This document shows, piece after piece, positions 1-64,000 of a stretch of DNA of 64,000 nucleotides. A model generated the notes under the pieces. It worked only from the letters and a program-made list of their open reading frames with translations, had not been told where the DNA came from and did not search any database. This DNA is from Squalus acanthias (lineage: Eukaryota): assembly GCA_030390025.1 (NCBI GenBank), contig CM059431.1:140742001-140806000 (forward strand), given 5' to 3'. How positions within the stretch are numbered: position 1 is the first letter of the stretch; each line of letters starts with the position of its first letter. The position numbers and the translations under genes were made by a program.

Positions 1-845
1 TTAATAAACTTGCAGAATGAGCATATAATTGGTTAATGAAGTTCAACACAGATAAATGTGAGGTATTACATTTCGGTACGAAGATTAGGGAGGTCACTTA
101 TTACTTGGAGGGTGTGAGTCTAGGTCGGGTAGAGGACCAAATGGCAATTGGAGTATAAATACAAAAATATCAAAGTTGCGACACAGGTTAGCAAGGCCAT
201 AAAAAAAGCAAACCAAGCACTCGGGTTTATTTCTAGAGATATAGAATTGAAAAGTGGGAAAGTTATGCTAAACCTGTATCGAACCTTGTTTAGACCACAC
301 TTAGAGTACTGTATACAGTTCTGCTCACCATATTATAAAAAGGATATAGAGGCACTGGAGAAGGTGCAAAGATTTACAATTATGATATCAGAAATGTGAT
401 GTATACATATCAGGAAAGGATGAACAGGCTGGGTCTCTTTTCTCTTGTAGAAAGGCTGAAGGGTGACCTAACGGAGCTCTTTAAAATTTTGAAAAAATTT
501 GATACAGTGGATACAGAGAGAATGTTTCTACTAGTGGGGAAGAGCATAACTAGAGGCCATCAATTTAAGATAGACAGTCTTCAAGAAATATAACAGGGAA
601 TTCAGAAGAAACTTCTTTACCCAAAGAGTGGTGAGAATGTGGAACTCGCTACTACAGGGAGTGATTGAAGCGAATAGTATCGATGCATTTAAGGGGAGGC
701 TAGATAAGCATATGAGGGAGAGGGAATAGAGGGTTATGCTGATAGATTTAGATGAGGAAAGACCTGGGGAGGCTCGAGTGGAGCATAAATGCCGGCACAG
801 ACTTGAGCCTAATGGCCTGTTTCTGTGCCGTATATCCTATGTAAT
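1..845 (+). mobile_element. CR1 LINE, decayed 3' fragment (RT C-terminus and 3' UTR), truncated by the window edge
   Basis: ORFs 148-399 and 396-593 give KKANQALGFI...LYRTLFRPHLEYCIQF...RLGLFSL, typical of the CR1 ORF2 C-terminus. Frameshifts are present and a 3' tail (aatggcctgtttctgtgc) ends near 845. Confidence 0.9.
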
Positions 846-902
846 GGACAGTGTCAGACATCCATTTATTCTAAACACAATCTCACACAGTCTGGTACTT
901 AC

Positions 903-1073
903 CGCAGTTCCTGTATTTTACAGTCCGGGTTCCTCAGAGCCGCAGACAGTAGTTGCACTCCTGAATCTCCCAGTTTATTATTACCCAGGTCCAGAACTGT
1001 CAGTGATCGGTTTGTACTGAGAGCGGAGGCAAGTTCCTCAGCACAAGAAACTGTGAGACCATTTTCATCAAGA
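903..1073 (-). CDS. NLR gene, LRR exon (171 bp, two RI-type LRRs, phase 2-2)
   Basis: Acceptor ...tcatcctcag| at 1075-1074 and donor |gtaagt at 902-901. Translates [57 protein letters not shown]. 171 bp is the classic NLRP-type LRR exon size. Confidence 0.92.
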
Positions 1074-1241
1074 CTGAGGATGAGGGGGTGGGACAGAGAA
1101 AGAAATAACATCACGGTAAATACCCAATATTTATTAACACTATTACTTATAAGGTACAGTGCTTATTAGTAACACTATTACTGACACTAATAATAATGTA
1201 CAGTGTCAGACATCCAGTGATTATAAACACAATCTCACACA

Positions 1242-1907
1242 TAGAAAAATATAGAAACATAGAAGATAGGAGCAGGAGTAGGCCATTCGGCCCCTCGAAC
1301 CTGCTCCGCCATTCGATGAGATCATGGCTGATCATCCAAACTCAGTACCCTGTACCTGCCTTCTCCCCATATCCCTTGATACCTTTAGCTTTAAGAAATA
1401 TATCTAACTCATTCTTGAATATATTTAATGACTTGGCCTCAACTACCTTCTGTGGTAGAGAATTCCACAGGTTGACCACTCTCTGGGTGAAGAAATTCCT
1501 CCTCAACTCAGTCCTAAATGGCTTACCCGTTATCCTTAGATTATGACCCCTGGTTCTGGACTCTCCGACCATCGGGAACATTCTTCCTGCATCTAGTTTG
1601 TCCAGACCTGTCAGAATTTAATATGTTTCGATGAGATCCCCTCTCATTCTTCTAAACTCCAGCGAGTATAAGCCCAATCGACCCAATCTCTCCTCATATG
1701 TCATTCCTGCCATCACAGGTATCAGCCATGTGAATCTTCGCTGAACTCCTTCCCTGGCAAAAACAACCTTCCTCAGATAAGGCGACCAAAACTGCACACA
1801 GTACTCAAGGTGTGGTCTCACCAAGGCCCTGTACAACTGCAGCAGGACATCCCTGTTCCTATACTCAAACCCTCTCGCTATGAAGGCCAACATACCATTT
1901 GCCTTCT
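1242..1907 (-). mobile_element. CR1 LINE, 5'-truncated insertion with TCACACA target-site duplication
   Basis: ORFs 1618-1911 and 1342-1581 match the CR1 RT C-terminus, and the 3' tail is ctcctgctcctatcttctatgtttctat on the minus strand. TCACACA occurs at 1235-1241 and 1908-1914. Confidence 0.92.
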
Positions 1908-1927
1908 TCACACAGTCTGCTACTTAC

Positions 1928-2014
1928 CGCAGTTCCTGTATTTTACAGTCCGGATTCCTCAGAGCCGCAGACACTAGTTTCACTCCTGAATCTCCCAGTT
2001 CATTGCTCCTCAGT
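1928..2014 (-). CDS. NLR gene, first LRR exon (87 bp, phase 2-2)
   Basis: Acceptor ...tgtttgtgtttag| at 2016-2015 and donor |gtaagt at 1927-1926. Translates [29 protein letters not shown], in frame with both neighbouring exons. Confidence 0.9.
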
Positions 2015-2666
2015 CTAAACACAAACAGACAGAGAGTGAAAAACAAACTCAATCAAACACCGGATCTGTTACAATTTCTTTCTCTCGGATATTACAAGGA
2101 ACATTGAAAAAATTCAGGAAATTAATAACCCGGTTTTCCTGTCACTGACAATGAATCTCACTCTGTCCAACTGCCCATATATTCAGGGACTGTCAGTAAA
2201 TGTATTTATTAAATAAAGTGCTGTCTGCGTGAAGCCTTTAAATGTCCCTCAGTCCAGTCTCATTCCCGGATGATCTGAATTACCCTCCTGGAGCTCAGTG
2301 ACCGACCCCGTCATGTTTGGAGAAACCTGTCTCATTTCTGCTGCTCCTTAAATCACGGAGTTTATGGGAATAGGGCCATTTTCCACAAATTAAATGATAA
2401 AGCTGTGATTCCCTGTACTTTATACTCTGTACATTATATTAATCTATATAATATATCGGGGTGAGTTCTATTGAGAAACGGCGCTTACTGTTGCTGTAAA
2501 ATCGGTCCCCCAGGATTTTATGCAACACGGAGAATTTATTCTGTCCCGTTACAAGTTTTAAAATGTCCCTGTGCTCCTTGTTTATAGGGGAGGGGAGTCT
2601 CTCACTTTATTCCCCATTAAACTGGCTCTACATTTATTTCAGGTTTAACTGGACCAACACTTTTTA

Positions 2667-2734
2667 GGGAATTTTCGGAAGTTCCCTCCCCGAGCGGGTC
2701 CTCACACACAGGGGGCGGACTATAGGGAATCTCC
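2667..2734. promoter_or_regulatory. Candidate NF-kappaB site cluster with GC box in the NLR intron
   Basis: GGGAATTTTC 2667-2676 (near match), GGAAGTTCCC 2677-2686 (reverse complement GGGAACTTCC) and GGGAATCTCC 2725-2734, compared with GGGRNNYYCC. GGGGCGGA lies at 2712-2719. Confidence 0.35.
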
Positions 2735-2789
2735 GGGTTCACTGCCCCCGGTTTACCCAGGAGCCGGTCACTGTATGTTTTTCTTATAT

Positions 2790-2906
2790 TCGTTTATGGG
2801 ATGTGGGCATCACTGGCAAGGCCAGCATTTATTGCCCATTCCTCGTTGCCCTTGAGAAGGGGGTGGAGAGCCGCCTTCTTGAACTGCAGCAGTCCGTGTG
2901 GTGAGG
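2790..2906 (-). mobile_element. Short 3'-end fragment of a CR1/L2-group LINE
   Basis: Reverse complement matches the 3' end of the LINE at about 26265-26385 (cacacggactgcag..ttcaagaaggcggctc..ccttctcaagggcaa..gggcaataaatgctggccttgccag). Confidence 0.8.
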
Positions 2907-3337
2907 CCCCACCGCTGACCGATGTGTGTCTGTACTACGGGGCGAATACCCCACAACACGTTAGATTGGAACCTTTTCACAGTAGACTTAAGCTCCCAAA
3001 TGCCACTGAAATGTCGGTCTGGATTATGTCCGTGGGGCCTGTATCCACGACCTAGTGACTCAGAGATGCGAGGGCTGGGCGAAGAGTCTGTTTCAGTGAC
3101 CTGTATTTGCAGATCCGATAAAGACTATAAAATCCCTACTTGCTCACAAGGATCCATTTCAGATTCTCCAGTCCTTAGGGAATTACTGACAGATCCTCTT
3201 ATTATTGGTCATATTTGAGTTGAATCTGCTTCTCTCTGGTTTAACTAAACTGTTTGTTTCCCTTCATTACGGAGTAACAACACATTCTGTGACTGTTCTA
3301 CAATTCGCACAACAGTTAGAGACAAATAAACAGTTAC

Positions 3338-5111
3338 CTCAACACCCGGCATTTGTGCAGTACGGGTCCCAGCCGCTGGAGTCCTTCACACTGAATGGAG
3401 CAGTATTGTAGGTTGAGGTGTTTTATTGTATCACAGAGTCCAAGAACATGAGACAGGACCGCACAGTCAATCGGGGTCAGTACCAAAGCACTAAATATAA
3501 GTGATTCCACAGATCCCACTGTGGCCCGAGCCAGTGCTTTATTCTGAGACTCAAATAGGTAGTGGAATGTGTTCAGGAGGTTCCTTTGACCAGTTTCATT
3601 CTCTGTTTCTCCGATCTGTCCTTCAACCTTCTCCTTCACCCAGTCAATCACTCGGCAGGTAGTTTGATGAAGAAGTTGACCCAGAAACTCCTCCAGGGGC
3701 CTAGCTGCCTGTGGGGAGGAGAGACCAGCAACAAAACGGAGAAATATCACAAATCGCCCATCTTCCTTGCTGTGGGATTCTCTAAGGAGTTTCAGGATGT
3801 CCCCGAGATCTGGAGTCAGGAATTGTGCGAGAGCGGCTACAAACTCTTGGATGGTGAGGTGCGGGAATGTGTACACCACGCTCTGGGCAGAATCATCTCT
3901 CTCCAAAAGTTCCACCATGAACCCAGACAGGAACTGGGAAGGTTGCAAATTGTACTTGATCAAATCTGCATTTCTAAACACAATCTTCTTCTCGGAGACT
4001 CCTGTGAAGGCCATCTCACCAAGCTTCAGTAACACATCACGGGGGCTTTCAATCTCTCGGCCATGGTTTTTCAGAATGTTGTAAATATAATAGGAATATA
4101 GTTGGGTGATGGTCTTGGGAACTCGCTGCTGATTCCTGTTGCTTTGTGTAAAGAAGGGGCCGAGTGAGAGCCCGAGGATCCAGCAGTAGGAAGGGTTATA
4201 GCACATGGTGTACAGGATCTCGTTCTCCTCCACGTGTTTGAAAACAACTGCTGCCACCGTCTGATCTTCAAAAAACTTGTTGAAATATTCCTTCCGTTCT
4301 TCACCAACAAATCCCAGGATTTCAGCCCAGACACTGATCTCAGCCTTTTCCAATAAATGTAATGCAGTGGGGCGGCTGGTCACTAGCACTGAACATCCTG
4401 GGAGCAGTTTGTGCTGTATTAAACTGTACACAATGTCAGACACTTCACACCAGTCTTCAGGATCTGCGCACATGTGCTGAGGTTCTGTATTTCTCCGATT
4501 GTCAGCAAAATCAATCCTGTCATTGAATTCATCCAAACCATCGAATATAAACAGCAATCCCTCGGGGTTCTTCCAGAGCTCTCCCAGAATATTCCCAAAG
4601 TAAGGATACAGATCCAGTATCAGATTCCTCAGGTTTATTCTACAGTTAATAGTGTTCAAATCCCGGAATTTAAAGCTGAAAACAAATTGAAACTGTGGGT
4701 ATATTTTCCCAGTGGCCCAGTCATAAACAATCTTTTGTACCATTGTTGTTTTTCCAATCCCAGGGACTCCGCTCACTGCTGCTGAACTCCCAGAATTGGA
4801 TCGCCAGAATAAACTCTTCATTTTCTGCAGTAAACTGCCTATCCAGGAAAAACTGCTCTGGAACAATTGATCAGTTCGGATTTTCTCCAGTTCTCTCCGG
4901 AGATGTTTCTCTCTTGACTCTTCATGGTCTCGGCCTCTTGCCAAGAGTTCATGTTCTACAAGTGTCCGATCTCGAACAGTCGAAATGACCGTTAGCTCAG
5001 CGTATCGATCAATCAGGTGGAAAATCTTAACCTTCTCCTTTATTAGGATAGTGTTCACTCTCAGTGTTTCAGTTTGTATCCGGAGTGTTTCCTTGTGTTT
5101 CTGTTGAACAT
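3338..5111 (-). CDS. NLR gene, NACHT exon (1774 bp: pre-NACHT segment, NACHT, WHD, HD2, first LRR); NLRP3/NLRC3-like family member
   Basis: Contains ORF 3334-5058. Walker A GVPGIGKTT, Walker B LLFIFDGLDE, sensor-1 VLVTSR, CYNPSYCWI, YTFPHLTIQEFVAA, FLRFVAGL. Acceptor ctgttctaattgaag| at 5113-5112 (phase 1, DVQQKHKETLR...) and donor |gtaact at 3337-3336 (phase 2). Confidence 0.96.
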
Positions 5112-5374
5112 CTTCAATTAGAACAGACAGAAAGTGGTTTCAATGTTAATTGTATTGACATAAAAACATCTTGGAAATAACACTTTGTTATTCAGTAAAC
5201 TGTGACACGATTTAGTCCACAGCTTAATTACAGGCGTGTACAGAAAATTAAAACTAAGTGAATGAGAAATGTTTTTGATATTGTCTCGTCCCACTGTTAT
5301 TATCAGGTCCTGGGCATGTTATCCGGAGTATTGTGTGTGCTGGGAGATGGACAGACTGTGAATGGACAGAAGTG

Positions 5375-5907
5375 CTATTCGGCATCCTATTTGACCCTGA
5401 ACTGAGCTTCTGACCCATATCCTCGCCATCACCAAGAGTGCCCCATTCTATCTCTGCCATATCGCCCGTCTCCGCCCCTGCCTCAGCTCATCTGTTGGAG
5501 GAATCCTCATCCTTGCCTTTGTTACCTCCAGACACAACTATTCCAATGTTCTCCTTTGGGCCTCCCACCTTGCACTCAGCCAAAAACATGCTGTCCATAT
5601 CCTAACTCGCACCGAGTCCCTTTCACCCATCATCACTCTGCTCCCTGACCGACATTGGCTCCTGGTCCGGCAACATCTCAATTAAAAACTTCTCATACTT
5701 GTTTTCGAAACCTTCCATGTCCTCGCCCCTCCCTATGTCTGCAGCCTCCTCCAGCCCTACAACACTCGAGATCTCTGCTCTCCACCAAGTCTGGCCTCTT
5801 ACGCATCTCAGATTTTCATAACTACACCTTTGGTGCCCGTGCCTCTAGCTTTCCAGGATGTCAGCTCCCTCAAATGTCAATTCCCTCCCTCAACCTCACC
5901 ATCTCTA
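5375..5907 (+). mobile_element. L2 LINE, decayed 3' ORF2 fragment
   Basis: catatcgcccgtctccgcccctgcctcagctcatct...gcctttgttacctccagacacaactattccaat reads IARLRPCLSSS...AFVTSR.NYSN, the L2 RT C-terminal motif. Similar to 30185-30760 on the other strand. Confidence 0.8.
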
Positions 5908-5964
5908 GAGATTGTATCTCTGCAGACAAATTGCTCTCCGTGTATATATACTGTGTAATAGATT

Positions 5965-6025
5965 CCCTCAATGTACCTCTACTTGACGAACGGGCAGCAG
6001 CTCCGAAAGCTCGTAATTTTAAATA
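5965..6025 (+). ncRNA. Minimal hammerhead ribozyme motif in the 5' pseudo-LTR (core mutated, TTGACGA)
   Basis: ttgacga-a-cgggc-agca-gctcc-gaaa-gctc fits the CUGANGA / stem II / GAAA layout known for Penelope pLTRs, with a C>T change in the core. Confidence 0.65.
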
Positions 6026-6102
6026 AAACTGTTGGACTATAACCTGGTGTCGTGCGACTTCTCATTTTTGTCCACCCCGTCCAACACCGGCATCTCCGCA
6101 TC

Positions 6103-8780
6103 ATGACCACTATTGACACCACAAACTGCCGGCTCAAAGTGGAGAGAATCTCCAAGAAGTTCGCACATATCGACACAGACATCAAGTTTCTACAGAGATG
6201 CAAGAAAGCAGACAAGATTCCGAAAGGACTACAGATCACGAACCCACTCAAGTCGACATACAACACAGACTACGCTGAGAGACTTTGCCGTCGTACCTCT
6301 CGAACACTCCTCAACCATCTCGTACACCAGCTCTACAGCAGACGCTGCAACCTCGAAACCAAGATAGAGTCCATGCTCTCAGCCTGTGCTCAGGATACAG
6401 CAGACCAGCTACGAGACACCGCCAAACAGACGAGGCAACGGAACTACGCTTCCTACATGAGCATCAAAAACAGGAAGCTTGAGAAACCCGGCATCACCAT
6501 CAGCAGCAACCAAGCCTCCCCCGGTACCACGGTTGCAACCACAGGGAAGTCCATCGTCAACCTGTCGGACCACACTCTTCAACCAGACGAAATCGAAGTT
6601 CTCAGCCAAGGGCTCAATTTCTGCCCCAGCACCAAAATGGACCCAATCGGTCTTGCGGCAGACACAGAGTAATTCATCAGTAGAATGAGGATCCGGGAAT
6701 ACTACCACAAATCCCAAGATGTCAGCAACAAACCCAATGAGACAATCAATGATCCGGAACAGCAGACAGAGGGAACCGCAGTGCAGCAACCGAAGAAGAA
6801 AGAGTCAAATTGGACCCCTCCGGAGGGTCGCTGGGCTAAGCTTGAAATGTATGCTCAAGCTGTCAGAAGATGCATCAACGCCAGATTCATCAGCCGCACA
6901 CAAGACAGTCCAGAATGTCAGCCGAGCACAACGCAACGCCATCCATGCTCTCAAGACCAACCGCAACATTGTCATCAAACCAGCGTACAAAGGAGGAGCC
7001 ATCGTCATACAGAACAGAATGGACTATTGCAAAGAAGCATTCCGACAACTGGACAACCAGGAACACTACAGACAGTTACCCGCAGATCCGACCAAAGAAC
7101 ACACCCGCCAACTCAATAGACTGATCAAGGCCTTCGATCCAGACCTTCAAAACATCCTACGCGCTCTCATCCCACGTACTCCCCGCGTAGGAGACTTCTA
7201 CTGCATCCCAAAGATACACAAAGCCAACACACCCGGACGTCCTATCGTATGAGGCAACGGAACCCTGTGTGAGAACCTCTCTGGGTACGTCGAGGGCATC
7301 CTGAAACCCATCGTACAGGGAACCCCCAGCTTCTGTCGCGACACTACAGACTTCTTGCAGAAACTCAGCACCCATGGACCAGTTGAACCAGGAGCACTCC
7401 TCACCACGATGGATGTATCGGCACTCTACACCAATATCCCCCACGAGGACGGCATCGCTGCGACAGCCTCAGTGCTCAACACCAACAACAGCCAATCTCC
7501 AGACGCCATCCTACAACTCATCCGCTTCATCCTTGACCACAATGTCTTCACCTTCGACAACCAGTTTTTTACCCAAACACACGGAACAGCCATGGGGACC
7601 AAATTCGCATGCCAATACGCCAACTTCTTCATGCACAAGTTCGAGCAAGACTTCTTCGCTGCACAGGACCTCCAACCAACGCTGTACACCAGATACATCG
7701 ACGACATTTTCTTCCTTTCGACCCACGGCGAAGGATCACTGAAAGGACTACACGATAACATCAACAGGTTCCATCCCACCATCAAACTCACCATGGACTA
7801 CTCCTCAGAATCGGTTTCATTCTTGGACATACGAATCTCCATCAAAGACGGACACCTCAGCACTTCACTCTACCGCAAGCCCACGGACAACCTCACGATG
7901 CTCCACATCTCCAGCTTCCACCCTAACCACGTTAAAGAAGCCATCCCCCATGGACAAGCCCTGCGAATACACAGGATCTGCTCAGACGAGGAGGAACGCG
8001 ATGGACACCTACGGACGCAGAAAGACGCCCTCGTAAGAACGGGATATGACGCTCGACTCGTCAATCGACAGTTCCGACGGGCCACAGTGAAAAACCGCAT
8101 AGACCTCCTCAGAAGGCGAACATGGGACACAACCAACAGAGTACCCTACGTCGTACAGTACTTCCCCGGAGCAGAGAAACTACGCCATGTTCTTCGCAGC
8201 CTTCAACATGTCATCGATGACGACGAACACCTTGCTAAGGCCATCCCCATGCCTCCACTACTCGCCTTCAAGCAGCCGCCTAACCTCAAAAGTACCATAG
8301 TTCACAGCAAATTACCCAGCTGTCAGGAGAACAGCGACCAAGACACCACACAACCCTGCCACGGCAACCTCTGCAAGACAGGCCAGATCATCAACACAGA
8401 TACCAACATCACACGTGAGGACACTACCCACCAGGTACATGGTACATACTCATGTGACTCGGCCAACGTTGTCTACCTCATATGTTGCAGGAAAGGATGC
8501 CCTGGAGCATGGTACATCGGCGAGACCATGCAGACACTGAGACAACGTATGAACGGACACCTGCGCAACAATCGCCAGGCAGGATTGTTACGTCCCAGTC
8601 GGGCAACACTTCAGCAGTCAAGGACATTCAGCCTCGGATCCGCGGGTTAGCGTTCTCCAAGGTGGCCTTCAAGACACACGACAACGCAAAATCATCGAAC
8701 AGAAACTGATAGCCAAGTTCCGCACCCATGAGGACGGCCTCAATAGGGATTTCGGGTTCATGTCACGCTACAGAACGTGA
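6103..8780 (+). pseudogene. Penelope-like polyprotein (reverse transcriptase plus GIY-YIG endonuclease), disrupted
   Basis: ATG at 6103 (MTTIDTTNC...). Motifs IKPAYKGGAIVI, PKIHK..PGRPIV, MDVSALYTNIP, GTAMGT, RYIDDIF, FLD, LYRKPT, VVYLICC..WYIGET..LRQRMNGH. Stops at 6670-6672 and 7250-7252, frameshifts near 6900 and 8560, terminal TGA at 8778-8780. Confidence 0.92.
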
Positions 8781-8877
8781 CTCGACATCGTTGTCGGTCT
8801 TTCCAGTTTTAAAAAAAACACAAAAAAAACCAAAGAACCAAAAAAAAAGTTAAAAGCTGAACTGCAGATGGCAACAT

Positions 8878-11114
8878 AGGAACATAGAAAATAGGTGCAG
8901 GAGTAGACCATTCGGTTATTCGAGCCTGCACCGCCATTTAATGCGTTCATGGCTGAACATCCTACCTCAGTACCCCATTCCTGCTTTCTCGCCATACCCC
9001 TTGATCGCCCTAGTTGTGAGTATTATCTCTAACTCACTTTTGAATATATTTAGCGAACTGGCCTCAACAACCTTCTGTGGTAGAGAATTCCACAGATTCA
9101 CCACTCTCTGGATGAAGAAGTTCCTCCTCATCTCACTCTTAAATGGCTTCTCCTTTATCCTTAGACTGTGACCCCTGGTTTTAGTTTTCCCTAACATTGG
9201 AAACATTCTACCCGCATCTAATTTGTCTAAACCAGTCAGGATTTTAAACGTCTCTATAAGATTCCCCCCTCATTCTTCTGAACTCCAGAGGATGCAAGTT
9301 CAGTTGATCCAGTCTTTCTTGATATGTCAGTCTGGCCATCCCAGGAATCAATCTAGTGAACCTTCGTTGCACTCCCTCAATAGCAAGAATGTCCTTCCTC
9401 AAGTTAGGAGACCAAAACTGCACACAATACTCCAGGTGTGGCCTCACCAAGGCCCTGTACAGCTGTAGCATCACCTCTCTACTCCTGTACTCAAATCCCC
9501 TTGCTATGAAGGCCATCATGCCATTTGCTTTCTTGACTGCCTGCTGCACTTGCCTTCCCACCTTCAGTGACTGATGTACCATGACGCCCAGGTCTCGTTG
9601 CACCTCCCCTTTCCCTAATCTGCCACCATTCAAGTAATAGTCTGCCTCCCTATTTTTACCACCAAAGTGGATAACCTCACATTTATCCACATTGTACTTC
9701 ATCTGCCATACATTTGCCCATTCACCCAACCTGTCCAATTCACTCTGTAGCCTCCTAGCATCCTCCTCATTGTGCACACTGCCTCCCAATTTAGTGTCAT
9801 CCGCAAATTTGGAGATATTACAATTAATCCCTTCGTCCAAATCATGAATATATAATGTAAACAGCTGGGGCCCCAGCACCGAACCTTGCGGTACCCCGCT
9901 GGTCACTGCCTGCCATTCTGAAAAGTACCCATTTACTCCTACTCTTTGTTTCCTGTGTGCCAACCAGTTCTCAATCCACGTCAACACATTACCCCCAATG
10001 CCATGTGCTTTAACTTTGCACACCAATCTCTTGTGTGGGACCTTGTCGAAGGCCTTCTGAAAGTCCAAATACACCACATCTACTGGTTCCCCCCCGTCCA
10101 CCCTATTGGAAACATCCTCAAAAAATTCCAGAAGATTTGTCAAGCATGATTTCCCTTTCACAAATCCATGCTGACTTGGACCTATCATGTCGCCACTTTC
10201 CAAATGGTCTGTTATGACATCTTTAATAATTGATTCCATCATTTTAACCACCACCGATGTCAGGCTGACCGGTCTATAATTCCCTGCTTTCTCCCTCCCT
10301 CCTTTTTTAAAAAGAGGGGTTACATTAGCCACCCTCCAATCCTTCGGAACTGATCCAGAGTCTAAGGAATGTTGGAAAATGATCGTCAATGCATCCACTA
10401 TTTCCAAGGCCACCTCCTTAAGTACTCTGGGATGCAGACCATCAGGCCCTGGGGATTTATCAGCCTTCAGTCCCATCAATTTCCCCAACACCTTTTCCCC
10501 ACTGATAAGGATTTTCCTCAGCTCCTCCCTCTTACCAGATCATTTGATCTCTTTTATTTCCGAAAGGTTGTTTGTGTCCTCCACAGTAAACACCGAACCA
10601 AAGTACTTGTTCAATTGATCTGCCATTTCTTTGTTCCCCATTATGACTTCCCTGTTTCTGACTGCAGGGGACCTACGTTTGTTTTTAATAACCTCTTTCC
10701 TTTTACATATTTATAGAAGCTTTTGCAGTACGTTTTAATGTTCTCCGCAAGCTTCCTTTCATATTTTATTTTCCCTGCCCTAATCAAACCCTTCGTCCTC
10801 CTCTGCTGAGTTTTAAAGTTCTCCCAGTCCCCGGGTTTGCTGCTACTTCTGGCCAATTTGTATGCCACTTCCTTGCTTTTAATACTATCCCTGATTTCCC
10901 TTGTTAGCCATGGTTCAGCCAACTTCCCTTTTTTATTTTTACGCCAGACAGGGATGTACAATTGCTGTAGTTCATCCATGCGATCTCTAAATGTCCGCCA
11001 TTGCCCTTCCACTGATAACCCCTTAAATATCGCTTGCCAATCTAACCTCGCCAATTCACGCCTCATACCCTCAAAGTTGCCCTTATTTAAGTTCTGGACC
11101 ATGGTCTCTGAATT
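8878..11114 (-). mobile_element. CR1 LINE, 5'-truncated (~2.2 kb, RT domain), nested in the Penelope 3' region
   Basis: ORF 9244-10491 has [30 protein letters not shown] and KFADD. Further pieces at 10641-11147 and 8967-9206. A possible AACAT duplication lies at 8873-8877 and 11115-11119. Confidence 0.93.
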
Positions 11115-11257
11115 AACATTTGACACGTTGGACCCCCTGTGACCCACCTCATTGTCTTAGCTGTCCTCTGATGTGTCTTTGATGTAATGCCTTCCTAACA
11201 GATTGTATCTCTGTAGACAAATTGCTCTCTGTGTATATATACTGTGTAATAGATTCC

Positions 11258-11315
11258 CTCACTGTACCTCTACCTGGCGAAGGGGCAGCAGCTCCGAAAG
11301 CTCGTAATTTTAAAT
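11258..11315 (+). ncRNA. Minimal hammerhead ribozyme motif in the 3' pseudo-LTR (core mutated, CTGGCGA)
   Basis: ctggcga-a-ggggc-agca-gctcc-gaaa-gctc. Stem II GGGGC/GCTCC pairs with one G-U, and the core has an A>G change. Confidence 0.65.
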
Positions 11316-12073
11316 AAAACTGTTGGACTATAACCTGGTGTTGCGCGACTTCTCATTTTTGTTCACCATCTCTAAACAGCCGTTCCACTGTTATTGTATC
11401 AGGATTTGGACATATTATCTGGGGTATTGTGTGCAGAGAGAGAGACAGACTGTGAATAGGTTAGTGTTAAATTACGGTCATTTCAGGACTCGGGCAGGTT
11501 ATCTGGGGTATTACCTACACTTCTATAGTCACCTGATCAAAGTTAAAGGATACTGCCATTTTGAAGGTAATGGGGAATAAAAGATGATGCAAGATATTAG
11601 GAGTTTAGGTTGAGGGGTTTGATGTATTTTGTTTGAGCAAAAGACATCGGTATTGAAACGTTTTAATGGAATTCACAACATTATTGCAGGAAACAATGAC
11701 TAAAATAATTAATAATGCAGAATATTGAAAATCAGAAGTGAAGGGAAATCAGGATTTTTTTTTACCAAAGGGTAATAGAGCAGGGAACAAGTTACCAGGG
11801 AAGGACATTAATAGAGCAGTGTAATTGGGGACCGGATACAATTGAACGTGTTTGTGTGGATACACAGAGGAGGGATGGGTGGGTTCATTTTTGTAACAGG
11901 GACAGCCTTGTGGGGCCAAATGGACTTTTCCTCCTAATCATTCCCTAGATAAGTTGTGCTTCAGAATTTGCGAACATTTTTGGAGCAGTTTTACACATAA
12001 ATTCATTGAATGTGTTTTTATAATAGTCCTTTCATATCACCAATTCAAATTAGATCTTTTGCCCACTTGATTA

Positions 12074-13160
12074 TTACATAGTATTTGCAGCACAGAAACC
12101 GGCCAACAGATCCAACAGGTCCTTTCTGGTGTTTATGGTCCACACGAGCCTCCTCTTATCCTTCTTCATCCAACCCCATCAACATATCCTTCTATTCCCT
12201 TTTCTCTCATGTATCCATCTAGGTTCCCCTTGAATGTATCTATGCTGGTCATCTTAACTACTCAGTGTTAGCGAATTCCACATTCTAAACTCTCTCTGGG
12301 TAAAGAAATTTCTCCTGAATTTCCTATAGCATTTATTATTGACTATATTGTATTTCTGGCCGCTGATACTTTTCTGCTTCACAAGTGGAAACATCTTCTC
12401 TACATCTACCCTATCAGAGTTCTTCAAGATTATGAAAAAGTTTATCAGGTAACACCTCAGTCTTCTCTTATGTAGAATAAAGAGCCCCAGCCTGTGCAAT
12501 CTTTATTGATATGTATAAACTTTTAGTTCTGTTATTATCCTCGTAAATGCTTCTTTCACCTCCAGTGTCTCTATCGTTTTTATAATATGAGACCAGAACT
12601 GTTCACGGTCCTCCAAGCGTTGTCTAACCAAGATTCGATACAAGTTTAACATGAATTCTCGGCTTTTCAATTCTACCTCGCTAGAAATTAACCCCAGTGC
12701 TTTGTTTGCTTTTTAATGGCCTTATTCAGCTGCGTCGCTACCTTTAATGATTTGTGTACATGTATCCCTCGATCCCACTGCTACTAAATTCCAAGGAGTA
12801 TGTGACCACCTTATTCTTCCTACCAAAGTATAGCACCTCACACATATCTATCTTGAAGTTCATTTGCTAATTACACGTGCATTCTGCAAGTGTATTCATT
12901 TCTTCCTATACTTTGTCACAGCCCTCCGCTATTAATTCCACCCACAATTTGGTGTTGGCCGCCAATTTTGGAATTGTACATCCGATTCCCGAGCTGTTTA
13001 TGTAAATATTGAAAAACAGTGGTCCCAGCACCGATCCTTGTGGAACACCACTTTTCACCTTTTGCCAGTCCTAATAACCACATTTCACCGCTACTCGGTT
13101 TTCTGTTTTGTAGCCAGCTTGCTATCAATTCTGCTGCTTAACCCCTGACTACACATGCTC
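12074..13160 (-). mobile_element. CR1 LINE, decayed 3' fragment
   Basis: ORFs 12254-12499 (RLGLF...FRRNFFTQR...WNSL) and 12916-13128. Its 3' UTR resembles that of the CR1 at 1-845. Confidence 0.85.
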
Positions 13161-13162
13161 TG

Positions 13163-13242
13163 TGGAGTGCACCTAACTGGATAGCTCTTTCAAAGATTCG
13201 GCACAGGCACGGTGGGCCCAATGACCTCCTACGTCATTCTAT
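13163..13242 (+). mobile_element. SINE/CR1-type 3' tail fragment
   Basis: ctggatagctctttcaaaga..cggcacaggcacggtgggcccaatgacctcct resembles the CR1-type tail at ~25840-25897. Confidence 0.5.
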
Positions 13243-13597
13243 ATCGGATCCTTGACAGCAGACCCTAACCGCGGTTTCCCACTTCTCCCATGTTCCTATC
13301 GTTGCCTCAATGGCAGCAAACCTCACACTCCGGAACACTCACACCATCCAGGATGCTGGAAGTGCAACTAGGAAAAGCCATTCTCGAGCTCAGTGGGATT
13401 TTCGGCAATAATAGAGACAATGATGCAGAATTTGAACAAAGTCAATCACAGTCTAAAACTTGTATATAGTAAAGATACAAGAAAAAGGCCAATATAACAA
13501 CGGAACCGAGGCAGGGGGGTGGAGTTAAGATACAGATCACCCTGATCTAATTAAATGGAGGAACAGACTCGAGGGGCTGAATGACCTCCTCCTATGT

Positions 13598-16500
13598 TGC
13601 TGTAGAGGGAGTGCAGCGAAGGTTCACCAGACTGATTCCTGGGATGGCAGGAGTGTCGTATGAGGAGAGATTGGGTAACCTAGGCCTGTATTCACTAGAG
13701 TTTAGAAGAATGAGAGGGGATCTCATTGAAACACAGACAATTCTTACAGGGCTAGACAGCCTGGATGCAGGGAGGATGTTACCCCTGGCTGGTGGGTCTA
13801 GAACGAGGGGTTACAGTCTCAGGATACAGGGTAGGGGACTAGAGTGCAGTTTGTTACGGAGTGCAGATTTGCAACAGAGTGCTAAGCTGCGAGTTTGGTG
13901 AGTGAGGGAGTAAATCTTAAAGGTTAACCTCTTATTTTTATAAATGTATATAAATTCTAGTCTTGTGTGCTTGCAATTAGCATTTAAATTTACTGTTTCA
14001 AGTTTTAAGTTTCTTCCAGGCTTGGGCAGGGCTAAGCAAGCTCTGTGCTGGAGAGCAGGTGATAGCAATTAATTAATTAACTGGTCTAATCTGTTTCTGT
14101 AACTCCCAGAGAGCTCACTTATTTAAATCTCAGCAGTATAAATAAGGGAGACGAGGGTGCAGATTTGGAACAAAGTGCTCAGCTGCGAGTTTAGTGAGTG
14201 AGGGAGTTCGGGGAGGGAGGTGTGCCTTCCTTTTTCCATCTTTGTCAGCTTCCTGGTGTGGCGGCAGACCTGCGTGAGGCGAGGCGGTGGCAGTGGGTTT
14301 AAAAGGCTCCAGAGACCAGGTAAGGCGGGACCAGTCTCCGAACTCGGAGGGAGGGAGAGAGTTAAAAATAATCGAGGTGTGACGTCACCAGAAAGCAGGT
14401 AAGTAATTGGTTGGTGAGTATTTCTCTCTTTTTAAACTTAAACTCTGTGGGTTGTAGTTAATAAGGCCTTTCTGGTGCAGAGTGACATTTGGTAAACCAT
14501 TTAACTGGTGTAATTTAGAGGGATTGATTTAATTTAAATCTAATTAATTAGAGAGGTCACTAGCATCTATAAGCGGGCAGAGAGTGGCCATAACTTGCAA
14601 TAAAAAAAATAATTAATTACATAGAATGGAGCAGGTGATGTGTTACTGTTGCGAGATGTGGGAGCCGGTGGACCACATTGAGGCTCACGGTGATTACGTC
14701 TGTGACAAGTGTCTGCTGCTACAGGAACTCCAGCTCGGTATTGATGAGCTGGAGTCTGAGCTTCAGACACTGCGACACATCAGGGTGGGGGAGAAGTACC
14801 TGGACTTTGTGTTTCAGGAGGTGGTCACACCTATGAAGTTAATTAATTCAGATGTAGCCCATGGTCAGGGACAGGACGGTGTGACTATGAGTGAGGCAGG
14901 TACGGGGATCCAGGAGGTAGTGTTGGAGGAGCCGCAGCCCTTGCTCTTGTCCAACAGGTTCGAGGTTTTTACTCCCTGTGGGGACGGGAGCAGGCACTGC
15001 AGGGAAGGATGAGCAACCTGGCCACAGCACCGTGGAGCGGGGGGCCATTCAAGAGGGGGGAGTAAATAGAAATGTTGTAGTGGTAGGGGATAGTATTATT
15101 AGGGGGATAGATAGAGTTCTCTGCAGCCGAGAGCGAGAGTCCCGTAGGCTGTGTTGCCTGCCCGGTGCCAGGGTTAAGGACATCTCCTCTGGGCTGGAAA
15201 GAAACTTGCAGTGGGAGGGGGTGGATCCAGTTTTCGTGGTCCATGTTGGTACAAACGACATAGATAGGACAAAGAAGCAGGTTCTGTTAAAGGAGTATGA
15301 GCAGCTAGGGTTCAAATTAAAAAAACAGAACCTCAAGGGTATAAATCTCTGGATTATTACCTGAGCCACGAGCGAATTTGGCTAGGACAAATAAAATTAG
15401 AGAGTTAAATGAGTGGCTCAAAGACTGGTGTGGGAGAAATGGGTTTTGCTTCCTGGGACACTGGCACCAGTACTGGGGCAGGAGGGAGCTGTTCCGTTGG
15501 GACGGGCTTCACTTGGCCAGTGCTGGGACTGGAGTCCTGGCGCATCACATAACTAGGGCTGTAGAGAGGGCTTTAAACTAACTAGTGGGGAGGTGGTTCC
15601 TAGAGAGCAAATAATAAAAATGACAACAGAGAAGGTCATAGACTTAGGTAGCAGTGGGGAAATTAAAAACCAGAGTGTGTCAGGAAGGGGCAGAAGGTAT
15701 GGAGTAAAAGGTAAAGTAATAAAAAGGGCAAAAGCAGGAACTAAGTGTCACAAAACATATTTGAAAGTTCTCTATCTGAATGCACGTAGCATTCATAACA
15801 AAATATACGAGTTAATGGCACAAATAACTACATATGGGTATGATCTTGAGGCCATTACAGAAACATGGCTGCAGGGTGACAATGCCTGGGAATTAAACAT
15901 ACCAGGTTATTCAACGATCAGGAAGGACAGGCAGGAAGGAAGGGGAGGTGGGGTGGCTATGTTAATAAAGGAAGGAATCACTGTAATACAGAGAAATGAT
16001 ATTGGGTCAAAAGATCAGAATAATGAAACAGTTTGGGTGGAGATAAGGAATAAAAAGGGGAAAAAAACACTAGTGGGCGTAGTCTATAGGCCTCCGAACA
16101 GTTGCAACTCTGTTGGACGGAGTATCAATCAGGAAATAGTTGAGGCTTGTAATAAGGGAACATCTTTAATTATGAGGGATTTTAACTATCATATTAATTG
16201 GACAAATCAAATTGGGTAGGGCTGCCTTGAGGATGAGTTCATTGAGTGTATTACGGATGGGTTTCTTGAGCAGTATGTAACTGAACTGACCAGGGGGCAA
16301 GCAACCTTAGATTTGGTCCTGTGTAACGAGACAGGATTAATTAAAATGTCCTAGTAAAGGATCCCCTTGGAATGAGTGACCAAAACATGGTTGAATTCCA
16401 TATTCAATTAGAGGGTGAGATGGTTGGATCTCAAACAAGCTTGCTAAGCTTGAATAAAGGAGACTATGAAGTTATGCGAGCGGAATTGGGTAGAGTGGAT

Positions 16501-19048
16501 TGGGAAAATAGATTAAAGGGTAAGATGATACATGATCAGTGGTGTACATTTAAATAGTTATTTTACAACTTCTGAAAAAAAAATATTCCACTGAGAAGAA
16601 AAGGGTGTAAAAGAAAAGACAGTCATCTGTGGCTAAGTAAATAAATTAAGGATAGTATTCGACTAAAAACAAGGGCTTATAAGGTAGCCAAATCTAGTGG
16701 GAGGATAGAGGATTGGGAAAACCTTAAAAGACAGCAAAAAATAACAAAGATTGATTAAGAACGGGAAGATAGATTATGAAAGTAAATTAGTAAAAAATAT
16801 AAAAACAGATAGTAAGAGTTTTTATAGTTATATAAAAAGAAAAAGGGTGGCTAATGTAAATGTTGGTCCCTTAGAGGATGAGACCGGGAAATTAATGGTG
16901 GGAAATATGGAAATGGCAAAAACACTGAATGAATATTTTGTATCAGTCTTTACAGTAGAGGACACTAAGAATATCCCAACACTGGACAAACAGGGGGCTC
17001 TAGGGGGGGAGGAGCTAAACACGATCAAAATCACTAAGGAAGTGGTACTCGGTAAAATAATGGGACTCAAGGCGGATAAATCACCTGGATCTGATGGCTT
17101 ACATCCTAGAGTCTTGAGAGAAGTGGCGTTAGGGATTGTGGATGCATTGGTAATAATTTTCCACAACTCCCTGGACTTAGCAAAGATCCCGGCAGACTGG
17201 AAAACTGCTAATGTAACACCCTTATTTAAAAAGGGCAGTAGACAGAAGGCTGGAAACTATAGACCGGTTAGCCTAACATCTGTGGTGGGTAAAATTTTGG
17301 AGTCCATTATTAAGGAGACAGTAACGGGACATTTGGATAATCATAATTTAATAGGACAAAGGCAGCATGGTTTTATGAAGGGGAAGTCATGTTTGACAAA
17401 TTTGCTGGAGATCTTTGAGGAAGTAACATGCAGGGTGGATAAAGGGGAACCAGTGGATGTGGTGTATTTAGACTTCTAAAAGGCATTTGACAAGGTGCCA
17501 CACAAGATTATTGCTTAAGATAAAAAATCATGGGATTGGGGTAATATTCTGGCATGGATAGAGGGTTGGCTATCTAACAGAAGGCATATAGTTGGGATAA
17601 ATGGTTCATTCTCAGACTGGCAATCAGTAACTAGTGGTGTTCCGCAGGGATCAGTGCTGGGTCCCCAACTCTTTACAATCTATATTAACGATTTGGAGGA
17701 GGGGACCGAGTGTAACATATCAAAGTATGCAGATGATACTAAGATGGGAGGGAAAGTAGTGAGTGAGGAGGACATAAAAAATCTGCAAGCGGACATAGAC
17801 AGGCTAAGTAAGTGGGCAGAGATTTGGCAGATGGAATACAATACTGGAAAGTGTGAAGTTATGCACTTTGGCCGGAAAAATAGTAGAGCAAGTTATTATC
17901 TTAATGGCAAGAAACTGGAAAGTACTGAAGTACAAAGGGATCTGGGGGTCCTGGTGCACAAAACTCAAAAGGTTAGTATGCAGGTGCAGCAAGTGATTAA
18001 GAAGGCCAATGGAATGTTGGCTTTCATTGCTAGGGGGATAGAATATAAAAATAGGGAGGTATTGCTTCAGTTGTACAAGGTATTGGTGAGACTGCACCTG
18101 GAATACTGCATACAGTTTTGGTGTCCGTACTTAAGAAAATACATACTTGCTCTCGAGTCAGTACAAAGAAGGTTCACTCGGTTAATCCCGGGGATGAGGG
18201 GATGGACGTATGAGGAGAGGTTGGGTCGATTGGGACACAATCATTGGAGTTCAGAAGAATGTGAGGCGATCTTATTGAAACATAAAAGATTGTGAAGGGG
18301 TTGGATCGGGTGGATGCGAGGAAGATGTTCCCGATGATGGGTGAAACTAGAACTAGGGGGCATAGTCTTAGAATAAGGGGCTGCTCTTTCAAAACTGAGA
18401 TGAGAAGGACCTACTTCACTAAGAGAATGGTAGGTCCATGGAATATGCTGCCCAAAAAGCTGTAGAAGCTACATCATTACATAAATTTAAAACAGAAATA
18501 GACAGTTTCCTAGAAGTAAAGGGAATTAAGGGTTACGGGGAGCGGGCAGGAATTTGGACATGAGTCTAGGTTCGGATCGGTCATGGCCCTGTGGGTAGCG
18601 TAGCGGGCCCAGGGGCCGTGTAGCCTGATCCTGCTCCTATTTCGTGTGTCCAATTCTGTAAGGTTCAGGAGATGGTTCTGTGATAGTAGATTGGCGGTTA
18701 GGATCAGATCAGCCATGATCTTATTGAATGGTGGAGCAGGTCGAGGGGCCGATTGGCCTACTCCTGCTTCTATTTCTTATGTTCTTAGGACTGAGATGAG
18801 GAGACATTTCTTCACTGAGGGTGGTGAACCTGTGTAATTCTCTAACACAGAAGGCTGTGGAGGCCAAGTCACTGAATATATTTAAGAAGGAGATAGATAT
18901 ATTTCTAGACACAAAAGGCATCAAGGGGTATGGTGAGCGAGCGGGAATATGGTATTGAGATAGAGGATCAGCCATGATCATATTGAATGGCGGAGCAGGC
19001 TCGAAGGGCGGAATGGCCTACTCCTGCTCCAGTGTTTCTATGTTTCTA
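13598..19048 (+). mobile_element. Host CR1 3' fragment (13598-~13835 plus ~18788-19048) split by a full-length CR1
   Basis: The left piece ends ...SRTRGYSLRIQGR and the right piece resumes RTEMRRHFFT..., collinear with the CR1 C-terminus. It ends in a ctcctgctcc..tttctatgtttct tail. Confidence 0.8.
13836..18787 (+). mobile_element. Near full-length CR1 LINE (5' UTR, ORF1 zinc finger/leucine zipper/SGNH esterase, ORF2 APE plus RT), inactivated
   Basis: ORF1 14626-15581: CYCCEMW..CDKC, heptad leucines, VVVGDS, HVGTND, DGLHL. ORF2 ~15593-18530: LYLNARSI, ITETWL, GVVYRPP, NYRPVSLTS, YLDF, KYADD. Several stops and frameshifts. Confidence 0.95.
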
Positions 19049-19527
19049 ACAACAACAACTTGCATTCACATTGCGCCTTTAACGTAGTAAAACATCCCAA
19101 AGCGCTTTACATGAGCGATTATTAAACACAATTTGACACCGAACCACGTAAGGCGATATTAGGGCAGATGAACAAAATCTTGGTCAAAGAGGAAGGTTTT
19201 ATGGTGCGTCTTATCTGAGGAAAGAGAGGTAGAGAGGCGGGGAGGGTTAGGGAGGGAATTCCGGAGCTTAGGGCTTTGGCAAAATGAAGGCACAGCCACA
19301 AATGATGGAGCGATTAAATCGACGATTCTCAAGACGCCAGAATTGCAGGAGCGCCGAAATCTGGCAGGGTTGTAGGGCTGGGCGAGTTTACAGAGATATG
19401 GAGAGGCGAGGCCATGGAGGGATTTGAAAACAAGGATGAGATTTTAATATCGAGGCGTTGCTTAACCGGGAGTCAAAGTAGCGAGCATAGTCACGATGAG
19501 TGAACGGGACTTGATGGGAGTTAGGGC
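19049..19527 (-). mobile_element. L2 LINE 3' end
   Basis: Reverse complement ends aaaggcgcaatgtgaatgcaagttgttgttgtt, matching the L2-type tail at 36539-36577. Confidence 0.8.
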
Positions 19528-20144
19528 AAAATCCAAATCCACGCGAGTTTCACACAATTGATTAATAATCCGTCGCTGAATCATTCAGCCCCCGCGATCC
19601 AACCAAACACTTACACAAACTGCATATGGCCAATGTTATTGAAACATAAATATTAAGTGTCAGTGCCACAAAATCTTAAATAATCTTCCTCACGCACAAG
19701 TCTTCAGCGAAAACATTGATAAAGACCCACTCCACCTGGAATGTGATTCGATTAATCAAGAGGGAAGAGCTTTGATTTGAATTGTCATTCATCTAAAAGT
19801 GGATTTTATATTTTTATGACACTTTGAACAATATTTGGGGAAAGTGGGTGTGGAAACTGAGAAAATGCTGGGTGTCGGTCATTGAAGATTTGTGATTATT
19901 TTATTCAACAACTGAGGGTCAGAACTTTCTTAAGTTGGAATAGAAGAAAATAGAATACAAAAAAACCCACACAGGAACAGCTGTAGGGTTCAGACTAGCT
20001 TTGACTCAGTTTCAGCACTCTCATCTCCGCCTCAGAAGCTCGTTGGGTGAAACTGGTCTTCGCCAGTAGTGAACCGGCGGTAAACATTGGAACAGTTGAA
20101 GCCCGGAACCACTTTAAAAGTAGCACAAGGGTAAATCTGTGCCG

Positions 20145-21190
20145 TATTACAGTATTTACAGCAGGGAATCCGGACATTCAGCCCAACAGGTCCATGCCCG
20201 GGTTTTTATTCTCCACACGTGCCTCCTCCCACTCTACTTCATCGAACTCCATCAACTATACTTCTACTACTTTCTCCCTCAAGTGTTTATCTGGATTCCC
20301 CTTAAATGCATCTATGCTATTCTCCTCAATTAATGCTTGTGGTAGCGAGTTCCAGATTCTAAGCACTCTCTGGGTAAAGAAGTTGCTCCTGAATTTCGTA
20401 TTTGATTTATTAGTGACTACCTGATATTTATAGCCCCTAGTTCTGGTTTCTCCCGCAAGTCTATCAAACGCTTTCATAATCTTCAAGACCCCTCCGTCTT
20501 CTATTTTATAGAGAAAAGAGCCCCAGCCTGTTCAATCTTTCCTGGTAGGTATAACCTCTTAGTTCTTGGTATTATTCTAGTGAAACTATTTTGAACCTTC
20601 TCCAGTGCCTCTATATCCTTTTTATAATATGGAGATTTGAACTGTTCACAGTACTCCAAATGTGGTCTGACAAAGGTTCTATACGAGTTTAACATAACCT
20701 CAATTAGATTGAAAGTGGGAAATCTATCTATTCACTCTTTCATTGTGGACATGCGCCTTACTTAGAATCCTGGTCGATAACTTTCAATGAAGTGGGAGTA
20801 TTTCTGTGCTTCCATTATGTACATTCTATCGTGTTCATGTACCATGAAGCATGAGCTTCCCTTTTAAAATCCGTGTTGACTACTTTATTATATTTTCAGC
20901 TTCTAGATGTTTTGCTACTACATCTTTGTGTAAGGATTCCATTATCTTTCCTAACACCGACGTTAAACTAAATGGTCTACAGTTGTCTGAAATTGTACTA
21001 TCTCCCTTTTTAAATAAAGCAATCACATTAGCTTCCGCTATCTCTTCCTGAACAGCTGTGCCATTAACCTGACCAAGTGTTTAATCATCTCGAAGTAGGA
21101 TTAGTTTATAATTTAACTCCCCCGTCATCTTAAATGTCTTTATATATTTTTTGATCACATCATCTAATGTCTTCTCCACCATGCTCTACT
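20145..21190 (-). mobile_element. CR1 LINE fragments, decayed with internal deletions
   Basis: ORFs 20256-20486 and 20501-20695 (FVRPHLEYCEQF, FFTQRVLRIWNSLP). 20935-21040 reads ANVIALFKKG..NCRPFSLTSVLGKIM on the minus strand. Confidence 0.82.
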
Positions 21191-21724
21191 GGCAGGAGTC
21201 ATAACTAATACAAAGGAAGATGGTTGCGATTGTTAAAGATCAATCATCTCAGCCCCAGGACATCGCTGCAGGAGTTCCTCATGGCAGTGTCATCGGCCCA
21301 ACAATCTTTAGCTGCGTCATCAATGACCTTGCCTCCATCATAAGCTCACAAGTGGAGATGTTAGCTGATGATTGCAGAGTTCAGTTCCATTTGCAACTCC
21401 TCAGACAATGAAGCAGTCCGTGCCGGCATGCAACAAGAACTGGAGGACATTCAGTCTTGAGCTGATAAGTGGCAGTTAACATTCGTACCACACAAGTGCC
21501 AGGCAATGACTATCTCCAACAAGCGAGAGTCTAACCACGTCCCCTTGACATTCAACGGAATTACCATCGCAGAATCCCCTACCATCAACATCCTTGGGGT
21601 AACCATTGACCAGAAACCTAACTGGACCAGCCACATAAATATTGCGGCAACAAGCGCAGGTCAGAGGCTGAGTAATTTGCGGTGAGAGACTCACTTCCTT
21701 AATCCCCAAAGCCTTGGCAGCATC

Positions 21725-24700
21725 GGATAAATCGAGCGGGAGGCCCAGAGAGTGTGCAGACTGGAACAGCGAGGAGGCGAAGTACCTCCAGTGAAAACAA
21801 CAGCGTCAAAACAGCTAAAGTGACGTCACAATCAAGGAAGGAGCTGATTGCTGAGTAGCTGGTAGTGTTTCTAGTTAATAATCTATTAAGTAAAGTTATG
21901 GCATGGCAGCTCAGTCCCTTGGAATGCACATCCTGTGCCATATGGGGACTCCAGGGCGCTTCCCGTGTCCTGGACAACCAGATGTGCAGGAAGTGTCGTC
22001 AGCTGGAGGAGCTCGAACTCCGGATTTTGGGCTTGAGCAGCAGTTGCAGTCACTGCGGTGCATCAATGAGGCTGAGAGCTTCGTGAATAGCACGTTTGAG
22101 GAGGTGGTCACCCTGCAGCTAAAGAGTGTGCAGGCAGAAAGGGAATGGGTGATCACCAGACATAAAAGGAGGACCAGGCAGTTAGTGCAGGAGTCCCGAG
22201 TGCATCTCGCTCCCTAACCAGTATTCAGTTCTGAGTATTGGTGAGGGCGACGGTTCCTCTGGGGAGTAAAACCAGAGCCAAGTCCACAGCACCACTGGTG
22301 GCTCAGCTGTGTGGGGGTGGGGGGGGGGGGCAGGAAGAAGAGTGGGAGAGCAATAGTGTTAGGGGATTCGAAAGTTAGGGGAGCAGACAGGCGTTTCTGT
22401 GACCACAGACGTGACTCCAGGATGGTATGTTACCTCCCTGGTGCCAGGGTCAAGGATGTCACTGAGCAGCTGCAGGACATTCTGAAGCGGGAGGGTGAAC
22501 AGCCAAAGGTCGGGGTTTATATTGGTACCAACGACACAGGTAGAAAGAGGGATGAGGTCCTGCAGGCAGATTTCAGGGAACTAGAAAAGAGATTAAAAAG
22601 CAGGACCTTAAAAGGTAGTAATCTCTGGATTACTCCAGGTGCCACGCGCTAGTGAGTATAGAAATAGGAGGATAGCATAGATGAATGCGTGGCTGGTGAG
22701 ATGGTGCAGGAGGGATGGCTTCAGATTCCTGGGTCATTGGGACCCGTTCTGGGGGAGGTGGGACCTGTACAGGCCAGATGGGTTGCACCTCAACAGAGCT
22801 GTACCAATGTCATCGTGGGGAGGTTTGCTAGTGCTGTTGGGGAGGGATTAAACTAATTTGGCAGAGGGATGGGCAGCAGGATGTAACATTAGAAAGGGGA
22901 AATAAAGTGCTCTAAGGATTGGGAGAGGCAGAGAGCACTAAAGTAAGAAATAGTAAGGTATTAAGTGGGGTCAAACTAAGAGAGAATACAGGATGGTCTA
23001 AGATGGGTTTACAGTGTATGCATGTGAACGCACGAAGCATAGTAAACAAGGTAAGTGAGCTACAGGTACAAATAGCCACATGGGAAGATGATGTGGCAAT
23101 AACGGAGACTTGGCTCAAAAAAGGTTGGATTAGGTATTAAATATTCTGGGTTATAAAGTATTCAGGAAAGATAGGAGGTGGTGTGGCAGTATTGGTTTGG
23201 GAGAATGCTACAGTGCTGGAGACAGAGTATGTCCTGGGGGGCTCAAGGACAGAATTTATATGGCTAAAGCTAGAAAATAACAGCGGTGCCATTACACTAC
23301 CAGGTGTATTCTACAGAACACCAATATTGGGAAAGATGTGCATACGAGCAAATTTGCAGAGAAATTACAGAGAGGTGCAAGAACTATAGTGTAGTAATAT
23401 TGGGGGACTTTAAATATCCTAATATAGACTGGGTTCATAATACTGTAGTGTTAATGGCAGAGAAGGGGAAGAATTTCTGAAGTGTGTTAAGGAGAACTTT
23501 CTTGATCAGTATGATTCTGGCCCGACGAGGTAGGAGGCATTACTGGATCTGGTTCTGGGGAATGAGGTACGTCAAAGTGGAACACGTTTCAGTAGGCGAA
23601 CATTTCGGGAACAGTGATCATAGAATCATAAGGTTTGGATTAGTTATGGAAAAGGACAGAGAGCAATCTAGAGTTAAATACTTAATTGGTGGAAGGCCAC
23701 TTTCAGTGGAATGAGAACGGATCTGGCCCGGGTAAACTGGAATCAAAGATTGGCAGGCAAAACTGTAATGGAACAATGGGCTGCCTTTAAAGAGGAATAG
23801 TTTAGGTACAGTTCAGGTACATTCCCACTAGGGGGAAGGTCAGGTTAACTAAAGTCGAAAGTCTGGGCTCCCTTGATGACGAAAGAGATAGAAAATATGA
23901 TGAAGCAGAAAAAGAGCGCGTATGACAGATGTCAAGTTGCAACTACATCTTAGAATCAGGCTCTATATAGAAAGGTCAGAGGAGAAGTGAAAAAAATGAG
24001 GGTATGAGAATAGAATGGCAGCCAACATAAAAGGTAATCCAAAAGTCTTCTGCAGGCATATAAATAGTAAAAGGGTAGTAAGAGGAGGGGTGGGGCCGAT
24101 TACATAGATACATAGATACATAGAACAGTACAGCACAGTACAGGCCCTTCGGCCCTCGATGTTGTGCCGAGCATTGTCCGAGACCAAGATCAAGCTATCA
24201 CACTCCCTATCACTCTGGGACCCAAAAGGAGACATATGCATGAAGGCAGAGGGTATGGCTGAGGTACTGAATGAGTACTTTGCATCTGTCTTCACCAAGG
24301 AAGAGGGTGCTGCTGCAGACATAGTGAAGGAGGAGGAAGTGGAGATACTGGATAAAATAAAAGTTGATTAAAAAGAGGAATTAGAAAGGCTGGCTGTACT
24401 AGATAAATCAGAGAGCGTATGGGATGCACCCTAGGATGCTAAGGGAATTGGGGGCGGAAATTGCAGAGATACTGGCCATAATATTCCAATCCTCCTTAGA
24501 TACGGGGGTAGTGCCAGAGAACTGAATAATTGCAAATGTTACGCCATTGTTCAAAAAAGGGTATAAAGACAAAGCCAGCAACTACAGGCCAGTCAGTTTG
24601 AACTCAGTAGTGGGGAAGCTTTTAGAAACAGCAATCAGGGACAAATTTAACAGTCTCTTGGATAGGTGTGGGTTAATTAAGGAAAGCCAGCACAGATGTA

Positions 24701-25900
24701 TTTAAGGCAAATCGTGGTTAACTAACCTGATTGAGTTTTCTAATGAGGTAAAAGAGAGGGTTGATGAGGGTAATGCGGTTGGTGCAGTGTACATGGATTT
24801 CCAAAAGGCGTACAACAAATTGCCACAAAATAGGCTTGCCATCAAAGTGGAAGTCCATAGTATAGAAGGGACGGTGGCAGCTTGGATACGGAATTGGCTA
24901 AGTGACAGAAAACAGAGTAGTGGTGAACGGTTGTTTTTCAGACTGGAGGAACGTATAATGGTGTTCACTTCGGGTCAGTTCTAGTACCACTGCTTTTCTT
25001 GATATATATTCATGACTTTGACGTGGGTGTACAGCGCACAATTTCAAAATTTGCAGATGAAACAAAACTTGGAGTATAGTGAACAGTGAGGAGTGTTATA
25101 GACTTCAGGAAGACACAGAAAGGCTAGTGATATGGGCGGACACGTGGCAGATGAAATTTAACGCAGAAAGTGTGAAGTGATACATTTTGGTTGAAAGATT
25201 GAGGAGAGGGAATATAAACTAAAGGGTACAATCCTGAAGTGGGTGCATGAGCAGAGAGACCTGGGGGTATGTGTGCACACATCCTGGGCTTCAGAAGTAG
25301 AGGTATAGAGTACAAAAACGTGGAAATTATGATGAACCTGTATAAAACACTGGTTCAGCCGCAACTGGAGTACTGTGTTCAATTTTGGGCGCCAGTGTAG
25401 GAAGGATGTGAAGGCCTCAGAGAAACTGCAGAAAAGATTTATGAGAGTGATTCCAGGAATGAGGGACTTCAGTTAAATTGATAGACTGGGGAAGCTGGGG
25501 TTGTTCTCCTTGGAGCAGAGAAGATTGAGAGGAGATTTGATAGAGGTGCTAAAAATCATGATGGGCCTGGACTGAGTAGATAGAAGGAAACTGTTCCTAT
25601 TGGCAGAATGGTCGAGAACCAGAGGACACAGATTTAATGTGATTGGCAAAAGAACCAAAAGCGACATAAGAAAAAACTTTTTTTACGCAGCGAGTGGTTA
25701 AGATCTGGAATGCACTGCCTGAATGGGTGGTGGAGGCAGACTCAAAGACGGCTTTTAAAAACAGAGTTGGATAAGTAGCTGAAGGAAATAATTTTGCAGG
25801 GCTACGGGGAAAGGGCGGGGGAGTGAGACTAGCTGAGATGCTCTTGGTGTGAGCCGGCACGGGCTCGAATGGCCGCCTTCCGTGCTGTAACCATTCTATG
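21725..25900 (+). mobile_element. Near full-length CR1 LINE of a second, older family (ORF1 zinc finger/esterase plus heavily disrupted ORF2)
   Basis: CTSCAIW..CRKC at ~21925-21995, IVLGDS, IGTND, DGLHL, HVNARSI, ITETWL, NSDH, YMDFQKAY, and a 3' tail ending ~25900. Confidence 0.9.
24103..24216 (-). mobile_element. Short CR1-type 3' tail inserted in antisense into the CR1 ORF2
   Basis: (catagata)n tail followed by cagcacagtacaggcccttcggccc. Removing it restores gggccgatta|gggacccaaaagga (GPIRDPKG). Confidence 0.8.
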
Positions 25901-27162
25901 ATTTACAAGGCAAAAGTCATGAGTGTGATGAAATACTTTCCACTTGCCTGGATGACTGCAGCTCCAACAACAGTCCAGAAGCTCAACACCATCCAAGACA
26001 AAGCAGCCCGCTTGATTGGCATCCCATCCATCACCTTAAACAATCACTCCCTCCACCCCCGGCGTACCGTGGCTGCAGTGTGTACCATCTACAAGATGCA
26101 ATGCAACAACTCACCAAGGCTTCTTCAGCAGCACCTCCCAAACCCACAACCTCCAAATTCCCCTGCAAGTCACACACCAACCTGACTTGGAAATATATCG
26201 GCCGTTCCGTCATTGTCGCTGGTTTAAAATCCTGGAACTCCCTTCCTATCAGCACTGTGGGAAAACCTTCACCACACGGACTGCAGTGGTTCAAGAAGGC
26301 GGCTCACCACCACCTTCTCAAGGGCAATGAGAGATGGGCAATAAATGCTGGCCTTGCCAGCGACAACCACATCCCAGGAACCAATAAGAAATTATCGTTT
26401 CCCTTGTAAATATCGTGGCAAGGTAATTATTTTATATTTCTGCCATTTCACTGTCATTACCAGTAAGTTCATCGTGTGCATCCCTTAGTGTCCCAATCCC
26501 TATCCTGATTTTTCTTTTCGTTATTGATGTGTCTGAACTAAACTTTTACTCATTCTTTTTATATTCCTTGATAATTGAATGTTGTAGTTTCTCTCTGCAC
26601 TCGTTTTTTGACTGCTTTTGTATTGCCTTCCTTCATCTTCTACTTTTTTGTACATGCATTTTACTTCAGGTTCAATTTTGCCCTTATTTCTTCATTAACA
26701 TGTGATTTGTCATTATTTCACTCAGCGCAATGTTAGAGCAGAAAACATTCACAGTTCATTTTAACTGTTCTACCAATGATTATACTGCGTTGTTCCATTT
26801 CGGTCTTTGTTTCCTGTAATGCAGGTTTGGGAAATTACAAATGTGTTTCCATCAGTAATTACATTGGGTCTAAGAAGACTCCTGAATTAAAGGAGTATTC
26901 TTTAGTAGAATACGGTACTCTCTTTCACTACCATTCGGAAGATAACCAATAACTTCCTTGTCACCCTGAACATTGTCTTTTCCTCACATCTGTCCATGGA
27001 TTAATGTTCTCTTGTGTGAACATCTGTACATCATCTCAGATCGAACACTTTCTAACGTCTCCTTCTGTATTTCAACATTTCAATGTTTCGCATTTCTCCA
27101 CCTTTTACCCTGTAGTTTATGGTGGGACAGATTTCTATGGGCACAGGGAATCGTTAACATGT

Positions 27163-27622
27163 AGAAAGAAAGACAGCCTTGTATTTATATACCGCCTTTC
27201 ACGACCACCGTCTCAAAGCATTTTACAACCAATTAAATACTTTTGGAGTGGAGTCCCTGTCGTAATGTGGGAAACACGGCAGCCAAATTGCACACAGAAA
27301 GCTCCCACAAACAGCAAGTTGATAAAGACCAGATAATCTGTTTTTGTTAAGTTGGTTGAGGGATAGATATGTGCCAGGACGCCGGGGATAACTCCCCTAC
27401 TCTTCTTCGAAATAATGTCATGGGCTCTTTTACATCCACCCGAGAGAGCAGACGGTTTAACGTCTCATTAGAAAGAAGGCAACTCCGACAGTGCAGCATC
27501 CCTTAGTGCTGCACTGGAATGTCAGCCCAACTTTTTGTGCTCAAGTCCCTCGAGTGGGACTATGAACCCATAACCTTCTGACTCAGAGGCGAGTGTGCTA
27601 CTGACTGAGCCACAGCTGACAT
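27163..27622 (-). mobile_element. tRNA-derived SINE with Deu-domain-like core and L2-type tail (SacSINE1/DeuSINE-like)
   Basis: The minus strand starts gtcagctgTGGCTCAGTCAGtagc (A box) and GGTTCATAGTCC (B-box-like), has a central tgagacgttaaaccg core, and ends gaaaggcggtatataaatacaagg..tctttctttc. Confidence 0.8.
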
Positions 27623-27750
27623 GGCGCAATGCACTGCTCTTTACTGGTCAGCCGAGAGCATCTGTGCAGCACATAGGAGGTTTGTAATGAGATTCACACG
27701 GTGTCGCAAAAGAGCCAAGTATGCCTGAGACAAGTTATTACATCAATAAT

Positions 27751-28672
27751 CTGCCAGGTGTGTTTGCGACTTCACTGCGTACCAGACTCCTACCAGGTGT
27801 GTATGGGGTTTCACAGTGTATCAGGATCCTGCCAGGTGTATATGGGGTTTCACAGTGTATCAGGATCCTGCCAGGTGTATATGGGGTTTCACAGTGTATC
27901 CGGATCCTGCCAGGTGTGTATGGGTTTTCAAAGTGGATCAGGATCCTGCCAGGTGTGTATGGGGTTTCACAGTGTATCAGGATCCTGCCAGGTGTGTATG
28001 GGGTTTCACAGTGTATCAGGATCCTGCCAGGTGTGTATGGGGTGTCAAAGTGTATCAGGATCCTGCCAGGTGTGTTTGCGACTTCACTGCGTACCAGACT
28101 CCTACCAGGTGTGTATGGGGTTTCACAGTGTATCAGGATCCTGCCAGGTGTATATGGGGTTTCACAGTGTATCAGGATCCTGCCAGGTGTATATGGGGTT
28201 TCACAGTGTATCCGGATCCTGCCAGGTGTGTATGGGTTTTCAAAGTGGATCAGGATCCTGCCAGGTGTGTATGGGGTTTCACAGTGTATCAGGATCCTGC
28301 CAGGTGTGTATGGGGTTTCACAATGTATCAGGATCCTGCCAGGTGTGTATGGGGTGTCAAAGTGTATCAGGATCCTGCCAGGTGTGCATGGGGTTTCACA
28401 GTGTATCAGGATCCTGCCAGGTGTGTATGGGGTTTCACAGTGTATCAGGATCCTGCCAGGTGTGTGTGGGGTTTCACAGTGTATCAGGATCCTGCCAGGT
28501 GTGTATGGCGTTTCACAGTGTATCAGGATCCTGCCAGGTGTGTGTGGGGTTTCACAGTGTATCAGCATCCTGCCAGGTGTGTATGGGGTTTCACAGTGTA
28601 TCAGGATCCTGCCAGGTTTGTATGGCGTTTCAAAGTGTACCAGGATCCTGCCAGGTGTGTATGGGGTTCACA
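27751..28672. repeat. 39-bp minisatellite, about 23-24 copies
   Basis: Unit ctgccaggtgtgtatggggtttcacagtgtatcaggatc, seen as 13-aa periodicity in the overlapping ORFs. Confidence 0.97.
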
Positions 28673-28934
28673 ACTGATCGCAATGTGCACCTGGATTAAC
28701 TGGAGTAATAAAAATTTGCAAATTTACAAATAATTCAGTAATATGAGCGAAAAGTAGCTGCAATTTACGCCGAGGACTTGTAGGTTGAATATCCAAATAA
28801 ACCTTTTTTCTGCTTCCGCACATTTGAACTTCTGATTCCCAGATTCTAACAATCTCTAACCAAACGGCTACAGTCAAACATTCTGATTCTCAGAAGTGAA
28901 GCAAACAGTTTGAAATCTCCATGTTATCACTTAC

Positions 28935-29000
28935 CTTGCAGGTGCCTGGGTACTTCGGATAAACCTCGTGCGATTTTCACGTGAACAAATATATCAGGAC
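28935..29000 (-). CDS. NLR gene, 66-bp linker exon (phase 1-1)
   Basis: Acceptor ttgatttaaacag| at 29002-29001 and donor CAAG|gtaagt at 28934-28933. Translates (G)PDIFVHVKIARGLSEVPRHLQ(D) and joins the NACHT exon in frame. Confidence 0.82.
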
Positions 29001-29103
29001 CTGTTTAAATCAATTAACTTGCATGAAATCAGATCTGTGTAATATAATAAAATCTGTATTGTTTGTATCTGAAATTGAATTCAATTTTTTGATTTTACCG
29101 TAC

Positions 29104-29275
29104 CGTGTTCCTGTATTTCTTTCAGTATTTTGTCCAACTTTGGCACCCCATGACGCATTTTCACAAAGGATTCCCACATCACCCTTCGGGCCCTAGAGCC
29201 TGTCTCCATCACCAGATTTAGGAGAAGTTTGGAACTGTCCGCCCGGTTTCCCTTCTCCACGAGCTCAGTGAATTT
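29104..29275 (-). CDS. NLR gene, second half of the CARD-like N-terminal domain (172 bp, phase 0-1)
   Basis: Acceptor atttattcttcacag| at 29277-29276 and donor |gtacgg at 29103-29102. Translates KFTELVEKGNRADSSKLLLNLVMETGSRARRVMWESFVKMRHGVPKLDKILKEIQEH(G). Confidence 0.85.
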
Positions 29276-29430
29276 CTGTGAAGAATAAATATGAATATAT
29301 TGAAGAGCGGAGTGAAAGACAACACTGAGAATGAGAAGAAAAGGATCTGCTCAGTGATGGCATATCCCAGTTGTTTTGAGCACAGAAAAGTCACTGGGCC
29401 GGGTACTGATCCATTCTGAACATGACCTGA

Positions 29431-29955
29431 ATAAAGTCATAGGGTACAGAAGGAGGCCATTCGGCCCATCGAGTCCATGCCGGCTCTCTGTAGAGCAATC
29501 CAGTCAGTCCCATTCCCCTGCTCTATCTCCGTAGCCCTGCAAGTTTATTTCCCTCAAGTGCCTATCCAGTTTCCCTTTGAAAACATTGAGTGTCTCCGCT
29601 TCCACCACTTCCGTCGGCAGCGAGTTCCAGGTCCTCACCTCTCGCTGCATAAAAAAAGTTTCTCCACACATCCCCCCTGTATCTCTTGCACAAAACCTTA
29701 AATCTGTCCCGCTAGTCTTGTACCATCAAGCAGTGGGAACAGCCTTTCCCATCTAGCCTATCCAAAGCCGTCATAATCTTGTACACCTCGATCACATTTC
29801 CCCTCAACCTCCTTTGCTCTAATTAAAACAAATCCAGCTTCTCCAACCTGTCCTTGCAGCTAAGATCAACCATCCCTGGAACCATTCTGGTGAATCTCCT
29901 CTGCACCCTCTCAAGGGCCTTCACATCCTTCCTAAAGTGTGATGGACAGAACTGA
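29431..29955 (-). mobile_element. CR1 LINE 3' fragment
   Basis: ORF 29823-30038 contains QFCPSHFRKDVKALERVQRRFTRMVPGM. The tail gggccgaatggcctccttctgtac is on the minus strand. Confidence 0.85.
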
Positions 29956-30032
29956 AATATTCTGCAAACGTCTTGATTTAAGGCGTTAATGGGAAATAAA
30001 TGTGATGGAACTAAAGCAAAAGGAAGAGATAT

Positions 30033-30132
30033 TAACAAAAAATGCTTGACATTCTCAGCAGGTCAGGCAGCAACTGTGGAGAGAGAAAGAGTTAACATTT
30101 CAGGTCGATGTCCTTTCGTCAGCAACTGAAGG
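30033..30132 (-). ncRNA. Short Penelope-derived repeat carrying a minimal hammerhead ribozyme motif with intact core boxes
   Basis: The minus strand reads cagttg-CTGACGA-a-aggac-atc-gacct-GAAA-tgtta-actct. CTGACGA is at 30122-30116 and GAAA at 30101-30098. Stem II has one mismatch. Confidence 0.65.
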
Positions 30133-30184
30133 CTCGACCAACACTGGTGAAACCGGGGTAGTGGTGGGTTGTACAAGTGGCCAG

Positions 30185-30760
30185 AGTTTAAGTTACAGAT
30201 AAATCTAGAGTTGCGGGACTGCTGTAGGCTGCAGGAGGTTACAGAAATAGGGAAGAGCGAGGCTATGAGCGGATTTGAACTGGAGGATGGGAATTTTAAA
30301 TTGGAGGCATTCGAGGGCCAGTAGTAACAATAGGTGAGCGAGAACACGAGCGAAAGCGGAGTGGGCCCTGGGCGGCACAGGGTGCATGCAGTAGAGTTTG
30401 GGATGAGCTGAAGTTTATGGTGGGTGGGGGAAGGGAGGCCGGCCAAGGGAGCATTGGAATAATCGAGTCTAAAGGGGACAAAGGCACGAATGAGGGCTTC
30501 AGCAGCAGATGGGCTGAGATGGGAGTGGAGACGGGTAATGTTATGGAGATGAAAGTCTGTTGTATTTGTCATGGAGAGTATATAGAGTTCAACGCTCAGC
30601 TCGAGAGCATATACAACGCCGAGTTTGAGAACTGTCAGGTTCAGCCTCAGAGAGTGGCCGGGAGGGGGATGAAATTAAGTGACGAGACGGTGTTTGTGGT
30701 GAGGGTGGAATACAATGCTTCAATCTTCCCAATGTTTAACTGGAGGGAAAAACGAATGAA
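30185..30760 (-). mobile_element. L2 LINE, decayed ORF2 3' fragment
   Basis: ORF 30063-30572: FHLHNITRLHSHLSPSAAEALIRAFVPFRLDYSNAPLAGLP..KLQLIPN. Confidence 0.85.
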
Positions 30761-31133
30761 AGAAATGGCAGGATTAAAAATATTCTAAACAGTAAAAAAT
30801 TAAAAGAATATGCAACTCTCAATATTTCCCGCACAGACTCGCTCTCCGTAACCAACATGAAGTATAAATCCATTCATTACAGTTAGCGGACAGGAAATTA
30901 CTGACTGAATGAGCTCGAATCCCTGATCTTTTGCCCTGGCGAGTGAAGTTCCACACCAAGATCTCAGGCGCAGAACATTTAACTCTATTATGCACGAGGT
31001 GGTTAGAAAGCATAATTCACTCACATAACTATTGTGGAAGTAAGTCGACAATTTTTATACTGGATAATTCTATTATTGCACTGATAAAAGGAAAGATACA
31101 GAATGGGGAATTAACAGAAGATTAGGACGAGTC

Positions 31134-32310
31134 TAGGCGGGATATTAATGGTAATGGGTAGTGAACACGAGGTGGGGATTTGACTAGGTGGGATATTAAC
31201 AGTAATGGGCAGTGAGCAGGAGGTTAGGATTAGACTAGGTGAGATATTAACGGTAATGGGTAGTGAGCAGAAGTTTGGGTTTAGACTAGGTGGGATATTA
31301 ACGGTAATGGGCAGTGAGCAGGAGGTTGGGATTAGACTAGGTGGGATATTAACGGTAATGGGCAGTGAGCAGGAGGTTGGGATTAGACGAGGTGGGATAT
31401 TAACGGTAATGGGTAGTGAGCAGGAGGTTGGGATTAGACTAGGTAGGATATTAACGGTAATGGGTAGTGAGCAGGAGGTTGGGATTAGACTAGGTGGGAT
31501 ATTAACGGAAATGGGTAGTGAGCAGGAGGTTGGGATTAGACTAGGTGGGATATTAACAGTAATGGGTAGTGAGCAGGAGGTTGGGATTAGACTAGGTGGG
31601 ATATTAACAGTAATGGGCAGTCAGCAGGAGGTCAGGATTAGTCTAGGTGGGATATTAACAGTAATGGGCAGTGAGCAGGAGGTTGTGATTAGACTAGGTG
31701 GGATATTAACGGTAATGGGCAGTGAGCAGGAGGTTGGGATTAGTCTAGGTGGGATATTAACGGTAATGGGCAGTGAGCAGGAGGTTGGGATTAGAATAGG
31801 TGGGATATTAACGGTAATGGGCAGTGAGCAGGAGGTTGAGATTAGAGTAGGTGGGATATTAACAGTAATGGGCAGTGAGCAGGAGGTTGGGATTAGACTA
31901 GGTGGGATATTAACAGTAATGGGCAGTGAGCAGGATGTTGGAATTAGAATAGGTGGGATATTAATGGTAATGGGCAGTGAGCAGGAGGTTGAGATTAGAG
32001 TAGGTGGGATATTAACGGTAATGGCCAGTGAGCAGGAGGTTGAGATTAGAGTAGGTGGGATATTAACGGTAATGGGCAGTGAGCAGGAGGTTGGGATTAG
32101 AGTAGGTGGGATATTAACGGTAATGGGCAGTGAGCAGGAGGTTGGGATTAGAGTAGGTGGGATATTAACGGTAATGGGCAGTGAGCAGGAGGTTGGGAAT
32201 AGACTAGGTGGAATATTAACGGTAATGGGTAGTGAGCAGGAGGTTGGGGTTAATCTAGGTGTGATATTAACAGTAATGGGCAGTGAACAGGAGGTTGGGA
32301 TTAGACTGGG
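31134..32310. repeat. 51-bp minisatellite, about 23 copies
   Basis: Unit ggtgggatattaacggtaatgggcagtgagcaggaggttgggattagacta, seen as 17-aa periodicity in ORFs 31205-32404 and 31621-32319. Confidence 0.97.
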
Positions 32311-32859
32311 TTGCCTCAATTTTCAACATTTAACGGCTGGTAGCAGATCGTCCGTCCATTATGCAACCGTCGATTATCATTTCCATTTAATTCTTTCCCA
32401 TTAAAAGGCAACTGACAGAAAATTACAGGCTGCTTGAATGTAATTTGCTAAAGTGCTGTCCCAGGGAGTGACGCTCCACGACAGGTTCTCTCGCCCTTAT
32501 TGCGCCTCTGCCGAAGTTGGAATTGTCCCACTGTGAAGTATGGGGGAGAAAATAAAGCCTACACGGCATCGGTCTTTCAATCCTCACAGTTTTCGGGTTA
32601 GTTTCCCTGTTTGGGTCTCATACAGTTTAATTTATTTTGTTTTTGATCTTCAAATGCCGCTCATATTCTCCTCAAAAATTTTTGTTGTCTCTCAGTTCCT
32701 TAATTTACTTTAAGTAATTCTCCGGTCTGTCAACTCACGACCTTGCCTCTAGCTCCTGCCTGTTGCCTCTGGTCTCTCCATTTCCCATTCCCACTAAAAC
32801 TGTTTCCCTTTATTTTTAGTCCACACAAGAGTTATGCCCGAACCGTTCCCCTTTCCAGG

Positions 32860-35205
32860 TATTATGTAACGAGAAAGGATTAATTAGCAATCTTGTTGTA
32901 CGAGGCCCCTTGGGTCAGAGTGATCATAATATGATAGACTTCATCATTAGGATGGAGAGTGAAGTAGTTGAATCAGAGACTAGGGTCCTGAATTTAAATA
33001 AAGGAAACTACGATGGTATGAGGCGCGAATTGGGTAGGATTGATTGGGAATGTCACTCAAGGGGTTGACTGTGGATAGGCAATGGCAAACATTCAAAGAC
33101 TGCATGGATGAACTGCAGAATTTGTTCATCCCAGTGTGGCATAAGAATAAAACAAAAGGGGTGACTCAACCATGGCTAACAAAGGGAAATTAGGGATAGC
33201 ATAAGATCCAAGGAGAGGGCATATAAATTGGACAGAAAAAGCGGTAGCCCTGAGGATTGGGAGCAGTTTAAGTTTCAACAAAGGAGGACAAAGTGATTAA
33301 TTAAGAAGAGGAAAATAGAATATGAAAGTAAGCTTGCTGGGAACATAAAAACTGACTGTAAGAGCTTTTATAGATATGTGAAGAGAAAAAGATTAGTGAA
33401 ATCAAGTGTAGGTCCCTTGCAGTCAGAAGCGGGGGAAGTTATAATGGGGAACAAAGACATGGCAGACCAATCAAATGCATATTTTGGTTGTGTCTTCACA
33501 AAGGAGGACACAAATAACCTCCCAGAGATGTTGGAGAACATACGGTCTGATGAAAGGGAGGAACTGAAAGAAATCAGTATTTGCAGGGAAATGGTGTTAG
33601 GGAAATTGACGGGATTGAAGGCCGATAAATCCCCAGGGCCTGATAATCTACATCCGAGGGTACTTAAGGAAGTGGCCCTAGAAATAGTAGATGCATTGCT
33701 GATCATCTTCCAACATTCGATGGAAGCTGGAACTGTACCCATGGATTGGAGGGTAGCTAATGTTACCCCACTATTCAAAAAGGGTGGTAGAGAGAAAGCG
33801 GGGAATTACAGACCGGTAAGCCTGACATCGGTATTGGGGAAAATGCTAGAGTCCATTATAAAGGATGTAATAGCTCAGCACTTGAAAAACAGTGACAAGA
33901 TCGGACAAAGTCAACATGGATTTACAAAAGGTAAATCGTGCTTGACTAATCTACTGGAATTTTTTGAGGATGTAACTGGGAAAATAGATAAGGGAGAACC
34001 AGTAGATGTGGTGTATTTGGACTTTCAAAAGGCTTAGAATAAGGATCCGCATAAGAGATTAGCGTGTAAAGTTAAGGCACATGGGATTGGGGGCAAGGTA
34101 TTGACTTGGATAGAGAACTGGTTGGCGGACAGAAACCAGAGAGTAGGAATTAATGGTCTTTTTCCGAGTGGCAAGCAGTGACTAGTGGGGTACCGCAGGG
34201 ATCGGTCCTTGGACCCCAGCTATTCACAATATACATTAATGATCTAGATAAGGGAACTAAATGTAATATCTCCAAGTTTGCAGATGACACAAAGTTGGGT
34301 TGGAGTGTGTGCTGCGAGGAGGATACCGAGAAACTCCAGGATGATCGACAGGTTGGGTGAGTGGGCAGAAGCGTGGCAGATGCAATATAACGTGAATAAG
34401 TACGAGGTTATCCACTTTGGTGTCAAAAACAGAAAGGCAGACTATTATCTGAATGGCAATAGATTGGGAGAAGGGGAAGTGCAACGAGACCTGGGTGTCC
34501 TTGTGCACCAGTCGCTGAAAGTAAGCATGCAGGTGCAGCAGGCGGTGAAGAAGGCAAATGGTATGTTGGCCTTCATAGCGAAAGGGTTTGAGTATAGGAA
34601 CAGGGATGCCCTGCTGCAGTTGTACAGGGCCTTGGTGAGACCACACCTTGAGTACTGTGCGCAGTTTTGGTCGCCTTATCTGAGGAAGGATGTTCTTGCC
34701 ATGGAAGGAGTTCAGCGAAGATTCACAAGGCTGATACCTGGGATGGCAGGAATGACATATGAGGAGAGATTGGGTCGATTGGGCTTATATTCGCTGGAGT
34801 ATAGAAGAATGAGAGGGATCTCAGCGAAACATATAAAATTCTGACAGGTCTGGACAAACTAGATGCAGGAAAAATGTTCCCGATCGTCGGAGAGTACAGA
34901 ACCAGGGGTCATAATCTAAGGATAACGGGTAAGCCATTTAGGACAGAAATGAGTTAGAATTTCTTCACCCAGAGAGTTGTCAACCTGTGGAATTCTCTAC
35001 CACAGAAGGTAGTTGAGGCCAAGTCATTAAATATATTGAAGAATTAGTTAGATATATTTCTTAAAGCTAAAGGTATCAAGGGATATGGGGAGAAGGCACG
35101 TACAGGGTACTGAGTTTAGATGATCAGCCATGATCTCATCGAATGGCGGAGCAGGCTCGAGGGGCCGAATGGCCTACTCCTGCTCCTATCTTCTATGTTT
35201 CTATG
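32860..35205 (+). mobile_element. CR1 LINE, 5'-truncated (~2.3 kb, end of APE plus RT plus 3' UTR)
   Basis: PLGQSDHNM, then ORFs 33378-34037, 34178-34360 ([15 protein letters not shown]) and 34278-34844. The tail is ctcctgctcctatcttctatgtttctatg. Same subfamily as 1242-1907. Confidence 0.94.
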
Positions 35206-35399
35206 ATACTGACGGATCCGCTGAGAATTTTCAACTCTTTGTATCATTGTTTCAGATTCACAATATTTTCACTTTTATCCATATGTTTCCTATTTGGCCT
35301 GTTTCTCTTCTGTAACATTCTGTGATTCTAAGATTTGATTTCCTGTCAGTTCTGTGATGTTTGAATAATCCAGACTCATTCTGTGTCCCTCCCACTTAC

Positions 35400-35566
35400 C
35401 CGATGATCTTCTCCACTGAAATGCCTCTCGTATGTTAACAACGAGCTGACTCCGTCCACCTCTCCTTCAATCGCCTGTTCCAGTCTGTCCTGGTAGAATT
35501 TCGTAAACTGGAACAGTTGGTAATCGTCGCACTTTGTCAAGAACTCAGTGATTGTAGTGTTCGGAT
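35400..35566 (-). CDS. NLR gene, first half of the CARD-like N-terminal domain (167 bp, phase 1-0)
   Basis: Acceptor ttttctccatttgtgttcacag| at 35568-35567 and donor CGG|gtaagt at 35399-35398. Translates PNTTITEFLTKCDDYQLFQFTKFYQDRLEQAIEGEVDGVSSLLTYERHFSGEDHR. Confidence 0.87.
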
Positions 35567-35639
35567 CTGTGAACACAAATGGAGAAAATTAAACACAGTA
35601 TCCACTTTCTACCCATGCGGCTACAATCCTCTTATGTGA

Positions 35640-36070
35640 AACGGCTGAAGCTGCCTGTGAGCCACATTATCAAACACCTTCTCAAAACCATTCACACCGC
35701 ATGTGCTGCATTCCATTGATCTATATAGTTCCGTGACTCACGTCTCAACAAACCTGCATCATATTTGTCAAACACGGCTTGTCAACAGCTAATCCGTTCC
35801 AGCCTCCCCTCATCATCCCCTGTATCTCTAAATGCTCACTAATTCAACCCGGAATTAGAGATTCGAGGAGTTTGCCCACAACCAACTAATTGGTTTCTAG
35901 GTACCCGGTTGAACCTCTCTCCTTATTTGAACAGAGATATTACTTGCGCTCCTTCACCTGTACATTTCTGATATTAAATGAGGATTGATAAATTGTGGTC
36001 AGAGTCTATCCCATCTCCTCTCTGACTTCCTGTAACAGTCTGGGGCATATTATCTCTGGGCTCAGTGACT
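35640..36070 (-). mobile_element. Highly decayed CR1 RT fragment
   Basis: The reverse complement has degenerate PGPD, RPISL, CLTN and FEKVFD-like segments in CR1 order. Confidence 0.5.
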
Positions 36071-36377
36071 TACCCACCTCGGCTATTGAACTTCGACCCA
36101 AATCCTTCTCTAGTTATCTCTAATTATGGTCCCACATCTTGCTCTAGTGCACCAACATTCTCACTTCCACCATCATTTTTGGAAACTAAATCAAACATAT
36201 TGCATCGCCCCAAATCTTCATCCTCCACAACTCGTTTCCCAGGTCCCCCCTCTATCTCATCTGCACTGCTTGCTAGTCTGCAAAACCCACTGAAAATTGC
36301 ACTATTTTATTTCCTATTGCTTAACTGTGTACATATGGATTCTAGCTCAACATAGCTCCCTGGAACATCCTTATGTT

Positions 36378-36577
36378 CTAAACCTCTCCGTCTCTCTCTC
36401 CTCCTTTACGACGCTGATTTAAACTGAGCTCTTTGACAAAGCTTTTGGTCACCAGTCCTGATATCTCCTTTTGTGGCTCGGTGTTAAATTTTGTTCGATA
36501 ACGCTCATCTGAAGCACCCTGGGATGTTTTACAATGTTAAAGGCGCTATATAAATGCAAGATTGTTTTGTTGCTGTT
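36378..36577 (+). mobile_element. L2 LINE 3' end
   Basis: ctaaacctctccgtctctc...ctctttgacaaagcttttggtcacc...aaaggcgctatataaatgcaagattgttttgttg, the reverse-complement equivalent of 19049-19260. Confidence 0.8.
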
Positions 36578-36579
36578 CT

Positions 36580-36929
36580 AGTGCTATCACCGGATGAGAC
36601 GTTAAACCGAGGCCCCGTCCGCTCTCTCAGGTGGACGTGAAAAAGCCTCTGACACTATTTCGAGGAAGAGCAGGGGAATTATCCTCAGTGTCCTAGCCAA
36701 TATTTATCCCTCAATCAACATCACTAAATCAAATTATCAGGTCATTGTCGCATTGCTGTGTGTGGGAGCTTGCTGTGCATAGGATCTTGCTGTGCGGAAA
36801 TTGGCTACCACGTTTCCTACATTACAACAGTGACTACTCTTCAAAAAGTACTTCATTGGCTGTAAAGAGCTTTGGAAATCCAGTGGTTGTGAAAGGCGCT
36901 ATATAAATGCAAGTCTTTCTTTTCTTTCA
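36580..36929 (+). mobile_element. 5'-truncated copy of the Deu-domain-like SINE
   Basis: ggatgagacgttaaaccgaggccccgtc core through gaaaggcgctatataaatgcaagtctttcttttctttc, the reverse complement of 27163-27470. Confidence 0.82.
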
Positions 36930-37209
36930 GTGCATTCCAGATCACAACAAAGCGCTGCGTAAAAAATGGTTCCTCATGTCACCGCTTAACACTCAATCCT
37001 AACTCCATTTTTTGGAGCGTTGAACCGTTTCCGTTTTTCTTTTAATACCGTGACTTTATCTTTCACTACTTCAAAACCTCCTTTATTTTTTTCCACTAAT
37101 AACTTTTCACTATTTCATAAACCTTCTGTTTCTGCTCTACCAATAATATTAATTCAACTTTCTAGCCTCATTTCCGGTTATTTCCTACCCATCAGCCATT
37201 TCAGCTGAT

Positions 37210-37660
37210 ACCCTTCCCACTGCGCCATTCACCCATTCTGTAAATCCATTGTTGTTGGTCAGTTCGGATTGCGGCCGTCCCTTCCCTTCTCTCTGAACTC
37301 ACTCTACTGCCTCAAGAACGTGAACCCTTCCCTCCTGCTCCAGCCCTGCAGCCGCACATTGACCTGCCTCATAATTCCCACCATAAGCAGCCCAGTGCAA
37401 AACAATCCAGAGATCACCACCTTGAGGCATTTTTTAGTCTCATGCCTAAGTCTTAATATTTCCTCTATAAACGTATTTATATCCTTGTTACTGGTTCCGA
37501 TCCTGGCTATTTTCTGCTCTCCATTCCAGAGGCTGTCCCACCCATTCCAGAATTCTCTTCGCTCTGCCACCAGGGAGGCACCTCACTATTCGGGACTGCA
37601 GACGAGTCTGTCTGTTCCCCCGACTATAGAATCACCCAGCACTATTGCTCTCCTATTCCT
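37210..37660 (-). mobile_element. Decayed CR1 ORF1 (SGNH esterase) fragment
   Basis: ORF 37304-37570 ARIGTSN...LKVVISGL...LQGWSRREGFTFL. Upstream VLGDSIVG and downstream WEGYQL resemble the GDS, GTND and DGLHL esterase blocks. Confidence 0.7.
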
Positions 37661-38134
37661 GTGCACCACCTGCCTCTCACCCCCGCCCCACTCGGGGTGG
37701 CTTCCTGCTCCCTGGTGTCACAATGTTGCTCTAGAAAACCATCCTGAGTCTCTGTCTCTATCCACCATGCAGTCTGCTAGCTGGGAGGACAGAATATCAG
37801 GTGAACGATATATTCACTATTATAAAATGAACTGAAACACGTGTTATAAATATAAAAAATGTTACTTAACCATTGCAACCGGAAGTCTTCTGAATTAAAT
37901 CTATACAACCTGCTGCTGCATCTTATTTTATCTCTGGCAGAAACTGTTTTTAAAATGTATTTCCTTGTATCCAGGAGATGTTGCTGCTACTAGACTACCG
38001 AATACACAGATAGGAATTTGCAGTGGTTCGACGAGGGTTCTGATAATTGGGGAGGGAAGGGTTGAGTTTGATGGGGCAACAAGTGTTGCAAGGTTAACCA
38101 GACAGTAATGATACAAATGAGTTAGTAGGCTTAT

Positions 38135-38351
38135 CTTCAGTGTCCGTGTGAGTGCATTGAACGTCTTCCTGCATTTCAGCAATATTCTGGGTCTATATTT
38201 CTGCCACCTCTCTCCACGTGCAGCTTGCCTGGATATTCCTGCCACCTGGTGGATAGAAGATGTTCCTATTCCTGGAGACCTCCTCCTGCAAAACCCCGAA
38301 AGCAGTGTGCGGAAACTGGGCAGCCCTTGCGGGGTCTGCTGTGCCAGCCAT
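38135..38351 (-). pseudogene. Frameshifted Myb/SANT-like (MSANTD or PIF/Harbinger ORF1-type) relic
   Basis: The minus strand reads MAGTADPARAAQFPHTAFGVLQEEVSRNRNIFYP.. / W.EVAE / PRILLKCRKTFNALTRTLK across frameshifts, resembling the R..RF....L..L..EV ... W..VA ... R...QCRKKFNDL trihelix pattern. Confidence 0.5.
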
Positions 38352-38834
38352 TGACAACAATCTTCACGTACAGTTGCCAACAGCCAAAGTGCTCCTCCAC
38401 TTCGAGGGGCAGGTTGGCACCCACTAATCTGCGTGCTGTCAATGCGCAGCACAAGTGACGTTGACAACACGCTTATTTTGTTTAAATTATAGAGATGGGC
38501 ACATTTGAGGCTTTCTTTGCAGCCACGTGATTGGGCACGTGTTCAGAGGGGCCATTCTGTGTACTAAACGCAATTTCTACCCCATTCGCAATTTGGTCTA
38601 AAAACCCTGAAATAATAGAGGTATAGAATAGAAAACAGAATATGCAACAATTCTAGCTGGGAACAATTGTTTCATATTTGCCACCATGATATTACATATT
38701 TGCCAGTCGGTAAGTGAATGGGAAGAGTTTTGCTGTAGTGGTAGAATTATTCAGAAATATTTTATTTGAAAGGACTTTCATTCTACTAACCTGTTTTTTG
38801 ATCAAAGCTTGGAGTATTCTCCTTTAATAAAAGG

Positions 38835-41800
38835 ACTGGGCCCATAAAATCACTGGGCCCATCTTCCCCGGGTTACACACTGTCTGATCTCACTGGGTCC
38901 ATCCTGCCCGGGTTACACAATGACTGATCTCACTGGGCCCATCCTACCCGGATTACACACTGTCTGATCTCACTGGGTCCATCCTGCCCGGGTTACACAA
39001 TGACTGATCTCACTGGGCCCATCCTACCCGGATTACACACTGTCTGATCTCACTGGGTCCATCCTCTCCGGGTTGCACACTGTCTGATCTTACTGGGCCC
39101 ATCCCCCGGGGTTACACACTGTCTGATCTCACTGGGACCATCCTCCACGGGTTACACAATGTCTGATCTCACTGGGCTCATCCTCCCAGGGTTACACACT
39201 GTCTGATCTCACAGGGCCCATCCTCCCTGTGGTACACAATGTCTGATCTCATTGGGCCCATCCCCCCGGGTTAAACACTGTTGATCACACTGGGCCCATC
39301 CTCACTGGGTTACACACTGTCTCATCTCACTGAGCCCATCCTCCCCTGGTTACACATTGTCTGATCTCACTAGGCCCATCATCCCCGGGTTACACACTGT
39401 CTGATCTCACTGGGCACATCCTCCTCGGGTTACACACTGTCTGATCTCACTGGGCCCATCCTCCCCGGGTTATACACTGTCTGATCTCACTGGGTCCATC
39501 CTCCCCGGATTACACACTGTCTGATCTCACTGGGCCCCACCGCACCCCCCGAGTTACACACTGTCTGATCTCACTGGGCCCATCCTCCCAGGGTAACACA
39601 CTGTCTGATCACACTGGGCCCATCCTCCCCGGGTTACACACTGTCTCAACTCACTGGGCCCATCCTCCCGAAGTTACACAGTGCCAGATCTCACTGGGCC
39701 CACAACCGACCCCCGGGGTTGCACACTGTCTGATCTCGCTGGGCCCATCCTCCCCGGTTTAAACACTGTCTGATCTCACTAGGCCCATCCTCCCCGGGTT
39801 ATATACTGTCTGATCTCAGTTGCCCCTCCTCCCCAGGTTACACACTGTCTGATCTCACTGGGCCCACCCTCCCCGGGTTACACACTGTGTGATCTCACTG
39901 GACCCATCCTCCCCGGGTTACACACTGTCTGATCTCACTGAGCCCATCCTCCCCCCGCCCCCGGGTTACACACTGTCTGATCTCACTGGGCCCATCCTCC
40001 CCCGGTTACACACTGTCTGATCTCACTGGGACCATCCTCCCAGGGTTACACATTGTCTGATCTCACTGGGCCCATCCTCCCCGGGTTACACAATGACTGA
40101 TCTCACTGGGCCCATCCTCCCCGGATTACACACTGTCTGATCTAACTGGGCCCATCCTCCCCGGGTTATATACTGTCTGATCTCAGTTGCCCCTCCTCCC
40201 CAGGTTACACACTGTCTGATCTCACTGGGCCCACCCTCCCCGGGTTACACACTGTGTGATCTCACTGTACCCATCCTCCCCGGGTTACACAATCTATGAT
40301 CTCACCGAGCCCATCCACCCCACCCCCCCCGCCCCGGTTACACATTTTCTGATCTAACTGGGCCCATCCACCCCGGATTACACACTGTCTGATCTCACTG
40401 GGCCCGTCCTCCCCGGGTTACACATTGTCTTATCACACTTTGCCCGTCCACCCCGGGTTACACATTGTCTGATCACACTGGGTCCATCCTCCCCGGGTTA
40501 CACACTGTCTGATCTCACTGGATCCCACCGCACCCCTCGGGTTACACACTGTCTGATCTCACTGGGCACATCCTCCGCGGGTTACGCACTCTCTGATCTC
40601 AGTTTGCCAATCCTCCCCGGGTTACACACTGTCTGAACTCATTGGGCCCATCCCCCACGGGTTACACACTTTTGATCTCACTGGGCCCATCATCCCCGGT
40701 TTACACACTCTATGATCTCACTTGGCCCATCCTCCCCCGGTTACACACTGTCTGATCTCACTGGGCACATCCTCCGCGGGTTACACACTCTCTGATCTAA
40801 TTTGTGCACATCCTCCCCGGGTGACACACTGTCTGAACTCATTGGGCCCATTCCCCCCGTGTTACACACTTTTGATCTCACTGGTCCCATCCTCCCCGGG
40901 TTACACACTGACTCATCTCACTAGGCCCATCCTCCCCGGTTTACACACTGTCTGATCTCACTGGGCCCATCCTCCCCGGGTTATACACTGTCTGATCTCA
41001 CTGGGTCCATCCTCCCCGGGTTACAGACTGTCTGATCCCACTGGGCCCATCGTCCCCGGGGTACACACTGTCTTATCTCACTGGGCCCATCCTCCCGAAG
41101 TTACACAGTGCCAGATCTCACTGGGCCCACAACCCACACCCGGGGTTACACACTGTCTGATCTCGCTGGTTCCATCCTCCCCGGGTTACACACTGTCTGA
41201 TCTCACTGGGCCCATCCTCCCCGGGTTACACACTGTCTGATCTCACTGGGCCCATCCTCCCCGGGTTACACACTGTCTGATCTCACTGGGCCCATCCTCC
41301 CGGGTTACACACTGTCTGATCTCACTGGGCCCATCCTCCCCGGGTTACACACTGTCTGATCTCACTGGGCCCATCCTCCCCGGGTTACACACTGTCTGAT
41401 CTCACTGGGCCCATCCTCCCCGGGTTACACACTGTCTGATCTCACTGGGCCCATCCTCCCTGGTTACACACTGTCTGATCTCACTGGGCCCATCCTCCCC
41501 GGGTTACACACTGTCTGATCTCACTGGGCCCATCCTCCCGGGTTACACACTGTCTGATCTCACTGGGCCCATCCTCCCCGGGTTACACACTGTCTGATCT
41601 CACTGGGCCCATCCTCCCCGGGTTACACACTGTCTGATCTCACTGGGCCCATCCTCCCCGGGTTACACACTGTCTGATCTCACTGGGCCCATCCTCCCCG
41701 GGTTACACACTGTCTGATCTCACTGGGCCATCCTCCCCGGGTTACACACTGTCTGATCTCACTGGCCCATCCTCCCCGGGTTACACACTGTCTGATCTCA

Positions 41801-44800
41801 CTGGGCCCATCCTCCCCGGGTTACACACTGTCTGATCTCACTGGCCCATCCTCCCCGGGTTACACACTGTCTGATCTCACTGGGCCCATCCTCCCCGGGT
41901 TACACACTGTCTGATCTCACTGGGCCCATCCTCCCCGGGTTACACACTGTCTGATCTCACTGGGCCCATCCTCCCCGGGTTACACACTGTCTGATCTCAC
42001 TGGGCCCATCCTCCCTGGTTACACACTGTCTGATCTCACTGGGCCATCCTCCCCGGGTTACACACTGTCTGATCTCACTGGGCCCATCCTCCCCGGGTTA
42101 CACACTGTCTGATCTCACTGGGCCCATCCTCCCCGGGTTACACACTGACTCATCTCACTAGGCCCATCCTCCCCGGTTTACACACTGTCTGATCTCACTG
42201 GGCCCATCCTCCCCGGGTTATACACTGTCTGATCTCACTGGGTCCATCCTCCCCGGGTTACAGACTGTCTGATCCCACTGGGCCCATCGTCCCCGGGGTA
42301 CACACTGTCTTATCTCACTGGGCCCATCCTCCCGAAGTTACACAGTGCCAGATCTCACTGGGCCCACAACCCACACCCGGGGTTACACACTGTCTGATCT
42401 CGCTGGTTCCATCCTCCCCGGGTTAAACACTGTCTGATCTCACTGGGCCCATCCTCCCCGGGTTACACACTGTCTGATCTCACAGGGCCCATCCTCCCCG
42501 GGTTACATACTGTCTGATCTCAGTTGCCCCTCCTCCCCGGGTTACACACTGTCTGATCTCACTGGACCCATCCTCCCCGGGTTACACACTGTCTGATCTC
42601 ACTGGACCCATCCTCCCAGTGTTATACACTCTATGATCTCACCGAGCCCATCCCACCCCCGCCCCGGTAACACATTGTCTGATCTCACTGGGCCCATCCT
42701 CCCCTGGTTACACACTGTCTGATCTCACTGGGCGCGTCCTCCCCGGGTTACACACTGTCTGATCACACTGGGCCCGTCCTCCCCGGGTTACACACTGTCT
42801 GATCTCACTGGGCCCATCCTCCCCGGGTTACACACTGTCTGATCTCACTTGGCCCATCCTCCCCGGGTTACACACTGTCTGATCTCACTGGGCCCATCCT
42901 CCCCGTGTTACACACTGTCTGATCTCACTGGGCCCATCCTCCCCGGGTTACACACTGTCTGATCTCACTGGGTCCATCCTGCCCGGGTTACACACTGTCT
43001 GATCTCACTGGGCCCATCCTCCCCGGATTACACACTGTCTGATCTCACTGGGCACATCCTCCCCGGGTTACACACTGTCTGATCTCACTGGGTCCATCCT
43101 CTCCGGGTTGCACACTGTCTGATCTCACTGGGCCCATCCCCCCGGGGTTACACACTGTCTCATCTCACTGGGACCATCCTCCACGGGTTACACAATGTCT
43201 GATCTCACTGGGCTCATCCTCCCAGGGTTACACACTGTCTGATCTCACTGGGCCCATCCTCCCTGTGGTACACACTGTCTGATCTCACTGGGCCCATCCC
43301 CCCGGGTTAAACACTGTTGATCACACTGGGCCCATCCTCCCTGGGTTACACACTGTCTCATCTCACTGGGCCCACCCTCCTCGGGTTACACACTGTCTGA
43401 TCTCACTGAGCCCATCCTCCCCTGGTTACACATTGTCTGATCTCACTAGGCCCATCATCCCCGGGTTACACACTGTCTGATCTCACTGGGCACATCCTCC
43501 TCGGGTTACACACTGTCTGATCTCACTGGGCCCATCCTCCCCGGTTTATACACTGTCTGATCTCACTGGGTCCATCCTCCCCGGATTACACACTGTCTGA
43601 TCTCACTGGGCCCCACCGCACCCCCCGGGTTACACACTGTCTGATCTCACTGGGCCCATCCTCCCAGGGTAACACACTGTCTGATCACACTGGGCCCATC
43701 CTCCCGAAGTTACACAGTGCCAGATCTCACTGGGCCCACAACCCACCCCCGGGGTTGCACACTGTCTGATCTCGCTGGGCCCATCCTCCCCGGTTTACAC
43801 ACTGTCTGATCTCACTGGGCCCATCCTCCCCGGGTTATATACTGTCTGATCTCAGTTGCCCCTCCTCCCCAGGTTACACTATGTCTGATCTCACTGGGCC
43901 CACCCTCCCCGGGTTACACACTGTGTGATCTCACTGGACCCATCCTTCCCGGTTTACACACTCTATGATCTCACCGAGCCCATCCACCCCCGCCCCCCCC
44001 GCCCCGGTTATACATTTTCTGATCTAACTGGGCCCATCCACCCCGGATTACACACTGTCTGATCTCACTGGGCCCGTCCTCCCCGGGTTACACATTGTCT
44101 TATCACACTTTGCCCGTCCACCCCGGGTTACACATTGTCTGATCACACTGGGTCCATCCTCCCCGGGTTACACACTGTCTGATCTCATTGGATCCCACCG
44201 CACCCCCCGGGTTACACACTGTCTGATCTCACTGGGCACATCCTCCGCGGGTTACGCACTCTCTGATCTCAATTTGCGCATCCTCCCCGCGTTACACACT
44301 GTCTGAACTCATTGGGCCCATCCCCCACGGGTTACACACTTTTTATCTCACTGGGCTCATCATCCCCGGGTTACACACTGTCTCATCTCACTGGGCCCAT
44401 CCTCCCCGGGTTACACACTGTCTGATCTCACTGGGCCCATCCTCCCCGGTTTATACACTGTCGGATCTCACTGGGTCCATCCTCCCTGGGTTACACACTG
44501 TCTGATCTCACTGGGCCCCACCGCACCCCCCGGGTTACACACTGTCTGATCTCACTGGGCCCATCCTCCCCGGGTAACACACTGTCTGATCACACTGGGC
44601 CCATCCACCCCGGGTTACACACTGTCTTATCTCACTGTGCCCATCCTCCCGAATTTACACAGTGCCAGATCGCACTGGGCCCACAACCCACACCCGGGGT
44701 TGCACACTGTCTGATCTCGCTGGGCCCATTCTCCCCGGGTTACACACTGTCTGATCTCAGTGGGCCCATCCTCCCCGGGTTACACACTGTCTGATCTCAC

Positions 44801-47800
44801 AGGGCCCATCCTCCCCGGGTTGCACACTGTCTGATCTCAATGAGCCCATCCTCACCCCCGCCCCCCCGGTTACACACTGTCTGATCTCACTGGGCACATC
44901 CTCCGCGGGTTACACACTCTCTGATCTCAATGCGCCCATCCTCCCCGGGTGACACACTGTCTGAACTCATTTGGCCCATCCCCCCCGGGTTACACACTTT
45001 TGATCTCACTGGTCCCATCCTCCCCGGGTTACACACTGTCTCATCTCACTGGGCCCATCCTCCCCGGGTTACACACTGTCTGATCTCACTGGGCCCATCC
45101 TCCCCGGGTTATACACTGTCTGATCTCACTGGGTCCATCCTCCCCGGGGTACACACTGTCTTATCTCACTGAGCCCATCCTCCCGAAGTTACACAGTGCC
45201 AGATCTCACTGGGCCCACAACCCACACCCGGGGTTACACACTGTCTGATCTCGCTGGTTCCATCCTCCCCGGGTTACACACTGTCTGATCTCACTGGGCC
45301 CATCCTCCCTGGGTTACACACTGTCTGATCTCACAGGGCCCATCCTCCCCGGTTTACACACTGTCTGATCTCACTGGGCCCATCCTCCCCGGGTTACATA
45401 CTGTCTGATCTCAGTTGCCCCTCCTCCCCGGGTTACACACTGTCTGATCTCACTGGGCCCACCCTCCCCGGGTTACACACTGTCTGATCTCACTGGACCC
45501 ATCCTCCCCGGGTTACAGACTGTCTGATCTCACTGGACCCATCCTCCCCGGGATACACACTCTATGATCTCACCGAGCCCATCCCCACCCCCGCCCCGGT
45601 TACGCATTGTCTGATCACACTGGGCCCATCCTCCCCGGGTTGCACACTGTCGGATCTCACTGGGTCCATCCTCCCTGGGTTACACACTGTCTGATCTCAC
45701 TGGGCCCCACCGCACCCCCCGGGTTACACACTGTCTGATCTCACTGGGCCCATCCTCCCCGGGTAACACACTGTCTGATCACACTGGGCCCATCCACCCC
45801 GGGTTACACACTGTCTTATCTCACTGTGCACATCCTCCCGAAGTTACACAGTGCCAGATCGCACTGGGCCCACAACCCACACCCGGGGTTGCACACTGTC
45901 TGATCTCGCTGGGCCCATTCTCCCCGGGTTACACACTGTCTGATCTCACTGAGCCCATCCTCCCCGGGTTACACACTGTCTGATCTCACAGGGCCCATCC
46001 TCCCCGGGTTGCACACTGTCTGATCTCACTGAGCCCATCCTCCCCCCCGCCCCCCCGGGTTACACACTGTCTGATCTCACTGGGCCCATCCTCCCCCGGT
46101 TACACACTGTCTGATCTCACTGGGCACATCCTCCGCGGGTTACACACTCTCTGATCTCAATGCGCCCATCCTCCACGGGTGACACTCTGTCTGAACTCAT
46201 TGGGCCCATCCCCCCCGGGTTACACACTTTTGATCTCACTGGTCCCATCCTCCCCGGGTTACACACTGTCTCATCTCACTGGGCCCATCCTCCCCGGGTT
46301 ACACACTGTCTGATCTCACAGGGCCCATCCTCCCCGGTTTACACACTGTCTGATCTCACTGGGCCCATCCTCCCCGGGTTACATACTGTCTGATCTCAGT
46401 TGCCCCTCCTCCCCGGGTTACACACTGTCTGATCTCACTGGGCCCACCCTCCCCGGGTTACACACTGTGTGATCTCACTGGACCCATCCTCCCCGGGTTA
46501 CAGACTGTCTGATCTCACTGGACCCATCCTCCCCGGGTTACACACTCTATGATCTCATAGAGCCCATCCCCAACCCCCGCCCGGGTTACGAATTGTCTGA
46601 TCACACTGGGCCCGTCCACCCCGGGTTACACACTGTCTGATCACACTGGGCCCATCCTCCCCGGGTTACACACTGTCTGATCTCTCTGGTCCCATCCTCC
46701 CCGGGTTACACACTGTCTGATCTCACTGGGCCCATCCTCCCCGTGTTACACACTGTCAGATCTCACTGGGCCAATCTTCCCCGGGTTACACACTGTCTGA
46801 TCTCACTGGGTCCATCCTGCCCGAGTTGCACACTGTCTGATCTCACTGGGACCATCCTGCCCGGGTTACACCTTGTCTGATCTCACTGGCCCCATCCTCC
46901 CCGGGTTACACAATGACTGATCTCACTGGGCCCATCCTCCCCGGATTACACACTGTCTGATCTCACTGGGCCCATCCCCCCGGGGTTACACACTGTCTGA
47001 TCTCACTGGGACCATCCTCCAAGGGTTACACAATGTCTGATCTCACTGGGCTCATCCTCCCAGGTTTACACACTGTCTGATCTCACTGGGCCCATCCTCC
47101 CCGGGTTACACACTGTCTGATCTCACAGGTCCCATCCTCCCCGGTTTACACACTGTCTGATCTCACTGGGCCCATCCTCCCCGGGTTATATACTGTCTGA
47201 TCTCAGTTTCCCCTCCTCCGCAGGTTACACACTGTCTGATCTCACTGGGCCCACCCTCCCCGGGTTACACACTGTGTGATCTCACTGGACCCATCCTCCC
47301 TGGGTTACACACTCTATGATCTCACCGAGCCCATCCACCCCCCCCCCCCCCCCGCCCGCCGCCCCGGTTACATATTTTCTGATCTAACTGGGCCCATCCA
47401 CCCCGGATTACACACTGTCTGATCTCACTGGGCCCGCCCTCCCCGGGTTACACATTGTCTTTTCACACTTTGCCCGTCCACCCCGGGTTACACATTGTCT
47501 GATCACACTGGGTCCATCCTCCACGGGTTACACACTGTCTGATCTCACTGGGCACATCCTCCGCGGGTTACACACTCTCTGATCTCAATTTGCCCATCCT
47601 CCCCGGGTTACACACTGTCTGAACTCATTGGGCCCATCCCCCCCGGGTTAAACACTTTTGATCTCACTGGGCCCATCCTCCTCGAGTTACACACTGCCGG
47701 ATCTCACTGGGCCCATCCTCCCCGGGTTACACACTGTCAGATCTCACTGGGCCCATCTTCCCCGGGTTACACACTGTCTGATCTCATTGGGTCCATCCTG

Positions 47801-50800
47801 CCCGGGTTACACACTGTCTGATCTCACTGGGCCCATCCTCCCCGGGTTACACATTGTCTGATCTCACTGGGCACATCATCCCCGGGTTACACACTGTCTG
47901 ATCTCACTGGGTCCATCCTCTCCGGGTTGCACACTGTCTGATCTCCCAGGGCCCATCCCCCCGGGGTTACACACTGTCTGATCTCACTGGGCCCATCCTC
48001 CCTGTGGTACACACTGTCTGCTCACACTGGGCCCATCCCCCCCGGGTTAAACACTGTTGATCTCACTGGGCCCATCCTCCCCGGGTGACACACTGTCTCA
48101 TCTCACTGGGCCCATCCTCCCCGGGTTACACACTGTCTGATCTCACTGGGCCCATCCTCCCCGGGTTACACACTGCCTGATCACACTGGGCCCATCCTTC
48201 CCGGTTTAAACAGTGTCTGATCTCACTGGGCCCATCCTCCCGAAGTTACACAGTGTCCGATCTAACTGTGCCCACCACCACCCCCGGGGTTACACACTGT
48301 CTGATCTCGCTGGGGCTATCCTCCCCGGATTACACACTTTCTGATCTCAGTGGGTCCATCCTCCCCGGATTACACAATGTCTGATCTCACTGGGCCCATC
48401 CTCCCCGGGTTACACACTGTCTGATCTCATAGGCCCATCCTCCCCGGGTTACACACTGTCTGATCTCACTGGGCCCATTCCCCCCGGGTTACACCCTGTC
48501 TGATCTAACTGGGCCCATCCACCCCGGATTACACACTGTCAGATCTCACTGGGCCCGTCCTCCCCGCGTTACACACTGTCTGATCTCATTGGCCCATCCT
48601 CCCCGGGTTACACACTCTATGATCTCACCGAGCCCATCCCCACCCCCGCCCCGGTTACACATTGTCTGATCTAACTGGGCCCATCCTCCCCGGGTTACAC
48701 ACTGTCTGATCTCACTGGGCCCGTCCTCCCCGGGTTACACACTGTCTGATCACACTGGGCCCGTCCACCCCGGGTTACACACTGTCTGATCTCACTGGGC
48801 CCATCCTCCCCGGGTTACACACTGTCTGATCTCTCTTGTCCCATCCTCCCCGGGTTACACACTGCCTGATCTCACTGGGCCCATCCTCCCCGGGTTACAC
48901 ACTGTCTGATCTCACTGGGCCCATCCTCCCGGGTTACACACTGTCTGATCTCACTGGGCACATCCTCCCCGGGTTACACACTGTCTGATCTCACTGGGTC
49001 CATCCTGCCCGGGTTACACACTGTCTGATCTCACTGGGACCATCCTCCCCGAGTTACACACTGTCTGATCTCACTGGGCCCATCCTCCCCGGGTTACACA
49101 CTGACTGATCTCACTGGGCCCATCCTCCCCGGATTACACACTGTCTGATCTCACTGGGCCCATCCTCCCCGGGTTACACACTGTCTGATCTCACTGGGTC
49201 CATCCTCTCCGGGTTGCACACTGTCTGATCTCACTGGGCCCATCCCCCCGGGGTTACACACTGTCTGATCTCACTGGGCCCATCCCCCCGGGGTTACACA
49301 CTGTCTGATCTCACTGGGCTCATCATCCCAGGGTTACACACTGTCTGATCTCACTGGGCCCATCCTCCCTGTGGTACACACTGTCTGATCTCACTGGGCC
49401 CATCCGCCAGGGTTAAATACTGTTGATCACACTGAGCCCATCCTCCCCGGGTTACACACTGTCTCATCTCACTGGGCCCACCCTCCTCGGGTAACACACT
49501 GTCTGAACTCACTGAGCCCATCCTCCCCTGGTTACACATTGTCTGATCTCACTAGGCCCATCCTCCCCAGGTTACCCACTGTCTGATCTCACTGGGCACA
49601 TCCTCCGCGGGTTACACACTGTCTGATCTCATTGGGCCCATCCTCCCCGGGTTACACAAGGTCTGATCTCACTGGGCCCATCCTCCCCGGGTTACACACT
49701 GTCTGATCTCACTGGGCCCATCCTCCCCGGGTTACACACTGTCTGATCTCACTGGGCCCATCCTCCCCGGGTTACACACTGTCTGATCTCACTGGGCCCA
49801 TCCTCCCCGGGTTACACACTGTCTGATCACACTGGGCCCATCCTCCCGGTTTACACACTGTCTGATCTCACTGGGCCCATCCTCCCGAGTTACACACTGT
49901 CTGATCTCACTGGGCCCATCCTCCCCGGGTTACACACTGTCTGATCTCACTGGGCCCATCCTCCCCGGGTTACACACTGTCTGATCTCACTGGGCCCATC
50001 CTCCACGGTTACACACTGTCTGATCTCACTGGGCCCATCCTCCCCGGGTTACACACTGTCTGATCTCACTGGGCCCATCCTCCCCGGGTTACACACTGTC
50101 TGATCTCACTGGGCCCATCCTCCCCGGGTTACACACTGTCTGATCTCACTGGGCCCATCCTCCCCGGGTTACACACTGTCTGATCTCACTGGGCCCATCC
50201 TCCCCGGGTTACACACTGTCTGATCTCACTGGGCCCATCCTCCCGGGTTACACACTGTCTGATCTCACTGGGCCCATCCTCCCCGGGTTACACACTGTCT
50301 GATCTCACTGGGCCCATCCTCCCCGGGTTACACACTGTCTGATCTCACTGGGCCCATCCTCCCCGGGTTACACACTGTCTGATCTCACTGGGCCCATCCT
50401 CCCCGGGTTACACACTGTCTGATCTCACTGGGCCATCCTCCCCGGTTACACACTGTCTGATCTCACTGGGCCCATCCTCCCCGGGTTACACACTGTCTGA
50501 TCTCACTGGGCCCATCCTCCCGGGTTACACACTGTCTGATCTCACTGGGCCCATCCTCCCCGGGTTACACACTGTCTGATCTCACTGGGCCCATCCTCCC
50601 GGGTTACACACTGTCTGATCTCACTGGGCCCATCCTCCCCGGGTTACACACTGTCAGATCTCACTGGGCCCGTCCTCCCCGCGTTACACACTGTCTGATC
50701 TCATTGGCCCATCCTCCCCGGGTTGCACACTCTATGATCTCACCGAGCCCATCCCCACCCCCGCCCCGGTTACACATTGTCTGATCTAACTGGGCCCATC

Positions 50801-53800
50801 CACCCCGAATTACACACTGTCTGATCTCACTGGGCCCGTCCTCCCCGGGTTACACATTGTCTGATCACACTGGGCCCGTCCACCCCGGGTTACACACTGT
50901 CTGATCACACTGGGCCCATCCTCCCCGGGTTACACACTGTCTGATCTCTCTTGTCCCATCCTCCCCGGGTTACACACTGCCGGATCTCACTGGGTCCATC
51001 CTCCCCGTGTTACACACTGTCAGCTCTTACTGGGCCCATCCTTCCCGGGTTACACACTGTCTGATCTCACTGGGCACATCCTCCCCGGGTTACACACTGT
51101 CTGATCTCACTGGGTCCATCCTGCCCGGGTTACACACTGTCTGATCTCACTGGGACCATCCTCCCCGAGTTACACATTGTCTGATCTCACTGGGCCCATC
51201 CTCCCCGGATTACACACTGTCTGATCTCACTGGGCACATCATCCCCGGGTTACACACTGTCTGATCTCACTGGGTCCATCCTCTCCGGGTTGCACACTGT
51301 CTGATCTCACTGGGCCCATCCCCCGGGTTACACACTGTCTGATCTCACTGGGACCATCCTCCACGGGTTACACAATGTCTGATCTCACTGGGCTCATCCT
51401 CCCAGGGTTACACACTGTCTGATCTCACTGGGCCCATCCTCCCTGTGGTACACACTGTCTGATCTCACTGGGCCCATCCCCCCGGGTTAAACACTGTTGA
51501 TCACACTGAGCCCATCCTCCCCGGGTTACACACTGTCTCATCTCACTGGGCCCACCCTCCTCGGGTTACACACTGTCTGAACTCACTGAGCCCATCCTCC
51601 CCTGGTTACACATTGTCTGATCTCACTAGGCCCATCCTCCCCAGGTTACACACTGTCTGATCACACTGGGCCCATCCTCCCCGGATTACACACTGTCTGA
51701 TCTCACTGGGCCCATCCTCCCCGGGTTACACACTGTCTGATCTCACTGGGCACATTCTCCCCGGGTGACACACTGTCTCATCTCACTGGGCCCATCCTCC
51801 CCGGATTACACACTGTCTGATCTCACTGGGCCCATCCTCCCCGGGTTACACACTGTCTGATCTCACTGGGCACATTCTCCCCGGGTTATACACTGTCTGA
51901 CCTCACTGGGCCCATCTTCCCCGGGTTACACACTGGCTGATCACACTGGGCCCATCCTTCCCGGTTTAAACGCTGTCTGATCTCAGTGGGCCCATCCTCC
52001 CGAAGTTACACAGTGTCAGATCTCACTGGGCCCACCACCACCCCCGAAGTTACACAGTGTCCGATCTAACTGTGCCCACCACCACCCCCGGGGTTACACA
52101 CTGTATGATCTCGCTGGGGCTATCCTCCCAGGGTTACACACTGTCTGATCTCACTGGGCCCATCCTCCCTGGGTTACACACTGTCTGATCTCACTGGGCC
52201 CATCCTCCCCGGGTTACACACTGTCTGATCTCACTGGGCCCATCCTCCCCGGGTTACACACTGTCTGATCTCACTGGGCCCATCCTCCCGGGTTACACAC
52301 TGTCTGATCTCACTGGCCCATCCTCCCCGGGTTACACACTGTCTGATCTCACTAGGCCCATCCTCCCCGGGTTACACACTGTCTGATCTCACTGGGCCCA
52401 TCCTCCCCGGGTTACACACTGTCTGATCTCACTGGGCCCATCCTCCCCGGGTTACACACTGTCTGATCTCACTGGGCCCATCCTCCCCGGGTTACACACT
52501 GTCTGATCTCACTGGGCCCATCCTCCCCGGTTACACACTGTCTGATCTCACTGGGCCCATCCTCCCCGGGTTACACACTGTCTGATCTCACTGGGCCCAT
52601 CCTCCCCGGGTTACACACTGTCTGATCTCACTGGGCCCATCTCCCCGGGTTACACACTGTCTGATCACACTGGGCCCATCCTTCCCGGTTTAAACGCTGT
52701 CTGATCTCAGTGGGCCCATCCTCCCGAAGTTACACAGTGTCAGATCTCACTGGGCCCACCACCACCCCCGAAGTTACACAGTGTCCGATCTAACTGTGCC
52801 CACCACCACCCCCGGGGTTACACACTGTATGATCTCGCTGGGGCTATCCTCCCCGGATTACACACTTTCTGATCTCAGTGGGTCCATCCTCCCCGGATTA
52901 CACAATGTCTGATCTCACTGGGCCCATCCTCCCCGGGTTACACACTGTCTGATCTCATAGGCCCATCCTCCCCGGGTTACACACTGTCTGATCTCATGGG
53001 CCATTCCCCCCGGGTTACAACCCTGTCTGATCTAACTGGGCCCATCCACCCCGGATTACACACTGTCAGATCTCACTGGGCCCGTCTCCCCGCGTTACAC
53101 ACTGTCTGATCTCATTGGCCCCATCCTCCCCGGGTTGCACACTCTATGATCTCACCGAGCCCATCCCCCCCTCCCCGGGTTACACACTGTCTGATCTCAC
53201 TGGGCCCATCCTCCCGGTTACACACTGTCTGATCTCACTGGGCCCATCCTCCCCGGGTTACACACTGTCTGATCTCACTGGGCCCATCCTCCCCGGGTTA
53301 CACACTGTCTGATCTCACTGGGCCCATCCTCCCCGGGTTACACACTGTCTGATCTCACTGGGCCCATCCTCCCCGGGTTACACACTGTCTGATCTCACTG
53401 GGCCCATCCTCCCCGGTTACACACTGTCTGATCTCACTGGGCCCATCCTCCCGGGTTACACACTGTCTGATCTCACTGGGCCCATCCTCCCCGGGTTACA
53501 CACTGTCTGATCTCACTGGGACCATCCTCCCCGGGTTACACACTGTCTGATCTCACTGGGCCCATCCTCCCCGGGTTACACACTGTCTGATCTCACTGGG
53601 CCCATCCTCCCCGGGTTACACACTGTCTGATCTCACTGGGCCCATCCTCCCCGGGTTACACACTGTCTGATCTCACTGGGTCCATCCTCTCCGGGTTGCA
53701 CACTGTCTGATCTCACTGGGCCCATCCCCCCGGGTTACACACTGTCTGATCTCACTGGGACCATCCTCCACGGGTTACACAATGTCTGATCTCACTGGGC

Positions 53801-56800
53801 TCATCCTCCCAGGGTTACACACTGTCTGATCTCACTGGGCCCATCCTCCCTGTGGTACACACTGTCTGATCTCACTGGGCCCATCCCCCCGGGTTAAATA
53901 CTGTTGATCACACTGAGCCCATCCTCCCCGGGTTACACACTGTCTCATCTCACTGGGCCCACCCTCCTCGGGTAACACACTGTCTGAACTCACTGAGCCC
54001 ATCCTCCCCTGGTTACACATTGTCTGATCTCTCTAGGCCCATCCTCCCCAGGTTACACACTGTCTGATCACACTGGGCCCATCCTCCCCGGATTACACAC
54101 TGTCTGATCTCACTGGGCCCATCCTCCCCGGGTTACACACTGTCTGATCTCACTGGGCACATTCTCCCCGGGTTATACACTGTCTGACCTCACTGGGCCC
54201 ATCTTCCCCGGGTTACACACTGGCTGATCACACTGGGCCCATCCTTCCCGGTTTAAACGCTGTCTGATCTCAGTGGGCCCATCCTCCCGAAGTTACACAG
54301 TGTCAGATCTCACTGGGCCCACCACCACCCCCGAAGTTAGACAGTGTCAGATCTCACTGGGCCCACCACCACCCCCGGGGTTACACACTGTCTGATCTCA
54401 CTGGGCCCATCCTGCACTATTTACACACTGTCTGATCTCACTGTGCCCATCATCCTCCGGTTTCACACTGTCTGATCTCACTGGGCACATCCTCCGCGGG
54501 TTACACACTCTCTGATCTCACTGGGCCCATCCCCCCGGGTTAAATACTGTTGATCACACTGGGCCCATCCCCCCGGGTTACACACTGTCTGATCTCACTG
54601 GGACCATCCTCCACGGGTTACACAATGTCTGATCTCACTGGGCTCATCCTCCCAGGGTTACACACTGTCTGATCTCACTGGGCCCATCCTCCCCGGGTTA
54701 CACACTGTCTGAACTCACTGGGCCCATCCCCCCGGTTACACACTTTTGATCTCACTGGGCCCATCATCCCCGGGTTACACACTGTCTGATCTCACTGGGC
54801 CCATCCTCCCCGGGTTACACACTGTCTGATCTCACTGGGCCCATCCTCCCCGGGTTACACACTGACTGATCTCACTGGGCCCATCCTCCCCGGTTACACA
54901 CTGTCTGATCTCACTGGGCCCATCCTCCCCGGGTTACACACTGTCTGATCTCACTGGGCCCATCCTCCCCGGTTACACACTGTCTGATCTCACTGGGCCC
55001 ATCCTCCCCGGGTTACACACTGTCTGATCTCACTGGGCCCATCCTCCCGAGTTACACAGTGCCAGATCTCACTGGGCCCCAACCACCCCGGGTTACACAC
55101 TGTCTGATCTCACTGGGCCAATCCTCCCCGGGTTACACACTGTCTGATCTCACTGGGCCCATCCTCCCCGGGTTACACACTGTCTGATCTCACTGGGCCC
55201 ATCCTCCCCGGGTTACACACTGTCTGATCTCACTGGGCCCATCCTCCCCGGGTTACACACTGTCTGATCTCACTGGGCCCATCCTCCCCGGGTTACACAC
55301 TGTCTGATCTCACTGGGCCCATCCTCCCCGGGTTACACACTGTCTGATCTCACTGGGCCCATCCTCCCCGGGTTACACACTGTCTGATCTCACTGGGCCA
55401 TCCTCCCCGGGTTACACACTGTCTGATCTCACTGGGCCCATCCTCCCCGGGTTACACACTGTCTGATCTCACTGGGCCCATCCTCCCCGGGTTACACACT
55501 GTCTGATCTCACTGGGCCCATCCTCCCCGGGTTACACACTGTCTGATCTCACTGGCCCATCCTCCCCGGGTTACACACTGTCTGATCTCACTGGGCCCAT
55601 CCTCCCCGGGTTACACACTGTCTGATCTCACTGGGCCCATCCTCCCGGGTTACACACTGTCTGATCTCACTGGGTCCATCCTCCCCGTGTTACACACTGT
55701 CAGATCTTACTGGGCCCATCCTCCCGGGTTACACACTGTCTGATCTCACTGGGCACATCCTCCCCGGGTTACACACTGTCTGATCTCACTGGGTCCATCC
55801 TGCCCGGGTTACACACTGTCTGATCTCACTGGGACCATCCTCCCCGAGTTACACACTGTCTGATCTCACTGGGCCCATCCTCCCCGGATTACACACTGTC
55901 TGATCTCACTGGGCCCATCCTCCCCGGGTTACACACTGTCTGATCTCACTGGGTCCATCCTCTCCGGGTTGCACACTGTCTGATCTCACTGGGCCCATCC
56001 TCCCCGGGTTACACACTGTCTGATCTCACTGGGACCATCCTCCCCGGGTTACACAATGTCTGATCTCACTGGGCTCATCCTCCCAGGGTTACACACTGTC
56101 TGATCTCACTGGGCCCATCCTCCCTGTGGTACACACTGTCTGATCTCACTGGGCCCATCCCCCCGGGTTAAATACTGTCTGATCTCACTGGCCCATCCTC
56201 CCGGGTTACACACTGTCTGATCTCACTGGGCCCATCCTCCCGGGTTACACACTGTCTGATCTCACTGGGCCCATCCTCCCCGGGTTACACACTGTCTGAT
56301 CTCACTGGGCCCATCCTCCCCGGGTTACACACTGTCTGATCTCACTGGGCCCATCCTCCCCGGTTACACACTGTCTGATCTCACTGGGCCCATCCTCCCC
56401 GGGTTACACACTGTCTGATCTCACTGGGCCCATCCTCCCGGGTTACACACTGTCTGATCTCACTGGGCCCATCCTCCCCGGGTTACACACTGTCTGATCT
56501 CACTGGGCCCATCCTCCCCGGGTTACACACTGTCTGATCTCACTGGGCCCATCCTCCCCGGGTTACACACTGTCTGATCTCACTGGGCCCATCCTCCCCG
56601 GGTTACACACTGTCTGATCTCACTGGGCCCATCCTCCCCGGGTTACACACTGTCTGATCTCACTGGGCCCATCCTGCACTATTTACACACTGTCTGATCT
56701 CACTGTGCCCATCATCCTCCGGTTTCACACTGTCTGATCTCACTGGGCACATCCTCCGCGGGTTACACACTCTCTGATCTCACTGGGCCCATCCCCCCGG

Positions 56801-59800
56801 GTTAAATACTGTTGATCACACTGGGCCCATCCCCCCGGGTTACACACTGTCTGATCTCACTGGGACCATCCTCCACGGGTTACACAATGTCTGATCTCAC
56901 TGGGCTCATCCTCCCAGGGTTACACACTGTCTGATCTCACTGGGCCCATCCTCCCCGGGTTACACACTGTCTGAACTCATTGGGCCCATCCCCCCCGGGT
57001 TACACACTTTTGATCTCACTGGGCCCATCATCCCCGGGTTACACACTGTCTCATCTCACTGGGCCCATCCTCCCCGGGTTACACACTGTCTGATCTCACT
57101 GGGCCCATCCTCCCCGGGTTATACACTTACTGAACTTACTGGGTCCATCCTCTCCGGATTAGACACTGTCTGATCTCACTGGGCCCATCCTCCCCGGGTT
57201 ACACACTGTCTGATCTCACTGGGCCCATCCTCCCCGGTTACACACTGTCTGATCTCACTGGGCCCATCCTCCCCGGGTTACACACTGTCTGATCTCACTG
57301 GGCCCATCCTCCCGAGTTACACACTGTCTGATCTCACTGGGCCCATCCTCCCCGGGTTACACACTGTCTGATCTCACTGGGCCCATCCTCCCCGGGTTAC
57401 ACACTGTCTGATCTCACTGGGCCCATCCTCCCCGGGTTACACACTGTCTGATCTCACTGGGCCCATCCTCCCCGGGTTACACACTGTCTGATCTCACTGG
57501 GCCCATCCTCCCCGGTTACACACTGTCTGATCTCACTGGGCCCATCCTCCCGGGTTACACACTGTCTGATCTCACTGGGCCCATCCTCCCCGGGTTACAC
57601 ACTGTCTGATCTCACTGGGCCCATCCTCCCCGGGTTACACACTGTCTGATCTCACTGGGCCCATCCTCCCCGGGTTACACACTGTCTGATCTCACTGGGC
57701 CCATTCTCCCCGGGTTACACACTGTCTGACCTCACTGGGCCCATCTCCCCGGGTTACACACTGGCTGATCACACTGGGCCCATCCTCCCGGTTTAAACAG
57801 CTGTCTGATCTCACTGGGCCCATCCTCCCGAGTTACACAGTGTCTGATCTCACTGGGCCCACACCACCCCCGAGTTACACACTGTCTGATCTCACTGGGC
57901 CCACCTCCACCCGGGTTACACACTGTCTGATCTCACTGGGCCCATCCTCCACTATTTACACACTGTCTGATCTCACTGGGCCCATCCTCCCCGGTTACAC
58001 ACTGTCTGATCTCACTGGGCACATCCTCCCCGGGTTACACACTGTCTGATCTCACTGGGCCCATCCTCCCCGGGTTACACACTGTCTGATCTCACTGGGC
58101 CCATCCTCCCCGGGTTACACACTGTCTGATCTCACTGGGCACATCCTCCCCGGGTTACACACTGTCTGATCTCACTGGGCCCATCCTCCCGGGTTACACA
58201 CTGTCTGATCTCACTGGGCCCATCCTCCCGGGTTTACACACTGTCTGATCTCACTGGGCCCATCCTCCCCGGGTTACACACTGTCTGATCTCACTGGGCC
58301 CATCCTCCCCCGGGTTACACACTGTCTGATCTCACTGGGCCCATCCTCCCCGGGTTACACACTGTCTGATCTCACTGGGCCCATCCTCCCCGGGTTACAC
58401 ACTGTCTGATCTCACTGGGTCCCATCCTCCCCGGGTTACACACTGTCTGATCTCACTGGGCCCATCCTCCCCGGGTTACACACTGTCTGATCTCACTGGG
58501 CCCATCCTCCCCGGGTTACACACTGTCTGATCTCACTGGGCCCATCCTCCCCGGGTTACACACTGTCTGATCTAACTGGGCCCATCCTCCCCGGGTTACA
58601 CACTGTCTGATCTCACTGGGCCCGTCCTCCCCGGGTTACACACTGTCTGATCTCACTGGCCCATCCTCCCCGGGCTGCACACTCTATGATCTCACCGAGC
58701 CCATCCCCACCCCCGCCCCGGTTACACATTGTCTGATCTAACTGGGCCCATCCACCCCGAATTACACACTGTCTGATCTCACTGGGCCCGTCCTCCCCGG
58801 GTTGCACATTGTCTGATCACACTGGGCCCGTCCACCCCGGGTTACACACTGTCTGATCACACTGGGCCCATCCTCCCCGGGTTACACACTGTCTGATCTC
58901 TCTTGTCCCATCCTCCCCGGGTTACACACTGCCGGATCTCACTGGGTCCATCCTCCCCGTGTTACACACTGTCAGCTCTTACTGGGCCCATCCTTCCCGG
59001 GTTACACACTGTCTGATCTCACTGGGACCATCATCCCCGGGTTACACACTGTCTGATCTCACTGGGTCCATCCTCTCCGGGTTGCACACTGTCTGATCTC
59101 ACTGGGCCCATCCCCCCGGGGTTACACACTGTCTGATCTCACTGGGACCATCCTCCACGGGTTACACAATGTCTGATCTCACTGGGCTCATCCTCCCAGG
59201 GTTACACACTGTCTGATCTCACTGGGCCCATCCTCCCTGTGGTACACACTGTCTGATCTCACTGGGCCCATCCCCCCGGGTTAAATACTGTTGATCACAC
59301 TGAGCCCATCCTCCCCGGGTTACACACTGTCTCATCTCACTGGGCCCACCCTCCTCGGGTAACACACTGTCTGAACTCACTGAGCCCATCCTCCCCTGGT
59401 TACACATTGTCTGATCTCACTAGGCCCATCCTCCCCAGGTTACACACTGTCTGATCACACTGGGCCCATCCTCCCCGGATTACACACTGTCTGATCTCAC
59501 TGGGCCCATCCTCCCCGGGTTACACACTGTCTGATCTCACTGGGCACATTCTCCCCGGGTTATACACTGTCTGACCTCACTGGGCCCATCTTCCCCGGGT
59601 TACACACTGGCTGATCACACTGGGCCCATCCTTCCCGGTTTAAACGCTGTCTGATCTCAGTGGGCCCATCCTCCCGAAGTTACACAGTGTCAGATCTCAC
59701 TGGGCCCACCACCACCCCCGAAGTTAGACAGTGTCAGATCTCACTGGGCCCACCACCACCCCCGGGGTTACACACTGTCTGATCTCACTGGGCCCATCCT

Positions 59801-62800
59801 GCACTATTTACACACTGTCTGATCTCACTGGGCCCATCATCCTCCGGTTTCACACTGTCTGATCTCACTGGGCACATCCTCCGCGGGTTACACACTCTCT
59901 GATCTCAATTTGCCCATCCTCCCCGGGTTACACACTGTCTGAACTCATTGGGCCCATCCCCCCGGGTTACACACTTTTGATCTCACTGGGCCCATCATCC
60001 CCGGGTTACACACTGTCTCATCTCACTGGGCCCATCCTCCCCGGGTTACACACTGTCTGATCTCACTGGGCCCATCCTCCCCGGGTTATACACTTACTGA
60101 TCTTACTGGGTCCATCCTCTCCGGATTAGACACTGTCTGATCTCACTGGGCCCCACCGCACCCCCCGGGTTTCACACTGTCTGATCTCACTGCGCCCATC
60201 CTCCCCGGCTAACACACTGTCTGATCACACTGGGCCCATCCTCCCCGGGTTACACACTGTCTTAACTCACTGGGCCCATCCTCCCGAAGTTACACAGTGC
60301 CAGATCTCACTGGGCCCACAACCCACCCCCGGGGTTGCACACTGTCTGATCTCGCTGGGCCCAACCTCCCCGGTTTACACACTGTCTGATCTCACTGGGC
60401 CCATCCTCCCCGGGTTATATACTGTCTGATCTCAGTTGCCACTCCTCCCCAGGTTACACACTGTCTGATCTCACTGGGCCCACCCTCCCCGGGTTACACA
60501 CTGTGTGATCTCACTGGACCCATAATCCCCGGGTTACACACTCTATGATCTCACCGAGCCCATCCACCCACCCGCCCCCCCGCCCCGGTTATACATTTTC
60601 TGATCTAACTGGGCCCATCTACCCCGGATTACACACTGTCTGATCTCACTGTGCCCGTCCTCCCAGGGTTACACATTGTCTGATCACACTGTGTCCATCC
60701 TCCCCGGGTTACACACTGTCTGATCTCACTGGGCCCCACCGCACCCCCCGGGTTACACACTGTCTGATCTCACTGGGCACATCCTCCTCGGGTTACACAC
60801 TCTCTGATCTCAATTTGCCCATCCAACCCGGTTTACACACTGTCTGAACTCATTGGGCCCATCCCCCCCGGGTTACATACTTTTGATCTCACTGGGCCCA
60901 TCATCCCCGGGTTACACACTGTCTGATCTCACTGGGCCCATCCTCCCCGGGTTATACACTGTCTGATCTCACTGGACCCATCCTCCCCGGGTTACACACT
61001 GTCTGATCTCACTGGGCCCCTCCGCATTCCCCGGGTTACACACTGTCTGATCTCACTGGGCCCATCCTCCCCGGGTAACACACTGTCTGATCACACTGGG
61101 CCCATCCTCCCCGGGTTACACACTGTCTGATCTCACTGGGCCCATCCTCCCCGGGTTACACACTCTCTGATCTCACTGGGCCCATCCTCCCCGGGTTACA
61201 CACTGTCTGATCTCACTGGGCCCATCCTCCCCGGGTTACACACTGTCTGATCTCACTGGGCCCATCCTCCCCGGGTTACACACTGTCTGATCTCACTGGG
61301 CCCATCCTCCCGGGTTACACACTGTCTGATCTCACTGGGCCCATCCTCCCCGGGTTACACACTGTCTGATCTCACTGGCCCATCCTCCCAGGGTTACACA
61401 CTGTCTGATCTCACTGTGCCCATCCTCCCCGGGTTACACACTGTCTGATCTCACTGGGCCCATCCTCCCCGGGTTACACACTGTCTGATCTCACTGGGCC
61501 CATCCTCCCGGGTTACACACTGTCTGATCTCACTGGGCCCATCCTCCCGGGTTACACACTGTCTGATCTCACTGGGCCCGTCCTCCCCGGGTTACACACT
61601 GTCTGATCCTCACTGGGCCCATCCTCCCGGGTTACACATTGTCTGATCACACTGGGCCCATCCTCCCCGGGTTACACACTGTCTGATCTCAGTTGTCCCA
61701 TCCTCCCCGGGTTACACACTGTCTGATCTCACTGGGCACATCCTCCGCGGTTTACACATTGTCTGATCTCACTGTGCCCATCCTCCCCGGGTTACATACT
61801 GTCTGATCTCACTGGGCCCATCCTCCCCGCGTTACACACTGTCTTATCTCACTGGGCACATCCTCACAGGGTTACACACTGTCTGATCTCGCTGGTTCCA
61901 TCCTCCCCGGGTTACACACTGTCTGATCTCATTGGGCCCATCCTCCTGGGTTACACACTGTCTGATCTCACTGGTTCCTTCCTGCCCGGGTTACACACTG
62001 TCTGATCTCACTGGGCCCATCCTCCCCGGGTTACACATTGTCTGATCTCACTGGGTCCATCCTCTCCGGGTTGCACACTGTCTGATCTCACTGGGCCCAT
62101 CCCCCCGGGGTTACACACTGTCTGATCTCACTGGGACCATCCTCCACGGATTACACACTGTCTGATCTCACTGGGCTCATGCTCCCAGGGTTACACACTG
62201 TCTGATCACACTGTGCCCATCCTCCCCGGGTTACACACTGTCTGAATTCATTGTGCCCATCCCCCCCGGGTTACACACTTCTGATCTCACTGGGCCCATC
62301 ATCCCCGGGTTACACACTGTCTCATCTCACTGGGCCCATCCTCCCCGGGTTACACACTGTCTGATCTCACTGGGCCCATCCTCCCCGGGTTATACACTGT
62401 CTGATCTCGCTGGGTCCATCCTCCCCGGGTTACTCACTGTCTGATCTCACTGGGCCCCACCGCACCCCCCGGGTTACACACTGTCTGATCTCACTGGGCC
62501 CATCCTCCCCGGGTAACACACTGTCTGATCACACTGGGCCCATCCTCCCCGGGTTACACACTGTCTTATCTCACTGGGCCCATCCTCCCGAAGTTACACA
62601 GTGCCAGATCTCACTGGGCCCACAACCCACCCCCGGGGTTGCACACTGTCTGATCTCGCTGGGCCCATTCTCCCCGGGTTACACACTGTCTGATCTCACT
62701 GGGCCCATCCTCCCCGAGTAACACACTGTCTGATCACACTGGGCCCATCCTCCCCGGGTTACACACTGTCTGATCTCACTGGGCCCATCATCCCCGTGTT

Positions 62801-64000
62801 ACACATTGTCTGATCTCACTGGGCACATCATCCCCGGGTTACACACTGTCTGATCTCACTGGGTCCATCCTCTCCGGGTTACACACTGTCTGATCTCACT
62901 GGGCCCATCCTCCCCGGGTAACACACTGTCTGATCACACTGGGCCCATCCTCCCCGGGTTACACACTGTCTGATCTCACTGGGCCCATCCTCCCCGGGTT
63001 ACACATTGTCTGATCTCACTGGGCACATCATCCCCGGATTACACACTGTCTGATCTCACTGGGTCCATCCTCTCCGGGTTGCACACTGTCTGATCTCTCT
63101 GGGCCCATCCCCCCTGGGTTACACACTGTCTGATCTCACTGGGACCATCCTCCACGGATTACACACTGTCTGATCTCACTGAGCTCATCCTCCCTGTGGT
63201 ACACACTGTCTGATCTCACTGGGCCCATCCTCCCCGGGTTATATACTGTCTGATCTCACTGCGCCCATCCTCCCCGTGTTACACACTTTTTGATCTCACT
63301 GGACCCATCCTCACAGGGTTATACACTGTCTGATCACACTGGGGCCATCCTCCCCGGGTTCCACACTGTCTGAAGTCACTGGGCCCCTCCTCCCCGGGTT
63401 ACACACTGTCTGATCTCACTCGGCCCATCCTCCCCGAATTAAACACTGTCTGATCTCACTGCTCCCATCCTCCCGGGTTACACACTGTCTTATCTCACTG
63501 GGCACATCCTCACAGGGTTACACACTGTCTGATCTCGCTGGTTCCATCCTCCCCGGGTTACACACTGTCTGAACTCACTGGGCCCATCCGCCCCGGGTTA
63601 CACACTGCCTGATCTCACTGGGCCCATCCTCCCGGGTTACACACTGTCAGATCTCACTGGGCCCATCTTCCCCGGGTTACACACTGTCTGATCTCACTGG
63701 GTCCATCCTGCCCGGGTTACACACTGTCTGATTTCACTGGGCCCATCCTCCCCGGGTTACACATTGTCTGATCTCACTGGGTCCATCCTCTCCGGGTTGC
63801 ACACTGTCTGATCTCACTGGGCCCATCCCCCGGGGTTACACACTGTCTGATCTCACTGCGCCCATCCTCCCCGTGTTACACACTGTCTGATCTCACTGGA
63901 CCCATCCTCACAGGGTTATACACTGTCTGATCACACTGGGGCCATCCTCCCCGGGTTCCACACTGTCTGAAGTCACTGGGCCCCTCCTCCCCGGGTTACA
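38835..64000. repeat. 40-bp satellite array, more than 25 kb (roughly 630 units), running off the window end
   Basis: Consensus tcactgggcccatcctccccgggttacacactgtctgatc, head to tail and in one orientation throughout, with recurrent variant monomers. Confidence 0.99.

Follow-up and report, generated by a model that had tools for sequence, protein, structure and literature searches.

A putative CARD–NACHT–LRR receptor gene of Squalus acanthias: one copy of a greatly expanded elasmobranch family, probably without its start exon

CARD-bearing NLRP3-like proteins and an NLRP-related expansion are already known from sharks, as far as the accessible parts of two papers report. Billman et al. (2024, PMC11258412) described white shark NLRP3-like proteins with an N-terminal CARD, and 21 NLRP3/12-like proteins in that species; in the available portion of the paper, the CARD occupies one sentence of domain annotation, its fold and function are absent, and the N-terminal domain is reported as not found in lungfish. 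In the accessible text of Tan et al. (2021, PMC8455134), the whale shark has 43 NLRs, and an NLRP-related expansion of 17 members is proposed to stand in for the NLRPs. A 2026 preprint (10.64898/2026.07.03.736391), in the part open to us, reports Callorhinchus as having neither a CARD-bearing NLR nor ASC, and considers direct LPS sensing by caspase-1. Outside subscription papers, our literature search found no paper with hundreds of shark NLRs or with the fold of the N-terminal domain.

The locus described here lies in a window of 64,000 nucleotides from the Squalus acanthias genome. The original prediction, made from these letters, read it as an intact receptor gene with a CARD-like domain, and the novelty that this implied is reduced because CARD-bearing NLRP3-like proteins have been reported for the white shark (PMC11258412, as far as its accessible text goes). 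Our analyses suggest that the locus is a member of an expanded CARD–NACHT–LRR family which has recently lost its ATG exon, a reading that we regard as reasonably probable.

Exon structure and receptor class

The locus consists of six minus-strand exons, every one with an AG acceptor and a GT donor. All the predicted sites, with the lengths (167+172+66+1774+87+171 nt) and the junction phases (R/K, G/GT, G/AT, AG/A and CG/T, the slash marking the junction), were confirmed. The features are as follows.

35400..35566, minus strand: 167-nt exon A (phase 1 to 0), coding for the additional helix and the first half of the predicted CARD
29104..29275, minus strand: 172-nt exon B, coding for the remaining half of the predicted CARD
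28935..29000, minus strand: exon C, 66 nt; linker
5112..28934, minus strand: 23.8-kb intron filled by fragmented retroelements (LINE-type and Penelope-like) and a tandem repeat of 39 bp
3338..5111, minus strand: 1774-nt exon D, coding for a FISNA-like region, the NACHT, winged helix and HD2, and the first LRRs
1928..2014, minus strand: exon E, 87 nt; one LRR
903..1073, minus strand: 171-nt exon F, coding for two LRRs; below window position 1 the gene runs on
37760..37795, minus strand: point at which resemblance to the paralogues' first intron ends, the same breakpoint against 4/4 paralogues
38850..64000, and on to about 78241 beyond the window, no strand: 40-bp satellite array, occupying the expected 5' end of the gene

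When joined, the six exons give 811 codons (about 812 had been predicted), with no stop in one frame against 44 and 53 in the other two, and this lies far above the level of chance. The joined N-terminal 135 residues are matched by 103 of 120 homologues and run ungapped over all three junctions in annotated shark proteins, at no more than 82% identity. Exon B is covered by contigs of relatives, and from two contigs of one relative a net 103 nt is absent, which equals the B–C intron in length; the RNA nature of these contigs is a guess, and they do not show the window copy. No transcript record was listed for the NACHT exon.

Pfam recognises NACHT (E 7e-38), NOD2_WH (E 4e-13) and NLRC4_HD2 (E 1e-16) in exon D, which carries the Walker A motif GVPGIGKT and the Walker B motif DGLDE. 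The nearest solved structure to this exon is NLRP3 (E 8e-50), in agreement with the NLRP-like NACHT originally proposed, while the NOD2-type chain 5irl scores E 1e-25 and the 37 matching PDB sequences do not include NLRC4. The FISNA-like region is weak in relatives (E 0.01–0.14). The gene reaches its 3' end beyond the window, where five further usable exons lead to a TGA terminus. One downstream 171-nt LRR exon has the donor GG in place of GT, and skipping it yields an open frame of 1066 codons up to the stop. By its sequence, the locus thus reads as an NLR with a NACHT, a winged helix, an HD2 and C-terminal LRRs up to the TGA.

The N-terminal domain and its family

The fold of the N-terminal domain was modelled on the homologue P0132 (78% identical) rather than on the window sequence, and residues 31–130 reached a pLDDT above 90. 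In VIA-align, the model matched the CARDs of NLRC4 (Z 11.7, rmsd 2.9, 89 aligned) and CARD8 (Z 11.5, rmsd 2.0, 87 aligned), values of Z below 13 that may also arise in helical bundles from a common arrangement. CARD chains made up 32 of the 33 top rows, the first death domain following at rank 34 (Z 7.5), and the 50 structure rows listed held no PYD chain, an absence that does not amount to exclusion. Foldseek also placed CARDs at the top, yet no match reached E 0.001. The homologue model therefore ranks with the CARDs, as expected from the proposal of a six-helix fold closer to a CARD than to a PYD. The additional N-terminal helix of the original prediction is present in the model, but it is confined to approximately TITEFLTK, because DYQLFQ opens the first helix of the CARD itself. 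We consider the domain to be a CARD with one additional N-terminal helix, as modelled.

Sequence searches returned a fainter signal. No Pfam death-fold family rose above its cut-off, and the two window half-exons had no match; the Pfam CARD appeared weakly in 11 of 33 family members (best E 0.003), and PF00619 was precomputed on two ray members. The CARD lies below the Pfam cut-offs, and the proteins have therefore been named for PYD receptors or labelled CARD-less. Against PDB sequences, the family profile retrieved only unrelated weak matches and no death fold; it reaches the teleost protein P0332, which has a clear Pfam CARD. ESM Atlas neighbours were CARD clusters at 0.88, which is a lead only. 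A genome-wide PYRIN search found no match in the window, with the proviso that profiles also under-detect the N-terminal domain. PF27087, precomputed on many homologues, was rejected as the N-terminal domain, being absent from N-terminal-only proteins and co-occurring with LRRs.

The lineage expansion that had been predicted is borne out genome-wide. Start-exon motifs number 282 in the assembly, a count that haplotype duplicates may inflate, against none in a reversed control. In the same genome, 150 of 385 exon A candidates and 73 of 688 NACHT candidates were scored; the latter are 87–92% identical (the window itself excepted), and 67 of the 73 are free of stops. A NACHT tree of 32 rows, built without a mammalian outgroup or teleost NACHT, places the window in a nine-row shark–ray clade (support 100/100; 85–89% identity to four shark rows) and includes the family in Callorhinchus. 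CARD-bearing relatives occur in rays, chimaera, lungfish, amphibians, bichir and sturgeon. The window locus has the two-exon N-terminal domain and linker exon found across the family; the CARD-splitting intron measures 6.1 kb, and such a split, already noted in the original prediction, is the norm. The locus is accordingly one copy of a hugely expanded elasmobranch CARD–NACHT–LRR family.

The missing start exon

An ATG exon was found in all four paralogues examined, a few hundred bases past the point that matches 37760..37795. At the window locus, no family ATG exon was found in window coordinates 35567–184000 (148 kb upstream), where the best local score was 27, against 24–27 for shuffles and 173–186 for positive controls. 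From 140.668 to 141.50 Mb of contig C7, the start-exon motif had no match at 0–1 mismatch, this motif search being the one applied beyond 184000. Between 35567 and 38875 there are only two short alternative ATG-plus-donor candidates, neither resembling any homologue, and the first remaining in-frame ATG is residue 78 of the joined frame, in exon B. The satellite extends over 39 kb, and the breakpoint of intron similarity lies 1.1 kb away; an assembly can be wrong at such a place. No N gaps occur in the window or in the 120 kb upstream. Matches about 116–117 kb upstream to the sequence preceding the start exon of paralogues were rejected as a displaced 5' end, since their orientation is opposite and the exon is absent; in sequence, they look like dispersed repeats.

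The claim of an intact gene is thus doubtful because the start exon appears to be missing; moreover, one downstream LRR donor is GG, and the six exons contain neither a start nor a stop codon. The coding exons, including the NACHT exon, nevertheless carry no sign of decay so far. Private changes amount to 11 non-synonymous and 13 synonymous (ratio 0.25), inside the range of 0.12–0.64 for five paralogues in a comparison that extracted 6 of 8 loci. Conserved sites are changed at 8 of 369 positions (homologue median 5) and, within the CARD, at 3 of 53 (median 2), and the Walker motifs are undamaged. Given this lack of decay, the loss of the start exon would be recent, or another first exon would be in use.

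The retroelements of the 23.8-kb intron are fragmented into short frames, as had been reported. Among 43 hand-paired paralogues, the spacing between exon B and the NACHT exon has a median of 6.9 kb and is at least 24 kb in three, and the 24-kb intron is at the upper end of the family range. No other NLR exons were found inside it. Because homologues do not match them, the long open frames of the 39-bp, 51-bp and 40-bp repeats were discarded as exons.

Explanations and comparison with described receptors

By analogy with NLRC4 and NLRP3, an intact member of the family would rest in an ADP-bound, closed state; a trigger sensed via the HD2 and LRRs would let the NACHT oligomerise, and the clustered CARDs would directly nucleate the caspase-1 CARD filament with no PYD step. 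We infer that the family CARD may recruit caspase-1 or ASC directly, and a caspase-1 with a CARD is encoded in the S. acanthias genome. Complex prediction of a homologue CARD with this caspase-1 CARD, run without an alignment, returned "no answer" (score 0.00), which favours neither side. The window copy, deprived of its start exon, would be silent, or its translation would begin at Met78, within the CARD, and yield a NACHT–LRR protein incapable of signalling; it is probably disabled, and may be a young casualty of birth-and-death evolution.

An intact and expressed window copy, whose first exon would be novel or lie very far away, or would be hidden by an assembly error at the satellite, seems rather unlikely to us. 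The 1066-codon frame that opens when the GG-donor exon is skipped, the private dN/dS of 0.25 with unbroken Walker motifs and the satellite adjoining the breakpoint are all consistent with it. The 148 kb upstream without a family start exon, the single place at which intron similarity ends against all four paralogues and the gap-free assembly argue for a real loss. It is quite improbable that exons A–C, giving a CARD-only product, and the NACHT exon belong to two genes, with the 24-kb join unspliced. Databases do hold short CARD-only or tandem-CARD models, and no read was found to join 28935 to 5111; against this, homologues run ungapped from the linker into the NACHT exon, the phases agree, the intron holds no other NLR exon, and three of the 43 paralogues have equal or longer spacing.

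That the N-terminal domain belongs instead to the PYDs or the death domains, or is an unrelated bundle of helices, is extremely improbable. The Pfam search without a death-fold family above its cut-off, the PDB-sequence search without a death fold and the Foldseek threshold would fit such a domain, but CARDs head both structure searches, the family profile reaches P0332, and the ESM Atlas lead points the same way. An alternative with a sizeable minority chance is that the family CARD does not recruit caspase-1 but signals via the ASC CARD or via RIPK2, with NF-kB activation of the NOD1/2 kind, or has a regulatory role. The CARDs of NLRC4, CARD8, ARC, ASC, caspase-1 and NOD1 fall within about one Z unit, so that fold scores do not separate the subtypes; PYD exons (11 matches of 13 candidates) are present in the genome, and ASC may therefore exist there; and the family entropy of 0.83 in the CARD, against 0.29 in the NACHT core, is unexpected for one fixed partner. 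On the other hand, the NACHT is far closer to NLRP3 than to 5irl, and the family is present in Callorhinchus, reported to be without ASC in the accessible text of the preprint.

Returning to CARDs that act on caspase-1, we tentatively suggest that the two-exon CARD could mark an ancestral jawed-vertebrate CARD–NLR clade, spanning sharks and the groups with CARD-bearing relatives named above, with ASC-independent inflammasomes formed by direct recruitment of caspase-1, expanded to hundreds in sharks, as NLR-C was in teleosts, and overlooked by domain searches. If so, the report of no CARD–NLR and no canonical inflammasome in Callorhinchus, as it stands in the available part of the preprint, would be wrong. 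The Callorhinchus protein P0389 carries the N-terminal domain by the family profile (96 bits), its single-sequence fold being unusable (pLDDT 41). A CARD there, despite that preprint, makes direct caspase-1 recruitment testable; P0389 offers a test of the caspase-1 activation route in cartilaginous fish, and of whether the NLRP ancestor had a CARD before a PYD. The single window copy, one of hundreds, carries little weight beside the family.

The elasmobranch models named "NACHT, LRR and PYD domains-containing protein 3/12-like" (P0016 of Heptranchias, P0106 of Carcharodon) share the order of parts with the window, at 82–89% identity to its NACHT exon and no more than 82% over the N-terminal 135 residues. 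These automatic NCBI names imply a PYD, whereas the domain there appears to be a CARD, and the window copy lacks their MAEG-type first coding exon. Mammalian NLRP3, otherwise distant in sequence, provides the nearest solved NACHT and resembles the window family in its FISNA-like region, which is weak in the latter, but has a PYD where the window family has the predicted CARD; its ribonuclease-inhibitor-type LRRs are encoded in 171-nt exons, the size seen in the window. NLRC4, the model of direct caspase-1 recruitment, shares the CARD–NACHT–LRR order, with its CARD among the top structural matches, and differs in its LRR type. The white shark CARD–NLRs, as described in the accessible text of PMC11258412, have the same layout as the window family; white shark P0106 and P0465 carry its N-terminal domain and are, we infer, proteins of that study. 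The family profile also finds the domain in lungfish P0297 (48 bits), where that paper, in its available portion, found none. The whale shark expansion is likewise lineage-expanded and NLRP-close, and P0462 of that species falls in the window's clade; it has 17 members against hundreds here, and its N-terminal domain is undescribed in the accessible part of PMC8455134. Set against the 43 whale shark NLRs and the 21 white shark NLRP3/12-like proteins given in the parts of these papers available to us, the 282 motifs of S. acanthias represent a copy number roughly tenfold above that of the white shark.

Splice model and N-terminal domain

The six exons placed by the original prediction were confirmed with AG/GT ends, and they join into a stop-free frame of 811 codons; the two alternative frames contain 44 and 53 stops.

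Exons of the window gene (window coordinates)
35566-35400, minus strand: exon A, AG/GT ends
29275-29104, minus strand: exon B, AG/GT ends
29000-28935, minus strand: exon C, AG/GT ends
5111-3338, minus strand: large exon with NACHT, winged-helix and HD2 domains (domain search), AG/GT ends
2014-1928, minus strand: fifth exon, AG/GT ends
1073-903, minus strand: sixth exon, AG/GT ends

Walker A and Walker B are intact in the NACHT exon. The splice model is supported because homologues match the joined N-terminal 135 residues gap-free over all three junctions (103 of the 120 best protein matches align there, the best at 82%). In relatives, contigs from four sequencing runs, presumed to be RNA, map onto exons B and C, and two of these contigs omit a net 103 bases, the B-C intron length, which bears on splicing in relatives rather than in this copy. 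The introns contain broken reverse-transcriptase frames; the 24-kb intron is long, though not unique (3 of 43 paralogues reach 24 kb; the median spacing from CARD exon to NACHT, paired by hand, is 6.9 kb).

Among the repeats, the element at 6043-8650 on the plus strand, which we take to be Penelope-like, encodes a reverse transcriptase and a weak GIY-YIG, split into several frames. Two LINE fragments in separate introns (1251-1911 and 34545-35204), oppositely oriented, are 96% identical across 661 bp. Homologues give no support for the long open frames of two tandem repeats as exons (27751-28672, 39-bp unit, 23.7 copies; 31133-32311, 51-bp unit, 23.1 copies).

The two half-exons of the putative CARD matched no Pfam family; of the 33 sequences aligned, 11 showed a weak Pfam CARD. 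The structure was predicted from a 33-row alignment for Mustelus P0132 rather than for the window itself, to which it is 78% identical across 134 residues, and its pLDDT exceeds 90 at residues 31-130. When this model was compared with 48,161 chains, CARDs took 32 of the 33 top rows, and the first death domain stood at rank 34 (Z 7.5). The CARDs of NLRC4 (Z 11.7, rmsd 2.9, 89 aligned) and CARD8 (6k9f; Z 11.5, rmsd 2.0, 87 aligned) and caspase-1 (Z 10.8) all fall below Z 13, where scores can reflect an arrangement common in helical bundles. Judged by titles and a further match, the top nine Foldseek hits are all CARDs, none reaching E 0.001. Three weaker lines also point to a CARD: the Pfam result, a profile match to a clear teleost CARD and, as no more than a lead, ESM Atlas neighbours at 0.88. 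On the modelled fold, the earlier reading of the domain as a CARD is right. The additional N-terminal helix guessed at the same time corresponds to predicted helix 23-33 of P0132, modelled at lower confidence (pLDDT 71) and taken as extra because alignments to CARD chains begin near residue 33-40.

A family expanded in sharks and present beyond them

The window lies on a contig of 160 Mb in a 3.7-Gb genome. Named matches among the best 120 proteins are from sharks, 81-89% identical, mostly 'NACHT, LRR and PYD domains-containing protein 3-like' or '12-like'. For the NACHT exon, a first look at the S. acanthias genome gave 688 candidates, of which 73 were scored; these are 87-92% identical, the window itself excepted, and 67 are stop-free. 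Candidates number 441 for exon B and 385 for exon A (150 scored for each), and a 25-base start-exon motif occurs 282 times (control, 0). Because unplaced contigs may duplicate haplotypes and so inflate these counts, 'a few hundred' copies is the safe reading. Two members, one per strand and with N gaps close by, lie 64-78 kb below the window (L015, L016). Across the family the CARD, HD2 and LRR vary more than the NACHT core, which fits diversified sensors; such variability of the CARD would not be expected with a single fixed partner.

A search with the family profile yielded 136 cluster representatives, and among those with names are rays, chimaera, lungfish, caecilians, newt, frogs, bichir and sturgeon. 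With a CARD-only profile their scores run from 96 bits (Callorhinchus P0389) down to a weak 14 bits (frog). After other amphibians, a caecilian member is closest to shark and ray proteins (~50%). In a 32-row NACHT tree (P0016 dropped, no mammalian outgroup), the window falls within a 100/100 shark-ray clade. Two long proteins of bamboo shark (Chiloscyllium), P0304 and P0342, carry the family CARD C-terminally, and the ray models P0121-P0126 have it in tandem copies. In database models P0311 and P0229, a partial family CARD is fused to C2H2 zinc fingers or a PRY domain; these may be mis-joined predictions.

The two ends of the window copy

Below the window the 3' end is complete: two exons of 171 nt, two of 168 nt and a final exon containing TGA bring the frame to 1066 codons up to the stop. 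One more 171-nt LRR exon (L009 near 8030; G000:C7:140740030) has the donor GG, not GT; it can be skipped in frame, and read-through reaches a stop after 76 codons.

The 5' end does not bear out the original description of the gene as intact. Because exon A begins in phase 1, an upstream ATG exon is needed. All four paralogues examined have one, a few hundred bases past an intron segment common to the window; similarity of the window to all four stops at ~37775. At the expected place lies 1.1 kb of unrelated sequence (37775-38850), with no match within 264 kb of sequence searched nor in other loci. No start exon was found in 148 kb upstream (score 27 against 24-27 for shuffles and 173-186 for positive controls), and the first in-frame Met remaining is residue 78, within the CARD. 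A paralogue start exon (L041 ~3500-3570) has a one-base deletion after its first ATG, with later ATGs in frame.

An assembly error could possibly explain the absence: a 39-kb satellite (40-bp unit, higher-order 120 bp) begins 1.1 kb past the similarity break and fills 38850-64000, continuing to ~78241 (L017, L018). It is also possible that the copy uses a new first exon. Against loss stands the condition of the NACHT exon, whose private changes (11 non-synonymous, 13 synonymous) give a ratio of 0.25, similar to the five paralogues compared (L004 and L007 left out), while conserved-site changes are just slightly over the median. Nevertheless, a recent loss of the start exon fits best, and the gene is probably a young 5'-truncated copy.

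Possible signalling partners and known receptors

The mechanism proposed for intact members is based on the biology of NLRC4 and NLRP3: they would act as nucleotide switches, oligomerising upon a trigger, and their clustered CARDs may nucleate caspase-1. The S. acanthias genome encodes a caspase-1 with a CARD. ASC or RIPK2 are also possible partners; fold scores fail to separate CARD subtypes. The NLR cluster on C7 to which the window belongs also contains seven of the 11 PYRIN-domain exons in the genome, one of them with a stop (G000:C7:141.96-142.01 Mb and 144.36-144.49 Mb; L032, L033, L035-L039). Elsewhere (G000:C21:11.86-13.32 Mb), six clustered CARD exons come after a PYD exon; several are near-identical in score, and copies lie on unplaced contigs. 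Caspase matches at G000:C3:98369110, 98327745 and 113666117 each cover ~170 profile positions within a single frame; two contain stops, and they are possibly processed copies.

The CARD-NACHT-LRR architecture is already in print: white shark is reported to have NLRP3-like proteins bearing a CARD (PMC11258412). An expansion of an NLRP-related family is described for whale shark (PMC8455134). Our literature search found no family count in the hundreds and no fold for the N-terminal domain. For Callorhinchus, a preprint reports 98 NLR proteins but neither a CARD-NLR nor ASC (10.64898/2026.07.03.736391). Callorhinchus P0389 carries the family CARD, which Pfam recognises as a CARD only at E 0.034. 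The hidden CARD thus occurs in Callorhinchus (P0389, P0230) and lungfish (P0297), species for which papers report the absence of CARD-NLRs or of an N-terminal domain. The window copy belongs to a known kind of gene, of which it is probably a young and 5'-truncated member. Its closest solved NACHT structure is that of NLRP3 (E 8e-50), and the CARD of NLRC4 is among the best structural matches to the P0132 model.
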